Origin: Oculina patagonica
Taxonomy: Eukaryota
DNA length: 64,000 bases
Direction of reading: 5' to 3'
NCBI RefSeq assembly: GCF_052425735.1
Contig: NC_135764.1
Coordinates: 18,786,001 to 18,850,000, forward strand
Shown: positions 1 through 64,000 of the stretch, piece after piece
How the letters are laid out: each line of letters opens with the position of its first letter
Numbering within the stretch: the stretch's first letter is position 1
The notes under the pieces: model-generated
What the model saw: the letters and a program-made list of their open reading frames with translations, nothing else
Told to the model about the DNA's origin: nothing
The model's database searches: none
Position numbers and translations under genes: made by a program

Positions 1-431
1 GAAGATACTCCATTGAACATCCGGGCACTTATCTTGATCACTGCTCCACGACCACTGAGATGCCGAGCTCGCTCCAGACCCCGCGCTCAGATGTGGAGAC
101 AGACATCCTGGAGAGCTTTACACTGCCGTATGATGGGAAAGAAGGTTACACTGTTTTAGACCGAGATACCGAGAGCTTCTGTGTGAGCATTGACTTTGGT
201 ACGGAGTCTGAAGAGCCATTTGTGTTTCCTGTTACCATGGCAGCAGCGAATAACATCGATAGAAAAGTAGCCAGGAAAAAGAAGACGCATGCGCGGAGGA
301 AAGAGCCCCGGGTATTTCGTTCTTCGTCAGAATCTAAACGTTCTCAGGTGTCCCTTCCCGCGAAATTTGGATCCCGTAACCACTCGAAAGGAGGCAGTGT
401 CCGTGAAGTGATATCAGATACCCGGCTGTAA
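1..431 (+). CDS. 3' end (probable last exon) of an unidentified gene entering from the left; low-complexity acidic then basic tail
   Basis: The frame of ORF 60..431 stays open back to the window edge (AGA TAC TCC ATT... from position 3). Stop TAA at 429-431 is followed by AT-rich UTR-like DNA. No recognisable domain. Confidence 0.5.
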   Translation, partial: RYSIEHPGTYLDHCSTTTEMPSSLQTPRSDVETDILESFTLPYDGKEGYTVLDRDTESFCVSIDFGTESEEPFVFPVTMAAANNIDRKVARKKKTHARRKEPRVFRSSSESKRSQVSLPAKFGSRNHSKGGSVREVISDTRL

Positions 432-991
432 AACTTGCTCTGGAAATTTTAATGATTTAAATCTAAAACAACAGCAAGGACGTATTCCGCCATGAAAAAG
501 GGAAGATGTTGTCGGTCTCTGTTCATACTTGTCAATTAGTAAAACACAATGTTAATAGTTAAAATCATGTTTCATTTACCAAACAGTGTGTTTATGCTTT
601 TAGTGAAACTAGTATTCTTGATCATTAGTCAGACAACAATAAAGGACAAAAAGGGATTTTATTAACGTTGCTAAGATTTTAAAGACAAACTGATAAAACT
701 CTCTAACAAAAGTCTTAAAGTTTTTTTTAATTCTTTTTCGCTATACAATGGACTATCAATTACAAGTAAAAGTGAAAACACATTCGTTCCTTCTTTCCCA
801 AAAAGTTCCCCAGAAATTCAGTGAAAAATAATAACAGGAATGGAAACAGTTTTTGTTTACTTTTATGCGTGCGCCGAATTTTATTATCACCAAATAAACT
901 AAAGGACAACAATAACAAAAAAAACCCCCAAGATTTAGGGGGCTAGAGGAAAGCTGTTTTCTCCTTGTAACTAATTATAAATGTTTGCTTA

Positions 992-1215
992 GGGACGGAC
1001 CATTATTGTTTTGGAGGGAAGGGGTAGGAAAAATATTGAAAAAAAAGTTTGCAGGGCCTAGAAGGACAAGATAAATTGTTTGCTGTCACGACATGTATAA
1101 CAAAACATAGGTTGAATTTCGAACAAAAATGTTTGCATGAGGTGCATACACTAAAAAGAAGTTTGCAGAGGAACATTTTTCATATCCCCCCTCCAAGAAA
1201 ATAATGGTCCGTCCC
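992..1215. mobile_element. MITE, PIF/Harbinger-like
   Basis: TIRs gggacggaccattatt / aataatggtccgtccc, with TTA on both sides. Confidence 0.7.
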
Positions 1216-1605
1216 TTACAACACTTTGTTCTTTCATCTAATCACCGCCGGCCACTAATAATAGAGTAAAGATGTATTGTTTGCTTTTTTTCATTAATTG
1301 GAATATCAGTGTTTGGCCACCTTGGTTTGCTTGAGCTTTTGAAGCTTATCAATTGACACAGTTCAATAACACATGATGAAAATTTCTCATAAACTTACTT
1401 TTTAGTGGTTTATTGCAGTTTATCGCGATTCTAGCGCAAATCATAATGTAAAAACAGCCATCACAAAAGATACATTTTCAAGGTAGCATCAATACAACAG
1501 GTATTTAAACCTAACAATCTTGCCCCTTTAAAATGGAATCCCAAACAATGAACTTTTTCAAGTAAAGTCGTAAATTGCTCAGTTATAATCAATTGTATTG
1601 TAAAT

Positions 1606-4600
1606 TCACTTTAAAGCTTCCACTTTAAACTCGATACACGGATAGCAAAATGGTCCAACATTCTCTACCGGTACACTGTCATCATCTCCCGTCACTTTTG
1701 TCTCCAAGGCAACCGTACAATTTCTCAGCAACACTACCAGTAAAACCTTCATGAAGGTGTCAGCCACGCGGTATCCCATGCACCTTCGCGGGCCAATACC
1801 AAAGCGACACAAACTTTTACGCATGCTCGGTGTTTCTTCGTCGAATCGTCGAGGATTGAAAGTTTCGGTATCGCCCCAGACTCCTGTGTTACTGTTCACT
1901 GCACTGTTGTCAACTGATACTTCAACCTGAAGGGAAGAAAGTTAGAACATACAACTTGTAAGTCTAATGCAAGGGAAAACACCATAGTTTTATCTTACCA
2001 GCAAAAGCAACCGTGTTTACCGTATCTACTGGAATAAGCGCCGCGGCGCTTATTAAATTTTTCGCTCCTCAAGTGCGGCGCTTATTTGAGGGCGGCGCTT
2101 ATTTAAAATTTGGACGCCACAAAGAATTTAACAGAAGTTAAAAATAGCGTCTTTTGATTGTCAGTATTTGTCTCTTGCTAAAGAGGGAAGTGGCGCTAGC
2201 TGTCCTGGCAAAGTTCGCGGCCTTCGCAACATTTACAGAACTACGTATTATAAGAACGTTGGATAGAAAAACTAATGGGCGAGCGGTAAAACTTATCACA
2301 TTTAACTGCAAGACATCGCTTTTGGTGGAAAAAAATGTCCAATTTTGTTTTAGAGTTGCCCTGTTGTGCTGTTTTTTCGACTATTTTGCTTGTTTACAAG
2401 CAAAAGTAGGAGATTAGGAGTGGTGTGGGCAAAATTTGGAACTCTCAAGGGACTTTTTTAATTTCTCAAGGGACTGTTTTAATTTCTCAAGGGATTTCTT
2501 TCCGCTCAGTGGGCGATGAAAGGGTCTCTTATTATTACTGCGTCAACACTTGCAAGCTCGTGTTAAAGACGTGACTTGTCACATATTCCGGTGTAGGTGA
2601 TGAAAGGGTCTCTCATTAGTATTGCGTCAACACTTGCGGGTTCAAATTGCGGCCTCGTGAAAAAGCATTAAAAACGCTAACAAAATTACAGAATTCAGAC
2701 TACTACAGAGAACCTTGAAAGAAACTTTGTTTAGAATTTATTTTTAGTTTGGATGAAGTCAAGAAATGTGTTGACAAGCGGCAGAGTATCGAAATTTTTC
2801 GCACCGTGCTGTACTGCACGGCAGAAATAATTATCCACATGTTCATGTTGAAAGCGAAGTTTTAATTTGAGCAGCCGGCTTTTGAAGTCAATTGTACACT
2901 AAATGGATTTACCGATCGTTCAAAAAATTACATCCAAGTTCATAGCAATAACAGTACATTACCATTTCGTTCTCAAAAGACTTGAGAAGCCGCAATTGGT
3001 CCTTGTTTAACTCCGTGATTTGAATTCAAAACGCATTTGTAAGCACCATTACACCATATCTTCGCGGCGGTGGAAGGAAAGATAAATCCTTCATCAACAA
3101 GGTTTCAGCACTCTGTACTCCATGGTTTTCCGTTTTAAGGCCACTTTAAAATTCTATAGTGTTTCTCCTTTCCGTTTTAAGTCCCAAATATGGTTTTTTT
3201 TCTTGTTCAGAATCAAAACAAGGCCTTGGAAGTTTGTAAATACAACCCGCGCGGCTCTACGATTTCCTTGTACGATTTCAATGCACGGAATAATACGAAA
3301 AACCTTCTTCTAGGACCCCAAGAGTTCTCTAAAAATATGCGCAGAAAACAGATTTTGATTGGTTTATTTGCCGTTATTATCTATAGAACAATACAAGAAC
3401 CAAAAAAACTCCAGGGAGGGTGGGAAAGGGCATATTCCGCTGTAGGTGATGAAAGGGTCTCTCATTAGTATTGCGTAAACACTTGCGGGTTCAAATTGCG
3501 GCGGCGTGGATTGAAGATTACTGTAATTTTTGCATACGCAAGCCAAATCGGTCATAAACTGTTTAAAAACGTTTTGTTCTTTGTATTAAAAGGAAAGTTC
3601 TTGGAGAGTGCGTTTTATCCAGTAGTACCAAGTTATCAGTACAAAGATACGCACGTTAATGCTTTAGTTTGGCAAGAGTGAAGTTAATGAAATAACATAA
3701 ACGGATACAAATTCCAGTGGTTTTTAACTGTTGCGGAGTGGAGTGGTTTTCAACGGTTTACGAAGTTTAAAGGAGCAATAGAGCTCTATCTACTGCTCAA
3801 TAAATTTGTTTTCAATAGCACTGAACTTGACAGTTGTCATAAACTTTTCTTCACCGTTGGAAGAATTCACTCTGGAAAAGAGACAGATGTTCAGTGGAGC
3901 AAGAGAGTTACCTTGAGTGCTAAGTGAGTACAATCTTGCGTTGATGTTGTTTGTATGAATGTGTCATGTGGTACAGATGTTTTATCGATAAAGTTATCGC
4001 TACATGGTTTCGCTTTTAGTCTTGGAATTTGAAGTATTTCCGCACTGCGGATGGTAAGCGAGTGGGGAAACGTCAACGCAGTTGCAGTATCTGGCAATTC
4101 TCATTTATGCTCGTGATTTTTGCCATCAGTAACTGGTTAACTCATTTGCCATCGTTTGCCAAAACGTACAATTTTTAAAGTGCTACGCTTTTCGTTCTTT
4201 TTTTTCTCTCACTTCTGTTATGTTCAATTTTTTTTAACACGTGTTTTCTTTTGTTCTGCCGTGTTTATTTATAGCCGTTTACGCTATTCCGTTGTCTTAG
4301 TTGTTATCAATGCTGACACACCCCTTGACACACCAGTTGAGATAAAATTCTCCCGTTATATGCTAAGCTGCGCTAAAGAAGTTTTTTTTCTTTTTAGAGA
4401 GATAAGCTACCACTTCCCTTATTCCATTTCTACGGTATGATACATTCTATGAATTTTTGGTATGGCAGTTTTAGTATTTAATCCTGAATTTCCTACTGTG
4501 CGATTAAGTAAGTCGCTAACAGGCTCGTTAGTATGTTTTCGTGAGCGATGCTTTTGAATTTACACAATGGACGCACAGCAAGATAAAACGAATTTCCGGT

Positions 4601-7600
4601 AATTGTTTGAGTACATAGGTGGTGGAAAACACGGATCCTGCTTCCCAAAATCCGTAACCGGGTTTACATTACGTTTTTGACGTAGGGTATAAGCAAGCCC
4701 GACAGTTTATAAATTTCAGTTAGAAACTAAACAGATGAAGTCTTCTTTTTAAGTTATCACCCAAGATTTTATTCTTTCTTATAATTTGAAACAGATTTTT
4801 GGTCTAATTAATTAGACCGTAAATCGCCAAAATTATTTTAATTCGCGTTACTTGCGTTCTCCTCCAAATTTGGTATACAGGAAGTGAATTTTATCCGCCA
4901 ATTACCTAGTGATTCCGGCCAAGAAACTTTAATGTGCCTTACATGACGATTTTTGCAGAAGTTATTCCTTCAGCAATATGGCGGTTTCGGCCCCCCCAAA
5001 TAATCATTACCTTAAATTGACGTATTTTTAATTGAAATGGTTCTTTGTTTTGGTAGCTGTTGTTGCCACTTTTTAAAATGTTTCACACTTCTGCGTTTTA
5101 CAAAATTCACACATACTGCGTTTTAAGAAAATACGTCAATGCGCATTTTACAATGTTCCTCCCATCAACCGTACCGTTCCACCGTTCCTACATTCCTCAT
5201 AATAAACTAACCAGAATATCCAGGACAACACAAATTTACATATTTCAACACTTGCACTCCTAAACAAAGTGAAAAGCCTAATTCACCCTTTAAAAAGAAC
5301 TACTCCATACCACAATTGACTGCCAACAGATAAACCATAGCAAAATAGTCGTAGTCTCACAGAGACCTTTGATTAGTTGAACGCAATTCCTCGAATAAAC
5401 GCCGCATCGGGACTGCGGCGCTTATTCGGGGGCGGCGCTTATTAACTTTTTTGTCCCAAATGCGGCGCTTATTTGAGGGCGGCGCTTATTCGAGTAAATA
5501 CGGTATGTTGGATACTCAAATAAATCAACTGAATTTGGTACAAAGGAAAGGAACTTAAACAAAACTTGAATTATTCTCTAGATTCTTTGAGCACTCATTA
5601 CCAGTCCTGGTTAGAACTACTAATTTACACAACAAGCCAAAGGTTCTTACCCCTGGGGGACTGTGAAAATTCCCGATTACCATTGGACAAGTAACATATT
5701 CCGGGGTACTGATCACCATCACGGGTCGTTTTCTGGCCGATTCCTTTACCACCTTACCCAGGAAATCCATTCTGTTGAGAGCGTCTAAACTCAAAGGTCC
5801 TGAAAGCTAAAGGAAAGTGGCATGCATTATTAGATTTTAAACGCAGTTTTATCGTACAGGGATAAAATAAATCAATGCGTCAGCTGGGCTAAAAACGATA
5901 ATACTTACAGCCTAAATACCGTACTAGATCTAAACAGAGAACGTACTTGATTCAGTTGATTGCCGCGTGCTGAAAGTTGAAACTATTTCTAATAAACTTG
6001 CATAATACGGTCACCCTTTTAACTAATGTGGCCACTTTCTGTTACTCTTTTGGCAGCCGTATTGCTTTAAACTAGCATCTGTTGGTTGTTCGTGTGGAAT
6101 AAAGCAGATACAAAACAATATTGTGTTTTCAGGAACTAGGTTTAGGAAAGCTCAGATTTCAACGACAAACCCTATTTCATAGGCTCGATTTACAGTCGCT
6201 TTTCGGGAGGAAAAGGCGGCGGAAATCAGTGATTACATCTAGTCCGCCTTATATGCGGGGGGCCGAGGTTCAATACCTCGCCGGGTAACCTCACATAGTA
6301 TATCTCGATATTAGACAATTACTCACTTTATACAACAGTTCTTTGTAGTTACCCTATGTCAGATCACCTGGGTTACCAACAATTACAATAATCCCAGTAG
6401 AATCTCCTTGGATTTTTAGCTATAATAGCGAACTACTTACTGGTGAAGTCGAGTCCTTGATCTCAGCTGTTAGTTCCTTCTGAACGTCTTGATGAAGAGC
6501 CACGTGAAACAGAAGCCAGGCTGTGGCACCGCACGTGATATCTACATTAGCAAGTGACGCTTCTTCCAGGGTTTCTTGAAACTAGAAATGAACAAAATGC
6601 CTCTTAGATGCCATTAAACTAAACTAGAAACAGGGTGAGATTCATACTAGCAATACAACAATGTTGGACTTAGCTAGGAAGGTGGGTGGAGTTAGTAAAA
6701 AGATTTGGCCTGGCTTGGATTGAAATTGATGAAATGCTGAGATGAAAGTCTCCTACGACCTAAAATAGCTGACATTCACACGTAACTACCTCTTCTTGTG
6801 ATACAACTCCAGGATTTTTAACAAGAGTTTGTTGGATCTTGTAAAAAGCACAGCTCGTGTCTTGCATCTTCCCCGCTGTAAACCGCTCTTCAAAACTAAG
6901 GATAATAAGAGACTGGGTTAGAGCGGTGGAGATCATAACAATATTAGAAACCAAAGCAAATACAAACTTAATCGTTTTATACCAAAATGTTGTATGAGAT
7001 CGATGATAAGTGAAGGAATAGTGAAGTAGAGGTAGAACAAGGCGGAATATTATTGGTCTTGTATTTCATTCCGTTGGCTGAAAACACGATATCAATACCC
7101 TGGGTGATGTTTAGAGGCAAAAACGTATATCCGTCATTACTTATCTTCAAAAATTATATAAAAAACTGCCTTTGAGCCTTTGAGGTTATAGCGAGGTGAT
7201 CACGGCTGTTTGCTCGTGATCAACTACGTTATTGCATTATTCAACATGCAGCAACAAACTTCAGAATAAAGATAGAAATACAAGAAAAAAGATACAAAGG
7301 ATTTGCTTACCATTTATTGAACTGCAGCCACCTTCTTTCAAACTCCGCCAATCTCTTGTTTGTGTTGGTAGGTAAGTATTTGTAAAATGGGAATTTAACA
7401 AGAGGGTTTGTGAAGGTATCGGCGATAAGAGTTCCTACCAGCGCTCTTAGATCAATCAACTCTTGTAGCTCCTCTTCAGTAACATCTCTGCCGTATGTGA
7501 ACTTCATTAGCATTCTAAACGTCAGGAGAATCAGATCATCCATGGTAATGACACCCTGAAATGAAAGAGTATTAAAGCAATGTCTAAGCGAACGATCGGT

Positions 7601-10600
7601 CGCCTTTGGATTACATGAGAGATCAAGTTATTTTGCTAGAGCACTATGTTCCAACATTAAATCAGCCAACCAGCCAACCCTTCTGTCTGCCCGTCCATCA
7701 ATCATTCATTCAGTCAGTCAGCCCACCGGCCAGGCAGCTAGCCAGCCAGTCAGTCAGCCAGCNNNNNNNNNNNNNNNNNNNNNNNNNNNNNNNNNNNNNN
7801 NNNNNNNNNNNNNNNNNNNNNNNNNNNNNNNNNNNNNNNNNNNNNNNNNNNNNNNNNNNNNNNNNNNNNNNNNNNNNNNNNNNNNNNNNNNNNTATGTTC
7901 TCACATTTCTAAGGTTGATGTAAGGTACATATATTTAAGTGAGAACGAGAGGATTAAGTACCTACTTAGAGCTGACAATGAACATACATCAAAAGTAGTA
8001 GGTAAATATATACATTCAATGTTTCAAAAAAGGAAAGAGCTTCTTAACTTACAAGCACAATGAACATTATAATTTTTTAATTTTTACATATATTGACATT
8101 ATGAATTGTATAAGAATCAAATATTTGTTATTTCTTAAATGTATTAGTAAATGCTAAAACCTTTGTTGTAAACAGACCAATACCTCCCTTTGGAGAGTAA
8201 GGCGCAATAAAGATATACTATTACTATTACTATTAATCAGTCAGTCAGTCAGTCAGTCAGACAGACAGTCAGTCAGTCAGTCAGTCAGTCAGTCATCGAT
8301 CAGTCAAAATACTATAAAGCATTTGCATGTAGCTTGTATACAAGTTCCTGATCAGTTACTGATACCTTTTTCTCTTCCACGATTAGTCGTAAGTACTGTT
8401 TACATTCCTGTTCCATCATATCCACAGTCCGTGTCACGCTCTCTGTACTGTAACACCCATCAAAGGTACTGCGTATGCGCTTGTGTGCGTCACCGCTGGC
8501 CGTGCCAGCTGCCTTACCAAACAGCTGACGAAACACACTGCCGAGTCGGAAGTCCTTCAGTCTCTCATACTTGTGTTGTTTGGACATAAACTTGACAGCG
8601 ATTTGTGGATCGGAGATTATGCTGTTGAAAACAATAATAATAAAAAAACACACATAAATGCTACTCAATTTCTTTGCTGAATGAACTGTTACTGACACCG
8701 ATGTCATCTTTCATCGCTCGATTTTCTTCAACCTCAACAACTACAGAAACAACAACAACAACAGCAATAAGACCAATTACAGACTTTCAGCGGGCATGCA
8801 AAACATCACAAAGTCACTTTTTTGTCATTAGGTGATACAATATATATTCGCAGCGTTCCCTGACATTACACAAAACACAGTGGCAAATTCCGGCAAAAAT
8901 TGTCGTAAAACTCATGATGTAGCATTTCGTTTGGCATAACACGTTGTAACTATTTTTTAGCTTCGTCGTAAAAAGAAAGGCTCTTTCCTCCTCTACCTTT
9001 TCATATTAGCTGAGGTTGCCGAAGAAGGTCACAGAAAAAATTGGCAAAATTCAAAATGCTCTTAGACTGCGGGGTACGTGGAGAAATTGCAGAATTCGCG
9101 AGCACATTCCCTGCGGCTACGTGATTCCCACGCCTCGCGAGCACATTCCCTGCGGCTACGTGATTCCCACGCCTCGCGAGCACATTCCCTGCGGCTACGT
9201 GATTCCCACGCCTCGCGAGCACATTCCCTGCGGCTGCGTGATTCCCACGCCTCGCGAGCACATTCCCTGCGGCTACGTGATTCCCACGCCTCGCGAGCAC
9301 ATTCCCTGCGGCTGCGTGATTCCCATGCCTCGCGAGCACATTCCCTGCGGCTACGTGATTCCCACGCCTCGCGAGCACATTCCCTGCGGCTACGTGATTC
9401 CCACGCCTCGCGATTTCTCTGCTTGCGATTTTCTGGCACGATTTTTTTCGTGGGAACACAAATCACGCCCGACCAATGGAAAAAAAAAACGAAAAAAAAA
9501 AAGCCTTCGTGTACATTACGTATAAATTCTAACTGAAAATAGGAAAATTAACAAAGCAAACATTACCAAGCCAAGTAAACATTACTTTGTACTTACAGTT
9601 TTGGAGGACCGGGTAAAAATCGGAGCAAGTACATTCCGAATTTCTTCAAGCTGTCATCTTTCATTGCGATTAATGTTGGTGAAAACGTTTTAAATCCAGT
9701 TCCTTTAATTACTTCACCAGAATCATTTTTCCAGAAGTAAACCTGAAAGTAAGAATTACAAAACGTAATATAAAACCATCTTCGTTTCTTTTTCGGTGCA
9801 TAAATCGGGGAAGTCCTTAGATTTCTTAGACTATAACCGACCCGATTTTTGTAAAATAGATAAATAAATAACCTTTATTTAGACACGGTGAGGATTAGAG
9901 CTAAAAGCTTGTGGGGTCGTGTCTACCCGATCGAATTGGAATTTGGAAGTCTAATATTTAATTAAAATATATTTAAATATTTCTCACGAAATATTCAGCA
10001 CACTTGCCCCGGGGTGGGATAAAAACAGAAGGCAAATGCCCCACTTTCGGGCTCATCGTGCAAAGAAAACTGCTCAAGACTCACAAGGGGGTCAAATGTC
10101 CCCGTGGGTAGGCAAATGCCCAGCCCCATAATCTCCTTCGCAGTCGTTGTTTCGGAAGCGTTGCGTGACATCCCCCCAACACACAAAAAGCCTGCGAGCA
10201 ATACCCCAGGGCAGCAATAAAATGAGACACTCCCCCGGGATTAATCGGAGAGCAAATTCCCGGCTTATGCCAGTGGGGGTGGGGGGGGGGAGTTGATAGG
10301 CAGCGCCATAAGTTATAATTTTTAAATATTTCTATGTCGTATCGCTCTTGAAGAGCACGGTACCGAATAATTAATGCGGTATCCAGGTTAGTTCACTCTT
10401 TTCTGCCCAGATAACGGAGATCTTTATACTAATTGGGTCGTGAATCAAATTATCCATTCGCACGAATCGAACTTGCACCTGGGTCACTGTTGTCACTAAA
10501 GAGATCCAGGGAAGAGATGCAGAACTTTTCGGATAGACAACACTGCCTTTCGACTCGAGCTCGTTATTAACATTATCCATTTGACGAATCGATCGAATTG

Positions 10601-10832
10601 GCAGGCACTGCTTTCACGGTAGTCGGAAATGAGATGCAATTTTCCGATCGACAACGAATAGAAATTTCTCTTTTCGGGTCGAATCCAGTGGACAGAATGC
10701 CATGGTGAATGACGCCAAGTTCAAACTCTCTAAGCGAAATACAGTTACACCTACCTCTGATATTTGTTTGTAAATCCACAATAATGAAACTAACAAGATA
10801 GTTAGGACAGCGAGGACAAGGCTAACAATCAT
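1606..10832 (-). CDS. Cytochrome P450, ~482 aa, 8 exons (10832-10755, 9742-9597, 8621-8366, 7555-7311, 6895-6790, 6581-6441, 5806-5651, 1926-1606); membrane-anchored, GliC-like by motif recall
   Basis: All introns are GT-AG and the phases are consistent (1449 nt total). N-terminal anchor MIVSLVLAVLTILLVSLLWIY, I-helix ETLEEASLANVDITCG, K-helix ESAR, PERF-like FNPRRF, heme motif FGIGPRRCMG (1774-1803). Confidence 0.93.
2020..5503. mobile_element. Non-autonomous Tc1/mariner/pogo-type DNA transposon (~3.5 kb) in the last P450 intron
   Basis: TA|ccgtatctactggaataagcgcc at the left end and ggcgcttattcgagtaaatacgg|TA at the right. Repeated subterminal gcggcgcttatt motifs. No transposase ORF seen. 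Confidence 0.8.
7700..8305. repeat. (TCAG/CCAG)n microsatellites and an assembly gap (N run 7763-7893) in P450 intron 3
   Basis: Seen directly at about 7700-7762 and 8237-8305. Confidence 0.9.
9096..9413. repeat. 39-bp minisatellite, 8 near-identical copies, in P450 intron 2
   Basis: Unit tcgcgagcacattccctgcggctacgtgattcccacgcc in head-to-tail tandem, with no spacers. Confidence 0.95.
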
Positions 10833-12234
10833 CGTGAAGACGGTTGATCAATTGCAACACTGAAGCCTGAGCGCTTATCGAAACTGAAGTTGAGAAATGT
10901 CACGCGAAGCCGGGTTTTGTTAGTTACTGCCGGGTTTTCCCCGAAATCACGTGGATACGAGAATGGGTCAACACTATATATATTTTGATATTCACTGGTT
11001 TGGTAATTTTCCCTCGATCTAAAATTCTCCTGTTAACGCACTAGGGTGCATTTCATGTGACTTTGTTGACGTCAATACAAGTACAAGGACTCAAGATCAA
11101 CTGACCTTTGAGAGTATTTCAAACCGGAAGTTCACATCCATATGTCGAAACCTCTGGTCACCCCTACTTTGCGGCGCTCTATTGCGCTAGTACGCCAAAC
11201 ATTATTACACATGGCTTGACAGATTTAGTAGACATTGCAGCTGCGATGAAAATAATAAGCCATATGAGTGTAATCGCTGGATATATAGCTCTGTCTCTTG
11301 GTTCATGTATTTGCATGCTTGATAAATTTTCTCAGTTGAAAACCAACTCTCCTCCAGAGGTTTCATGTGACTTGTTGACGTCAAAACATGCAAAATTTCC
11401 CGGATTCCCCGAAATCATAGATTGACGTAAATCACAACAGTTTCGTAAAACATTTTTTTTCCTTTTTTATGCGTTGTTGTAAATGCCCCCCCCCCCGGGG
11501 GGGTACTCCCCCAAAATACCTATACGGGTATGTGCTGCCCAACGGGGTCGTGATTTTGGGTTCCTGATCCGTTTTAGAGACGATGCCTAGAACGGGGTAT
11601 GATATTTCGAACGCACGAAAGTTTCAAATTATCAGCAGCAAAATTGACCTATTTCTTGGACGGGGTACATTTCGAATGCAAGTTCTCAAGTTGTTAACTT
11701 TGGAGACCCGGGCGGCACATACCTACCCAAAACATACCTGAGTACCCCCCACCGGGGGTGTAAATGCTTACAAAAGATTGATTCAATTGCGGTGGTTCAA
11801 CCCGGTTTAGCAAAGAACCAAGCGTCGTGTAAAGAGGAACTTTAATTTAAAATTTTAAAAATCGTTTGGCACATAATTTCATTGCAGTTCAATTGGGAAT
11901 TTCAACTAAGCGGAAAAATGAAAATGAAATTTAAGTTGCAGATAATTGGTTCTACCGGTGGTTCTTGGAATAAACTAATGCATGTGATCGATTTTGTAAA
12001 ATTGATGCTAAATGTGTCGACACGTCACCTGATAAGATTAGTTCCGGGAGATTGTAACCTACTTCGTTCCGCTTCGTTCCAGCGGAGCCGTAGCTGTTGA
12101 TTGGCCAATTCTCGCGTGGTAGGCGACATAAAAGCGGTCCCCAGTAGAACATTTGCATTTCAGCTGTACAGCGCTATCTCGAAACCCTTTGCACGCAAGT
12201 GTGTTACGCCAGGAGCTGAGCTTTTGCAGTCACA
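10833..12234. promoter_or_regulatory. Shared divergent promoter region of P450 and CDPS, with a duplicated TTTCATGTGACTT(T)GTTGACGTCAA element
   Basis: Head-to-head start codons 1.4 kb apart. Element at 11051-11075 and 11361-11384 (M-box/E-box plus CRE). kB-like sites at 10932-10942 and 11401-11410. Confidence 0.5.
11487..11758. mobile_element. MITE, MULE-like, 9-bp TSD
   Basis: Termini cccc..ggggggtactc / gagtaccccccaccggggg, flanked by the direct repeat tgtaaatgc (11478-11486 and 11759-11767). Confidence 0.7.
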
Positions 12235-14217
12235 ATGGTTCTCAATCTTGCTCAAGTCGAAGACAGCCTCGTTTTCCAAACAGGTCAAGATGTGATGGCA
12301 AACAACGGTGTTGTACTGTTTGGAATGAGCCCTGGAAATCCGTACTTTAAATCCCGCGTCATCGAGGACTATGTAGAGTACTTGGGAAAGGAACAGAGAA
12401 GAATCATTGTGGTGGTACCTCAGCAGCCTGCAGAACACACATACAGAGCTTTGGGAAGCAAGGATGCTGTCAAACGAGCCAAGAAAAATTCCAGTCAGCT
12501 CAAGTCGCATTGCAGGAGAGCAATTGAAAAGGTAACAGACGATAAGTTTAAGCACTGTTTATTATAGAAAATGGGAAAGTATCGGATTTTTCCCCTTCTT
12601 TTGCAAAACTATATGAGCAACGTCGCAGTACAGTTATATACCTCCTTGTGCAATTCTCCGTTTGGTTATTTACGTTATATTTTTTAATGAAACATCCAAT
12701 CGGGTTAATATTTTGCACAGATAAGTTGATAACAACATAATTTTATTAGCTAGCTTTCTTCAGCCCCGAAGAAGGCATTTTGACATTTTATTGGGCCCGG
12801 CCCGAAAAAAAAAATAAAAAATAGTTATCATAACTTTGGGTGAAGATGACATCTCATCTGAATTCATCGTCCAAAATGTCCTGACTTACCAGCTTAGTAT
12901 TACATGAAATTTTATCCGTGGAGTACATTCTGTTTTACGTCACGTCACTATATTTTTGCCTCACTTTACAACAATAGGGCCAACTTGGCTCAATCGTATA
13001 GCTGTGCGACTGTATTAGTTAAAATACCCCGGTTTAATAATAACGTTCTTACCCGGGTGATATTTTTTCCCCTGTGTAGGTGGGTAAGTCTGAGGCAATG
13101 GCCGGAGATTTTTACATGTTGGACTGGACTCGAGAAGTTGATACACACAAAGCATATATAGAAGCATTGGACTTCGTTATTAAGTTTTATAAGAACAATT
13201 CCAACTTCCGTTTAGATGTGGTAAAATCTACTGCTAAGGTTTTGGGAAAAGACGCCACTTCCTCAGATGAGAGTGAATCAGGTAGGCAAGTGGTTTTCCA
13301 CTAAAAAAAGGCGATTAGTTTCTCAAGAATTGTTGTGTCCTTACAATCGTTCTTTAAACTTAGTTTGTGCTTCTCCCTGCTAACATTAGTAACATATCCG
13401 TCCGTTTGATGCCATGTTTTAATTTCCAACTCAGTTGTACAGTAGAATCCTGATTTCTCGAAACCTTTGGGGGAACGTTGCCAAAATCGGCAGTTTCAAG
13501 GGTTCGAGCGAAATCGGGATATTACTGTCCGTGACAGCTTTCATCTATTTCTTGTCTTCAGTAAAGCATCTGATAGGTCTATCATAACTGTTGAAACATT
13601 TCACAATAACGTTTTTCTTGCTTAGTTGCTGTACGGCTTTCCTCAGCCCACAGGTCAATTCATTTCGATGACGTAGCCGAGACGAAAGCTTCGCAAGCAT
13701 CACGTGACCAATCCGAAACGACCGCGCGACGAATTTACCGAACGGCGTAATTTTCGAAGCTTAAAAACTAGGCAAAAAGCTGGCGAATACAGCCGCCTCT
13801 CATTCGAATGAGAGGCGGCTGTATTCGCAGCCTACTAGGCAAACGTTTCCTCGCAACAAAGGGCAGGAGAGGGAGGGTGTGTATGGCAGGGTGTTTGCAT
13901 ATAATTAGGAGAGACTCTACCTCAGTCTACTGATTCAGCACATTTTGTTGATACTGATGTGGTTTAACTTATTGGTAAATCTTTCTTTTTAAGAAACCTC
14001 TGACTCTGAGCTCGAGGTAGACGAAAACATCCAGGAAGGAGTGTACTACTTGCTAAAAGAACTTGCTTTTATAATCTCCAGCAAAGAGATCTTTAGGACA
14101 GACAGCGTGGCTGTCATTTACCATCGCAGCTGGCCTGTGTATGAGAAGTTTGTAAACGGAGATTATGACGGGGAGCCCAAGAAAGGACTGGGACTGGCCA
14201 TTATAAAATACAATTAA
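12235..14217 (+). CDS. tRNA-dependent cyclodipeptide synthase (CDPS, NYH subfamily), 240 aa, 3 exons (12235-12531, 13080-13281, 13994-14217)
   Basis: GT-AG introns in phases 0 and 1 give 723 nt. Motifs: LFGMSPGNPYF (catalytic Ser and Asn, AlbC S37/N40), basic helix KDAVKRAKKNSSQLKSHCRRAIEK, YLLKELAF (Y178/E182), VIYHR (Y202/H203). Exon 3 is absent from the ORF track because it has no start codon. AATAAA at 14496. Confidence 0.93.
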
Positions 14218-16124
14218 ATACTTGCCGAAATGTCGCTCTCGGTGAAGAGTTTCGAGTGGTGCGTGAATCGGGACAATAGCTTTACTAGTAAGAGTTTTTT
14301 TAAACAGAGGCCTTTTGTAAGGTTTCAGTTACGAGGTAAAGCTCGGAATTTGAAGAAGAGACTTCTTTTTCTACCAGTTTCTAGAAAACTGTTTGATATG
14401 ACACAACGAGTTTAAACTTATTCGTTTCCAGTTAATTGTACCTTCATATTTATTTATATTTATAACCACTAAAAATATAAGTCAGAAAACTGATCAATAA
14501 AACAGATAAGAATCACAAATGCTGTTTAGTTTTAACTGACTCTACTCCCCAAGAATAATGTTTATTTGAAGTAAGCGCAACCACAAACAAGTGCTCTTGT
14601 TCTTTTATACAGCTGGGACTTAGTGTCTCTAAATGTAAAAGTTTTAAATTACAAGAAAAGAAATTATGAGTATACATAATGTGATTACGCCGGTTGTATG
14701 TGCTGCGCGAGCATATTGTTTGTCCAGAGTTCCTTTAGCTGCTTTCAGAGATCTCCTCTTTTGCTCATAGCCTCGAGTCAGTCATTACATATATTGAACA
14801 AGTGGACCACATTTTTCCATGGTATCGTGACGTCATATAATGTTCAAAACTCAAGTGGAACCACGAGCCGCAGGCGGATGGTTTCAATGCAAAGTTTTGG
14901 AAATTTTATGTCGTCAATACTGTGATCTATAAGAGTGTAGAACATGGAAAAATATGGTCGATTTATAAGTTTATTTTTTTTACAGCAAAAATTCACCTGT
15001 TTATTAGAAGAGAAATCACGCGCACATGACAGCCGTAAGAGCAGTCACTTTTTTGGCTTGAAGCGCACGAGTTCTTTGGAAATTTTGCCCCAAACGCTTC
15101 ATTTCGTAACTCTTAGGTTTCGAATAATTGGAAAAGTCGCGACAATTTCTCAAGTCGCTAAAAGGTGCCTTGCTTTGCGTTACAGGTTATGTTACTTTCA
15201 TCAACCATAGCTCTCGATCGCGACCAATGAGCGCGCGGGAATTCTCTCAGTTATTGTAAAAAACAACAAACAAACAAAAAACCTACGAAACTAAATAAAA
15301 ACGAAAAATAAAGCTCTATAAAAATTACAAGTTTTTCAGATGCAGGACAGATACTTTCAAATATCTAAATAGGATTGAGATTTCTGTCAAACATTTTCAC
15401 TATGCGCAAAAATAGTTTCGGATCTTGGAACAAAATTTCACTCATATAGATATGAACACACAGAGAGTAAAGACTTCGTTGCTTTATTTAGAAATACAAT
15501 GTTCATTATTGTTTGGGGCAAATAACAAATTCATCATTCTAAGCGTAGTGTATGTACACTGATAACGATATCATTCTTTGACATCTTAGAGTTCAGTGGC
15601 TATCATCACTGAGTACACGGTATTAAAAGAGAACTATATATGAAGTTTATTACCCTCGTTATCTAACAAATGTTCGTGTTAGGCAAGTTAATTTAAGAGA
15701 AAGTGTATGAGCGTAAGTGATAGGGCCCCAACTCTTCTTTGAGTTAAGATCCTTGGAGCTAGCGTACTGCAATGAAGCCCTGAAGCTTTTAAAAATTGCC
15801 ACTTTGGTCACCATGGGTCGAAAATAAGTTAATTACCCAAAGAGATCGTCCTCAAAAATTCCCTTATTTTTCTTATCATTATTTTTTTCAGTTGTAGCCA
15901 ATTTGTTCCATTTGTAAGTAAATTAATTTAATTTTAATATTACAAATGAATTAATGTTGTATAATCATTTCTATAGACAATACTTTTTTAAATAGAATGA
16001 CGCTCGTTAAAAGAGTCTTACATCATTATTTTAAATAGCACCCAGGACTGGAAACATATTACCATAGTGCTCATGGCTGAAAATGTACTGTAGGCAAGGG
16101 GTGAGCTCCCTTACAGCCGATATT

Positions 16125-19100
16125 TTAACTATGCTCATCATGATCCTCATGGCTTCTCTGTACATATCCGGAAACATGTTTAAGTCTCTTGTCATGAGGA
16201 GTCATTAGCCCTTGTTCTACAGAGCCAGCTAATGTGTCTTCCAGTGAGGATGTCCGTCTATTCTCGGGTAAAAGCGGGATTTCCTCTGGCTCAGGTGGAC
16301 GGTACAGGTACAAAAACAGGATGATCCCCAGCAGGGTTAGTCCAGCGGAGCCCATGAACAGAAGCTCCCATCCCTGAATTGATAACTCGGCTTTGCTGAG
16401 GAGTGGAGCGATCACTTTGCCGGCCGACATTGCAGCAATACAGTAAGGCATTATGACCGGCTGGAGGAGAAAAACAAATGACACAAAATTATAAATACTT
16501 TTAAAAACATGCAAAGAGATCAGTCGTTTGATGAGCTACCCCGTTTGTTGCACGTTAAGAGAGGGGTGGTGGTGGTGGGGGGAGTAATGCCTAACATATC
16601 CCAATACTTTCGTTTCCTCATCAAAAGCAATGCCTTTTCAAACAAGCAAGTAACAAGAATAGAAAATTTATCACACGTTCCTAAGATGCTTTGTTTTTTG
16701 AATATATATGCGCTGCACGCGAAAGGGAGAGATGTCGGAGTCAGGTCGTTAGCAAAGCTACTGAATAGAGAAGATGCCGAGTTTTTCTCATTCTGGGAAG
16801 CTGTCACAAGCAAATCAACTAATATGGGTGTGATTGCCTACAGCAGGCTCTTTATGAACGGTTTGTTCTTACCATCATTGACTTGGCCACATATTTAGTC
16901 GTCAGTGAAGGTAATATTACTCCAGCAACGGAATACGTTAAAAACACCATGATTGCCCCACCAATGAAAAGAGCTTCCTTAACTGGAACTCGCAATGTAT
17001 TTAGAACCTGAAAAAATGAATGAAAGGTAGAAATAACATTGATTTTGTGAACGATAACCACAAATCAGAGATCAAGCATGTTGAACCCGGCCACTGTTCT
17101 CTTGTCCTAATAGAAGTAGGGGTGGGACTCCGTTTTTGAGAGCAGATGCTGATATAATGGGACATTACATTAAAACAACCAGAAGAGGAAAAGAAGTAAC
17201 TCCCAAAAAGGTACGAGAAAGAGCGTCATTTAAAACGCTTCAAATTTGAGGTATTACAGACACCCAGGATTACAGAGCTTAGGTATGGGATAAATCATGC
17301 TTTCCTCTGAAAATATGATAAAGAGAGCAGTACAATCCCATCAAAACGTTTGAGTAATTTTATCCCTTACTCGGATAGATAACAAGGATAAGTGTTAATG
17401 TCCTACATTGTGGAGACAGAACGGTATACATTTTCCATCACGACAGGCAAACATTGAATTAAGGAATTTTGACTCAAGAAATAAAACATTTCGCACTCAC
17501 TGAAGGTCCACCGAGATATGAAATCCCTATTGCGATGATCATGAACATGTAACAGACTGTAAGGACTCTTCTGTCGCCATGTTTATTGTTAGTCATACAC
17601 TTGGCTTTAGACATGAACGCCATGGTAAGCGCGGCTACTGTAGCTGTTCCTGAGACGCCCACCATCAACCAACCGTACTGCCAGACTTTAAAGTGGAAAT
17701 GGTTGTAAGCGACCAATGGCAGCACAAAGCCAACCCATGTGGTTATGAAGCCATTCAAAAGGTACAGCATCAAGCCCAAGAGAACACCACGTGACTTGAG
17801 TGAGCGTGCCACTGACACGCCATCGTCAGTGTCCCCTTAAAGAGAGTTCATGGAGTCACCATTTTTAGGGTCATTGTGCCTCTTAGAGAGGGTGAAAAGT
17901 TAAAAATTTCATTTAACTGCGAAATAAACCTACAGTAAACACCACAGTGTTCCGACTGACTGCGTTTCAAGGGGAGGGGCTTAACAGGCACGGCCAGGGG
18001 AAGAGGGGAGGGGGGAGGGGGAAGGGAGGAGTGGGATACCAATATATCTCATTTCTTTCCCCTGGGATACCAATATACCTTAAAAATGCAACAACGTCGT
18101 TAAAAGATACCTCAAATTGTTGAAATATAGAATACCCTATACCTGAAAATTTTTACAAAAAATACTGAATACCTTGGTAAAACACCCTAGATACTGTATA
18201 CCCCAAACCCCTGGCCGGGCCAGGCTTATGGTGCGTGTTTCTAAGGTAAGACCCTAAATCCGTAGGAGAAGCTAACAGAGGGAATGCGGTATTTCCTAAA
18301 TCATTTATAGCACCATCTTCTACCTTGCGAAAACGTGGAGTGTTTTTCTTTTATAACAACATATCCTTGTATGAAAATATTACTTAATGTTACTATATTT
18401 ACACGCAACTGTAATCAGAGTTGCACTATTTCTGGTTCCTCTGCGTTGTAGGATTATTTTTCTCTTTTCTCTTCTTATTACAGAATTTTTCAGTTTTCAC
18501 AATTCCAATCGTGTGTCCCCTAGCATGACGTTTGTCAATCAAAGTCATGCCATAGTCGTGCAACAAGACCAGCTAAGTCTCTGTCACCGAGCCAATCAAC
18601 TAACAACTCAATCAACTTACCAATTGGAGAACAGTCCTTTTCATCCAGAACAAACGTGACTAAGATTAAACAGATGCATAAGAACAGGATGGTGAGAGCA
18701 GCTGGAGCGGAGAACTCGTCGAGTCCTGTTGCTTTACCGAGAGCATTCTTACTAAAGTTGGGTAAAAACGTCGCTGATGCTGTGAGAAAAAAAAGCCAGG
18801 AATAAAGATTAGATTTTACCCAAGCCTTGATGACGATCCGGGGAGGGGGGAGGGGTTGCTAAGGCATTGATGCTGCTGCTAATTGCAATGTCAAAAGAAG
18901 ACAAAAATACTAAAACTCGCAACGAAGACGTCATTTTAATGATGGTATTAGTAATGTTTTCATCAACAGACAGGTCAATATTTGTTGTGGATGGACTTAC
19001 CAATCGTAGATGACATCACTCCAACCATGCACGTCACTCTGTAGTAAGACATGAATTTTGTGCGGGATTCTCGACTGGTGTTGGCGCCGATAAAACCATA

Positions 19101-20489
19101 AGCAACTCCTCCGCTACCTGGAAACAAAACAGGACAATCAGGAAATGAAGGTTTTATGTTGGCCACAAAGCTGGTCACATGGTTTTTAAAAGAGAACAAT
19201 TCTTTCGGTATTGTTGGATACAGGGGTAATCTTAATTATCCTTGTTATATGCTTATTGCTTTAAAATTACACAAGATCCTTTAACATCAATACTTTCGAG
19301 ACTCTTAGACTTTAATCTCAACGAATCATTCCCTTTTGCTCATTGGGGGCTGCCAGGAAAAATCTTGTTTCTTTTTTTCGCGGGAAATGACAGTTGACCA
19401 TCACAAAACAAATAATTAGTCGATTCTCTCACCTGCGCCGAAGCCAGCCAAAGCTCTTCCCAGAATAATCAGCACAACTGAGTTAGCTTTGTGTGCAGCC
19501 ATGTATGTCACGTTTCCACCAATAGCGATTATAAGAGAAGCTATAAGAACAATCTTGATCTGACACAGTTTCTTAACAAGCAGGCTGGCTACTGGCTGAG
19601 AAATTCCCTGTCCCAAGGGAAATAGACTCTGCGCCAAGGAGAGGTAAACTGCGGCAGAAGACGTTGTCTTAGATAGCTGAAGAGAGTCAAGAAAAGCTCG
19701 TTAGCCTACTTTCGAACCCCACCCAGGGGCTTTATAGGCTCGATTTCTGCTGCTCTTTCGGGCTCGCTTTTCCCGAACAGGGGCTGATATATGAGCCTAG
19801 GGGTTTTACCAATCTAGAGGAGGGATCCCCCTTTGTAGATTCATGCAGTTGACGTTTCGAGCGGGGGTCAGCGAAGGATTTGACAAATGGAGAACGCATG
19901 AAACACTGTAAACACCACCATCCTATCGGAAGAAGCGTTTGTAAGATTGTGATGGTTTGTGAGCAGTTTAAAATATCAAGCTTGTCTTGAAATATATGTT
20001 TTCTAAAAGACTATGTAACAGCTGTTATGCATTTAAACGTTAACAGTGTTATGTTCAAAACGCGAGCGGAAACAGAGCAAGAAATATTCATGTTTCGGTT
20101 CCAAAGACTTCATCGTCAACTGGCTGACATATCGTTTCAAGATCGATTTTGTTTGCCTAGCTAGAGATGCCTGTTTTCAATAAATTTAATTACAGTTTCT
20201 AACTCGGAGAACTCATTAAGCAACTGGCCAGCAGATTTTTAAAGGATAGATTATTATTTAAACGTGGAAAATCATTTCCGGTTTCATTATATTTGATTTC
20301 ACGGTGATTTCGATACTCGTGTTTGTGAAATAAATAAATAATAAAAGAAATAAAATTCATACCTTGAATGAAAGATATACTTACAGAAAGGATGTATGGG
20401 TATATTGAAGTCATAACTACGGCCCATTCCAGATAATTAACAAAGCCAACCAGTAGAACCACGGCAATGTTCGTTTTGCTCAATGCCAT
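16125..20489 (-). CDS. Major facilitator superfamily transporter (MFSD8/CLN7-like), ~476 aa, 7 exons (20489-20385, 19676-19433, 19117-19001, 18779-18621, 17835-17501, 17007-16873, 16460-16125)
   Basis: Many hydrophobic helices; TM1 FVNYLEWAVVMTSIYPYI; motif ILGRALAGFGAG; AYGFIGANTSRESRTKFMS. Splice phases are consistent (1431 nt). Confidence 0.88.
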
Positions 20490-20943
20490 ATCGAAGGCTG
20501 CGAATGTTGCTTTCAGTAATGGAATAAATATTTGCTGTCGATAACAAGCTTTGACAAGGAAACTTGTTCAAAGATAAACAGCGAAATGTTCCTTTCACGG
20601 CTTGAGCTTGTTTTATGTGCCTCTTGCAAAATGAAGGAACTCTTCAAAATAGATTTTGAAATACATTACTCTTACAAGCGCGTGACGTGACGTCATTGGC
20701 GCTGTATCTGAAAGGGAATACCCGCTTCGTCTTGTGACTTTCGGGGAATACTTCCGGTTTCAAGGCCAGTGTGACTTCAACGTTGCACAATCGTTTTTCT
20801 CCGAATTTAGGGGTGTGAAATCCATGTCAGTTCTCTTTATAGATTAATTAGTACGGACTTTCCCTTTTCTATGCTTATAGCCCAGTGAAAACGAAACTTT
20901 GAAACAATGAAGTTCAAACCCTGCTAGAGATCGGTCAGGCACA
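20490..20943. promoter_or_regulatory. Short bidirectional promoter between the MFS and acyltransferase-fold genes
   Basis: About 450 bp between divergent ATGs. TGACGTCA at 20688, TGTGACTT at 20733 and 20770, kB-like GGGAATACCC at 20714 and CGGACTTTCC at 20854. Confidence 0.5.
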
Positions 20944-23900
20944 ATGCACCGATTATCGAGTCCTCGCTCTGTCTTCACAAGAGTGTTTTATTATCGGAAC
21001 AGTTTCCCTTCCTCGCTGCTATGTGCAGCAACAAAACCCGCAGAGCATCTCATAGAGGAAGAGGCTAACCGCATCACAAAGGATATCAAGGCAAGCCTTT
21101 CATTTTTTTGAGCATTGAGACCACAGTGTGGCTGTGGCTTGAGACCATAGTTGATCGAGGATAGAAATCAACATTAATTTCATATTGACCAGGAAAAATA
21201 ATTTTAATTAATAATTCTTTAAAAAGGTTCAAGGTAAAGCCAACCTACAGTACCTTTGCTTCCGAATGCAAGCAGACTTCCGCTTCGTGTAAATCGGTAC
21301 TCGAATACGGTACTCGATGACTCTCTTCCGAATGGGGATGATTTTATTGTTTCATAATTGTTGTGCGTGGCAAACACAAATCACCACGTGCAAGTTCTGT
21401 AACGCTGTTGAATTGGGTGGTGTTTCTGTTAAAAAGAACTTGGTTTCTGCCTTCAAAATTTATTTGGAAAGTAGTGCTTTAAAAGATTCTCGATTCATCG
21501 ATAGGAAAAGAAGAAATAGCAAAGAGGGCCTCTCAAGAGGGGGGGGGGGGGGGGAAACCATGTTCCTTTGTTCCCAACAAAATTTTCCTTGTGTTCCCGT
21601 GTTCCCTAAGAGTTTTTTTTTTCGATGAAGTCTTTACAAATGAGAATGTGACAATGCGCGTATGAAATAAATCAGCAATTGTGTGAACTGTGGATAATCA
21701 ACCCAAGTGACGCAGTGGTGACGTCGTAAACTCAACATTAACCCTGTTCTCATAAGCTCTTGACGTCCTGAACAGCTGTTACTGACGCACAAATGATATC
21801 AGGTGGCCAAATTCTGCTAAACTGAACTACACACGGAAAACCTATTAATTTCACGGGGCAAAACAGGATTTTCTGGCGTAATAAATTTAAGTATGACCTT
21901 CGCGGCACTGAGCTATCTTTCAAAAAATTTAGCCCTAATAAGGCCAATAGCTATAAAAACCCTCTCCCCCCAACCTGCAAAATCAATGTCCGAAAAAGAA
22001 AAGTTACGTTGTAATAAAAACTTCAAATATTCTACTAGTCACAGGAAGCGTTGGGAAAACCAGACTTGCAGAAGAGAGTACTGAAGTGGGATGAAAAGTT
22101 GCCAATTCCTGACCCTCCCCCACTGAAGAGTCTCTTGGACTTTTTAGTCCGAAGGCGAACACTGTCTTGTTCAAGTGGTTTGCAGCTTGGTTTGAACAAG
22201 CTTCTTGTTCGATCTGCTATCCGTGTCTTGGGACTTCAACGTGCACATGAAAGGTGAACGAGAAAAAAACTTGTAATATCTAGACTGGTGACACAGTAAA
22301 TAGTTCTTTTATATTTAAAACTGGTCCCTTGAGAAACAAATATATTTTTTTCGGGGGATGGAGCTAGGGGAAACGTCGAGATTCGAGGGAAAAAATTGAT
22401 TGGTTTCCCGACTTTAGAAGAACGGAGCTCGAGGCCGTCGGTCAACATTCGCGGATCGCGGTGTACTGTTACCCTCTGACGTCATAGATTTTGCAATGTA
22501 ACCCGCTCAGAGACTTTTGGCGGGAAAAAGTTTTGTTGTTGGAGGAAAAAACTCATGCTTTTCTATTCCAATGCCATTTATCTCCTAGATTTTCTTAAAA
22601 GGGCGTAGGACAAGTGAGGTTATAGGCCGCAACCTTGAAATGTGCAAGTTTACGCAATTATTATGCATTGTAAATTTATGTGACTGCATGTGTGAAATAA
22701 ATGTTATCTTTTATAGAAAACAATTATCTTATTATCCCCAAAGTCCTCTCAGGCTTTCAGTCTCACTTCTTTTTCCTCGTTCACCAAAGGTTAAACACAT
22801 TATTTTCTCTTGGTTTTAACGCATACTAATATATTGTTTTCTTCTGGCCTTAGAATGTGTGAACAGCACTCAAGCGACACTGTACACAACTGTTGGTATG
22901 CGCCAGCCAATCACGGCGACACATTTGGTATCCGCCATGATGAAATATACTTCCACGAAGACATTATTCCTTCACAGCCTGTGACGTCATATGCTGTGCT
23001 GATCCGGGGGAGCCCAGGTAATCCTGGGACATCAGTTGATGGCGGCATTGGAGAAAACGAGAGTTCACTAAATGTTGCTTCGATAAACAACCCAGATGTC
23101 ATGGTTGACCGTGCCGCCTCTCTTGTAGATGGACTCATCATGAAAGCCAGGGATTTTTACATGAGCAGTGAATTTAACCAAGATGTGATCAAGAAGACAC
23201 CACTCTCTATGCAGTGGTATAATTACATCTTTTCGTGCTCTATGCAGTTTCTCCCAGGTTCCATTGAGCGCTACAAGGCCCCTGCAGGTCACTCAAGGCA
23301 CATCATTGTGATGATGCGTGGTAACATGTACAAAATGGATCTTATATACAGCAATGAAGACGGACAAGAGAAGAGAATCACAGGCAATGAACTAAAAGTA
23401 AGTAAAGTAAAACTTAAAGGAGAAGTTCACTCCAGAATGGTCATTTATTTTTTATTTTAAGATATGTTATTCACCAAAATTTTAGCCTCCAACGTTCGCT
23501 ATAACCCTATGAAATCTTTTGCAAAACGCGACAACTGAACGCCGCCATCTTGGAGCTGGTAATGTATGCGTGACGTCAAAGAGCTCAGCCTGAAGTTCGG
23601 AGGGAAAATTTTAATAGTCGAAACTCCTTGTTTTTTGTATTTCATGGAGCTCTGTTTGAGCAAAATGAAGCTGCACAAACAGGCATTTTGTCAAACAAAA
23701 GCCACTACGAAGAAACAAATAGTTCCGAGTATTTATATTTTAAAGTAAGCACTTGTAGATACACATACATACATGTATATAGTATGTAGTGAGTCCAGTT
23801 CACTAATAAACATAATTATATTTATATTTTCCCGCCAAACTTCAGGCTGAGCTCTTTGACGTCATGCATACATTACCAGCTCCAAGATGGCGGCGTTCAG

Positions 23901-26589
23901 TTGTCGAGTTTTGGGAAAGATTTCGTATAACCTGCGTAGCAGAGCGTCGAAAGGGGAGGGAGGGGGAGTTGGGAAGAGGGAGAGAAAGAGAAAAAAAAAC
24001 GGAGGGGGAGTGGGGACGTTCCCTCTTCCCCCCTTCCCCTTCTTCCCCCCTCTCCCTTTCCCTCCCCTTTTTACGCCTGCCACGCAGGCTAGATTTCGTA
24101 GGGTTATAGCGCACATTGGAGGCTAAAATTTTGGTGAATAACATATCTTTGTATAAACTTTTTATTGGCGTAAAGAAAATAAATGGCCATTCTGGAGTGA
24201 ACTTCTCCTTTAAGCCACCAGAAAGATCATTACAGTATCTTTTACAAGGACACGGAGGTTCAGCTTATTTTATCTAGTTTTATCAATTTCAATTTGGAAC
24301 GTCGGCATTTACACACGCAGTTTGAGTGGTTTTCGCGCGAATACTTTCAGTTTACTGTACTTAAATGACACCTGGTACGCATGGACATGTTGGCCAGTAA
24401 GAGTTTGGCAATCACGTGCAATGGACCAGTTATAACTTGCAACTCATCTTTTATGCCCAGAATTGAACATTTTTAAAAAGGTTTTATTATTTGGCAGTGA
24501 AATAAACACCGACGCTTTCTCCAAGGAAATATTTTAGTTACATAAACCCTATGGAAGATTCTTTGGGATATTCCACAACCACCACTTATGGTCCACTTCT
24601 TTTTCTATGTTTACAGAGTCAAATGAAAGATATTTTACAAATGGACGCCTCGAGAGAACAGTCGACTCCGATAGCTGTTCTAACAAGTATGACTCCAACT
24701 GAGAGATGCCAGGAAGAACAACGCCTAAAGTGCCTCAGCGAACGAAACATCACTAATCTCTCGCTTGTCCGCGATGCCCTCTTTGTCGTCGCGCTGGACC
24801 CTGACGAATATCCACAAACAGCAAACGAAGCCATGTTCGCGCTTCATTCGGGAAACTTCGTAAACCGCTGGTATGACAAGAGCGTGCAGCTGGTTGTGTT
24901 CGGCAACGGTGTGGCGGGATTCGTTAATAACTATTTAGCAGGAATGACAGGAACAGTCGGGACAAACTTTGTGCGGATTGCTGTGAGAAATGAAAGGCTA
25001 TACCAAGAGAAGACGGTTAGCGGTAAGTAGTTGTGTAGAGAAAACAGAAACGAGACAAAAAAGAAAAAGAAAAATGGATCAGAAACTGTTACTTATGAGT
25101 GATCGAAAGAAAGAAAGGAAGAACTGATGAATTAATGAAAAATGAATGAATTTATTAATGAGTGAATGAGTGAATGAACAAGTGGTGGAATAAATGAATA
25201 AACAACACTGAGAACATGGCAAAAACTGATATAAAAGAGCGATCGTTGAAAAAAGTTTAAAATTGGTTTAAAACTGATTTTTCTTGTGTAAGTACATCCA
25301 TCTTAGATCAAATGATCATTTGCGAACTACTTAGTTGTAAAATGTCAAATGTTATTTTCACTTTCAAATATTTGATTAGATGATGAAGACAAGATCTGGC
25401 CAGAACCCTTTGCTATCAGCTGGGATGACAGTGCAGACGGATATTTCAAACAGAAGATTAACAGTGTAATCAATACCAGTCGAACATCTGGGCCCTTTAA
25501 GCCGCTGTCTCAAGACGTGTTTAAAATCTGGTCTGGCTCCAGTTTTGAGGAGATGTGTAAGGCGCATCAGGTTACCCCAGGTGGTGCCTTCCAAGCTGGA
25601 CTGCAGCTGGCGCTCGCCAAGATTGCTGGGAGATGTATGAGTGTAAATGAAGTGGTCAGCATAAGGTGAGACTTAATATAAGAAGTGGAAACTATGTTTG
25701 GAAAGGTTTTATAATAATGAAAAACGTAGTCCTAGTTTATCAAAGCCCGTTAGCTAAATGACTTAAAGTTTTCTTCCTTGTTTGCTTACAGCGGGCCTTG
25801 CTGTAAAATAACTGATTTTCATCAACTCATTTCTTTAGTTACACAAGTTTTCAGAGCTTTATTTTCCAGCCGCGTGCGATGTACGATCATTCTTTTCTAG
25901 TTCTTTTTTAAAATATTCCTCGACGTTTTTATTTTAGGATAGGTACTCAGTTTTCTTTATCTACAACATTTGATTCAACGTTTTTCTCTTCCAGGCACCT
26001 TCGGTTTGGCGGAATGACATTAATGGATAGCAGCATGGCGGACATGACGAAATTCGTCGAAGAAGCCAGCAAACCAGCACAACACAGCATTCAAGACATA
26101 AGTGAGCAGGAACGTTCGGTACTGAAAGCTCTGTTGAAGAAAGCAATTCACAGCTACAAAGACGAGGTCCTGCGTTATAAGAACGGTGAAATCAATCTGT
26201 GGCATCTAGACTCTCTTTATAGAAATCTTGGTCTGGCTAATCGTCTTCCGTTCCGAAAAACTCCACAATTTGAACTGAAGAGGAGTTTAAAAGAAGTTGT
26301 ACTGGGATATCTTAGAGCACCTAAATTCAATATACTGCCGCCCCAGGTCGCCGAAAACGTGACATCCAATCCCTGCTGGTATCCTGAAATCGAAGCTATC
26401 GGGAGGCCTGGGGTCAAGTGCATACTGCCACCAACCTCAATGGCGCTGCATTACATGTTTGGGAGAAATGCGATTTCCATCACAGTGAATGCAAATCCTG
26501 ATCATCCTTGTTATAAAAACGAGGAGGAATTTGTCAAGGTACTCGAGAAGTGTTTGCAGTTCGTCACAGCTTTGCTTGATTCAAAATAA
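20944..26589 (+). CDS. Choline/carnitine O-acyltransferase-family protein with divergent active site, ~730 aa, 6 exons (20944-21090, 22039-22253, 22854-23397, 24617-25022, 25380-25665, 25995-26589)
   Basis: Family motifs LPIPDPPPL, PLSMQWYNYIFS, SRHIIVMMRGNMYK, ALFVVALD, NRWYDKSVQLVVFGNG, FQAGLQLA. Phases are consistent (2193 nt). Exon 1 requires a GC donor (AAG|gcaagc) and is the least certain part. Confidence 0.85.
23418..24209. mobile_element. TTAA-flanked MITE (Kolobok-like) with long inverted arms and a nested insertion at about 23929-24091
   Basis: TTAA|aggagaagttcactccagaatgg ... ccattctggagtgaacttctcct|TTAA. The arms match for about 190 bp apart from the nested piece. Confidence 0.8.
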
Positions 26590-27385
26590 TAATAATGGTG
26601 ACGAAAACAGTGACACTTACAACAGTAAACTGCCACCTATTGCTTTGAAAAAAGTTTGAGCAGTTGTTTAGTTGAGTGTCAAAATTAATTTGCATTTGCT
26701 TTGATTTTGCATTACTACGCTTAGTGATCAGTTTGACCCCCGACACTTTCTCATCCAATCAGAAGTACAGCCAATCGTGACGTGTACGCTGCATGTAGTA
26801 CATGCTGCATGCATGTATCGATTCTGGTATTTACATATTAACATGTAAGGTGTTATTTGAAGCTATTTTTCGCTATTTTTTTTTCTGAGGGAGTAAACTA
26901 TTGGGAAGTACAGTCTTTCTTTTTAAAATTAATAATGACACTTCCATAATATGTTCATGCGCGCGCAAATAAAATCGTTGCTACTTCGCTTTTTTCGGTA
27001 TCTACGTCTTTGATAAAAGTCATGGTACGTTCTTTCAAATGTCTAGTGACTTATAGAACCCTCGCCTGCGGCTTAGGTATCCCCCTAACTGGGTTTTCTC
27101 TATTTCATCACGAGAAAGAAGTGACCTGAAGATTATGCAGAGGCTGTCAGAGGTAATACAAAGACATGGAAACGCAAGCTCTACTCATGTCTACTTCTTA
27201 CGTACTTGATCTAGTGAGGACAAATAAAACTGAAAACAGGCTACCGATCAATTTTACTGATTAAATTGGAAAAAGCCAGTACGTAGCTCAAAAATCGAGA
27301 GTCGCGATTTTTTGCATTTGATGCCCCAAATGTAAGTGTGATAATGTCAATAAATTTTATTTTGAATACTCGGTGCTTAACATCT

Positions 27386-27467
27386 GCTGTGATGGCCGAG
27401 TGGTTAAGGCGTTGGACTTGAAATCCAATGGGGTTTCCCCGCGCAGGTTCGAATCCTGCTCGCAGCG
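27386..27467 (+). tRNA. tRNA-Ser, anticodon UGA
   Basis: 82 nt. Acceptor stem GCTGTGA/TCGCAGC, D-arm TGGCCGAGTGGTTAAGGC, anticodon arm TTGGA-CTTGAAA-TCCAA, long variable arm GGGG-TTT-CCCC, T-loop GGTTCGAATCC, discriminator G. Confidence 0.97.
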
Positions 27468-28168
27468 TCAGCTTTGGTTCGTTTTTGTAACAAACCATGG
27501 ATTATTGGTATCTATGAACAAACTTATACGTAGCAATATATAAATAAAGAACCATGCACGAGGGGAATTCTGTGTAAAGCCTGGTTGGGACTTCGTCTTC
27601 TTATCCGGCCTTCACTTGGCGTAAATATAAGCACTTTTCTAGGAGCCGTATCGGAGATGACAAAACTTTTGTTCCACAGTGGATTAGTTCTTTCAGAAGT
27701 ACATGATCTAGTTCTTTCCCCAACAACTTTCGTTACACTGTGCGTTGCTTTGAAGCTTTCAAATAGAATAGACTTTCCGGAATACAGAAAAAAAAAAGAA
27801 AAAAAAAGATAATTATAATGTTTAACTTAATTAATAAACAAAAAATGTACGAGGCGAAGTTTAATTCGCGCGACACGAAACAGAAAGGTTCAGAACAGGC
27901 ACTAAATCCACGAAAAACAATTATTAAGTTCCTGTTCCTTTTATTTTTTAAGCAAAACAAGAGATTCCAAAGGTATAAAACAAAAAAACGGAAATTCCGA
28001 AGGAGACAGGGCAGTGCCTTTGTAGACCGGTCCTCTGTTCCCCTTTCCGGTCTCGTTTCCCGATTCCTCCTCTTCCTTGTCAGCAGCTGTGTCTGTCACG
28101 CAACGTGACGCTGGGGGAACAGTGGAGACGACCCGCTTGGACCGTATTTTAAAATCCAAGTTTGGACA

Positions 28169-28891
28169 ATGAAGATCATTTGTAATGGCGTTGGAAAAAC
28201 TGGTAGCAAATCAATCACCAAAGCTCTTCGCAATCTTGGATTTACGGTGTTTGACTGGGAAGAACAAACCTTTGACTTTCTGGATCACTGGGTCGATGTT
28301 TTCCAAAATGGCGTCAAGCCAGATGTCAAGCGAGTTTATCAGAATGCTGATGCAGCCGTGGGTCACCCTGCAAACTTCTTTTTCGAGGAAATTCTTGAAG
28401 CTTTTCCTGACTGTAAAGTTATTCTGAGTGTAAGAGAAGAAGATTCGTGGGTAAAAAGTGCTGCGAATCAAATAGAAACGACATATGCTCAACGATATCA
28501 TAAGATGTCCTTGTTATCTCCAACAGCAAGAAAGATGTATTATGTCTTGGATAGTTGTATTGACGCTGTTTTTGGTTCTCGTAATCCCAAATCCACTTAT
28601 GTTTTCAGAAAGAGATATCGTATCCACAATCACCACGTAAAGTCCACCGTTCCTGCTGACAAACTGTTAGTGTATAACGTAAAACAAGGATGGAAACCAT
28701 TGTGTGATTTCTTGGGCTGTGAGGTTCCGACAATACCCTTCCCACATGAAAATATCAAAGCCGAACTAACTTACAAAGCTTTGGAATTAAGTAGAACAGG
28801 CCGGCAGGTTAAACGGGAAATGCAGAGAGGGGTATTGGTGATCATCATGATCATTGCAGCTACATTTATGGCCATTTATTGTCATCATTAA
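28169..28891 (+). CDS. P-loop sulfotransferase-family protein (Sulfotransfer_4-like), intronless, 240 aa, C-terminal membrane anchor
   Basis: KIICNGVGKTGSKS (PAPS-binding loop equivalent), FPDCKVILSVR..DSWVKS, VPADKLLVYNVKQGWKPLCDFLG...PFPHEN, hydrophobic tail. Confidence 0.88.
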   Translation: MKIICNGVGKTGSKSITKALRNLGFTVFDWEEQTFDFLDHWVDVFQNGVKPDVKRVYQNADAAVGHPANFFFEEILEAFPDCKVILSVREEDSWVKSAANQIETTYAQRYHKMSLLSPTARKMYYVLDSCIDAVFGSRNPKSTYVFRKRYRIHNHHVKSTVPADKLLVYNVKQGWKPLCDFLGCEVPTIPFPHENIKAELTYKALELSRTGRQVKREMQRGVLVIIMIIAATFMAIYCHH

Positions 28892-29134
28892 TTAATTATA
28901 CTTGGTACAATCTCAGGGTGCAATATGTATTTTCGTTTGTTTTATATTCACTGTCATATACACCAGAAAAAAAGAGAAGTAGCTGCTTTTTTTGCGCTAA
29001 CAGCTTAAAAAATAATAATATACCGGTAGTATATTTTTCAATCCCATAATCACCTTTCTAGTTTTGATGCATTTCCATTTAGTTTTGGGAGAATCTGGCT
29101 CCGTCATTCTCATCACATGTTAACATGTAGAAAA

Positions 29135-30014
29135 CAGGGGCGGATCCAGGGGGGGGGGGTGGATTGGGTGGCTAGCCACCCCCCTTGATCCACCAGAAAA
29201 ATGAAAATAAACATATTAAAATAGAAAATAAGGACAATGCCTATCCACTTTTCATAGTCAGGCGGCCGTTCAAAGTTAAGGACGGCCATTTTCCAAAATA
29301 CACTGAGGGGATTTTCGACAGCCTGTTTTACGAACGAAAAAAATTAGATTCCTTTTAGCTTTCAAGAGTTGTTTTAGCCTTGCTGGAATGATTTTCCTCC
29401 GCCATTTACTCATTTACATCTTTTTTAGTGAGTTTTCCTGCCGTTTTTTTGGATGGAAGCGATTTCACAAGCAAGCAATGTCGCCAAAGTTGTCCCCAGG
29501 CCACTTTGCCAAGGGTTAAAAATTTCCACGAACGTGGGTGAACAAAAAAAAAACGTATATCTGTTCTTTCCTGTAAAATCGTGGCCTGTCAACTTTAAAT
29601 TTCAATCACTGTTCATTTCATAATTGAGAACTAGACTTTTTCTATGAAATATAACTCAAGGTAAGTTGGGGAAAGAATATTTGGCCAAATTATCAAGGAA
29701 GAACAGTGGTTTATAAAACTTAATTGACAGCTGTATAGAGCTGCTCAGAATCGCGGAAATCACGTCTAAGAGGCTTCCACTTTTCAAATTTTCTGAGGGG
29801 GCATGCCCCCAGACCCCCCTAGGGGGATGGAGCCTATGGCTCCATGAAATATGGGCCTCAGACCCAAAATAATTTGCACTTCCACTTTCAAAAAACTACC
29901 TTTAAAGCCTGAAACCCCCTCCCCCCATAAAAACAACTGGGGCTTGAAAAATATAGTAAACAAAAATATTGGTAAACAGCCACCCCCCTTTGAAAAATCC
30001 TGGATCCGCCCCTG
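29135..30014. mobile_element. Non-autonomous DNA transposon with CAG...CTG termini and 5-bp TSD (hAT-like)
   Basis: gaaaa|caggggcggatccagg ... cctggatccgcccctg|gaaaa. Confidence 0.75.
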
Positions 30015-32197
30015 GAAAATGTGACAGAAATCAATCAATCAATCGATAGATCGATCGATCAATCAAATCAATCAGTCAGTCAGTCATTCACTCAGTCAAT
30101 CAATCCAGTTTACAACCTCTCCTTATGGACATTTTTGGGAGATTTTCATAATGCAGACACCTCTACGTCACAGTTACAAGTCCCAGAGAAACGAGATTTC
30201 ATAGACACGTAAACAAAACTAGAAATTAATAATCAAATGGCAAATTGTAGCCTGCGTCGCAGACGTAACCTAACCCCGGCCAGTAACTAAATCAGGATTT
30301 AGTTTCGTCTACGGCGCAGGCTAGGCAAATTGCTGTGTGTGAACTGTGAAGTTTGTAAACTGTGACCAATCCACCTTCAAGACCAGTGGCGGATCTAGGG
30401 GAGGGGCCCTGGAGGCGGGGGGGGGGACCTTATTTTCAGGGCAATCCAAATTGAACTATTGCTTTGATGAGTTCTATTAGATTCAGGAACAGACATCTTT
30501 ACTTTGTAAATAATTATGAGACAGTGTTTGACCATGCATGCTTGCTCCCGAGAAGTATTGTATATTGGATGTTGCGCTACTAGATAATGCAACTTTTGCT
30601 GAACATTCATTCAACACAGAAATTGTCAGCTACTTTTATTTGTGTTAATTTTTTGACAAATTTCCTGAAAATTTTTAAGACACTCTTGGGAAACGTCATC
30701 GCTTCTGCATGCATTTATTTAAAAGCATGTAGATGACAAGAGAAAAGATGGCTTTATCTGGAAGAACAACTGGTGCTGTTCCAGAATGGAAATTTTATTG
30801 ATTGAGCTCAACCTTTAGTCAAGGGGCAAGTATTAAAGTTATTACTTTTGTAACTTTTATATTGCTTAACCTTTTCACTATCCCTGAAAACACTTTCACT
30901 CACAAATGAAGTATGCACAGAGGCCAAGTGGCCTGAACCACTTAGTCCTTAAGTTCCCCTCCCTTCTGCCTCCAGCATTTATCAGGTTTTCCATAACAAC
31001 TTTTCTGATACCCATTTATACTCCTGGGTGGAATGAGGCACTGTGAAAGTTAAGTGTCTTGCTGAATAAAACAATGGCATTGATCAACACATTAACCACA
31101 AGGCCACCATACCTCTCAAGGAACATTAACCAGTGGATTTTTTTTTTAAGTGCAAGACAGAAGTGGCATTTTGTCAGATGTGACAGCCTGTGGCTAGTGT
31201 TACTGTCAGCATCAAGAGAAATGTGTGTGTGGCAGCCATAGAGGGTGGCATGATCACAATTCTTTCTGTTCACAGTTTCTAATGTTCCATGGTACTGTTA
31301 GACATACTGTACATGTATTTATGCCAGTGCTTTCAAAAATTATTATAAGAACATGTTCGACAGAAAATAAAAACAATGCAGACAACTACCTGAAAAATTA
31401 TTCATGATACATACTTTAGAATCTCTCGCACTACCTGCCCTTTTCTTTATAGCATAATATTATTTATTCTGCGTCATGAAGAATACAGCCAATCATGTAC
31501 CGTATTTGATTTTGGTTTCCTGGTAATTGTTGCAAGTTTTCATAGATTAGTTTGGTAAATCAAATTATATAATCTAAACTCTGTATCTGTGCCCCCCCCC
31601 CCAAAAAAAAAAAAAAAAAAAGAAAATTCCACAACTTTGGAAATGTTCAGAAAATGATAGTAAAAGATATCCTGATTTCTAACTTCAGAAAGCAGTTGGA
31701 AACCTTCAGCCAATTTCCATAAAGTACACTATAGCAAAGTTATTTCAAAATGAAGCATGGAATAAAAATAGGTACTGGGCTTCAATCAGAGCTGGCACCT
31801 GACAGAGCTCTGGCAGGAATTTCGTCATGATTTGCCAGTTAAAATTCATGCAGCTTTCTATATAGGATAAAGTCACCTGCTTGAAAATCTCATCAAAAGC
31901 GCTGAGGTACATAATGCTTTTACCTGTCACTAGCTTAATTGTTTTTTTGTAATGCCCAATGGCTCATGAAAATAATTGAAAAAATCAAGTCAGTCCTGGC
32001 ATATTTCATGCTTTACCAAATGAAAGCATTGCACAATCACAATAAGAATAATATTCATTTTACCAAAAATATACCGGTAGTAAAATAAGTACAACAGCAA
32101 CAAGTCAAGTATCTCTGCACTACCTAGGTACCACATTAAATAATGAAAGAAAACTAAACTAGTAAAATTATAACAGAAACTATGTTTTCAATAGTTC

Positions 32198-33406
32198 TTA
32201 GATACGTGGCAGCTTTCTAAAGTACTCTAAGGCATCAGCTGCATGTTTGACGCCGATGTTTAGTACTGGATGTACAGGACATAGTTTATTCTTCTGTCCA
32301 CCAACTAATGTTAGCTTGGTTTGATGCTTGTTGACAAAGTGCTGAGCCACAGATAACCCACTAAGACAATAACAGGTGTGATAAAAGTCGCGGGATTTCC
32401 CAGGTTTGTCTACGAGTCCTCCGTGATGAAGTTGACAATTTATTAACAGATAATCTTGAAGGGCTACTTGATCAAACATCCATTTCTCATTACTCAGTAG
32501 ATTTCCATCACCATTGGCGTCAAAGACAGTATGAAGCAAAGGGAACACTCCTCCTTGCCAAAACGAGTAGCAGCCATCAACCAGTTTGTTTGTTCTTCCT
32601 TGGAATCCTCCCTCCAAACGCATCTGGCGACTAGCCACCCACCTAAGAAGACGCTTGTTGTCAATCATGTTGTGTTTCCCTAGCAACACCAGTGCAGCAT
32701 AGCCACAGAATGTATAACCCCCATGGGCTTCCAATCCAGGTTCACCTGAAAATCCACCCTCATAGGTCTGGCATTTAGCAATCCACTCTGCTGTACCCTC
32801 AAACAACTCTGGCGTCATGACATTTGTCAGATGCGCTGCAACAACTGCACAATAAGCACCTCGGATGTCCACCTCGCCATCACGATGCATTGTGAATGCA
32901 CCTTCTGAAGTGCGACAACTTGCTAAGAATGACTTGAGCTTGGCCCTGTCGATGACGTCATATGCTTCATTAGTTCCCAGGATGCACAGCGCGCAAACTG
33001 CAGCATAAGTGGGGGCAAGGTGTGGAATTTGTTGGGGACCCCCTGCAAAGCCGCCTAAAGGATCTTGACAGCGTTTCAAAAAGTCAGCAGTTTGCGAGTA
33101 TTCTTCTGGAGCTATTTGTGCATTTAGTATTTCTAGTCCATGCAAAATCCAGTAACACAGCCAAGGCCTACTAGCGTCCAGACATTCGTACGCTTCTGAC
33201 AAGTGATGCAAGCCTCGCTTGAGGTACTGTACATGCATCTGGCGGAACAAAGGCACTTCTGGATCTAGACTGGAGACCCGCAAGTACGCAGAATAATTTC
33301 TCGCCACTGAATTCTCAACTTTTTCTTGCTCTTCAGAAGTCAATGTTGAAAGACCGTCATCTTTAAAGCGTAGATCGTCCATCTGCTTCACGGAATGGTA
33401 CGCCAT
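32198..33406 (-). CDS. FNTB: Protein farnesyltransferase beta subunit, intronless, 402 aa
   Basis: LDASRPWLCYWILH, GEVDIRGAYCA, EAHGGYTFCG, GRTNKLVDGCYSFWQ, DKPGKSRDFYHTCYCLSGLS. Confidence 0.97.
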   Translation of the reverse strand: MAYHSVKQMDDLRFKDDGLSTLTSEEQEKVENSVARNYSAYLRVSSLDPEVPLFRQMHVQYLKRGLHHLSEAYECLDASRPWLCYWILHGLEILNAQIAPEEYSQTADFLKRCQDPLGGFAGGPQQIPHLAPTYAAVCALCILGTNEAYDVIDRAKLKSFLASCRTSEGAFTMHRDGEVDIRGAYCAVVAAHLTNVMTPELFEGTAEWIAKCQTYEGGFSGEPGLEAHGGYTFCGYAALVLLGKHNMIDNKRLLRWVASRQMRLEGGFQGRTNKLVDGCYSFWQGGVFPLLHTVFDANGDGNLLSNEKWMFDQVALQDYLLINCQLHHGGLVDKPGKSRDFYHTCYCLSGLSVAQHFVNKHQTKLTLVGGQKNKLCPVHPVLNIGVKHAADALEYFRKLPRI

Positions 33407-33617
33407 TTTTCTGTAAGGCGAGCGCGAGCCAGGTGCTAGATACCAGACTTCTCACGGTAGGAATGAGTCGTCTTTGTGACATCATATGCATAGCCATATT
33501 TGGACTGTAAGACAACACTCACTTCCAGACGCGCGCAGTTTGCATCACCTGAAAAAATCGACTGTCCTTCTTCGACCGACCTTGTATTTCAGGCTAGGTG
33601 TATTTAACTCACAGAGA

Positions 33618-45750
<12,133 letters not shown>

Positions 45751-46922
45751 GATCAGCCTGATAATTTTTTTGTCACCACGGGCACCCTTGTGAACATTGT
45801 TGAAACTTTTAAGGACAGGGTAATGCAAGTAGTACAACAATGTTGTCAGCCTTAGCTTGTTGATGATGTTCTGTTCCAACAAGTGTGACTACTATTTTTG
45901 GCAGGTATATAAAAGGACTATACAATATTATATTATTAAATAGTAAATAAAATATGATTCTATATGAATGATAAAATTAATGTTGCATGTATTGATTTGC
46001 AAATGTTTTCCATGTGTCCAGTTATTAAACTACTCAGGAGAACCCTTTGCACTCAATCTAGCAAATAAAAAAAAAAACGTTGGGATTAACTATTAGTTGA
46101 TGTTGCTTTTCTTATGTTTTGTTCAGATTTTAGTATTAATTTTGAACATGAAGTGCTTCGTGATACTAAAATTAATGCAAAACAGGAAATAAAGAGTTAG
46201 GAAATAAATATTTTAAGGCATACATGCCCTCATTGGTTTTGTATAGTAATTTATATCTTACAGTATATTATTGAATTGCTACAACAAATTAATTAATTTC
46301 ACATCAGTTCAAAATTTATGTAAATTAAACAAATAAGAAATTAATATATCATTTTTTTATTAATTTTAAGGCCACAAAATTCTGAAATAATAATTAGATT
46401 ATCTTGACTATAAGAAGAGTTAAACTGTCAAGACAGTGAGACTACATGTAACAGTTTGACAGTGGTTACAAAAAGGTAAATACAGTCCACTGATACTGTT
46501 TAAGTCAATTGTGTTAACTTGTCCTGGACAAGAATTTAACCAACAATAATTTTTCAACTTGATTGCATGCATTTTTTGCACGAAATTTTAATGTCTTTGC
46601 AAGGTACAGGCACAGTTTATTTTTTCTTAGTTTTATTGTTGTAATATTCACTAAATGGAAAACTGTTTTAATATCTTTCTCTGGCAATTGAGTGCAAGGT
46701 CTGTGCTTGGAGAAAAACAGTCCTGGGTCTTGACGGTATGGATGTAGCGCAGCAAGTTTTCTACAGAAAAGACCAAGGGCCAATATTTTCTCAGTAAGGT
46801 TCTAAGTAAGCTTGGTTAGTAAGAGGGTTATTACAGGATTTTTTTTTAAAAAAGAGTTCTAGAAACTTGACCCAGTCCAATACTTAGAGAATATTGGCTG
46901 CTTGGTAGTAATTCTTAGGGTA

Positions 46923-47567
46923 CTGTATTTACTCGAATAAATGCCACGGCGCCTATTAAATTTTTTCGCACCTTAAGTGTGACGCTTACTTAAAATTTGG
47001 ACGCCACAAAGAATCTAATCTTTGACAGTAATTGAAAATAACGTCTTTTGCAGGGCTGCATTGGGCCGTAAACCGTAACACCTGTTACGGCTGAGCTCAC
47101 TCAATGTTACGGGTGAAGATGTTGATTGGGTTACATTACACTTACATACAGAACGAAATGCTATGGGCGATAACTTCAATGTTACGGCTGCATAAAAACT
47201 TAATGACAGCCCTGTTTTGATTGTCAGTATTCATCTCTTGCTGAAGAGAGAGGTGGTGCTAGCTGTCCTGGCAAAGATTAAGGCCTTCACAACATTTACA
47301 AAACTACGTATTGTAAGAATGTTGGATAGAAATACTAATGGGCGAGCTGTAAAACAATCGCTTTGAACTGCAAAACATCGCTTTTGATGGAAAGAAATGT
47401 CCAAGTTTGTTTAAGAGTTGCTTTGTAGTGTTGTTTTTAGTAAAACGAAATTCCTTGAATAGGCACAGCATCGGTACTGCAGCCCTAATTCGTGGGTGGT
47501 GCTTATTAACTTTTTTGTCCCAAATGCAGCACTTATTCGAGGGCAGGGGTTATTCAAGTAATTGCGG
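46923..47567. mobile_element. Internally deleted copy of the 2020-5503 transposon, carrying a nested CAGGGCTG...CAGCCCTG insertion (about 47051-47214)
   Basis: Shares tatttactcgaataa, aaaatttggacgccacaaagaat and gctagctgtcctggcaaag with 2020-2360. The nested insert is flanked by ttttg. Confidence 0.75.
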
Positions 47568-48559
47568 TTTTCATTGATATGCGAACTTTGAAATTCAATC
47601 CTCAACCAACGGTTTACGTTTTTGCTGCCGTCAATCATCTCAGCGGACCTCTTGGGAAACAGCAGTTTACTTCAACCAGGTCAAAAGGTCACTTCCATCA
47701 TTAAGTTTTGATTGATTAGTTGGACTTTGAATTTCAGAGTTTGCATTTCTCTGAAAACCGCAATAATACGGTATGCATATTCTATTCCAGAGTTTTTTAG
47801 GAATGAATAGTCAATGAGGTGCAGCCAAGTTGACTGTCACTCACAGAAAGTGAGCACAACTTGTCTTAGTAGATACTCTAAAACCTTCAATTTTATGTAT
47901 TTTTTAAGTGAAAATGAAGAATAATTTCCCCTTTTAATCAATCAATCCACCTATCAGTGAAAAGACAACAATGATATAACCAATTACATTCATGTAACGT
48001 GCAAAGCGTCCACTATATAGCTTAAGGTCCAGTTAGTACCTGCAGATGGTAGGAAAATCTACAGGGAAAGATTTCATGATGTGGAGAAAATGTAGCCTGC
48101 GTCGCAGACAGTCTTAACAAGGATTCTGTGACATGTCTGGCTGCAGGCTAAGAAAATAATGCAAAGAAAATTAAAGTTTCCCTTCCCGTCACAAATACTT
48201 TATTAATTAACAATGAAGTTGAACGTTTAACAACAAAGCACACCTCCGGTAAGTAAAAACGAAAATGTTAGAAAAGTCATACAATTTTCTGCATGAACAG
48301 ACTTAAATTTTGAAACCTGTGTGATCCAAGTTTACAAAATATGTTGACTTTTTGACTCAAGTCTGAAGTTGTAATTTCCTTAAAGTCCTTTATTAATACA
48401 AAGCAGTGCTTGCTTGGTTTCTTGAGAAAATACTTTTGTGTTGGAAAATTTTAGAAAATATTATTTAGCAAATAAAATGAAAAAAAATATATAATGAGCA
48501 GTTGTACATGTTTATTAGGATGGCATCTTCTCTGTCCTGCTTGGAACTTGAATAAAAAT

Positions 48560-51500
48560 TTAAAATAAAGTGAACTCTCTATTTGTTAGTGTCATCTCAT
48601 CAACAAACCTGAAAACAGATTGAAACAAGGAAATGGTGAATTATTAACCCTATATCGAGACTTCACAAGCATCCCACCCAAATTTAGACTAACACAGTCT
48701 TGTTACCATTTACAGAAACATTAGAGACTGAGAGTGAGAAATTATTTCTGGATTATTGAATGTTTTGCTGCTACCAATCAAGGGCAAGCTATCAGTAAAA
48801 GTTAGCCTGCTTGGCAAGTTTTCAAAGGCGAGAGAGAAGGGAAAATGAGAAGCATGATAAAAGCCTGTGATTTGAGGGATGTGTGTCCTCTTCCTTGTAA
48901 AATGGCACTGCCAGAACATTTGGCAAATCCATTTCAATCTCAATACTTTCTTCCTCCACTTTATTAAGAAGAAAAATAATTTTGATGCAATAATGGCTGC
49001 AATGGCAGCCTCTTCATCTGCCCCCATATTTGTTTTGCAATGTTACTCGTGCCAGGACTGCGCATATCATCTTGACTACCGTTATGATTCGATTTAGCGC
49101 CCTCCTTCCATAAGCGCCCCTCCGAAAAGCGCCCCCTTCGAATGTGTTTTTGTAAATAAGCGCCCCTATTCCAATAAGCGACACCATTCTAATAAGCGTC
49201 CCATTCTTATAGCACCCCACTTGTGCCCCTAGTGGAAGATAAACTCCTGACCGTCACCGTACGTCATGATTTACTGCTAAAATGAACATTTTTAAAAATA
49301 CTGAACTTTAACAATTTCTAACTGTTACAGTTTCTGTTATGTTAGATACATTGGGTTTCAAAAATTTAAATAAGCGCCCTGTCCCGAATAAGCGCCCTGT
49401 CTCGAATAAGCGCCCTCCCTCGAGGTGTCGAGCGCCCCGGGCGCAAAATCGAATCATTACGGTACATGGATTGGGCATTTTTTAATGCAGGCAAACTGAA
49501 TTATTCATAGCATTCTGTACCAATCCATACTTTCTCCAGAATTGTGGGTAAAAAAATGTGCCCTAAATGTTGTCTCTGGTAGCAGGGAAAAGAGGACATT
49601 CGAAAAAAAAATACCGGTAGAACAAAACAAATTAACAGAGCTGTTTGAAGTGTGTTCTGTACCTTGTCATTTCACTATTAACTCTAGGGTGGTGGTCATT
49701 CTGTGTCCATGTTTCACGCTGTACTCCATCTTTCATCCAGTAACTGTAGTTTATATTTGTTGTTACTTGAGTGTGGTAAATTTCATTTGGTCCTGCACAG
49801 AAAAAAAAAACAGACTGAAATGGAAGCTAGTTCTTTTATATTGTTCCTACGCGAGGCCAAAAATCTTCTTCCTATGTGAGGCCAAAATAATAATAAAAAA
49901 CACACACACCCTGAAAGTTTCTACCCTTCTAGTCCCAGAGGTTCAGTACAATGTATGTTCTGTCAGCAACTTTTGGCTAAAATTTGTTTAAAGAAAAAAA
50001 AAAAGAACAAAAGCTGTGGGATCAGGCCGGGGACTATGGCACTGATTCTTTGAGTCACACTGATTTTATAGTGCCCTGTAACTTGATTGAATATGTCTCT
50101 TTTTCTAAGGCTCAAGGCTAAACGCAGTTAATGAGTTTATATCATTTTTCTCACTTTTAAAGCCACGCGCAAAGTGCGAACATATGCTAGTTGGAACGAA
50201 GTACTTTTTTGGAACGATCTGACCAAAAGTTGGAACGATGTGACTTGGAACGAAGTAACCTTGGAACGATGTGACCGCAATTCCTTGAAATAAGGAATCG
50301 CAGGTTGCGATGGCTTGGTCATGCCCTTGGTATCCAGTCACCTTGCCACCAGGGAATCTGCACCATCCAACTCGCCACCAAAACTGGTGTATTCCTCGTT
50401 CCTTAATCCATGAGCCAAGGTGACTTCGCTTGGTGGCGAGGTGACCGGCATTCATGCCCTTAGGATGCATAATGAGGGGGGTGAATAGGAAGCGGAGACG
50501 GATTTGGAAATTTTTGCCTGGATTCGGATCCAGAGCAAATTTTTAACGGATTTGCGGATCCTGCAATTGCAGCGGATCGCGGATTCATCCAATTTTTGGG
50601 CCCGGATTTTGGATTTTGCTTGAAATAAAGTCGGACGCGGATCTCAACGATCCTCAGAAATGCTTTGCATTTTTTTTTCTGTTTCTTTGGTCACGTGCAA
50701 GACTGAAATGCTGATTGCATCTTAGCTAACACAAAATAACTCCAGTTGCGTTTTCCATCCAGCGCCAAAAGATTTGGCTCAGTTAGTCCTGTCAAAAGAT
50801 GTGAAATTGTCAGTGGGAAGGAAGAACGTTATTCGTTTGTCTAGCGATAGAAGAGAAGCATCCAATAAGACTTCATCAATAACATCACTAGAGACAGCGG
50901 AAGATATCCCTGAAGCATGGAACAACGAAAAAAACAATAACGAATAAACGTTCATTCCTAAAGTTAGACCAACGGATCAACGGATTTGGGGGGATCGACG
51001 GATTTGGTCATTATTATGACGGATCGACGGATTTGCATACCCCTATTCACCCCCCTCCATAATGACAGGATGCCCACAGTTGCAATGAAATGGACTCCAA
51101 CCGGAAGAAGGAAAAGGGGCAGGCCAAAAGCCACTAGTTGAAGGACTGTAATAAAAGAGCTGAAAGAGATGGGTCAATTATGGGGCGAAGCGCAAGCCAA
51201 AGCTCAGGACAGGGTTGGGTGGCGAAGTATTATTGCGGCTTTATGACTCCAATGGGATGAAGTGGTTAAGTGAGTGAGTAACTTGATTTATATTGCTCTG
51301 TCAAGAAATGCCTTCAATCTCTGTCAACCAAATCATCGTTAACAACGTGAAACTATATTGCTTTTAAAACTAAATTCAATGCCGGCTATTGAGGTTTGCT
51401 TGGCTTGTGTAAATACACTCGATAAGCTTGGCAATGATAAGAATATTGTTTACATCGCTGTATGATAATCAAAACCACCAACGCGGAGGAAAACAAAAGA

Positions 51501-51852
51501 ATTGAAAGCCAACGATGATAAGCATAAACAGCACAAAGCTGTTTAGCTGTTTAGACATGAACTAATTAAAACGACTACTAAACAACTGTTAAAAAATATC
51601 TTGAGTAATCTTAACAGAGATCTTACCTTGTTTTGGCCGGATGTGTTTGTGTAAACGTTCAGTGTACTTCACGTAAGATCCATTCGCTTCCGAGTTCGGA
51701 TACACCGGCTCGCTAAACGTAGTTCTTTGCGGTGCACTTGTAGATTTCCCCGATTCTGGGTGGTGGCCAGGTGCTGGCGTCGTTCCTGGTCTAGTAACAG
51801 CAGCTTTTATTGGGTCTTGTAAACCCAAACGCGTCAAATTAAAAAAAGCCAT
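48560..51852 (-). CDS. TEX49: TEX49/SPMIP11-like ciliary or sperm microtubule inner protein, ~134 aa, 3 exons (51852-51627, 49792-49663, 48608-48560)
   Basis: Begins MAFFNLTRLGLQDP and ends PRVNSEMTRFVDEMTLTNREFTLF*. Both termini match my recollection of the TEX49 family. GT-AG phases are consistent. Confidence 0.75.
49079..49462. mobile_element. TA-flanked MITE with taagcgccc subterminal repeats
   Basis: TA|ccgttatgattcgattt ... aaatcgaatcattacgg|TA. Confidence 0.75.
50460..51280 (+). mobile_element. 5'-truncated, degraded RTE-clade LINE tail interrupted by a MITE (about 50474-51058, TSD cataat)
   Basis: After removing the insert (gaggggggtgaatagg...cctattcacccccctc) the sequence reads RMHNDRMPTVAMKWTPTGRRKRGRPK...WGEAQAKAQDRVGWRSIIAAL, a typical RTE C-terminus, with stops and a (TGAG) tail. 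Confidence 0.7.
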
Positions 51853-51996
51853 CGCTAACTACAACAAGAGAGCGTCAAAAATTTGCAACAGCTGAGAGAT
51901 TATGTTCCATTTCACTTGTTGCCATGGTGAGCGATGTAAGCAGCCTCGTTTTCGTGTAAGAAGTCTGGGCTCTAGCGTGAACGACCTGCGAACAAA

Positions 51997-53001
51997 ATGG
52001 CGGACGAGCACGCGGAGTTTTTGCAAAAGATTTTATCGAAATTTCCGTCTGGGATGTCGTTTGCTCTTGCTTATGGCTCTGGAATATTCCATCAAAAAGG
52101 AAATATTTCCTCCCAGAACATGCTAGACTTTGTATTTGTGCTGGATAACGCTCGAAAGTGGCACGAAGACAACATGTACAGTAAACATCATCAACATCAC
52201 TACTCGGCAATGCGATGGTTTGGTTCAAAGGCTCTGGTGTCACTACAAGACAAACTCGGTGCGGGTGTGTACTACAATACTCTGGTGCCACTGGAAGGAA
52301 AAATGATCAAGTATGGAACTGTCAGTCGTGAAAATTTTCTGCTAGACTTGAACGAATGGCAGTGGTTATATTTGGCTGGACGTCTGCACAAACCAGTTCA
52401 AGTGTTAACACAACGACCGAATGACGAAGATATAAAATTAGCTTTGAAAGCGAATTTGAATAGCGCTGTCACTGCAGCGCTTCTGTGCCTTCCTGAGTTC
52501 TTCACAGAGGAAGAGCTTTTTCTTAGCATTGCTGGATTGTCATATGCTGGAGACTTTAGAATGGTTGTTGGTGAAAACAAGAATAAAGTACAGAATATTG
52601 TTAGTTCAAGTTTTGAATCTTTTCAGGAGCTTTATAGGCCAATTCTTTTGAATATGCATCAACTTCATTTTAATACTTCATCTGGTAAATGTCAGCAGAA
52701 TCAGGAGATCGATGTGATATTATCCCGATTGATGTCATTACCCAGAAATCTACAGCAAAAAGTTGCTAAATCTGTTGAAGGTAGAAAAACAGAACCTTCA
52801 TTAATTGAAAGTGCATTGGTCAAGGCTTCAAAAGATAGAGTCTACTGCTCACAGTTAGTTAAAAAAGGCGTGACATCTATTGTGAAAAGATCAAGTATTA
52901 CACAGAGTGTCAAAGGAGTCATTACTGCAGGAGGTCGCAAGACATTAATCTATAGTGCACAAAAACTTACAAAAATGTTGAGAGGAATTTTTATAAAATA
53001 A
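51997..53001 (+). CDS. TAMM41: Mitochondrial phosphatidate cytidylyltransferase, intronless, 334 aa
   Basis: FALAYGSGIFHQ, MLDFVF, GAGVYYN, IKYG, LYLAGRLHKPV, LSYAGDFRMVVGENKNKVQNIV, YSAQKLTKM. Confidence 0.96.
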   Translation: MADEHAEFLQKILSKFPSGMSFALAYGSGIFHQKGNISSQNMLDFVFVLDNARKWHEDNMYSKHHQHHYSAMRWFGSKALVSLQDKLGAGVYYNTLVPLEGKMIKYGTVSRENFLLDLNEWQWLYLAGRLHKPVQVLTQRPNDEDIKLALKANLNSAVTAALLCLPEFFTEEELFLSIAGLSYAGDFRMVVGENKNKVQNIVSSSFESFQELYRPILLNMHQLHFNTSSGKCQQNQEIDVILSRLMSLPRNLQQKVAKSVEGRKTEPSLIESALVKASKDRVYCSQLVKKGVTSIVKRSSITQSVKGVITAGGRKTLIYSAQKLTKMLRGIFIK

Positions 53002-54746
53002 ATCTCAAGAATTTATTTTGTTGGTATCAAGAATATTTTTGAGTGATTTTTAGACACATAAATAAAAAATCTCGAGATATCGAGAAAGATGTAATTTCTG
53101 TTGTCACCAGTCTGGAAAAAAGAAAAACTGAGAGTCCTCAGACTAGAAGAATGCTAAAGGATGTTAGTTAGACAAACTCAAGAGGATGTTGGTTAAGCTA
53201 CCTTTTAAAAGTTCATTTTAAATGGCATTTTGTTATGAAATAAACTGACTTTAAGCTTTACTTTTTCCTGCAAAGCTAGTGGAATAAAAGAGAAGGTAGA
53301 AAGCAGAAAGAAAAGCAAAACTTCATAATATTAATTTTAACTAAATCACATGAGCTAATAAAGGGTACAGGAAGCAGGAAAAGTTGTATCAAAATTCCTA
53401 CTTCTCATCAATGGCCAAAGAAACCTTGATTCTTAATACTAAATCGAAATATAAAACAGTTCAACTACTTAACTATCGACTCTGGTCCTTGTTAGATTTT
53501 CAAAATTTAACCGTTAATTCCAGGACAGGTCAATAAGCACTTAATGACTGGCCCCAAGGGAAACAGTGAAATTTGTTTCCCCAAGATCCTCACTGTTCCG
53601 ACTGCGCGCAGGCTAGTGTTGTAAATGAAAGAATTCTCTTTAGTTATAAGGATATAACTTTATAAAGAAACTGTTGCGCTGCTTTAACGGGCAAGTGAAA
53701 CACTTAGTTGAAGTTGAAAAAGGTAAAATGACCACCGTAGCGAATTTGTAAAAGCTAATGTTCGCTTTTCCAAACGTTTCGAACGTTATTCCTTCGTCGG
53801 AGGACGAAAAAAGGAAAAATGCTTCGAGTTCTGTCTGTAAAGAGTCAAACGGTTGACCCTATTCGGCGGAATGACGAAATGTCACTATGCTTGGGTTGTG
53901 TTTGCTTGCGGTTAGCTTTTATTTGTTGGTTTAGCGGGCAATATACTATCGCCGTTCTGTCATTCCGCCATTCCTCCGAATGGGGTCACCCAGTGAAACC
54001 ATGTTTCCTGCATGGAAGATGTTTTGAAGTCCACCTGATATTAAAGATGACATTGTAAAGCTAACGGTTAGCTCCCGCTCAACGTTTGAAATCTCCTCAA
54101 AAGTTCCTGGCCGGATATCCAAGAGGATCAATCTATTGTAGGGTCGATATTCATTAGTTTCTGTGACAAGTATTCTCTATTCCTGGCTTAGAAAATTAAA
54201 AATTTTCAATATGATATCAAGCCAGTACAATACGATTTCAAGCGGTTATTGTTTGTTTTTTTTTGGTTTTTAACTGTAGAAGAACACTGAAGGGACACTG
54301 AAAAATTCTTGACGGCTGTCTTGGGTGGAGTACGGATAGACAAAACAGGAAAACATTCAAACGGGTTGCGAAAATTAAACTAAAGCATAACTTGTTTTTT
54401 TGTATAACCGATGGAAACCGTGAGATTTGCAAAAAAGAAAAAACAAACAATAACAACAACAAAAAAACTTGCTCTTTAAACTCGGGGTTTCTATCGGCTT
54501 AAAGTAGGAGCCTGCATGAGTAGCCAACTGAATCAGACTGCGAGTTTTGAACTAGTCGATCAAGAGTGACTGGGGTTAGGTTATGCTAAGTGTATTAATC
54601 ATTCAATATTTTTGAAGTTGGAGCACGAAAATAAACTAGTGGTAACCACAGGTTAGAAAGTGCGGGACTTGACGCACTTAGAAAAGGTACTGGTACGAGA
54701 GTGCGTAATTTTAGATGGCAGTGTCAATAAATAAATGATAAAATGG

Positions 54747-54881
54747 ACACACATGAGGGTTACCGGTTGTGGCACTACTTGCAAAAAAAACCGCTCGGGC
54801 TCGCCTGGCTCGCTGGCTCGCCAGTCTCGCCTCGCTATTTTTTTGCAAGTAGTGTCCACAACCGGTAACCCTCATGTGTGT
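54747..54881. repeat. Long hairpin (~43-bp arms, GCTCGC-rich loop) upstream of pPolB
   Basis: acacacatgagggttaccggttgtggcactacttgcaaaaaaa / tttttttgcaagtagtgtccacaaccggtaaccctcatgtgtgt. Confidence 0.9.
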
Positions 54882-54992
54882 GGGGGTCGCAAGGCCAAAA
54901 CTCTCATGTGTGCGGGGCTCGCAAGGCCAACCGTGTGCCAGGAATAAATATCAATTGAACAAATATTTTTTAAGAGTATATACACTAAAAAA

Positions 54993-57900
54993 ATGGCTGC
55001 AGCAAGAATCTCGTCAGAAGCTTTGCAAGCAATGATGGAAGAAAACATTCGTGAATTTCAAACAAACCCCCAAAGAAATTTAACTTTTTTACTGGCCCAC
55101 ACAGATTTTAACGAATGGCTTCGTGTATGGAAAATGAACATACCGGAAGCTAACGAAAACAACAAAGATCTTTACACTTTTGCAAGAAAAAACAAAAAAA
55201 AGTTTTATGAACTTTTAGTAAGCGAAATTGATGACTTACAAAATTTAAAAGCAAGCTTTGGACTTGAAGTCAAATTTTCGAAACAAAGAGACGGTGAGAC
55301 GCAATACATGGAACACTATTTTAGAGAAAGTGAACCACACCTTTTTTTAAAAAACGACAAAGACCAAATAAAAAAAGAGTTTGACAAATTTATTGACAAA
55401 GCAAAGGGAGAAATTGAGGGTTGGTCAGAGAACGGCTCTGGGTGGGCCATTGAAAGAATAACAAATGCGTACATCAACGTTGCGCGCTACCAGCCATTGA
55501 GAGGAGGAACTTATTTGCCTTTGCCCCCAAAGTTGGCAAACAAGAAAGCAATTATTAACGTGCAAAACAGAGATAACCAATGCCTAAAATGGGCTTTGAG
55601 AGCTGCATTATTTCCTCCAAGAGATGGGAAAAATCCACAAAGAACAAGCAGATACCCAGTTGACGACGGCATTAACTACAATGGAATCAATTTTCCAACT
55701 CCACTAAAGCAGATTGACAGGCTTGAGGCGCAAAATAAAAACCTTGCAATAAATGTGCTTGGGTGGGACTCAGAAGACGAATGTGTGATACCTTTAAGAT
55801 TAAGCGAAAAAGAAAATAGCATTCCCCGTATATTTCTTATGTTGATTGAGTCAGGATTAACACAGCACTACTGTTTTATAAAAAGAGTAAGTGCTTTGTT
55901 ACATGACCAAACCGGAGATCAGCATAAAAAACACTTTTGCATGATGTGCTTGACAGGTTTTACAAGAGAAGACTTGCTCGAAAAGCACAAAAAATATTGC
56001 AATGGCGCTAAAGGCAGACCAACAAGAATCGAAATGCCCGAAAAGGGGAAAAACACTCTTTCTTTTAAAAACTATCACAAACAAATGAAAGTGCCTTACC
56101 AAATTTACGCCGACTTTGAGGCACTGCTAAGGCCGATAGAAGGGTGTAAACGCGAAACGGAAGAGGACCGCCAAAAGGAAAAAGAAAAGGCAAAAGAAAA
56201 AGGGGAAGAACTGGAAGACTTGAAGAAAAAAAGCTACACAGACAAAACAGAACAGCACGAGGCATGCGGATTTGCTTACACAGTTGTAAGGAGTGATGGT
56301 GAACACGAAAAAACATTTGTGTACAGAGGACAAAACGCCGTTGAAGTATTTTTGAACTGTCTTTTAAGTGAAGAAAGAAAAATAAGATATGAATTGTCAA
56401 AGCCAAAACCTCTTCAATGTGATGACGGCAAAAGACTGGGTAAACTTCAAAAATGCAACCAATTGCCACATTTGCGAAGAAACGCTAATGAAACAAAACT
56501 TTTTGGACTCTTTGCCAGTTTGGATTGGAAACAAAAAGGAGCTTAATTACTTTGGGCAGATGCACAAAAAATGTTATTACAGAAAGGAAAAAGAGGTAAA
56601 AAACCTGGATACCGAAACCCACTATAAGCTAAAAAAGCTTGAAAAAGAAACACACAAATTAGCCGCGAAAAACCAAAAAAACTGCTTAGCGTGCCACAAG
56701 CCGCTTATCCAGCCGAACTACAAGGATGTGGTAAAAGACCATTGCCACATAACAGGAAAGTTTCGAGGAGCCGCACACAACATTTGTAACTTTATGATGC
56801 GAATAGATCCGAAAAAGGTTCAAATACCAGTTGCATTTCACAACCTGAGGGGTTATGATGCGCACCATTTAATGCAGTCAATTTCAAAGATTTCAAAAGA
56901 GGCACAGAAAGAAGTAAAATGTGTTGCAAACAACATGGAAAAATACATCACATTTTCACTTGGCAAACTGCGTTTTATTGACAGCTTAAACTTTCTTAAA
57001 GGAAGTCTTGATTCACTTGTAAAAGCGACACCGAAGGAGTCATTAAATATAACAAAAAAGGTTTTCTTTGAAAAAAGTAAACTGTTGTTAGACAACGGAA
57101 AATATCCAAGCGAATACGCCGAAGTGTGGGACGCATTTAATTATAACAACTTGAGTAAAAGTTTTTTTGAAAATAAAAACGAAACTGAAGAAAAATGGCG
57201 ATTTGCGAATAACACCCAAATAACAGATGAAGGTTACAAAGAAGCAAAAAACATTTTTATAGAAAACTTTGGCTTGTTAACACAAAAGGGAATTTATCCC
57301 TATGAATACATAGACTCATGGAAAAGATTTAGCGAAACAAGTTTGCCTAAAAAAGAAAAGTTTTACAGCAAACTTAATGATGAGAACATAACGGATAAAG
57401 AGTATGCACACGCGCAAAACGTGTGGGAAACCTTTGGCTGCCAGACCCTGGGCGACTACCACGATTTGTACGTTAAGACTGACGTGACCCTGTTAGCCGA
57501 CGTCTTTGAAAACTTCCGAAAACTCTGTCTTGAGAAGTACGGGTTGGATCCCGCGAATTATTACACGACGCCAGGCCTTTCTTGGGACGCACTCTTGAAA
57601 AAGACAGGCGTAAAGCTTGAGTTACTTACAGACTATGAAATGCATCTTTTTGTCGAAAGGGGAATAAGAGGCGGGATTTCGATGGTAAGCAAGAGATATG
57701 CAAAGGCGAACAACCCTTATGTTGAGGGATTTGACCCGAGCCAGCCAAAAAAATACATAACGTACCTCGATGCGAATAACCTTTACGGGTGGGCAATGAG
57801 CAAGCCGCTTCCAAAAAGTGGTTTTAGATGGAAAAGGGTTATGCCAACAGAAAAAGAAATAACGACAAAAAAAGAGTATGCAAAAGCTGGATGGATTTTA

Positions 57901-59130
57901 GAGGTGGACTTGGAATACCCGAAAGAGCTGCATGACGCCCAAAACAGCTATCCATTAGCGCCAGAGAAAAAGAAAATAAACAAAGAAATGTTTTCACCTT
58001 ACCAAAATAAATTAACAAAAAATCTTAAGTTAAACCCCCCAAAAACTGAAAAGCTAGTTTTAACGCTGGAAGACAAAACCAATTACGTCGTGCATTACCG
58101 AAACTTGCAGTTTTATTTAAAACAGGGAATGAAGCTCAAAAAAGTGCACAGGGTCTTAGAGTTTGAACAAGAGGCGTGGATGGAGCCGTACATCCGGATG
58201 AACACAGAATTCCGAAAAGAAGCAAAAAGTGTCTTTGAAAAGAACTTTTACAAGCTAATGAATAACTCAGTTTTTGGAAAAACAATGGAAAACTTGAGAA
58301 ACCGTGTAGACATAAGAATAGTGCGCAGCGACGAAACAAGGAAAATAAGAAAATTGGTTGCAAACCCATTGTATTCAAGGCATGTAATGTTTTCAAACGA
58401 TCTGGTTGGAATAGACATGCGAAAAAGTAAGCTGTTTCTCAATAAACCGGTTTACACAGGCATGACTATCCTTGACGTAAGCAAGCTATGCATGTATGAC
58501 TTCTTTTACAACCATCTGAAAAATGAGTACGGGGATCGTTGCGAGCTTTTGTATACAGACACAGACAGCCTTTTGCTTGAGATAGAAACAGAAGACTTTT
58601 ACGCAGACATGGCCAAAAACATTGACAAGTACGACACAAGTAACTACCCAAAAGAACATCCGCTGTTTTCAGCAAAAAACAAAAAAGTTTTGGGCAAAAT
58701 GAAAGACGAGTGCGCAGTCGAAGAATGGTGCGAGATTAAAGAAAAATTTATTCCTGTGCTTCACGTTATTTCAGAGTGTGTTTGTTTAAGGCCAAAAATG
58801 TATTCAATAATGACAGAAGACAAAAAAAATATAAAAAAGGCAAAGGGGGTAAAAGAGTGTGTGACAAAGAAAAAGATAAATCATGAAAACTTCAAAGATA
58901 CACTTTTTAAAATCAAGGAAAGCTTTCACGAAATGCACATGCTAAGGAGCTATGCCCACGAGATGCATTCTATAGTGGTAAACAAAAAATCGCTTTCGCC
59001 ATTTGACTCAAAGCGATGGATAGAGGAAGATGGGATAAACACTTTGGCATATGGGCACTATCGGATGGGTGCGGAGCACGCGCCAAGGGCGGCAGAGAAG
59101 GGGCAAAAAAAAGAGCCCACCGCCCCATAA
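54993..59130 (+). CDS. Protein-primed DNA polymerase B, split by a frameshift at about 56415
   Basis: GSGW, KAIINVQNRDNQCLKW, IYADFE, DHCHITGKFRGAAHNICN, FHNLRGYDAH, KGIYPYEY, YLDANNLYGWAM, KLMNNSVFGKT, YTDTDS, PKMYS, KAKGV. ORFs 54993..56546 and 56389..59130 overlap in different frames. Confidence 0.95.
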
Positions 59131-59472
59131 AAGGGGTGAAAAAACTAACTAGCCGCCAAACAAAGGTCTCTCTAGAGTGCTTTAATAAATAAAAAGCCAC
59201 TCAGGAGTGCCCAAGGGGCACCGGCACGCACCCGTGTGAGAAAAGAAGGAAGTGACAGCAACGACGCAAAAAACAAGAAGACAAAACATTTTTTTTGCTG
59301 TACCGAAAAGGGGCAAGTGTTTAAATGACTCGCTGAACAATAAAAGAAGTAGCAACGCCGGCTGCAACGCCAGAAATTCCCATAAAAAAGGTTCGTATTT
59401 TTGTTGCAGGGGGCTGGGGCCCCGACATAAACAGAACGTTTATAGCTTTTCTGAGCCCAAGGGGCTCAAGCA

Positions 59473-60491
59473 CTAAGTGCTTGGTGGTAACTGTGTATTT
59501 GGAGGAATAATAAGCAATTCTTCACGCACAAAGCCGCGCTTTGGACCATCGTGCAAGTAATAAAGCACTGGCTGATCAGGTTTAGTAACAGACCTTTCAA
59601 TGCTGTAGACTTTTAATGACCAAATCGGATCTGTAGCCCTTTTTACGCCGCCTTCCAGCTCGCCAGGTTGGTAGAGAAAGCGCACATTAACGAGAGAGGG
59701 GAGTTTTTTTCTTTCTTGCCAACAGGTCTTGTATATTTTGAGGACGGTTTTGACGAAACAGCCTTTTCTTTGATTGCAGCAGCAGGTTTCTTACCAGTAA
59801 GACTGGTTACTTCGTTGTTCAGAGCGGCAACAACTTCGGGTAGCCTTTTTACCCACGCTGTCGACCGCTGGCCAGATGGCAGGGTCAACTCGACACCGTA
59901 CTGATAACCAAACAGGCGCTTTGCCAGTGTTTGATTAAAACGTTCAACAATGGCTTGATCTCTGTGAATGTTAACACGCCCGCGTCTAATATAGGTTTTG
60001 TGATTTTCCATTTCTTTAGTAACAGCTCCCATGAATTCGCGACCAGGGTCAACTTGCAGCATCTGTGGCCATTTTAGTGCACTTCGCCTGTAAATTGTCT
60101 CAAAACCTTTTGCAACCTCAGTTGAATCTTTGGAGGTCAAAGGCTCGGCCTCTTTGAAACGGCTGGCAACGTCAACAACAGTCAGCGCGTATTTGTAAAC
60201 TTTTCGCCCTCGCGGCAGTTTGTCGTGTGGCAGAAAAAGAAGGTCCGCCTGGTGGACCGCGTTAGGAGAAGAAACATCGAATTTTGGGCGAGGAACGTAT
60301 CGTGGTGCCGGTAGGTAGATCTGCCAAAGGGCCTGCTTAACTAGCCACTTTTTTGCGGCATCTTCGGAAACCTTAGCAGCCTCGGCTAATTTTTTTATCG
60401 CAGCAATTCCCTTCCAGTAGCCCTGGGGGCTATAGTAGACTTTCGAGATTTTCTTCGAAAAGTTTTGCTCCGCAAAAATCTTTGCATCCAT
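59473..60491 (-). CDS. Retroviral-like (rve) integrase of the Polinton, frameshifted at about 59705
   Basis: HQADLLFL, LTVVDVASRF, LQVDPGREF, AIVERFNQTL (D-D-E). The C-terminal domain RATDPIWS...GPKRGFVREEL lies in the -1 frame. Confidence 0.92.
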
Positions 60492-60517
60492 GCGTATACA
60501 AGAAAAAAAAGAAACGT

Positions 60518-60943
60518 TTAAAGAAACCGAAAGGCAGCGTACCCAAGTGCAAGCGCGCCAGCGCCAACGAACATAAGTTCACCTTGTTTCTGCTGCTCGC
60601 TTGGCTGATAAAAATCAGAGAACTTGGGCTCTTTCGGAGGAATCATTTGTTTGTCAGGATGTGCCTGGTTGTAGAGTTTGAAAGCGTAGTCTGTGTTCGT
60701 AAAGTTTTGTTTCGCTTGCTGTTTGATCTCATTGTTGGTTTCGATCCAGTCGAGAAGCTTCGTGCGGTCGCGAGAGTACTTCGCGTAAGCTGCCTGGTAA
60801 GCCTCGAGAGCTTTGTCGTGTCTTTCTTTTTCTTTCAAAGCGGCGTCATCTCCGCCACCCAAAGCTCGAGCAAGATAGTTGCCGCCAATGAAAGCAGCAG
60901 CGTTCAAGATAGCTCCGCCAGCCATAATCGCTACGCTTGCCAT
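60518..60943 (-). CDS. Polinton small protein, 141 aa, with hydrophobic termini and a central coiled coil
   Basis: Intact ORF within the minus-strand gene array, preceded by a TATA-like motif. Confidence 0.75.
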   Translation of the reverse strand: MASVAIMAGGAILNAAAFIGGNYLARALGGGDDAALKEKERHDKALEAYQAAYAKYSRDRTKLLDWIETNNEIKQQAKQNFTNTDYAFKLYNQAHPDKQMIPPKEPKFSDFYQPSEQQKQGELMFVGAGALALGYAAFRFL

Positions 60944-60978
60944 AGTAGAACTTTGTTCTTATATTATGATATTTTTTT

Positions 60979-61197
60979 TTAATTGGTGGGGAGAATTTTC
61001 TGGTCCTCGAGATACTGTTTAAGTGCAACGCTGCCAGCCATGACGGCTGTGAACTTTACATAGTTCATAAAACTGCTGCTTGGGTCGGATGTGAAGTTTT
61101 CTTTTACAACTTTTTTGGCAGCCCAGCCGATTCCGGCGGCGAGACCTGTAATGGTGGCGGCATCCATGAGCGTTTTCACGAGCTTGTTGTCGGACAT
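60979..61197 (-). CDS. Polinton small amphipathic protein, 72 aa
   Basis: Intact ORF in Kozak context (gccATG), co-oriented in the array. Confidence 0.7.
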   Translation of the reverse strand: MSDNKLVKTLMDAATITGLAAGIGWAAKKVVKENFTSDPSSSFMNYVKFTAVMAGSVALKQYLEDQKILPTN

Positions 61198-61248
61198 GGC
61201 GGTTCAGTATAAAATAATAAAAAATATTCAATTGAAAAATTTTTTTGT

Positions 61249-61464
61249 TTATTCTTCACCGTTTTGCGAAGCAAAGTTTGCAACTTCTTCACCAGATTCA
61301 ACTTCTTTTGTTTTTTTTATACCTCTTTTAAAAATTGTATCCTCATCCTTATGCATCCGAACAGCGGTTTTAACGCAAGTTTTGGTAAATTCAAACCAAA
61401 GTAATGCAATACCACCCATAGCTGCACCTTTAACAAGGCTGTCAAGAATAAAATCAATGAACAT
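61249..61464 (-). CDS. Polinton small membrane-anchored protein, ~71 aa (start MFIDFIL)
   Basis: ATG at 61464 preceded by ttatac, like the neighbouring genes; N-terminal hydrophobic segment. Confidence 0.55.
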   Translation of the reverse strand: MFIDFILDSLVKGAAMGGIALLWFEFTKTCVKTAVRMHKDEDTIFKRGIKKTKEVESGEEVANFASQNGEE

Positions 61465-61507
61465 TGTCGGTATAATAAATGAAAAATAAATATTCAAAAG
61501 AAATTTT

Positions 61508-62047
61508 TTAATCCATCGGACGGATTCCTCTTTTCGGTTGCGGAATTCTAGAGCCCGTTTGGCGCGTGTCTAAAGAACGCGTTGCAACCCTTCCAATACT
61601 TTCTGCTGTAACTGGTGTGTCATCAGTTATAAGAGTTGGCGGAGCTTTAAATGTTGGACTTCTTTTTTCGTTTATAAAGGCTTTTATGTCTTCGCGTTTC
61701 ACATAAGTTGTAACGATTGCAACGCCGATACCAAGCAAAGATATCCATTGATTTGTGGTGAGACCGCTTGATTGCGGCTGAGCCTCGGGAGGAGCTGGTT
61801 CCGTTACGGCCGGTGGTGTTACACTTCGCTTAGCAGATGCAGATTTCTTTTCCTTTTCTTTTGCAATTATTGCAGCAGCCTCGACAGCAGCTTTTTTCTG
61901 TGCTTCACGAGCCTGTTTTGTTTTTTCAGCTGCAAGCTTGCCAGCAGCAACTCGCTTTGGATTTTTGGCAGGCTTTGTTGCTGGAGTTGTTGAAGTAACT
62001 TGTTTCTGTTCTTCTTGAGCGATCGGAGTTTGTTCGAGCTCGGCCAT
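61508..62047 (-). CDS. Polinton protein with basic KNPKRVAAGK motif and one hydrophobic segment, 179 aa
   Basis: Intact ORF with TAAATG start context. Confidence 0.75.
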   Translation of the reverse strand: MAELEQTPIAQEEQKQVTSTTPATKPAKNPKRVAAGKLAAEKTKQAREAQKKAAVEAAAIIAKEKEKKSASAKRSVTPPAVTEPAPPEAQPQSSGLTTNQWISLLGIGVAIVTTYVKREDIKAFINEKRSPTFKAPPTLITDDTPVTAESIGRVATRSLDTRQTGSRIPQPKRGIRPMD

Positions 62048-62145
62048 TTATAATAAAAAAAAATAATATTTAAATAGAAAATTGCTCAGCAAGATTTTTT
62101 GCTGAGCAATTGCTAAGCATTGTTCAGTAATTACTTAGCATTTTC

Positions 62146-62760
62146 TTAGCATTGCTCAGAAAAATCTTCAGTAGTGTTTGTGTCCGCATCTTTGGAAGCA
62201 CCTTTGGTTTCGCACAGCGAAGTGTGCGACTTTGTAGCTTCGTTTAAATCAATGTGCTTTGTTGTGATGAGCGCAGCATTTGCAACGGCAAGAAAGCGAC
62301 CACATTTCAAAGCCAGACCGCCAGCCAAAGTTGACAGCTCTTTACTGATGATGTAGTCGTTTTTTAGTTCCTTTTGATAATCATTGACGTCCTTGATATT
62401 TACGGCCATACCAACGACTTTAGTTACAAGAAAAATAAAGCTGTCGATCAAGCTGTCGGTTGTTTTGGATCCAACGTATGCCTCATATCTCTTTAAGTAC
62501 TTTTCGACTTCTTTATCTGTCAAGCGCTTCACCTGCTCGTGTGTCAGTTGCACACCGATTGCTTCTTTGGCTTTTCCTGTTGAAACAAGGATTGCAAGCT
62601 GTTCACGCAAAGCAGGAATGTCAGGGCCCTGAATGAGTGCCATAGCGCTTTCTGTACTTTCTGGTTCAGCTCCTAGCAGTTCCATTACGGAAGCTAATTC
62701 TTGTTCACTTGCAGCGCCCTTGACGCTCTCGGGAGGAGAAGTTGCGAACGGGTCAGCCAT
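62146..62760 (-). CDS. Polinton hypothetical protein, 204 aa
   Basis: Intact helical-looking ORF directly after the ATPase, TAAATG start context. Confidence 0.75.
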   Translation of the reverse strand: MADPFATSPPESVKGAASEQELASVMELLGAEPESTESAMALIQGPDIPALREQLAILVSTGKAKEAIGVQLTHEQVKRLTDKEVEKYLKRYEAYVGSKTTDSLIDSFIFLVTKVVGMAVNIKDVNDYQKELKNDYIISKELSTLAGGLALKCGRFLAVANAALITTKHIDLNEATKSHTSLCETKGASKDADTNTTEDFSEQC

Positions 62761-62781
62761 TTATTACTCTAAAAAATATGT

Positions 62782-63381
62782 TCAATAAGAAAAAATTGTG
62801 CCGTAAGGGTGGCGATGAGAAATGACAAGATGCGAAAACTTATTTTTTTTTAGCTTTAAAATGATTTCTTTGTAATCCTCATTGGCAAGTTCGCCAGCGT
62901 AATCCTCAAAGATTGCCTTCGTGGTCTTGGCAGAGGGGGTGTAAAAGAAAACGATTGCCGCCACATTTTCGCGGAATGAGGCTGTTATGCTTGTCATTTT
63001 TTGAGTTAACACCCATATGCTCAAGCCTGCGTGGCGAGCAGAGAAAGCAAGATTGACCAACTCCCCTGTTCTTCCCTTTACATCTTTCGAAGCAGCGCAG
63101 TCGTCGAGGATGATAAGCGTGTTCGTACCCTCAAAAAGAAATCTTGAAAGCCTTAACCAAGATTCCACCTCGTGCTGCTCGCAAATGAAAACAAAAAATC
63201 GAATATCTTCCTCAGCAAAGCGATAATAAGTCTTGTTGTGCTCGAAAGTCGGGCAGATGAGCACGATGTAGTCAAACTTGCCTCGGAAAGGGCCACAAAG
63301 CTGATTGACCACGTATCTTGTTTTTCCTGAGTTCGTTGGTCCCACAATGAGGGCGTTGAAGGGTATATTGGCAGAATCCAT
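62782..63381 (-). CDS. A32/FtsK-like DNA packaging ATPase
   Basis: Walker A GPTNSGKT, Walker B LIILDD, ARH...WVLTQ, FREN. Confidence 0.93.
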   Translation of the reverse strand: MDSANIPFNALIVGPTNSGKTRYVVNQLCGPFRGKFDYIVLICPTFEHNKTYYRFAEEDIRFFVFICEQHEVESWLRLSRFLFEGTNTLIILDDCAASKDVKGRTGELVNLAFSARHAGLSIWVLTQKMTSITASFRENVAAIVFFYTPSAKTTKAIFEDYAGELANEDYKEIILKLKKNKFSHLVISHRHPYGTIFSY

Positions 63382-63395
63382 GCTTCGTTCGTATA

Positions 63396-64000
63396 TTATA
63401 AAAGCACAGATTCTAACTGCCTGCCAATTATATTCATTTGGGCGTCGCTGATTACGTAAATGTGGCAGTTCAAATTACCTGAGCCGCTTGCTTTCCTCTC
63501 TAGCTCAAGCTGGACACCGTCCTTTGTGTTCACAAGGCGCGTGCCGCTTCCGTGCATCGAGTGGTCAGCCATGGAACGCAGATCAATAAGAAGGCCAAAC
63601 TTGTCTTCTGTGTAAAACTTTTGCAGAGTCATGTGCTGCGTTTTATTTTTTTCTTTCATGTAGAATCTTTTAACTTCTCCCCAAATGTCCATTCCTTCGA
63701 TGCCGTTGTTGTACAGCATGTTTGGCGAGCCGTTGACAGTGATGCTTACTTTTGTAAGGTCCGGGTTAATGTACTTTTCCGAGCTCCTTGCACCTTTGTT
63801 ATATTGCTCAATAAATAGGAGCAAGATACCTTTCATGGACCTCCTCTGCGGGTTGACCCTTAGATTCAGACGTGTGTCGGAGCCTTTTGCAAAAGTCGTC
63901 ACTTTATCACGCTGGATGTGGTCGTAAGCGAACTCTTTGCCGCCCGAATAAGCGCTGAACGCTTCATCTGCAATTTCCTTGCTTCTTATCATCTCGTACT
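63396..64000 (-). CDS. Probable major capsid protein (double jelly-roll), C-terminal part
   Basis: Frame is open to the window edge. Beta-strand-rich (RSMKGILLLF, KVSITVNG, KFGLLIDLR, CHIYVISDA). Lies next to the ATPase. Assignment by context and recall. Confidence 0.7.
   Translation of the reverse strand, partial: YEMIRSKEIADEAFSAYSGGKEFAYDHIQRDKVTTFAKGSDTRLNLRVNPQRRSMKGILLLFIEQYNKGARSSEKYINPDLTKVSITVNGSPNMLYNNGIEGMDIWGEVKRFYMKEKNKTQHMTLQKFYTEDKFGLLIDLRSMADHSMHGSGTRLVNTKDGVQLELERKASGSGNLNCHIYVISDAQMNIIGRQLESVLL

Follow-up and report, generated by a model that had tools for sequence, protein, structure and literature searches.

Does a coral chromosome encode its own pathway to a modified diketopiperazine? 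Gene clusters for secondary metabolites are rare in animals, and the diketopiperazines of marine invertebrates are usually attributed to microbes. An earlier note on one stretch of Oculina patagonica DNA had proposed that the genes around a cyclodipeptide synthase (CDPS) form a single biosynthetic pathway. We analyzed the whole stretch, hereafter the window, which comprises 64,000 nt of the forward strand (GCF_052425735.1, NC_135764.1, positions 18,786,001-18,850,000) and is part of a 33-Mb chromosome-scale contig (C7).

Gene content and borders of the locus

The window carries, in order, genes for a cytochrome P450 (- strand), a CDPS (+), an MFS transporter (-), a protein with the carnitine-acyltransferase fold (CAT-like, +), a tRNA-Ser(UGA) and a Sulfotransfer_4 protein (SULT). 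Homology searches were performed with exon-sized queries rather than with full spliced proteins, and Pfam matches to p450, CDPS, MFS_1, Carn_acyltransf and Sulfotransfer_4 were observed at the expected positions on exon-sized open frames, so that all five families named in the earlier note were recovered. Spliced models were built by script, every intron being of the GT..AG type. Together with the Pfam matches and with ARAGORN and Rfam for the tRNA, they confirmed the five intact, adjacent protein genes and the tRNA gene, as well as the arrangement in two head-to-head pairs, P450/CDPS and MFS/CAT-like; the MFS gene lies tail-to-tail with the CDPS gene and head-to-head with the CAT-like gene.

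The right border of the block is a housekeeping gene, an intronless orthologue of the protein farnesyltransferase beta-subunit (FNTB; 32198..33406, - strand; Pfam Prenyltrans E=6e-114, PDB FNTB E=1e-154). Given this orthology, the Prenyltrans gene at 32-33 kb was rejected as a diketopiperazine prenyltransferase. The repeat lying in the last intron of the P450 gene occurs once more, in shorter form, at 46.9-47.6 kb of the window. That the gene block is host DNA and not microbial contamination, as had been claimed, is supported by its introns, by the 33-Mb contig and by orthologues in annotated cnidarian genomes.

The CDPS carries the signature of the NYH subfamily

The CDPS gene (12235..14217, + strand) encodes 240 aa in three exons (12235-12531, 13080-13281 and 13994-14217) and was identified by Pfam CDPS, TIGR04539 and RNA joints. 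Exon 1 alone scored 48.8 bits against PF16715 (cut-off, 27) and 50.7 bits against TIGR04539 (cut-off, 45), and exon 3 alone reached 44.0 bits, slightly below the latter cut-off. The NYH-subfamily signature is present in the form of GMSPGN (Ser32, Asn35), the Y184-x3-E189 region (YYLLKE) and the Y-H pair in IYHRSW. In comparison with BtCDPS, these segments correspond to GISPFN (GMSPGN in the window), KYVLAELPF (YYLLKELAF) and AYHRPW (IYHRSW). The window CDPS carries all catalytic residues and is predicted to form cyclodipeptides. It also aligned end to end with two independently predicted proteins, P0002 (236 aa) and P0093 (239 aa).

Five CDPS loci were found in the Oculina genome. In a phylogenetic tree, XP_048576831 of Nematostella grouped with the window CDPS with 100/99 support and is its orthologue; the tree is compatible with one or two origins of the anthozoan CDPS clades, and the anthozoan label of one of its rows, P0012, is to be disregarded.

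The P450 gene is intact across an assembly gap

The P450 gene (1606..10832, - strand) encodes a microsomal-type protein of 482 aa in eight exons (10832-10755, 9742-9597, 8621-8366, 7555-7311, 6895-6790, 6581-6441, 5806-5651 and 1926-1606), on the evidence of Pfam, the splice model, RNA joints and orthologous exons, the last found in the related coral loci L007, L035 and L008. A 430-aa model starting at 9664 was discarded once RNA joints had exposed the upstream exon 10832-10755, which encodes an N-terminal signal anchor. What had looked like a proline hinge in the short model is the KKFG...DP beta-1 region.

Intron 3 (8365..7556) contains an assembly gap (N, 7763..7893), which was left unfilled in all models and does not affect the coding sequence. 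The flanking exon edges (8621-8366 and 7555-7311) are both in phase 0. We rejected an exon hidden in the gap, since RNA-like contigs from four runs joined 8366 straight to the sequence opening exon 7555 and since the orthologous P450s of L007 and L035 align across this junction with no residues missing. The P450 reading frame is continuous over the gap.

The spliced protein has the ExxR motif (ESAR), FNPRRF and the heme loop FGIGPRRCMG expected of a P450, and its last exon matched Pfam p450 with E=1e-11. At the level of motif reading, the acid-alcohol pair of the I-helix, (A/G)Gx(D/E)T(T/S), was not found in the window P450, which has TCGATA; the P450s of a second Oculina contig with CDPS genes (C6) and of Actinia read SF(A/T)ATS. 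Both groups keep the Thr and have Ala in place of the acid. The predicted I-helix departs from the common monooxygenase motif, a difference compatible with membership of the P450 superfamily.

The best PDB matches of the heme exon were animal CYPs (1.6e-7 to 1e-3), and it matched bacterial NCBIfam models weakly; the other P450 exons and one C6 paralogue exon had no PDB match. The Oculina genome contains at least 92 scored P450 matches among 401 candidates. Close paralogues of the window P450 were found only among the P450s adjoining the C6 CDPS genes (heme exon, E<1e-8; exon 3, E<1e-3).

P450 and CDPS are transcribed and spliced

RNA-like contigs from the four runs contained the junctions 8621|9597 and 9742|10755 of the P450 and 12531|13080 and 13281|13994 of the CDPS exactly as modelled. 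Both genes are thus transcribed and spliced. About 1.4 kb separates their divergent start codons (10833..12234). RNA contigs extend to 10859 on the P450 side and to 12157 on the CDPS side of this region, and promoter-proximal blocks are common to the window, L035 and L007; we presume that 10833-12234 is a shared or bidirectional promoter region. On the side of MFS, CAT and SULT (19-29 kb), the word share in the same four bulk RNA-like runs was 0.10-0.22, a value that covers these genes together without a per-gene split. Presence in the same bulk runs is weak evidence of co-regulation.

The P450/CDPS pair recurs in other corals and in paralogous loci

We then compared gene order around CDPS genes in other loci and species. 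Three further corals have P450 and CDPS as a divergent pair. It is arranged head-to-head, as P450(-)/CDPS(+), in L007, a coral sequence of about 85% nucleotide identity in exons, and in Desmophyllum pertusum (L035), whose annotation lists a p450 gene there. The third coral, designated species B, has P450, CDPS, MFS and CAT collinear on a single contig, the P450 of locus L008 sharing its contig with MFS and CAT. On the coral contig L036, the P450 next to CDPS and MFS is reduced to one 5' coding exon (window 9742-9597). Exon identity to these related corals is high (75-90%), and part of the shared gene order is simply inherited.

The pair was also observed in paralogous loci. Contig C6 of Oculina bears two full and one partial P450/CDPS head-to-head pairs, which are tandem duplicates and not independent of each other, as well as, at 63-64% amino-acid identity, the ENT-like transporter (35118934-35120295) that is also found in Actinia and Dendronephthya. 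Actinia tenebrosa has P450(-), CDPS(+) and a 442-aa Nucleoside_tran (ENT-like) protein(+) in a row, and in the octocoral Dendronephthya gigantea a P450, three CDPS copies and a 436-aa homologue of the transporter lie together. Nematostella is an exception: no P450 was found within 10 kb of the orthologue of the window CDPS, and the genes next to it encode an RBR E3 ligase and a transporter of the MatE family.

The 529 Mb of the genome contain at most 401 P450 candidate stretches, so that any chosen position is expected to have a P450 within 7 kb in about 1% of cases. The adjacency of P450 and CDPS has been kept beyond chance expectation, as in a biosynthetic cluster. This comparison of sequences, together with the dedicated P450 lineage, argues strongly for P450/CDPS as a unit that has stayed linked in different species and in ancient paralogues, and that part of the earlier proposal held.

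Transporter, CAT-like protein, SULT and tRNA-Ser

The MFS gene (16128..20489, - strand; 475 aa, seven exons) was identified by Pfam MFS_1 on exons and by its splice model. L031, L036 and L037 retain every one of its exons; the tail-to-tail arrangement with CDPS is found in L036, and L035 has an MFS remnant. Transporter genes are repeatedly found next to CDPS genes: MFS in the window, the ENT-like gene at C6-type loci and MatE in Nematostella. The MFS protein is a plausible candidate for the exporter of the CDPS product.

The CAT-like gene (22072..26589, + strand) encodes at least 670 aa in five modelled exons (22072-22253, 22854-23397, 24617-25022, 25380-25665 and 25995-26589), the ATG exon being excluded; the model relies on Pfam Carn_acyltransf, which matched across three exons, and on an orthologue motif. 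The gene is single copy, with one match in the Oculina genome, and among exon-sized candidates its matches so far come solely from coral-derived sequence. With about 670 aa the protein resembles CrAT, CrOT, CPT2 and ChAT, with which its N-terminal LP-x-P region and tunnel-forming core align. In contrast to CrOT, it has Tyr where the family has its catalytic histidine (His327 of CrOT; motif [D/E]H[AS]xx[DE]): the HMMER alignment to CrOT (1xmc/1xl7) stops at residue 325, and ungapped extension puts the Tyr at 327. Since the catalytic His position is Tyr, we call the protein acyltransferase-fold and not an acyltransferase. The Tyr lies in the loop GFVNNYLAG(M/L)TGTVGTNF, whose NNYLAG segment is shared without change by three other species; this loop, which stands in place of the catalytic motif, is invariant even where overall identity falls to 54%, so the protein is under constraint.

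The head-to-head MFS/CAT pair is conserved in species B, in L045 and in a distant species (species E), in which neither the 4.5 kb past MFS nor the 10 kb past CAT contains a CDPS or P450. In two rearranged loci, L032 and L040, fragments of CDPS exons 2-3 lie 2 kb downstream of CAT. The CAT-like gene is a possible accessory member of the cluster. Of the earlier claim for these two genes, a transporter next to the CDPS was supported; the case for the acyltransferase-fold gene is weak, as it forms a pair of its own with MFS and its protein lacks the catalytic His.

SULT (28169..28891, + strand; 240 aa, intronless; Pfam E=2e-54) scored 185 bits against PF17784 (cut-off, 22.8) over model positions 1-214 of 215, and is a full-length member of this family. 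Close to the N-terminus it has a P-loop-like motif, GVGKTGS, and it ends in a hydrophobic tail. At least 52 copies of the family are present in the Oculina genome. By synteny, SULT is also present in L044 and L009, the order CAT-SULT-FNTB recurring in L044; the segment that holds SULT and the tRNA (26656-32011) is absent in one related coral, species B (L031). In species B, another SULT gene lies 8 kb from the P450, and we rejected it as an orthologue because it is nearer to a C11 paralogue (91.6% nucleotide identity versus 84.7%). SULT is possibly an accessory member, a putative sulfotransferase whose presence varies among corals: its position after the CAT-like gene in another coral speaks for membership, and its deletion elsewhere and the size of its family speak against it.

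The tRNA-Ser(UGA) gene (27385..27469, + strand; ARAGORN and Rfam) had been considered part of the cluster. It has at least 10 copies of at least 92% identity elsewhere in the genome, and no tRNA-Ser was found in the ten related loci scanned. With near-identical dispersed copies and absence from every orthologous locus examined, a dedicated substrate supply was rejected; the gene is probably an ordinary dispersed one, outside any pathway.

Discussion

The observed integrity and splicing of the genes, the transcription of P450 and CDPS and their conserved and repeated linkage are, in our judgment, probably best explained by a host-encoded, transcribed CDPS/P450 module whose product the MFS protein likely exports, and which is one of at least two ancient types of anthozoan cluster. 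The NYH-type CDPS would make a diketopiperazine from two aminoacyl-tRNAs; the divergent, ER-anchored P450, from a lineage dedicated to CDPS partners, would oxidize or cross-link it; and the MFS protein encoded directly downstream of CDPS would most likely export or compartmentalize the product. In the second cluster type (C6, Actinia and Dendronephthya), an ENT-like transporter would take the place of MFS. The action of the P450 on the CDPS product, its transport by MFS and any role of CAT-like or SULT are what we infer from gene content and order.

How far the pathway extends beyond this core was weighed against other readings of the same locus. If P450/CDPS and MFS/CAT-like were independent pairs that became neighbors in robust-clade corals, with MFS and CAT-like serving unrelated transport or acyl metabolism, one would expect the MFS/CAT pair to stand by itself, as it does in the flanks seen in species E, and to be conserved as a pair, as in species B and L045; the different transporter and lack of CAT in C6-type clusters fit as well. 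However, L036 keeps CDPS and MFS adjacent despite its rearranged P450 side, CDPS fragments adjoin CAT in L032 and L040, all three cluster forms have a transporter beside CDPS, and the species E stretch beyond MFS spans 4.5 kb only; we consider independent pairs unlikely. We give still less credit to the full cluster of the earlier note, in which P450, CDPS, MFS, CAT-like and SULT, supplied by the tRNA-Ser, would yield an oxidized, acylated or sulfated diketopiperazine. The genes are indeed all intact and adjacent with no unrelated gene in between, four of them are collinear in species B, CAT-SULT-FNTB order returns in L044, a SULT paralogue lies near the species B P450, and the invariant loop points to constraint on CAT-like. 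Against this, the tRNA-Ser is multicopy and missing at orthologous loci, species B lacks the SULT and tRNA segment, the SULT family numbers at least 52 copies, the acyltransferase His is Tyr, the species E pair has no CDPS or P450 nearby, and C6-type clusters and the Nematostella orthologue do without CAT, SULT and MFS. The single-pathway proposal thus stood for the CDPS/P450 core and adjoining transporter, with tRNA-Ser, SULT and CAT-like insecure.

It is far less probable that every neighbor, the P450 included, is unrelated to CDPS and that tailoring-like families were picked post hoc. P450 and SULT are large families here (at least 92 and 52 matches), and many enzyme families would have counted as tailoring; yet a P450 within 7 kb is expected in about 1% of cases, P450s stand at two independent Oculina CDPS loci and in Actinia and Dendronephthya, and those adjacent to CDPS are each other's closest relatives. 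The CDPS/P450 module with its transporter remains our preferred reading. A bolder extension of it, which we regard as doubtful, is that the window-type cluster grew in stony corals by recruiting MFS, SULT and a CAT-like protein whose His-to-Tyr change would bring a new reaction on the diketopiperazine, an animal-made, exported compound for defense or signaling, within a set of at least two ancient anthozoan clusters.

In bacteria, two-gene CDPS-P450 clusters are known, such as Rv2275/CYP121 (mycocyclosin), YvmC/CYP134A1 (pulcherriminic acid) and gymA/gymB (PMC2922099, PMC7954767, PMC9401060). As in these clusters, the coral NYH-type CDPS adjoins a P450, the pair is the conserved core, and export or transport genes are often near. 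The bacterial P450s modify the cyclodipeptide, as the coral P450 would. In contrast to bacterial operons, the coral genes lie in an animal chromosome, have spliceosomal introns and are transcribed divergently, and the coral P450 has a eukaryote-style N-terminal signal anchor and a heme exon nearest to animal CYPs in PDB. The P450 may have arrived from a microbe with the CDPS or may have been recruited from the host P450 set.

Among animals, Nvec-CDPS2 of Nematostella vectensis was shown to be active by Seguin et al. (2011; cited in PMC5816076). The coral enzyme resembles Nematostella CDPS in being an animal-encoded NYH CDPS with introns and differs in its surroundings, since the Nematostella orthologue has the RBR E3 ligase and MatE genes in place of a P450. 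In the full-text literature searched, we found no animal CDPS described with tailoring genes clustered around it, and the cluster is apparently undescribed, as had been supposed. Octocoral terpene clusters combine an animal-encoded scaffold enzyme with P450s alongside. Animal-encoded terpene biosynthesis in sponges likewise places scaffold enzymes in the animal genome (PMC9992776). The scaffold enzyme of the coral module is, as in these octocoral and sponge systems, encoded by the animal, contrary to the attribution of invertebrate natural products to microbes; unlike theirs, it is a tRNA-dependent peptide cyclase and not a terpene cyclase, and its product would belong to another class.

The locus highlights a conserved carnitine-acyltransferase-fold protein with a substituted catalytic residue, and it offers a case of a horizontally acquired bacterial-type enzyme embedded in eukaryotic architecture, with introns, a presumed bidirectional promoter and an ER-anchored P450. 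The module provides a directly testable path to new coral metabolites. A CDPS/P450/transporter unit that extends from soft to stony corals would, next to the terpene clusters, make a second class of natural-product cluster encoded by animals.

Gene content and borders of the locus

The gene families that an earlier note had read from the sequence alone (p450, CDPS, MFS_1, Carn_acyltransf and Sulfotransfer_4) were all borne out by Pfam profiles. In exon-sized open frames, we observed matches to p450 (1606-1899, minus strand), CDPS (12235-12567, plus strand), MFS_1 (16125-16514 and 17474-17818, minus strand) and Carn_acyltransf (22810-23460 and 24551-25030, plus strand; hereafter the CAT-like gene), and an intronless Sulfotransfer_4 gene (SULT) was found at 28169-28891 on the plus strand (E=2e-54). 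The tRNA-Ser gene claimed in the same note was also present, as tRNA-Ser(UGA) at 27385-27469 (Rfam, 66.9 bits). The right border is a housekeeping gene, an orthologue of the protein farnesyltransferase beta subunit (FNTB; 32198-33406, minus strand; 402 aa) matching human and rat FNTB at E=1e-154. An intronless FNTB is unusual among animals, and the gene lacks introns in both the window and related corals.

To build gene models by script, open segments were combined with GT..AG sites and conservation between species. The CDPS model comprises 240 aa (exons 12235-12531, 13080-13281 and 13994-14217) and aligns end to end with two proteins, of 236 and 239 aa, that were predicted independently in other assemblies. 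The P450 model has 482 aa in eight exons and the MFS model 475 aa in seven. The CAT-like frame is open across 670 aa in five exons; since no ATG precedes the acceptor at 22072, a 5' exon is missing from the model.

Transcript evidence and P450 introns

Four sequencing runs (X1, X2, X3 and X5) behaved as RNA, their contigs omitting the modelled introns exactly. Joints were observed at 8621|9597 and 9742|10755 in the P450 gene (minus strand, CT..AC) and at 12531|13080 and 13281|13994 in the CDPS gene (plus strand, GT..AG). Joint 9742|10755 revealed a P450 5' exon, which from its ATG at 10832 encodes a signal anchor of the typical microsomal kind, MIVSLVLAVLTILLVSLLW. A run of N at 7763-7893 lies inside a P450 intron that is flanked by exons 8621-8366 and 7555-7311, with both exon edges in phase 0. 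Because contigs of the four RNA-like runs ending at 8366 run on into the start of exon 7555 with identical letters, and because the P450 orthologues of two other corals align with no residue lost across the 8366/7555 junction, an exon hidden in this gap was ruled out. At 19000-28999, a share of 0.10-0.22 of the sampled words was present in the four runs, which is compatible with transcription of some, unspecified, MFS, CAT-like or SULT exons. In X2 and X3, a CDPS contig (12200-13279) still contains intron 1 and differs by a deletion of 13 bases at 12520 and by many substitutions; it may come from a divergent allele, as an unspliced transcript, or else show that these two runs include some DNA.

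Tandemly repeated sequence takes up about 540 bp of P450 intron 2 (9001-9540). It is open in several frames, has a period of about 39 bp judged by eye from translations, and is missing from the orthologous intron of the coral contig L007. The last P450 intron measures 3.7 kb in the window; its counterpart in L007 has about 1.1 kb and that in Desmophyllum pertusum 0.6 kb. The extra length is due to a repeat element (2018-5504), in whose open frames no Pfam domains were found; a short copy at 46921-47568 has the two ends of the element joined to each other.

The CDPS and its pairing with a P450

Aligned to the structure-solved BtCDPS, the window CDPS displays the signature of the NYH type together with the catalytic set, in GMSPGN, YYLLKE and IYHRSW. 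A maximum-likelihood tree, which also took in other, presumably bacterial, sequences, grouped it with Nematostella XP_048576831 (support 100/99) and placed CDPSs of a second type, found in stony corals, anemones and octocorals, in a separate clade (100/100); the tree gave no resolution of the branching order among the two anthozoan clades and the other sequences. This second type is named after O. patagonica contig C6, which at 35.11-35.22 Mb holds four of the five CDPS loci of the genome, the window holding the fifth.

Two coral loci orthologous to the window preserve the divergent P450/CDPS arrangement. In L007, every P450 exon and the three CDPS exons were recovered at 80-90%, with introns no longer alignable, and in D. 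pertusum an annotated p450 on the minus strand lies directly upstream of a CDPS gene, of which there is also a second copy. The pairing recurs on C6. When the P450 heme exon was compared with the whole genome, only the window and two places on C6 scored below 1e-8, and P450 exon 3 (8621-8366) again retrieved only those two C6 genes. Both are paired: P450(-) 35110462-35112775 with CDPS(+) 35116739, and P450(+) 35173236-35175308 with CDPS(-) 35168364. A P450 heme-exon remnant adjoins a further CDPS gene at 35143958. Window and C6 copies share only about 32% (CDPS) and 25-37% (P450) identity, so the split between them is old. Common to both P450 types is an I-helix in which the usual acid is replaced by Ala and the Thr is kept. 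The P450 complement of the genome is very large (at least 92 scored matches; 401 candidates), with many genes that lack introns and stand in tandem arrays, for example at G000:C9:5736751-5774315.

A P450 might lie beside a CDPS gene by chance. The 529 Mb genome that holds the window has no more than 401 P450 candidate stretches, from which we calculate a probability of about 1% that one lies less than 7 kb from a given point. Against this expectation per point stand two O. patagonica CDPS/P450 loci that are independent of each other, and two distant lineages, Actinia and Dendronephthya, that keep the C6-type arrangement; chance is thus not a reasonable explanation for the P450. Judged from these sequence comparisons, CDPS and P450 most probably belong together as the core of a cluster.

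The acyltransferase-fold, sulfotransferase and tRNA neighbours

The acyltransferase fold proposed earlier for the CAT-like protein was confirmed by Pfam, but the catalytic His is not in place: the HMMER alignment to carnitine octanoyltransferase ends two residues short of catalytic His327, and its ungapped continuation puts a Tyr at that position. The loop GFVNNYLAG(M/L)TGTVGTNF is identical in species B (a related coral), D and E. The protein is a constrained one, with the carnitine-acyltransferase fold and without the catalytic residue of the family.

The gene is single copy in the genome. Its head-to-head pair with MFS is also found in species B, in the locus L045 and in the distant species E, where the CAT-like protein has about 54% amino-acid identity. 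No CDPS or P450 likeness was detected in species E within 4.5 kb past the MFS 3' end and 10 kb past the CAT-like gene, so the MFS/CAT pair can stand apart from the CDPS module, at any rate across the span examined. Two other coral loci have CDPS fragments limited to exons 2-3 about 2 kb downstream of the CAT-like gene (L032 12716-13319 and L040 7616-8200), one with a frame shift, and a third has downstream MFS fragments of exons 4-5 (L041 8830-9454). These fragments speak against a purely accidental link, and the neighbourhood shows repeated reshuffling, local duplication and decay of the same genes. In a JGI contig (L042 2-1792), CAT-like exons are contiguous without introns; fragments of MFS exons come next, with a gap that resembles an intron. 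The contig could be a processed copy or a transcript-derived sequence.

The sulfotransferase neighbour belongs to a family with at least 52, mainly arrayed, matches in the genome. The order CAT-SULT-FNTB is kept in the coral locus L044 and SULT-FNTB in L009, whereas species B lacks segment 26656-32011, which holds tRNA-Ser and SULT, and has FNTB directly after CAT. SULT at this place thus predates O. patagonica, yet is dispensable. A further SULT lies in species B, 8 kb past the P450 3' end (L008 10046-10766 and 18934-20597). It was rejected as an orthologue of the window SULT, being closer to a C11 paralogue (91.6% versus 84.7% nucleotide identity), of which it is the orthologue (G000:C11:1874059-1875373); neither a P450 nor a CDPS lies within 20 kb of the O. 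patagonica paralogue. This second SULT may reflect either a recurrent association or coincidence in a mobile family.

As for tRNA-Ser, at least 10 copies occur elsewhere at 92% identity or more, and it was found in 0 of 10 related loci scanned; its proposed membership was therefore abandoned as incidental. What stands of the animal-encoded CDPS cluster proposed in the earlier note is its core, the CDPS with the P450, in a conserved and repeated pairing, and probably a transporter. At its edges the proposal reaches too far, SULT and the CAT-like gene being possible members only.

Transporters and two anthozoan cluster types

The tail-to-tail CDPS-MFS arrangement is kept in the coral locus L036, where the P450 side is rearranged, with a single P450 5' coding exon left (window 9742-9597) and FNTB inverted and upstream. 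In D. pertusum, an MFS remnant lies between the two CDPS copies. Species B is collinear with window 16119-26656 from MFS through CAT, and its P450 follows on that contig after roughly another 10 kb, the comparison covering the sequence on either side of this expected CDPS site. No P450 lies within 10 kb of the Nematostella CDPS orthologue, and the gene next to it on the downstream side encodes a MatE transporter.

The C6-type cluster carries a third kind of transporter. In Actinia tenebrosa (L038 5804-13266), the annotation shows p450(-) at 5804-9312, CDPS(+) at 10001-10944 and a 442-aa protein(+) at 11938-13266, which matches Pfam Nucleoside_tran (ENT-like) with 40.6 bits, above the cut-off of 29.8. 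The octocoral Dendronephthya gigantea (L039 1-10977) has three copies of CDPS grouped with a p450 and a 436-aa protein, the Nucleoside_tran proteins of the two species being 62% identical, and on C6 the first CDPS is closely followed downstream by a copy 63-64% identical. This second O. patagonica cluster (G000:C6:35110000-35176000; L018-L030) reads P450(-)/CDPS(+)/Nucleoside_tran(+), with tandem CDPS copies. C6-type CDPS genes have an intron placed differently from that of the window gene, and their coding sequence is mostly in one exon. Three transporter families beside three CDPS lineages are what one expects of metabolite-cluster export genes; whether the MFS protein takes part in the CDPS pathway appears about evenly balanced.

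NYH-type CDPS sequences from corals (PMC5816076) and animal CDPSs (PMC2922099) have been mentioned; neither paper describes tailoring genes adjoining animal CDPSs, and a full-text literature search found no description of clustered tailoring genes beside an animal CDPS. The C6-type cluster is kept from octocorals to stony corals, and the window locus represents one of two old anthozoan types of CDPS/P450/transporter cluster.

Follow-up and report, generated by a model that had tools for sequence, protein, structure and literature searches.

Animal-encoded small-molecule gene clusters are rare, and coral cyclodipeptides are usually attributed to microbes. The stretch analysed here (the window, 64,000 nucleotides of the Oculina patagonica genome) carries a cytochrome P450 gene adjoining a cyclodipeptide synthase (CDPS) gene, and the original prediction held that this P450 is closer to the fungal GliC-type diketopiperazine hydroxylases than to the animal CYP clans. 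This raises the question of whether the P450 is an intact gene of the coral, to which P450 family it belongs, and what it might do beside a CDPS.

The P450 gene model

The P450 gene occupies positions 1606-10832 on the minus strand (start to stop codon). The model comprises eight exons with 1449 nt of coding sequence, and all seven introns are GT-AG. The product has the 482 residues originally predicted and matched the O. patagonica hypothetical protein KAL9967374.1 / XP_078376107.1 (P0153) at 482/482 residues (100% identity). Exon 1 (10755-10832, aa 1-26) encodes a predicted N-terminal membrane anchor, seen as a helix of residues 2-25 in the AF2 model. Exon 2 (9597-9742, aa 27-75) ends in phase 2 at a boundary shared with Porites and with coral contigs from metagenomes, and exon 3 (8366-8621, aa 75-160) contains the B'-C stretch that starts with LGSVF (8545-8471). 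Exon 4 (7311-7555, aa 161-242), again with a phase 2 end, and exon 5 (6790-6895, aa 242-277) precede the I-helix exon 6 (6441-6581, aa 278-324), which aligned with positions 270-305 of the Pfam p450 profile and holds a 23-residue I-helix stretch at 6575-6507. The K-helix ExxR reads ESAR (5743-5732, aa 346) in exon 7 (5651-5806, aa 325-376). Exon 8 (1606-1926, aa 377-482 and stop; Pfam p450 E = 1.4e-12) carries the PRRF meander (1854-1843, aa 401) and the haem loop starting with RFGIG (1806-1759), where FxxGxRxCxG spans aa 418-427 with Cys425 (codon 1782-1780) as the ligand.

PF00067 matched exons 4, 6, 7 and 8, with exons 7 and 8 alone above the Pfam curated cut-off, and the protein shows the combination by which the P450 superfamily is recognised: PF00067, ExxR, the PxRF meander and the Cys haem loop. 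The AF2 model (pLDDT 90.7) has a P450 fold, with TM values of 0.67-0.76 to many P450 structures in Foldseek. These features point to a functional, membrane-anchored microsomal enzyme with an intact catalytic core, which is how it figures in the explanation that we favour as a whole. An LPGPP motif at ~9600 was considered as a Pro-rich hinge at the N terminus of another exon model; this reading was rejected, since the motif falls within exon 2, where it belongs to the beta-1 region, and our model equals the annotated protein.

Intron 3 contains an assembly gap, a run of N at 7763-7893 flanked by a TCAG-type microsatellite, between the phase 0 end of exon 3 at 8366 and the phase 0 start of exon 4 at 7555. 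Six genomic contigs from other corals, all free of gaps, have one intron of ~230-1600 bp at the aa 160/161 boundary, and three cDNA-like coral contigs read through this boundary without a break. Because a single orthologous intron and cDNA-like contigs agree at this boundary, we conclude that the gap hides no coding sequence and that the reading frame is independent of it. An exon hidden in the gap was ruled out by the intron position, by the cDNA-like contigs and by collinear orthologues, which cross aa 160/161 without insertion.

The CDPS-P450 pair and its neighbours

The start codons of the P450 and CDPS genes diverge from a 1402-bp spacer (10833-12234), presumably a bidirectional promoter. 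The CDPS gene (12235-14217, plus strand) consists of exons 12235-12531, 13080-13281 and 13994-14217, the sole GT-AG model yielding the annotated 240 aa. It carries PF16715 (E = 9.9e-13) and is annotated by NCBI as a CDPS. Against the PDB, CDPS exon 1 gave marginal BtCDPS matches only (E ~0.009). Next comes a gene of the MFS / sugar-transporter type (16125-20489, minus strand; PF00083/PF07690, with exon matches to MFS_1), a candidate exporter. Further along are a divergent gene of the carnitine/choline-acyltransferase family (approximately 22810-26589, plus strand; PF00755, two exons) and a single-exon Sulfotransfer_4 gene (28169-28891, plus strand; PF17784 E = 2.1e-54). The acyltransferase-like gene is 45-60% identical in blocks to an acyltransferase that flanks P0018, one of the P450 relatives described below, on contig L002; it scored only ~28 bits against solved animal octanoyl-, palmitoyl- and choline acetyl-transferases. 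Both genes may encode tailoring enzymes of the pathway.

A tblastx comparison of the 64-kb window with three fungal epipolythiodioxopiperazine (ETP) loci revealed no homologue of GST, GliI, GliJ, GliK or GliT; one locus (L007) gave a single P450-P450 match and the other two gave none. Pfam labels on the other large open reading frames of the window likewise included no sulfur-insertion gene of the GliG, GliK, GliJ, GliI or GliT type. This indicates that the locus lacks the steps of ETP chemistry that follow GliC and that an ETP product is unlikely.

The head-to-head arrangement recurs in other corals. Four such CDPS-P450 pairs were found in Porites lobata, where the pairs have been co-duplicated and the spacers (1.2-1.9 kb) are comparable in length to that of O. 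patagonica; a fifth lies on coral contig L019, which has the same MFS-CDPS-P450 order. The P450 dN/dS relative to Porites was ~0.10 over 275 codons, a sign of purifying selection on the gene. All seven intron positions are kept in Porites and four other coral contigs. Other corals transcribe and splice the gene, as the cDNA-like contigs L012-L014 show, and a 1.6-kb Logan contig encodes all 482 aa. The original argument, that a diketopiperazine oxidase adjoining a diketopiperazine synthase speaks for a pathway, is reinforced by these conserved and co-duplicated pairs, which point to a pathway, encoded by the animal, that makes a modified cyclic dipeptide. The pair, a host-encoded CDPS with a tailoring P450, is kept across both scleractinian suborders, and our favoured explanation includes a head-to-head pairing that predates the Vacatina/Refertina split.

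An unusual I-helix marks a P450 clade

The I-helix hexamer ANVDIT (aa 288-293) lies at 6551-6534, exactly where it had been reported, and the other motifs quoted with it were located too. The canonical [AG]G-x-[DE]-T is absent; Asn289 (codon 6548-6546) and Ile292 (codon 6539-6537) stand where the conserved Gly and the catalytic Thr were expected. In one alignment, position 289 was Asn in 40/40 members of the clade defined below and Gly in 101/105 other P450s, and position 292 was Val, Ile or Phe in 40/40 members and Thr in 101/105 others. Ten further residues (G102, G114, Y181, F232, W236, T281, E284, S347, D382 and N387) each occurred in 82% or more of the clade members and in no more than 13% of the other P450s. 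This clade-wide pattern suggests that its members may handle oxygen or substrate in a common way. Together, Asn for Gly, Val/Ile for Thr and the ten positions identify the clade in fungi, protists, giant viruses and corals. It went unnoticed in the published cnidarian CYPome survey, where the lists for Nematostella, Acropora, Hydra and Aurelia include no such I-helix motif (PMC8110760). The corals also have His for the C-helix Trp (6/6).

Family placement

A HMMER scan of 1.84 billion representative sequences with the last exon as query returned only corals above 60% identity, after which identity fell to 39% or less. The best non-coral matches came from a predatory protist (Provora), high-GC contigs, giant-virus-like contigs and fungi, the highest-scoring of them being non-fungal. 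When full-length proteins were re-scored against P0153, those bearing the signature reached 118-189 bits, the fungal P450s lying at 118-154 bits. With a coral-only profile, signature-bearing proteins of at least 380 aa scored 102-206 bits except for 3/42, which at 28-60 bits comprised a partial sequence and likely chance matches to the pattern. Non-members stayed at or below 75 bits, except P0050 (132 bits), a clade member that the text pattern had missed. Among solved PDB CYPs, the coral P450 scored 84 bits with CYP11A1, 68 with CYP3A4, 61 with CYP51, 59 with CYP1A2, 58 with CYP17, 55 with CYP24, 47 with CYP4B1, 46 with CYP46A1 and 41 with CYP2C9. A Foldseek search of the PDB yielded a flat list, in which none of the 50 listed matches stood out as an informative nearest structure. 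Word-indexed searches returned corals only for P0002, distant generic P450s only for P0018, and little beyond its own input for a 17-sequence profile. P0018 had no match in prokaryotic genomes, so a bacterial source of its high-GC contig is unsupported.

We built a neighbour-joining tree of 145 sequences over 421 columns with 200 bootstraps (numpy NJ routine). Its sampling is biased, as sequences were gathered by likeness to the coral last exon and P0018 and the named animal references cover clans 2 and 3 only; the fungal ETP references are positional orthologues standing in for Aspergillus fumigatus GliC itself. The corals fell within a 40-member clade with fungal enzymes in 185/200 bootstraps (92%), and oyster CYP3A-like, bird CYP1A-like and insect CYP305/CYP15 sequences fell outside it. 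A 21-member fungal subclade was recovered in 137/200 bootstraps with the corals outside, and support for any coral sister group was below 25%. Coral and fungal members were 22-26% identical in the multiple alignment and ~30% in the best local BLASTP.

The sequence evidence supports membership of the coral P450 in the clade that contains the GliC/SirC-type fungal enzymes. At family level, the bit scores, the 92% clade and 11 signature positions bear out the proposed affinity to GliC-type enzymes over animal CYP clans; BLASTP and phylogeny, suggested at the outset as the check, put the protein outside the sampled clan 2/3 animal references and together with fungal ETP-cluster P450s. It is related to GliC rather than orthologous to it, because the corals do not fall inside the group of fungal ETP enzymes and the window holds no sulfur-insertion genes.

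Relatives and their gene neighbourhoods

The clade is best known from fungal pathways of the gliotoxin type. By gene neighbourhood, three of its fungal P450s belong to ETP clusters, and one of the three occupies the gliC position. P0096 follows a GliI-GliJ-GliP gene order and is succeeded by OMT, GST, GliK-like and MFS genes, and P0110 and P0121 adjoin GST, aminotransferase and NRPS genes; NCBI names P0035 GliC. PMC9030297 lists the gli genes and describes the P-C adjacency as conserved, and PMC4938161 assigns GliC a bishydroxylation role and lists the accessions EDP49542.1 (GliC) and AAS92547.1 (SirC). Other members adjoin NRPSs without a GST, and P0018 has no peptide synthetase nearby. Given these mixed neighbourhoods, the chemistry of the clade need not be uniform. 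A giant-virus subclade sits on AT-rich contigs with F-box, ankyrin, FtsJ and RNA-polymerase-subunit genes and has IMG/VR GVMAG relatives; one giant-virus-like P450 is head-to-head with a two-module NRPS.

A candidate pathway and its alternatives

The explanation we lean towards, with somewhat better than even confidence, is a resident coral P450 of the GliC clade paired with a CDPS in a working CDPS-P450-MFS model. The CDPS would use two aminoacyl-tRNAs to form a cyclodipeptide. The P450 gene would be transcribed together with the CDPS gene from the common 1.4-kb spacer, and the P450 would oxidise the diketopiperazine scaffold, by GliC analogy at an alpha-carbon; the neighbouring MFS protein would export the product. 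We infer the substrate, the oxidation site and the co-regulation of the two genes. The locus offers a specific and testable candidate for a pathway by which corals make a modified diketopiperazine, and the combination of a CDPS with a GliC-clade P450 is a new pairing that links the bacterial CDPS-P450 and fungal NRPS-GliC logics.

The same family and CDPS partnership could serve another reaction than hydroxylation of a ring alpha-carbon, such as side-chain oxidation, N-hydroxylation, dehydrogenation or C-C/C-N coupling. The clade members in NRPS clusters without a GST, P0018 without a peptide synthetase, the separate coral subclade at 22-26% identity to the ETP enzymes and the window free of sulfur-insertion genes all leave room for this, as do the bacterial CDPS-linked CYP121 and CYP134A1, which carry out coupling or multi-step oxidation according to work cited in PMC4159871. 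But GliC and SirC, the sole clade members with an assigned reaction, hydroxylate the diketopiperazine ring (PMC4938161, PMC9030297), and the coral protein has the I-helix signature and the ten positions in common with GliC-type members. We regard a different chemistry as rather unlikely.

As to origin, horizontal transfer and deep retention had both been put forward. The distribution favours transfer, presumably from a non-animal donor; retention stands as a rival. Vertical descent from an early eukaryotic or opisthokont ancestor, with loss in nearly all other animals, would fit a clade that spans fungi, a Provora protist and corals, and a gene whose base composition is typical of corals and which has seven spliceosomal introns. 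It appears improbable, since the scan of 1.84 billion representatives gave no other close named animal sequence, the motif is missing from the Nematostella, Acropora, Hydra and Aurelia lists (PMC8110760), giant-virus contigs carry clade members and so offer a possible transfer vehicle, and the partner CDPS is of a mostly bacterial enzyme type (PMC5816076).

An ordinary animal-clan CYP with a degenerated I-helix, as in CYP20, is disfavoured and very improbable. Degenerate I-helices do occur among animal CYPs (PMC8110760), and the best solved-structure matches include CYP11A1, CYP3A4/5 and CYP4B1. These matches are weak, though, at no more than 84 bits and 15-22% identity with a flat Foldseek list, whereas signature-bearing non-animal proteins reached 102-206 bits; the sampled clan 2/3-type animal sequences fell outside the 185/200 clade, and 11 positions are common to its fungal, protist and viral members and not to the other 105 P450s. 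A fungal, protist or symbiont contaminant, or a pseudogene in decay lying by chance beside the CDPS, a notion prompted by nearest non-coral relatives that are all non-animal, is refuted by the location of the gene between a cadherin gene and the MFS/CDPS genes on a 33-Mb chromosome-scale record with GC of ~39% like its surroundings, by its conserved GT-AG introns, intact frame with all core motifs and dN/dS of 0.10, and by the spliced transcripts and co-duplicated Porites pairs of other corals.

Beyond the favoured CDPS-P450-MFS model, we tentatively consider an animal biosynthetic gene cluster of mixed origin, possible but less probable than that model. A bacterial-type CDPS, a GliC-clade P450, an MFS exporter and possibly the acyltransferase-like and Sulfotransfer_4 genes may have been gained by horizontal transfer before the deepest scleractinian split, perhaps with a giant virus as carrier, with CDPS-P450 cassettes then amplified in Porites. 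The product might be an undescribed hydroxylated, O-acylated or sulfated cyclodipeptide of the coral host.

Comparison with known systems

The closest parallel is with the GliC/SirC/TcpC-type enzymes of the gliotoxin, sirodesmin and clapurine pathways. They belong with the coral P450 to the 185/200 clade, have the I-helix pattern with its Asp kept and the ten positions, and likewise combine an N-terminal membrane anchor with an adjacent gene for a diketopiperazine-making enzyme. That enzyme is an NRPS in the fungi and a tRNA-dependent CDPS in the coral. The coral protein further differs in its 22-26% alignment identity and position outside the fungal subclade, its animal host, its seven introns and its C-helix Trp to His change, and, unlike ETP clusters, its locus is without nearby GST, gamma-glutamyl cyclotransferase, dipeptidase, C-S lyase and disulfide oxidase genes.

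CYP121 of Mycobacterium tuberculosis and CYP134A1/CypX of Bacillus subtilis have genes adjoining that of a CDPS, whose cyclodipeptide they use as substrate, according to the accounts in PMC4159871 and PMC4938161; the pathway that we propose for the coral follows this logic. These are soluble bacterial enzymes, whereas the coral P450 is predicted to be membrane-anchored and falls in a clade of eukaryotes and giant viruses; neither was among the best 60 of 225 PDB sequence matches or the 50 Foldseek matches listed. The P450s of giant viruses (Nucleocytoviricota) have the 40-member clade and the I-helix signature in common with the coral enzyme and differ from it in being ~23-27% identical, intronless and partnered by an NRPS or by none.

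The Nematostella vectensis CDPS (Seguin et al. 2011, as cited in PMC4159871) is a known animal CDPS and is anthozoan-encoded, and therefore a precedent for tRNA-dependent diketopiperazine synthesis in cnidarians. The literature we searched yielded no description of a P450 that partners it, and the scan of 1.84 billion representatives gave no sea-anemone orthologue of the coral P450. Unlike the CDPS of that report, the coral CDPS is accompanied by a conserved tailoring P450 and a transporter.

The P450 gene is intact and its intronic gap conceals no coding sequence

The window is eukaryotic (~39% GC, with exon-sized open frames), and the P450 gene at 1606-10832 on the minus strand comprises eight exons with GT-AG borders: 10832-10755, 9742-9597, 8621-8366, 7555-7311, 6895-6790, 6581-6441, 5806-5651 and 1926-1606. 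Joined, these give a 1449-nt frame of 482 aa. The translation was identical (100%, whole length) to P0153 (KAL9967374.1 / XP_078376107.1), which NCBI titles 'hypothetical protein ACROYT_G025583 [Oculina patagonica]' and whose gene is carried on a 33.3-Mb record. The three sequence stretches quoted in the original prediction were all present where it had placed them, including the I-helix motif ANVDIT at 6551-6534. The P450 core is whole, with ESAR (ExxR), PRRF (meander) and a haem loop containing Cys425, and the hydrophobic helix at aa 2-25 indicates that the protein is membrane-anchored. AlphaFold produced a confident model (pLDDT 90.7, pTM 0.90). Foldseek matches to this model were a flat list of unrelated P450s (TM 0.67-0.76, 15-22% identity), and neither this search nor sequence scores against all solved structures returned a solved structure for any member of the family.

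An N run at 7763-7893 falls within intron 3, between the donor at the end of exon 3 (8366, phase 0, AAG|GTATCA) and the acceptor TTTCAG preceding exon 4 (start 7555, phase 0). TCAG-type microsatellite flanks the gap on both sides within the intron, to which we attribute the assembly break; close to the gap, TCAG microsatellite occupies 8237-8306. Six coral orthologues are collinear over aa 160/161, and gap-free genomic sequences from other corals (L003, L011, L015, L016, L018 and L019) have a single intron of ~230-1600 bp at this position. Three cDNA-like contigs all read through the junction: in L012 and L013 the P450 frame is complete or nearly so and uninterrupted, and L014 has all covered introns spliced out except intron 2. 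Together, these comparisons indicate that the gap conceals no coding sequence. The P450 is transcribed and correctly spliced in related corals, and it is under purifying selection (dN/dS of 0.10 between Oculina and Porites; dN 0.119, dS 1.14, 275 codons). Long spurious ORFs on both strands of intron 2 are due to a 39-bp minisatellite at 9096-9413 (8.2 copies, 97% matches).

The coral P450 belongs to a GliC-containing clade

With the last exon as query, HMMER was run over 1.84 billion representative proteins. Corals matched at 61-90% identity, after which identity fell sharply to ≤39%; E ≤1e-10 was reached by only 15 proteins. Fetched proteins were re-scored against the full-length coral P450. 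The highest non-coral scores belonged to P0018 (189 bits; on a contig of 69% GC), P0246 and P0127 (183 and 181 bits), and P0100 (182 bits) of Ancoracysta twista, a predatory protist of Provora. P0035, 'cytochrome P450 oxidoreductase GliC [Penicillium psychrosexuale]' at NCBI, scored 154 bits, and other fungal P450s (Xylaria, Trichoderma, Halenospora, a lichen fungus, Aspergillus spectabilis and Gigaspora) scored 118-150 bits; several of the protein names used here are automated annotations. The best solved structures reached 84 (ancestral CYP11A1), 68 (CYP3A4), 61 (CYP51) and 59 bits (CYP1A2), with CYP4B1 at 47, CYP46A1 at 46 and CYP2C9 at 41. A coral-only profile gave a clean split, in which nearly all proteins with the I-helix signature N-x-D-[V/I] scored 102-206 bits and the rest 75 or less.

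For phylogeny, 145 near-full-length P450s collected by similarity to the query were placed in a neighbour-joining tree (421 columns, Kimura distances, 200 bootstraps). The six coral sequences were monophyletic (200/200) and fell inside a 40-member clade (185/200) together with fungal enzymes of the epipolythiodioxopiperazine (ETP) type, P0018, the protist sequence and a giant-virus-like group. Oyster CYP3A-like, bird CYP1A4-like and insect CYP305 and CYP15 sequences lay outside, as did plant P450s, fungal CYP53 and FUM15 and bacterial CYP135-like sequences. The named animal references in the tree represent clans 2 and 3, the other clans being covered by the scores against solved structures. 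Within the clade, 21 fungal members grouped without the corals (137/200), and every candidate sister of the corals had <25% support.

The I-helix reading of the original prediction, with Gly replaced by Asn and the catalytic Thr by Ile, was borne out. Position 289 is Asn in all 40 clade members vs Gly in 101 of the 105 other sequences, and position 292 is Val, Ile or Phe in all 40 vs Thr in 101 of 105, with Asp291 retained in the clade. Asn289 with Val/Ile/Phe292 is thus a sequence hallmark of the clade; a published survey of cnidarian CYPomes lists no such I-helix motif (PMC8110760). Ten further positions (G102, G114, Y181, F232, W236, T281, E284, S347, D382 and N387) are common to all corals and occur in at least 82% of the clade and at most 13% of the others. 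At aa 121 (window 8485-8471 region), all six coral sequences have His where the C-helix WxxxR motif has Trp; most other aligned clade members keep the Trp, with two exceptions.

The tree and the shared signature therefore place the coral P450 in the GliC-containing clade, outside the clan 2 and 3 references. The predicted affinity to GliC over animal clans held at the level of the family, by scores, clade support and signature, but the corals stand apart from the 21-member fungal group. Judged from this placement, the coral P450 is a separate lineage of the clade and not a GliC orthologue.

Three fungal relatives are GliC-type by gene neighbourhood

The link to GliC runs through positional orthologues and the NCBI name, which stand in for the A. 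fumigatus GliC sequence itself. P0096 (A. spectabilis) comes after aminotransferase, M19 dipeptidase and A-T-C-A-T-C-T NRPS genes, and is followed by O-methyltransferase, GST, AclK_C (GliK-like) and MFS genes; in ETP clusters, the P gene invariably adjoins the C gene (PMC9030297). The Trichoderma P0110 gene order (NRPS, aminotransferase, prenyltransferase, P450, GST) matches tcpP-tcpI-tcpD-tcpC-tcpG of Claviceps (PMC4938161). P0121 (Xylaria) is flanked by GST and O-methyltransferase genes, and its wider surroundings hold aminotransferase, MFS, NRPS and GliK-like genes. By gene neighbourhood, these three P450s are GliC-type. P0035 and P0111 have NRPS neighbours, with no GST in view. GliC and SirC, P450s of fungal ETP clusters, have been reported to bishydroxylate diketopiperazine (DKP) alpha-carbons (PMC4938161, PMC9030297).

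Pairing with the cyclodipeptide synthase is conserved among corals

The start codons of the P450 and of the cyclodipeptide synthase (CDPS; 12235-14217, +; three exons, 240 aa, PF16715) face each other 1402 bp apart, and an MFS transporter gene (16125-20489, -) lies on the far side of the CDPS. The proposed placement of a DKP oxidase beside a DKP synthase fits this arrangement, which recurs elsewhere. The metagenome coral contig L019 has MFS, CDPS and P450 in the order and orientation of the window, and in another, L015, the same cadherin gene as here lies downstream of the P450. Porites lobata has at least four CDPS(-)/P450(+) pairs in two arrays (L003 and L011) ~450 kb apart on one contig, CALNXK010000131.1. 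These arrays consist of tandem cassettes plus parts of further P450 copies, indicating that the cassette was amplified as a unit. By taxonomy lookup, Oculina patagonica and Porites lobata belong to different scleractinian suborders (Vacatina and Refertina, respectively). The occurrence of pairs in both suborders, together with their repetition, indicates that the pair is older than the suborder split and duplicates as a unit.

Other genes were seen in the window. Some 12 kb away from the P450 is a divergent gene of the carnitine/choline-acyltransferase family (22810-26589, +), whose exons match, at 45-60% identity in blocks, an acyltransferase on L002 (723-2588, -) that stands head-to-head with P0018, the top-scoring non-coral relative; against solved animal carnitine/choline acyltransferases they score only ~28 bits. 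The P450 and the acyltransferase may travel together. A single-exon, 240-aa Sulfotransfer_4 gene (28169-28891, +; PF17784, E = 2e-54) near the CDPS-P450-MFS group may be another tailoring gene. Two genes occupy single uninterrupted ORFs, in contrast to their multi-exon neighbours: one is protein prenyltransferase beta-subunit-like (32198-33406, -; 402 aa, PF00432), the other TAM41-like (51997-53001, +; 334 aa, PF09139). From ~54990 to the window end at 64000 extends a virus-like element that resembles Mavericks/Polintons. Its large open frames are polymerase-like, one of them with an endonuclease VII domain, and the polymerase-like frame seems to lie in two pieces, with one apparent break. The element also encodes a Pox_A32-type packaging ATPase and an rve-type integrase, and several unassigned ORFs run on the opposite strand.

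Distribution of the clade

Among named animal sequences, the 40-member clade was found only in Scleractinia; its other members come from fungi, the Provora protist, giant-virus-like contigs and further contigs. Ancient transfer and deep retention had both been proposed. With this distribution, horizontal gain before the scleractinian radiation is the simpler reading; deep retention accompanied by many losses is possible. One P450 subclade sits on AT-rich (23-28% GC), intronless contigs (L009, L010, L021 and L022) that carry F-box, ankyrin, FtsJ and RNA-polymerase-subunit genes; sequences related to this subclade occur on giant-virus (GVMAG) contigs of IMG/VR. In L010, a two-module NRPS (A-T-C-A-T) and the P450 are arranged head-to-head.

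Proposed function

The coral P450 is a microsomal member of the GliC clade, is intact, and is encoded in conserved divergent pairing with a CDPS. Its substrate would be the CDPS product, and we infer that it oxidises the DKP, most simply at an alpha-carbon, the site reported for GliC. Export of the product would then fall to the MFS protein. Side-chain oxidation, N-hydroxylation, dehydrogenation or coupling is a possible alternative to alpha-carbon oxidation. An epidithio product is unlikely, since the glutathione machinery is absent: the search of the 64-kb window found no counterpart to the ETP genes for sulfur insertion. The invariant Asn and the absent Thr suggest non-canonical proton delivery or substrate anchoring. 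EryF, a P450 that lacks this Thr, uses substrate-assisted oxygen activation, and oxygen activation by the coral enzyme could, by analogy, resemble that of EryF.

Follow-up and report, generated by a model that had tools for sequence, protein, structure and literature searches.

A probable cyclodipeptide synthase gene of the coral Oculina patagonica and its head-to-head cytochrome P450 neighbour

Introduction

To our knowledge, there are few demonstrations of animals producing non-ribosomal peptides themselves. The locus described here lies in a window of 64,000 nucleotides of the Oculina patagonica genome (NC_135764.1, positions 18,786,001 to 18,850,000 of the forward strand; all coordinates below are those of the window), and it raises the question of whether a gene that appears in pieces is a working animal cyclodipeptide synthase (CDPS) and, if so, what it would make. 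We propose with high confidence that positions 12157-14510 of the forward strand are the gene of a cytosolic CDPS of the NYH subfamily, orthologous to Nvec-CDPS2 of Nematostella, which would act by the mechanism of its family and probably in association with its neighbours.

Gene structure and transcripts

The coding sequence of 723 nt, encoding 240 aa, is distributed over three exons separated by two GT..AG introns, with the following features.

12128-12134, forward strand: TATA-like element ATAAAAG (pattern scan), about 25-30 nt upstream of the contig starts
12157-12531, forward strand: exon 1, with 5' UTR (12157-12234) and coding sequence for residues 1-99 (12235-12531); contains, besides the basic helix alpha4, Ser32 in GMSPGN, N35 and the P1 residues L28, G30, V60 and P62
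12532-13079, forward strand: intron 1, GT..AG, phase 0; donor AAAAG|gtaaca, acceptor tgtag|GTG
13080-13281, forward strand: exon 2, residues 100-167 with the split codon, phase 1, donor ATCAG|gtaggc; contains W115 (P1 position 119), the helix that carries four of the P2 positions, and the first part of an acidic loop rich in Ser, Glu and Asp
13282-13993, forward strand: intron 2, GT..AG, phase 1; acceptor ttaag|AAACC
13994-14510, forward strand: exon 3, coding to 14217 (stop TAA), then 3' UTR; contains Y185, E189, F192, I193, V207, Y209, H210, R211, W213 and P214
14496-14501, forward strand: AATAAA polyadenylation signal

The start codon stands in the context ACAATGG with an in-frame TGA six codons upstream, and ATAAAAG is taken as a putative promoter element. 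Transcript contigs of X1, X3 and X5 begin at 12157; the runs consist of assembled contigs labelled 'RNA? (a guess)' and are uninformative on strand, expression level and exact transcript ends. One CDPS contig carries a SMART template-switch oligo and is therefore cDNA. As described in the earlier note, the open-reading-frame track fragments the gene (pieces of 110, 74 and 58 aa), and the splice junctions whose confirmation had been called for are both present, exactly joined, in assembled contigs of X1, X5 and X7 (three studies, two organisms): the intron 1 joint (12529/13078, cut +2) is seen in these three runs, whereas each of the four runs has contigs with the intron 2 joint (13279/13992, cut +2). 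In one X3 contig intron 1 is still present and 13 nt are deleted at the donor site; this contig may come from an unspliced form or from a null allele. At the 3' side the contigs match the window to 14474 and then diverge, the loose ends terminating in '...CAATAAAAAA'. The spliced protein is 100% identical over 240/240 aa to KAL9967375.1 / XP_078376743.1; the gene is already annotated, though as a hypothetical protein ('hypothetical protein ACROYT_G025584 [Oculina patagonica]' in GenBank). Intron 2 also contains a 46-nt perfect palindrome (13783-13828).

Family membership, catalytic residues and fold

The spliced protein scores above the cut-off of both CDPS models, with 86.8 bits (cut-off 27) for PF16715, the Pfam CDPS profile, over profile positions 11-219 of 220, and 116.4 bits (cut-off 45) for TIGR04539; these whole-protein scores equal those of the active Nvec-CDPS2. 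The profile hit on which the earlier note had staked its assignment is present. The three exons match colinearly, exon 1 with the Pfam profile (11-93, E 9.7e-12), exon 2 with TIGR04539 (108-153) and exon 3 again with the Pfam profile (157-219). The catalytic set is brought together by splicing, as had been claimed, with S32 (GMSPGN) in exon 1 and Y185xxxE189 and Y209-H210 in exon 3. Residues S32, Y185, E189 and Y209 correspond to Ser37, Tyr178, Glu182 and Tyr202 of AlbC and show little or no variation across an alignment of 40 sequences, and N35, Y209 and H210 are the Asn40, Tyr202 and His203 (AlbC numbering) of the NYH subfamily. Helix alpha4, spanning residues 78-101 in the model, is basic (10 Lys/Arg within residues 76-102), and the basic patch of this helix binds the first tRNA in CDPSs (PMC4066775). 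Neither a HIGH nor a KMSKS ATP-binding signature was found in the 240-aa sequence; CDPSs are devoid of these signatures of true aminoacyl-tRNA synthetases (PMC4066775).

The AlphaFold model of the coral protein (pLDDT 92.7, pTM 0.89) retrieves CDPSs at ranks 1-46 of the PDB, followed by TyrRS entries, and has a TM-score of 0.74-0.78 with YvmC. Compared with the solved bacterial NYH enzymes YvmC (3OQH), AlbC (3OQV), Rv2275 (2X9Q) and BtCDPS (7AZU), the predicted fold is alike (TM 0.67-0.78), and the same Ser / Tyr-x-x-x-Glu / Tyr-His set, N40 and basic alpha4 are found; however, identity is just 14-21%, the coral gene has spliceosomal introns, and the coral protein has an acidic Ser-rich loop inserted between alpha6 and alpha7. 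Among three coral genera (Oculina, Porites and Acropora) the dN/dS of the CDPS is 0.059-0.088. Enzymatic activity is supported indirectly by the complete set of catalytic and NYH residues, the basic helix alpha4, the confidently modelled CDPS fold, the transcripts and dN/dS. Since E. coli has other tRNAs than eukaryotes, assays in this host may misreport the activity of eukaryotic CDPSs (PMC4066775).

Orthology with Nvec-CDPS2

Judged from its sequence, the coral CDPS is the scleractinian ortholog of Nvec-CDPS2 (XP_001636126 / A7RX00), a member of a family reportedly characterised by Seguin et al. 2011. Both proteins have 240 aa, are members of the NYH subfamily and are 52.6% identical over their full length. 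They fall in a clade of 11 sequences that excludes other CDPSs with 100% SH-aLRT (98% for the coral subclade), and the coral ortholog group, represented in at least six coral genera, provides the best matches of Nvec-CDPS2 outside Nematostella. The two introns are at the same positions and in the same phases in the coral gene and in Nematostella locus L008, intron 1 after ...AI(E/K)K in phase 0 and intron 2 within the (S/K)ES|x codon in phase 1; the Porites ortholog has the three-exon layout of Oculina. The genomic settings differ: the coral gene is single-copy and flanked by a cytochrome P450 and an MFS transporter gene, whereas in Nematostella four CDPS copies stand in tandem, with lectin and peptidase genes on their flanks.

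A 2018 survey already mentioned coral CDPSs but left out the orthologs of the window gene from Orbicella and Acropora digitifera as truncated models (PMC5816076), and the Desmophyllum ortholog model is still split and mis-framed. The well-supported full-length coral ortholog joins the sole characterised animal CDPS and fills this gap in the 2018 survey.

Substrate pockets and specificity

The P1 pocket of the coral CDPS reads LGVPWFIV (L28, G30, V60, P62, W115, F192, I193 and V207). Of these eight positions, the by-eye list of the earlier note (L, G, V, P, F, I, V) gave seven correctly and missed W115, which is encoded in exon 2 and stands at AlbC position 119. Nvec-CDPS2, with P1 LGFPWYIF and P2 ERVKRWP, produces cWL and cWF (PMC5816076). 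Five of eight P1 residues are common to the two enzymes, the differences being F>V, Y>F and F>V; in their pairwise alignment, five of seven P2 residues are also common, including the RWP end. The pocket positions were assigned by way of Nvec-CDPS2 and the motif table in the literature rather than by a residue-level alignment to AlbC, which makes the exon-2 P2 positions ambiguous by one residue: these four read SKVK when aligned to Nvec-CDPS2 and KAKG in the register used for Exaiptasia by the authors of the 2018 survey.

Because the ortholog makes cWL and cWF and shares five of eight P1 residues, it is plausible by analogy that the first substrate of the coral enzyme is bulky and hydrophobic or aromatic, of the Trp, Phe or Leu class. 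This substrate call is nevertheless the weakest part of the earlier note. All animal CDPSs were classed as 'unpredictable' by Gondry et al. 2018 (PMC5816076), which keeps the call at the level of plausibility and agrees with the earlier note's caution that sequence alone does not suffice to name the product. Moreover, motifs of the form xGxPWxxx occur in Pro-, Leu-, Phe- and Trp-first enzymes (PMC5816076) and are therefore compatible with more than one specificity of the coral CDPS. An active enzyme that takes Pro or a small residue first, in which case the earlier substrate guess would be wrong, is accordingly a real though less probable alternative: CDPS 82 (LGFPWFMF) and CDPS 83 (VGLPWFFF), whose P1 motifs are very similar, take Pro first, and CDPS 77 (LGFPWLVF), with another very similar P1, makes cLV. 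On the other hand, the only characterised member of the orthologous clade, Nvec-CDPS2, prefers Trp, and the F>V, Y>F and F>V replacements would enlarge the P1 pocket rather than shrink it.

Proposed mechanism

We infer the catalytic mechanism from the CDPS family, for which a ping-pong scheme and the pocket positions have been described (PMC5816076). The basic helix alpha4 would take the first aminoacyl-tRNA, whose aminoacyl group would enter P1 and be transferred to Ser32; a second aminoacyl-tRNA would then give its amino acid from P2 to form a dipeptidyl-enzyme, and Y185, E189 and Y209-H210 would promote cyclisation and release of a 2,5-diketopiperazine.

An improbable alternative is that the gene, though intact and expressed, has been repurposed and its CDPS fold serves a purpose other than free cyclodipeptide synthesis; examples of such a role would be aminoacyl transfer to another acceptor, formation of a linear dipeptide or tRNA-binding regulation. 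This possibility is suggested by the alpha6-alpha7 loop, which in AlbC binds the second tRNA (PMC4066775) and in the coral protein has grown into a disordered acidic stretch rich in Ser, Glu and Asp (residues 157-172) that is missing from bacterial relatives; pLDDT falls below 50 at residues 160-166 of the model. However, the residues for acyl-enzyme formation and cyclisation are all retained under strong purifying selection, and the sea-anemone ortholog, with a comparable loop, makes cyclodipeptides.

Origin of the gene

The gene probably derives from an ancient bacterium-to-anthozoan transfer, its two introns having been gained later; its nearest non-animal relatives are encoded on bacteria-like metagenome contigs. 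The description of the gene as intact, intron-containing and animal is borne out by the intron positions common with Nematostella, the animal neighbour genes, the chromosome-scale contig and the orthologs in several coral genera. Although the bacteria-like relatives are 35-41% identical and some paralogs in a second cluster of the same genome (contig C6) have stop codons, bacterial contamination or a decaying horizontal-transfer relic has next to no probability and is refuted by the spliced contigs, the introns common to the Nematostella and Porites orthologs and a dN/dS below 0.1, and the gene, with its two spliceosomal introns, is placed within a contig exceeding 18 Mb, with a multi-exon P450 gene on one side and an MFS gene on the other.

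Genomic neighbourhood and a possible two-gene unit

The genes flanking the CDPS are as follows.

1609-10832, reverse strand: multi-exon cytochrome P450 of eukaryotic type (Pfam p450 on its exons), head-to-head with the CDPS
1609-1926, reverse strand: heme-binding exon of the P450
16149-20492, reverse strand: MFS_1 transporter gene (Pfam MFS_1), tail-to-tail with the CDPS and single-copy in the genome

Bacterial CDPS genes of the NYH subfamily typically adjoin a P450 tailoring gene, for example CYP121 with Rv2275 and CypX with YvmC. The P450 neighbouring the coral CDPS differs from these in being of a membrane-anchored eukaryotic type: it has an N-terminal membrane anchor, its ATG lies at 10832, some 1.3 kb away from where the CDPS transcript starts, and its best PDB matches are CYP11A1, CYP4B1, CYP3A5, CYP3A, CYP21 and CYP17, not CYP121 or CYP134. 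Co-transfer of the P450 from bacteria together with the CDPS was rejected on the basis of this anchor and of the matches to eukaryotic microsomal and mitochondrial CYPs.

Besides Oculina, Porites lobata has the head-to-head pair, and its P450 next to the CDPS is 69-86% identical to the window P450 over the exons. A paralogous P450-CDPS pair exists on contig C6 of Oculina and also in an octocoral, Dendronephthya (P450 61% identical over 206 aa). The only relatives of the window P450 in the 529-Mb genome adjoin the second CDPS cluster on C6; the variable exons, not the heme-binding exon, decide this kinship, the heme-binding exon of the C6 P450 giving 48 matches in the genome with the window P450 only 27th, and hence no discrimination. 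In Acropora digitifera, a gene annotated as 'P450' lies upstream of the CDPS, but within the 10 kb compared it did not resemble the window P450, and it does not enter the case for a conserved pairing. In Nematostella no CDPS copy has a P450 or an MFS gene within 10 kb, although one copy adjoins a MatE transporter. The MFS gene adjoins the CDPS in four coral genera, being syntenic with the CDPS-adjoining MFS genes of Desmophyllum, Acropora digitifera and Orbicella.

The second cluster belongs to another anthozoan CDPS family, A2, which is present in Oculina as four tandem copies (G000:C6, 35.11-35.22 Mb) and includes Acropora digitifera XP_015767045, Orbicella XP_020616991 and Exaiptasia KXJ06569 (PMC5816076). 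Like the window CDPS, A2 enzymes are of the NYH subfamily and encoded by anthozoans, and their head-to-head P450 partner comes from the same lineage, which is otherwise unique. They differ from it in being only about 31% identical, in having one intron at another position (after about residue 51), in occurring also in octocorals and Actinia, and in being multi-copy with some copies decayed. A free tree search placed the two anthozoan families and the bacterial groups in a polytomy; only a constrained tree test is informative on their relation, and in it a single clade of the window family and A2 was not rejected and had the higher likelihood (p-AU 0.70).

As the ortholog of one characterised animal CDPS, the gene itself is ordinary; more interesting is that a special P450 is its conserved head-to-head partner, a pairing of which no published description was found in the part of the literature covered. 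The case for coupling of the CDPS to the P450 and the MFS transporter is positional. The CDPS product is probably passed to the divergently transcribed P450, and the adjoining transporter may export it. There is an even chance, in our estimate, that the CDPS and the P450 form an ancient unit of two genes in animal genomes that makes an oxidised or cross-linked diketopiperazine, to be secreted via the MFS transporter. In such a history, the bacterially acquired CDPS would have gained a divergently transcribed P450 partner, eukaryotic and membrane-anchored, from a dedicated lineage; the pair would then have been duplicated together, giving the window locus and the C6 cluster, and its arrangement would have been retained since before the octocoral-hexacoral split. 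If true, this would be a convergently assembled animal counterpart of the bacterial CDPS-P450 pathways to mycocyclosin and pulcherrimin. The locus also makes it possible to ask whether pairs of biosynthetic genes can come together convergently in the genomes of animals. The combination of a CDPS of bacterial origin, a conserved eukaryotic P450 and a transporter provides a testable route to a modified diketopiperazine made by the coral. Microbial modified diketopiperazines act as signals, antibiotics and siderophore-like molecules, and such a product would therefore bear on coral chemical ecology and coral-microbiome interaction.

A single-exon 'Prenyltrans' ORF at 32198-33406 was considered as a cluster prenyltransferase and rejected; it is the beta subunit of the housekeeping protein farnesyltransferase, matching human and rat FNTB with an E value of 1e-154.

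Gene model and annotation

Sequence reading and scripted splicing resolve the cyclodipeptide synthase (CDPS) gene into three coding exons:

12235-12531, + strand, exon 1 coding sequence
13080-13281, + strand, exon 2 coding sequence
13994-14217, + strand, exon 3 coding sequence

The two introns are canonical GT..AG introns in phases 0 and 1, and the spliced coding sequence of 723 nt encodes 240 aa; the ATG lies in the context ACAATGG, with an in-frame TGA six codons upstream. The earlier note had claimed that the ORF track fragments an intact CDPS gene, and this is borne out: the mechanical ORF list holds pieces of 110, 74 and 58 aa, and splicing of the three exons through canonical introns yields a 240-aa product that matches the CDPS profile as a whole protein. 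Taken singly, the exons match that profile colinearly (positions 11-93, 108-153 and 157-219). The product is identical (240/240, 100%) to database protein P0095, named by NCBI 'hypothetical protein ACROYT_G025584 [Oculina patagonica]' (KAL9967375.1 / XP_078376743.1), indicating that the gene model is already annotated, without function; P0095 was taken as the reference for whole-protein analyses. The CDPS HMM match on which the claim had been staked is present, P0095 scoring 86.8 bits against PF16715 and 116.4 bits against TIGR04539, versus 87.8 and 115.5 bits for the active Nvec-CDPS2 of Nematostella vectensis.

Transcription and splicing

Assembled Logan contigs of four sequencing runs (X1, X3, X5 and X7), whose RNA origin is a guess, were placed on positions 11900-14700. 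The splice junctions, proposed earlier for confirmation by RNA-seq, appear as joints 12529/13078 and 13279/13992 (each 'cut +2', GT..AG) in contigs of X1, X5 and X7, runs that together cover three studies and two organisms; two contigs, 1025 and 837 nt long, each contain both joints, and one X5 contig ends in a SMART template-switch oligo, a mark of cDNA. Contig coverage extends from 12157 to ~14474, although such contigs are uninformative on strand, expression level and exact transcript ends. An ATAAAAG element lies ~25-30 nt upstream of 12157, and AATAAA occurs at 14496, just past the end of coverage.

One X3 contig (depth 80) has a 13-nt deletion at the donor of exon 1 (12520-12532) with intron 1 retained, so that a stop would fall after about residue 95; it may be an unspliced form or a null, natural loss-of-function allele. 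Just 5' of 12157, at 12141-12156, the X1 and X3 contigs have 14-16 letters (...AACGCTTGCTAGTT) that are unmatched; a leader, an upstream exon or a difference between strains could account for them. Inside intron 2 is a perfect 46-nt palindrome (13783-13828; 23+23 nt, no spacer), and the bin around it (13780-13873) has a summed contig depth of 440-680x in all four runs versus 0-20x in its flanks; this region is a transcribed repeat with dispersed copies and may be a MITE-like element.

Catalytic residues and fold

Residues were assigned by motif indexing and by aligning the protein with homologs from corals and sea anemones and with bacteria-like ones, using the numbering of the bacterial CDPS AlbC. 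The catalytic set read from the sequence alone proved complete: S32 in GMSPGN corresponds to AlbC S37, Y185 and E189 to Y178 and E182, and Y209-H210 to Y202-H203. N35 corresponds to N40, and its presence together with Y209-H210 at the AlbC positions indicates membership of the NYH subfamily. Ten Lys/Arg residues fall within residues 76-102, which are helical in the predicted model and, as expected, match the alpha4 basic patch that binds the first tRNA in CDPSs (PMC4066775), a putative role here. The AlphaFold model, a confident one (pLDDT 92.7, pTM 0.89), has CDPSs as its best 46 PDB matches, followed by tyrosyl-tRNA synthetases, with a TM score of 0.74-0.78 to the bacterial CDPS YvmC. Its sole disordered part, residues 157-172, is an acidic insert, rich in Ser, Glu and Asp, within the alpha6-alpha7 loop; bacterial relatives lack this insert, and intron 2 falls inside it. 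Comparison with Porites lobata and an Acropora transcript gives a dN/dS of 0.059-0.088, which is approximate because dS (~1.4-1.6) nears saturation, though clearly far below 1. A CDPS function is very likely for this predicted enzyme, and the earlier note had interpreted a genuine gene soundly.

Orthology and substrate pockets

Relatives were collected by scanning exon 1 against 1.84 billion representative proteins and by a word-index search with a full-length ortholog. Close relatives (76-90% identity) come from Oculina, Orbicella-like transcripts, Porites, Acropora and Desmophyllum, and the next-nearest group comprises Nematostella proteins including XP_001636126 (Nvec-CDPS2), which is equal in length and 52.6% identical. 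In a 95-sequence tree the window, coral and Nematostella proteins form one clade with 100% support (coral subclade 98%). Both intron positions, codon and phase alike, are shared with the Nematostella gene, and the Porites gene has the same three-exon layout, indicating that the introns predate the split of sea anemones and stony corals. The window gene is thus the coral ortholog of Nvec-CDPS2. Animal CDPSs were predicted in 2010 (PMC2922099), and Seguin et al. characterised one in 2011. The gene is a new though already-annotated member of a known, characterised animal family, so its novelty is itself modest.

A 2018 survey listed the orthologs XP_020612772 (Orbicella) and XP_015762793 (Acropora digitifera) as 'not retained (too short...)' and kept only the Exaiptasia ortholog KXJ16536 (PMC5816076). 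Public ortholog models are truncated, split or mis-framed in Desmophyllum pertusum (MU825875.1), Orbicella, Acropora digitifera and Nematostella (LOC116602083), the faulty ones including OS493_006829, OS493_006830, XP_020612772 and XP_015762793; a 205-aa Nematostella model lacks the YxxxE/YH exon.

The survey defines the first substrate pocket (P1) by positions 33-35-65-67-119-185-186-200 and the second (P2) by 152-155-156-159-204-206-207, and gives Nvec-CDPS2 the pockets LGFPWYIF and ERVKRWP with products cWL and cWF (PMC5816076). Mapped through these positions and that motif, the window P1 reads L28 G30 V60 P62 W115 F192 I193 V207 (LGVPWFIV); the seven residues previously aligned by eye were all right, and W115 had been missed. 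R211 W213 P214 are the last three P2 residues; the first four read S-K-V-K (gapless to Nvec-CDPS2) or K-A-K-G (the 2018 authors' Exaiptasia register). The survey places all animal CDPSs in its 'NYH, unpredictable' sheet, and very similar P1 motifs occur in enzymes with Pro (LGFPWFMF, VGLPWFFF), Leu (LGFPWLVF) or Phe (LGLPWFLF) as first substrate (PMC5816076). Our best guess of an aromatic or bulky hydrophobic first substrate therefore rests on orthology rather than pocket prediction.

A conserved and duplicated pairing with cytochrome P450

Comparison with orthologous loci of other corals revealed two neighbours:

1609-10832, - strand, multi-exon cytochrome P450; its first exon, starting at 10832, encodes a membrane anchor
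16149-20492, - strand, MFS transporter

Only ~1.3 kb separates the P450 start from the start of the CDPS transcript. In Porites lobata an orthologous P450 (exons 69-86% identical) lies on both sides of the CDPS, the upstream copy head-to-head with it as in the window, and in Desmophyllum, Acropora digitifera and Orbicella the CDPS is succeeded by an MFS gene. The arrangement was not found within 10 kb of the Nematostella CDPS copies, where it was either lost or never present; a MatE efflux transporter adjoins the LOC116602083 copy.

The same genome holds a second CDPS family, ~31% identical to the window protein and with one intron at a different site, which is shared with Montipora, Actinia and the octocoral Dendronephthya. 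Its Oculina members lie on another contig, C6:

35110357-35223729 (35.11-35.22 Mb), four tandem copies of the second CDPS family
35116471-35117284, + strand, the intact copy
a copy with His203>Gln
a copy with an in-frame stop
a copy with Gly>Ala in the GxS motif

Every C6 CDPS copy has a divergently oriented P450 or P450 remnant 0.4-6 kb away; of these partners one is intact, a second retains just its C-terminal exon, a third carries stops and the fourth is a fragment. The sole intact P450 adjoins the sole fully canonical CDPS and decayed partners adjoin each other; partners appear to decay together. When three exons of the window P450 were searched against the 529-Mb genome, almost the only matches besides itself were the C6 P450 copies, which were the only other matches of the two variable exons; in reverse, the variable half of a C6 P450 matched only the C6 copies and the window P450. 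By these sequence searches the two are close relatives of the same lineage. The Dendronephthya P450 beside a CDPS array, likewise head-to-head, shares 61% identity with a C6 P450 across 206 aa. A tree constrained to one clade for both anthozoan CDPS families was not rejected and had the higher likelihood (p-AU 0.70), consistent with a single acquisition; a subsequent duplication of the CDPS-P450 unit would fit these sequence data. Co-transfer of the P450 from bacteria with the CDPS is rejected: the best PDB matches (CYP3A, CYP21, CYP17 and CYP11A1) are of eukaryotic type, indicating that the P450s were recruited. It is this conserved, duplicated pairing that merits experimental work.

Other genes in the window

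20917-26589, + strand, carnitine/choline acyltransferase-like gene, head-to-head with the MFS gene (~400 nt between)
27385-27469, + strand, tRNA-Ser(UGA)
28169-28891, + strand, single-exon Sulfotransfer_4 gene, 240 aa (PF17784, E 2e-54)
32198-33406, - strand, farnesyltransferase beta, housekeeping (E 1e-154 to human FNTB)
51997-53001, + strand, mitochondrial Tam41, housekeeping (PF09139, full length)
54993-59130, + strand, two long ORFs (517 and 913 aa), the latter with an Endonuclease_7 domain

Linkage of the acyltransferase-like gene to the CDPS recurs in Orbicella, where it lies downstream, and in Acropora digitifera, where it lies upstream. Among PDB entries, the Sulfotransfer_4 protein is closest to the bacterial natural-product sulfotransferase SgdX2 and to the oxamniquine sulfotransferase of schistosomes. 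The tRNA gene between these two is curious near a tRNA-dependent enzyme, yet probably coincidental. Farnesyltransferase beta and Tam41 are both single uninterrupted ORFs, either intronless coral genes or retrogenes, and the long ORFs at 54993-59130 are probably a mobile element.

Follow-up and report, generated by a model that had tools for sequence, protein, structure and literature searches.

The gene at positions 20944-26589 of the window (the whole 64,000-nucleotide stretch of coral DNA analyzed here) codes on the forward strand for a protein whose predicted structure is that of a full two-domain carnitine/choline acyltransferase fold (CAT-like). It is under purifying selection and not decaying, and the motifs that replace its textbook catalytic site are, as the sequences of its relatives indicate, the signature of an old, mostly bacterial clade, not a feature special to the coral gene or to the cyclodipeptide synthase (CDPS) nearby. 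Its residues rule it out as an ordinary carnitine or choline acyltransferase, and binding of either compound in the known manner would be precluded. The reading we prefer, to which we give about an even chance, is that of a functional, expressed protein of this alternative-site clade; the enzyme would be active, its site rebuilt for an acceptor other than carnitine, and it would serve in the tailoring or off-loading of a small metabolite.

The six exons (Table 1) form an open 2187-nt CDS of 728 aa; introns 2-5 have GT-AG borders, and intron 1 is of the GC-AG type. All five junctions were confirmed by spliced contigs (four runs from three related organisms), with the exon 1-2 joint visible in contig set X3, and one RNA contig of 2386 nt spans the whole CDS. 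In record 5 of contig set X2, exon 1 is joined to an alternative acceptor located 6 nt upstream. An in-frame 3-nt deletion at 23135 is the single indel inside the exons among the matches listed. Intron positions are common to the coral and Nematostella, and the coral protein is 69% identical to its Actinia orthologue. In comparisons with other corals and a sea anemone, the whole gene has a dN/dS of 0.10-0.22 and exon 6 one of 0.13-0.22, with a drop to 0.025-0.06 around the replaced loop (aa 390-425), the most constrained segment. The first-pass annotation had described an intact frame of ~730 aa with its splice sites and a gene that is maintained, and the spliced mRNA and the selection values agree with it on all of these points. 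The idea that the gene is a pseudogene in decay or an artefact of annotation, to which the failure of Pfam to detect the last exon and the partly broken extra tandem copies in Orbicella could point, has a negligible probability and was rejected in view of the open frame, the spliced mRNA in three related organisms, and dN/dS of 0.1-0.2; the similarity to Actinia and the intron positions common to Nematostella also speak against it.

Table 1. Location in the window of the CAT-like gene, its motifs, and the neighboring genes
Feature	Position	Strand	Remarks
Multi-exon cytochrome P450	1606..8707	-	p450 Pfam matches on exons
Cyclodipeptide synthase, first exon	12235..12567	+	PF16715 E = 9.9e-13
Multi-exon MFS transporter	16125..20489	-	MFS_1 matches; orthologous exons in L026 and L025
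Spacer to MFS gene	20490..20943	.	454 bp; MFS start ORF ends at 20489 (-)
Exon 1	20944..21090	+	aa 1-49; ends at GC donor; basic N-terminus
Exon 2	22045..22253	+	aa 50-119; KLPIPDPPPL is the counterpart of the family N-terminal LPxLPVP motif (profile alignment to CrAT)
Exon 3	22854..23397	+	aa 120-300; start of N domain; PF00755 E = 5e-8
Exon 4	24617..25022	+	aa 301-435; NRWYDKS core and replaced catalytic loop; PF00755 E = 2.8e-19
NNYLAGMTG	24926..24952	+	Tyr406 at catalytic His position, Thr411 at Asp position, one inserted residue between
Exon 5	25380..25665	+	aa 436-531; carries VTPGG and VNEVV
VTPGG	25571..25585	+	SPD equivalent in exon 5; Asp replaced by Gly
VNEVV	25643..25657	+	YES equivalent in exon 5; Glu retained, Tyr and Ser lost
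Exon 6	25995..26589	+	aa 531-728; C-domain part; CrAT-like fold (full-length Foldseek match)
RFGGMT	26002..26019	+	GRTE equivalent; carnitine-binding Arg and Thr lost
NVTSNP	26356..26373	+	STS equivalent (VTS aligned to STS); last Ser is Ser655
IGRPGV	26398..26415	+	Arg668; aligns to Phe566 of mouse CrAT
MALHYM	26440..26457	+	His683; aligns to Cys577 of mouse CrAT
Single-exon Sulfotransfer_4 gene	28169..28891	+	PF17784 E = 2.1e-54; 1.6 kb downstream of CAT-like gene

Assignment to the family is clear at the level of the whole protein. P0153, 99.9% identical to the coral model, scored 155.9 bits against PF00755 (gathering cut-off, 22.3). When exons were searched singly with the same profile, the matching stopped at the residue just before the catalytic loop in exon 4, and exon 6 gave no match. 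The AF2 model (pLDDT of 86.4, about 94-96 in the replaced loop) gave full-length Foldseek matches to 28 chains of CrAT, COT, ChAT, and CPT2, with E values of 1e-25 to 1e-30 and target TM of 0.75-0.83. The next-best matches were condensation (C) and E domains of NRPSs (C domains, E about 1e-6 and TM 0.3-0.4). An identity as an NRPS condensation or X domain was discarded, as P0153 has no PF00668 match and the resemblance of the folds is distant only.

Canonical carnitine and choline acyltransferases use one His as the general base. In the HMMER alignment to rat ChAT (1t1u), the coral protein places N-Y over E-H and T-G over D-G, the two pairs being separated by one residue more than in ChAT; further on, it places TPG over SPD, VNEV over TYES, and FGGMT over EGRVD. 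The replacements that had been read from the letters alone (NNYLAGMTG at 24926-24952, TPG, NEV, GGMT, and VTS) were thus confirmed by alignment. The protein departs from the catalytic pattern [ED]-H-[STA]-x-x-D-[GA]; canonical paralogues in the same genome retain the His (NFEHAWGDG on C10 and NAEHAWADA twice on C2). For the comparison of the CoA and substrate sites we used the residue roles described for CrAT (PMC11852590). At the CoA site, the coral protein retains counterparts of Lys423, Glu453, and Ser554; Lys419 has become Glu and Asp430 has become Gly. The first-pass statement that the CoA-binding motifs are replaced holds in part, for Asp430 and Lys419, but not for the last Ser of STS, the Glu of YES, or the equivalent of Lys423. 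The acceptor site no longer has the canonical residues of YES (Tyr and Ser), GRTE (Arg and Thr), and STS (first Ser), nor Phe566; it reads N-E-V, G-G-M-T, V-T-S, and Arg668. Phe566 of mouse CrAT walls the trimethylammonium pocket. With the catalytic His and these acceptor residues replaced, the earlier view that this is probably not a normal acyl-CoA transferase also stands. In summary, the protein resembles CrAT, COT, CPT1/2, and ChAT in its PF00755 homology, the two-domain fold over its full length, the NRWYDK core, the LPxLPVP-like motif, a WHLD that recalls DRHL, and the retained last Ser of STS and Glu of YES. It differs from them in the Tyr at the His position with its insertion, the Asp of DG changed to Thr and that of SPD to Gly, the absence of the YES Tyr/Ser and GRTE Arg/Thr, and the changes of Phe566 to Arg and Cys577 to His.

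This set of changes turned out to be widespread. Among the 89 full-length relatives closest to the coral protein, 54 have no catalytic His, and all 54 (6 cnidarian proteins, P0011, and 47 others) share the one-residue loop insertion. Across the clade, the loop [ED]-H-S-x-x-D-G now reads N/S-[F/Y]-x-x-x-x-[D/T]-G, and the residues that bind carnitine have been lost. The position of the His is occupied by Phe or, less commonly, Tyr in 42 of them. Ser655 is invariant (54/54), being the usual residue in canonical proteins too. The column of Arg668 is Arg in 100% of the His-less set and Phe in canonical proteins, and that of His683 is His in 98% and variable (Arg/Gly/Cys) in canonical ones; MALHY was also read in the true last exon of Nematostella. 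In an unrooted tree (quick LG+G4 search), the 33 His-bearing proteins, along with two that read Arg there, were found on one side of a branch with an SH-aLRT of 100. Among the His-less sequences, the cnidarians and P0011 form a clade (support of 100) that is sister (93) to seven bacterial proteins. P0011, the closest relative, is only 34% identical to the coral protein, and all the non-cnidarian His-less relatives sampled are found in bacterial gene contexts. The loss of the His is shared by the cnidarian proteins, and the proposal of a local neofunctionalization tied to CDPS has to be given up in favor of an old clade. We found no published study of this His-less branch of PF00755.

The bacterial members, carried as "choline/carnitine O-acyltransferase," include P0013 (an Acidobacteriota MAG), P0047, and copies in probable Bacteroidota. 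Like the coral protein, they have N/S-[F/Y], the one-residue insertion, and GRxG and xHY after STS, and they share its side of the tree. In contrast, the bacterial proteins keep DG and often SPD, have Gln at the Glu of YES, and lack the His of WHLD, while the cnidarian ones have about 130 extra N-terminal residues and introns. The bacterial copies are stand-alone 600-aa genes in metabolic and PKS-NRPS operons. Megasynthases flank the gene in 4 of 14 bacterial loci; in L066, for example, the order is KS-AT-DH-ER-ACP-C-A-PCP, the CAT-like gene, KS-AT-KR-ACP, and C-A-PCP-sulfotransferase. The contig of P0047 reads CAT-like, MFS, MbtH, thioesterase, PPTase, and sulfotransferase, and other relatives adjoin an acyl-CoA dehydrogenase or a carboxyltransferase. 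These contexts are heterogeneous, and the copies embedded in PKS-NRPS clusters are not in the subclade of the cnidarian proteins. Since the neighbors are carrier-protein or acyl-CoA enzymes, thioester chemistry is indicated. A related use of the fold is found in fungal highly reducing PKSs, whose cAT domain presumably retains the canonical His; it is fused to the PKS, unlike the coral protein, which is free-standing in a neighborhood of the CDPS type rather than the PKS type. A PKS-fused CAT-like copy was matched by Foldseek in the AlphaFold DB (rank 8). According to a passage in PMC8582187 citing Hang et al. 2017, the cAT domain is a PF00755-fold unit that esterifies or releases polyketides in secondary metabolism.

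In the active enzyme that we favor, the two-domain tunnel would still serve as the active site. The donor would probably be an activated acyl group, as a CoA or phosphopantetheine thioester, and the rebuilt acceptor pocket would suit a polar or anionic acceptor other than carnitine. The work of His343 in canonical enzymes would be taken over by His683, Arg668, and Ser655, the last being the putative kept oxyanion Ser of STS, with Arg668 substituting for Phe566 and His683 for Cys577 on the predicted strands after STS. Their putative placement relative to the tunnel comes from the alignment to CrAT and from the known CrAT structure. An alternative His at the catalytic position had been considered in the first-pass annotation, and His683 is a candidate for it. 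A pseudoenzyme, in which the fold would persist only to sense or carry a ligand or to act as a scaffold (for diketopiperazine binding or P450 docking) and would catalyze nothing, seems unlikely to us. Such a protein would fit the loss of the canonical general base and of several CoA and carnitine contacts, as well as the frequency of Phe at the His position in relatives, which implies that the Tyr hydroxyl is dispensable. There are precedents as well. In glycopeptide NRPSs, P450s are recruited by the X domain, which is poor in His; its fold is distantly related and its HHxxxDG is disabled, but it is useful by analogy only, as it belongs to PF00668 and is embedded in the NRPS. CPT1C, a low-activity member used as a sensor that retains the catalytic His and the carnitine-site motifs, shows that the fold can be kept for a largely non-catalytic role, although it is a vertebrate paralogue unrelated to the His-less clade. 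CPT1C is described as a pseudoenzyme within this very family in PMC5934389. However, the His-less clade is large, and bacteria carry its members as stand-alone genes in metabolic and PKS-NRPS operons, an unusual place for an inert protein. The coral gene is most constrained in the replaced loop, and the new invariant His and Arg with the kept oxyanion Ser resemble a catalytic set.

An enzyme re-using the tunnel for something other than acyl transfer (a dehydratase, isomerase, cyclase, or hydrolase), along the lines suggested in the first-pass annotation, appears quite improbable. Among C-domain relatives of the CAT fold, epimerases, cyclases, and dehydratases have arisen, C and E domains rank next among the structural matches, and the majority of the canonical substrate contacts are replaced; nevertheless, Ser655, the Glu of YES, the Lys423 equivalent, and the NRWYDK core are retained, and the bacterial neighbors point to a thioester substrate. 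Going further than the active enzyme preferred here, the His-less clade might be a new functional class with the base moved to the C-domain, tailoring or off-loading products in bacterial PKS-NRPS lines and, after an ancient transfer, in a hexacoral P450/MFS/sulfotransferase/CDPS pathway, a speculative scheme that we consider more likely wrong than right by a wide measure. A large branch of PF00755 has apparently dropped the textbook His and stays under strong constraint with a different invariant His/Arg pair, and it occurs in natural-product clusters of bacteria and of an animal. If catalytically active, it would show clearly that the active site of a well-studied fold can relocate, and it would give genome mining a new enzyme type. 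According to PMC8582187, the NRPS/PKS module of antiSMASH has no profile for the PF00755 (cAT) domain.

In the coral, the CAT-like gene lies head to head with the MFS gene, an arrangement also present in Actinia and Orbicella, and the spacer between them is probably a bidirectional promoter. RNA contigs reach 55-85 letters upstream of 20944. The P450-MFS-CAT-like order is conserved between Actinia and corals, with the haem exon of the P450 being 82% identical to one in Actinia L026, and the Sulfotransfer_4 gene is syntenic in L025 and L031. The CDPS is also upstream of the CAT-like gene in Orbicella. On the other hand, no CDPS exon was found at the Actinia locus within the 10 kb available, and there is neither CDPS nor MFS within 10 kb of the Nematostella homologue, which sits among unrelated genes. 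The linkage to CDPS asked about in the first-pass annotation was therefore confirmed in stony corals only and was not seen in Nematostella or in the stretch available for Actinia. The CAT-like gene itself would have been resident in hexacorals since before the anemone/stony-coral split. Because of the head-to-head MFS and the nearby P450, plus the CDPS and sulfotransferase in stony corals, the most likely role of the product would be to tailor or off-load a small secondary metabolite. Its membership in the CDPS pathway is a possibility to which we lean slightly less than to the contrary; for coral biology, the gene would supply a concrete candidate step for a diketopiperazine pathway that an animal may encode.

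The first 33 aa of the protein contain 5 R+K, 0 D+E, and 8 S+T. This basic N-terminus, rich in hydroxylated residues, looks like a mitochondrial presequence and is kept in corals and Actinia; the P450 N-terminus looks like a membrane anchor, with which a presequence-like CAT N-terminus would fit poorly. Such a conserved presequence-like N-terminus, together with the unrelated neighbors in Nematostella and the CDPS not found in the 10 kb of the Actinia locus, would be expected of a mitochondrial metabolic enzyme unrelated to CDPS, its neighborhood being coincidental synteny. We regard this as somewhat unlikely, since Actiniaria and Scleractinia share the head-to-head MFS and the orthologous P450 beside it, and a sulfotransferase is found near relatives in one bacterial contig and one operon, accompanied in the contig by an MFS. 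Orbicella has additional tandem copies of the CAT-like gene, some of them partly broken.

The catalytic loop of the CAT-like gene has been replaced, and every substitution listed in the first-pass annotation (for EHSxxDG, SPD, YES, GRTE and STS) proved correct on alignment. NNYLAGMTG lies at 24926-24952, exactly where it had been placed. In the HMMER alignment to rat ChAT, N-Y occupies the position of E-H and T-G that of D-G, with one residue inserted in between; TPG corresponds to SPD, VNEV to TYES and FGGMT to EGRVD of the rat enzyme, and VTS aligns with the STS motif. Ordinary paralogues in the same genome retain the His (NFEHAWGDG on C10 and NAEHAWADA twice on C2). The whole protein scores 155.9 bits against PF00755; the match within a single exon ends immediately ahead of the catalytic loop, and PF00755 was not detected in exon 6 alone. 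An AlphaFold2 model (pLDDT 86.4, pTM 0.89) matched the structures of COT, CrAT, ChAT and CPT2 over the full length (E ~1e-30, target TM 0.75-0.83), the next structural matches being the distant NRPS condensation domains (E ~1e-6). In this model the Tyr directly follows strand 344-349 (numbering of P0153, the annotated Oculina patagonica protein) and T-G caps the next helix, the places occupied in CrAT by the catalytic His and by D-G.

The six in-phase exons form an open CDS of 2187 nt (728 aa), with a GC donor at intron 1 and GT-AG at the remaining four introns. The gene is transcribed and spliced as modelled, since contigs from four public runs of three related organisms align to exonic sequence alone and leave out each of the five introns at the modelled positions. 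One contig of 2386 nt spans the whole CDS, and the only exon indel among the matches listed is an in-frame 3-nt deletion. P0153 (672 aa) is 99.9% identical to our model and lacks exon 1, which places the origin of the window in this stony coral or a very near relative. The 5' leader (20859-20943) carries a pair of short upstream ORFs, of 5 and 6 codons, before the main ATG at 20944. Intron 3 contains a foldback repeat (23451-24157) whose inverted arms, 109 and 67 nt long, are 92% and 91% complementary, respectively; it is a high-copy, transcribed, MITE-like element, given that RNA-run contig depths over it are in the thousands.

Identity to the coral model is 81% in Orbicella (P0152), 70% in two other corals (P0151 and P0154), 69% in the sea anemone Actinia tenebrosa (P0155) and 37% in Nematostella (P0005). 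The last shares with the coral gene the intron positions at codons 119, 300, ~436 and 531, and therefore the gene was already present before anemones and stony corals diverged. The dN/dS ratio against the window (Nei-Gojobori) ranged from 0.16 to 0.22 over five coral loci; the Actinia value was 0.10, at saturated dS. Along the protein it fell to 0.025-0.06 at aa 390-425, the region of the replaced loop, and reached 0.13-0.22 among the coral loci in exon 6, which is missed by Pfam, and 0.5 in the presequence-like exon 1. The replaced loop is the part of the protein under the strongest constraint, and no relic. A pseudogene or an artefact is excluded by the open frame, the spliced RNA contigs and the low dN/dS. 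The deposited C-terminus of P0005 is mis-modelled, since the genuine Nematostella last exon, encoded at 15583-15860 of locus L021, reads MALHY. At the Orbicella locus L025 there are several tandem CAT-like copies (44525-88459), full or partial, some with the last exon split between frames, and the deposited 78-kb "isoform X1" model probably fuses several of them. A metagenome contig (L027, 86-1795) carries a copy of the coral gene without introns and with 569 codons open, followed by what by eye appear to be integrase-like and A32-like ATPase-like ORFs; this copy could be a retrocopy, library cDNA or a chimeric assembly.

Exon 4 was used as a query against 1.84 billion representative proteins, and 89 full-length proteins among the best matches were compared. 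The His was present in 33 of the 89 and absent in 54, all of the latter having the one-residue insertion; the residues in its place included Phe (29), Tyr (13), Pro (5) and Leu (3). In a maximum-likelihood tree (a quick search, with the root not fixed), a branch with support 100 separated the 33 His-bearing proteins, together with two that read Arg there, from the rest. The six cnidarian proteins formed a clade with P0011, a non-cnidarian relative (support 100), and this clade was sister to seven bacterial His-less proteins (support 93). P0011 is a GC-rich protein from a compact, prokaryote-like contig; its neighbours (195, 398 and 743 aa) had no Pfam match, and P0011 itself was the sole match of a word-based search with its sequence. 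The non-cnidarian relatives examined are found in plainly bacterial gene contexts, and one derives from an Acidobacteriota MAG. The gene is likely of bacterial origin by transfer; the bacterial species genomes scanned contained no close relative of the cnidarian and P0011 clade. A view of the His loss as a recent event linked to the CDPS must be abandoned, as the absence is clade-wide and common to relatives in bacterial gene contexts. NCBIfam has no model covering any member of the His-less clade, searches of the ESM Atlas and of AlphaFold DB clusters yielded generic family names only, and the literature searches turned up no paper dealing with either a His-less clade of PF00755 or a coral CDPS cluster.

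Motif residues in canonical, bacterial His-less and cnidarian/P0011 proteins
Position	Canonical	Bacterial His-less	Cnidarian/P0011
Last Ser of STS	Ser in 26/33	Invariant, 47/47	Ser655
GRTE	Present	Lost	Lost
Asp of SPD	Asp	Val or Asp	Gly (Nematostella: Ala)
Glu of YES	Glu	Gln	Glu retained
DRHL-like His	His	Absent	Retained (WHLD)

A screen for columns conserved in at least 80% of the His-less set and rare in canonical proteins recovered four, two of them with catalytic-type residues, i.e., Arg668 in GRPG (100% conserved in the His-less set) and His683 in LHY (98%). The profile alignment equates them with Phe566 and Cys577 of mouse CrAT. In CrAT, Phe566 contributes to the wall of the trimethylammonium pocket, the acyl pocket is flanked by Met564 and Phe565, and the DGYG strand that comes next faces the tunnel. 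Given this setting in CrAT, the invariant Arg668 and His683 would plausibly point into the active site. With regard to Lys419, Lys423 and Asp430 of CrAT, whose roles are given in PMC11852590, only the equivalent of Lys423 is retained in the coral protein.

The genes next to the bacterial relatives handle thioesters in several cases. On the contig of P0047, another non-cnidarian relative, the order is an ORF of >1561 aa, the CAT-like gene, MFS, MbtH, thioesterase, PPTase and sulfotransferase. One bacterial match probably belongs to Bacteroidota, judged by T9SS sorting domains in adjacent genes. In the phylum of this match, the CAT-like gene was present in 22 of 86 genomes, all 12 readable copies were His-less, and in 4 of 14 fetched loci it stood between giant ORFs on the same strand; PKS and NRPS domains ranked top in a Pfam tally of 84 neighbouring genes. 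The hybrid PKS-NRPS operon L066 (G007:C1:1672900-1692600) reads KS-AT-DH-ER-ACP-C-A-PCP, CAT-like gene, KS-AT-KR-ACP and C-A-PCP-sulfotransferase, so that a free-standing, His-less CAT-like gene lies between two megasynthases, and this layout recurs in L068, L069 and L076. Further relatives adjoin an acyl-CoA dehydrogenase and a TPP enzyme, a carboxyltransferase, an alpha/beta hydrolase or, by a faint Pfam match, a possible N-acyltransferase.

The observed facts are more in keeping with an active enzyme than with an inert relic or with a passive binder, because the clade is large and occurs in operons with thioester-handling enzymes, because the strongest constraint falls on the rebuilt loop, and because the oxyanion Ser has been retained while an invariant His and Arg have been gained. 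A non-catalytic sensor or scaffold is an unlikely reading. As the favoured, though evenly balanced, proposal, the protein would be a His343-independent (CrAT numbering) transferase or off-loading enzyme, taking a CoA- or pantetheine-bound acyl group to a polar or anionic acceptor other than carnitine, and hexacorals would use it in a small-molecule pathway alongside the MFS and the P450. That the enzyme carries out a chemistry other than acyl transfer seems quite improbable. Though homologous to the carnitine/choline acyltransferases, the coral protein lacks their defining catalytic and acceptor-site features and should not be classed among these enzymes. The cAT domain of fungal PKSs is not known to have lost the catalytic His. 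This domain is the nearest functional precedent (PMC8582187).

Features of the window around the CAT-like gene
Feature	Position or length	Strand
P450	~1606-8707	-
CDPS	from 12235	+
MFS transporter	16125-20489	-
Spacer common to MFS and CAT-like gene	454 bp	
CAT-like gene	20944-26589	+
Exon 1	20944-21090	+
Exon 2	22045-22253	+
Exon 3	22854-23397	+
Exon 4	24617-25022	+
Exon 5	25380-25665	+
Exon 6	25995-26589	+
tRNA-Ser(UGA)	27385-27469	
Sulfotransfer_4, single exon	28169-28891	
Prenyltransferase beta-like, single exon	32198-33406	-
Conserved ORF (ORF33486)	33486-34226	

The stretch from 1606 to 33406 is a candidate animal gene cluster. In Actinia the order is the orthologous P450, whose haem exon is 82% identical to that of the window, the MFS on the minus strand and the CAT-like gene; Orbicella has CDPS, MFS and CAT-like gene, with a sulfotransferase downstream, and the Nematostella homologue is flanked by unrelated genes. 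To our knowledge, CDPS chemistry involves no obvious thioester. Membership of the CAT-like protein in the CDPS pathway is a tentative assignment, somewhat more doubtful than probable, weakened because the linkage was observed in stony corals only, because the N-terminus looks mitochondrial and because of this feature of CDPS chemistry. Another coral contig (L031) repeats the gene order of the segment running from the sulfotransferase to ORF33486. The Sulfotransfer_4 orthologues at 96299-97008 of L025 (Orbicella) and 4812-5521 of L031, a related coral contig, are read in two frames, with a switch at ~residue 150, and may represent a frameshift or a pseudogene in that species. Between the P450 and the CDPS there is a minisatellite (9001-9536) with a repeat unit of ~39 nt, where both strands have long ORFs in several frames. 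Farther along, at 54993-63992, intronless ORFs with matches to Endonuclease_7, rve integrase and Pox_A32 ATPase form a block that resembles a Polinton/Maverick-type element.
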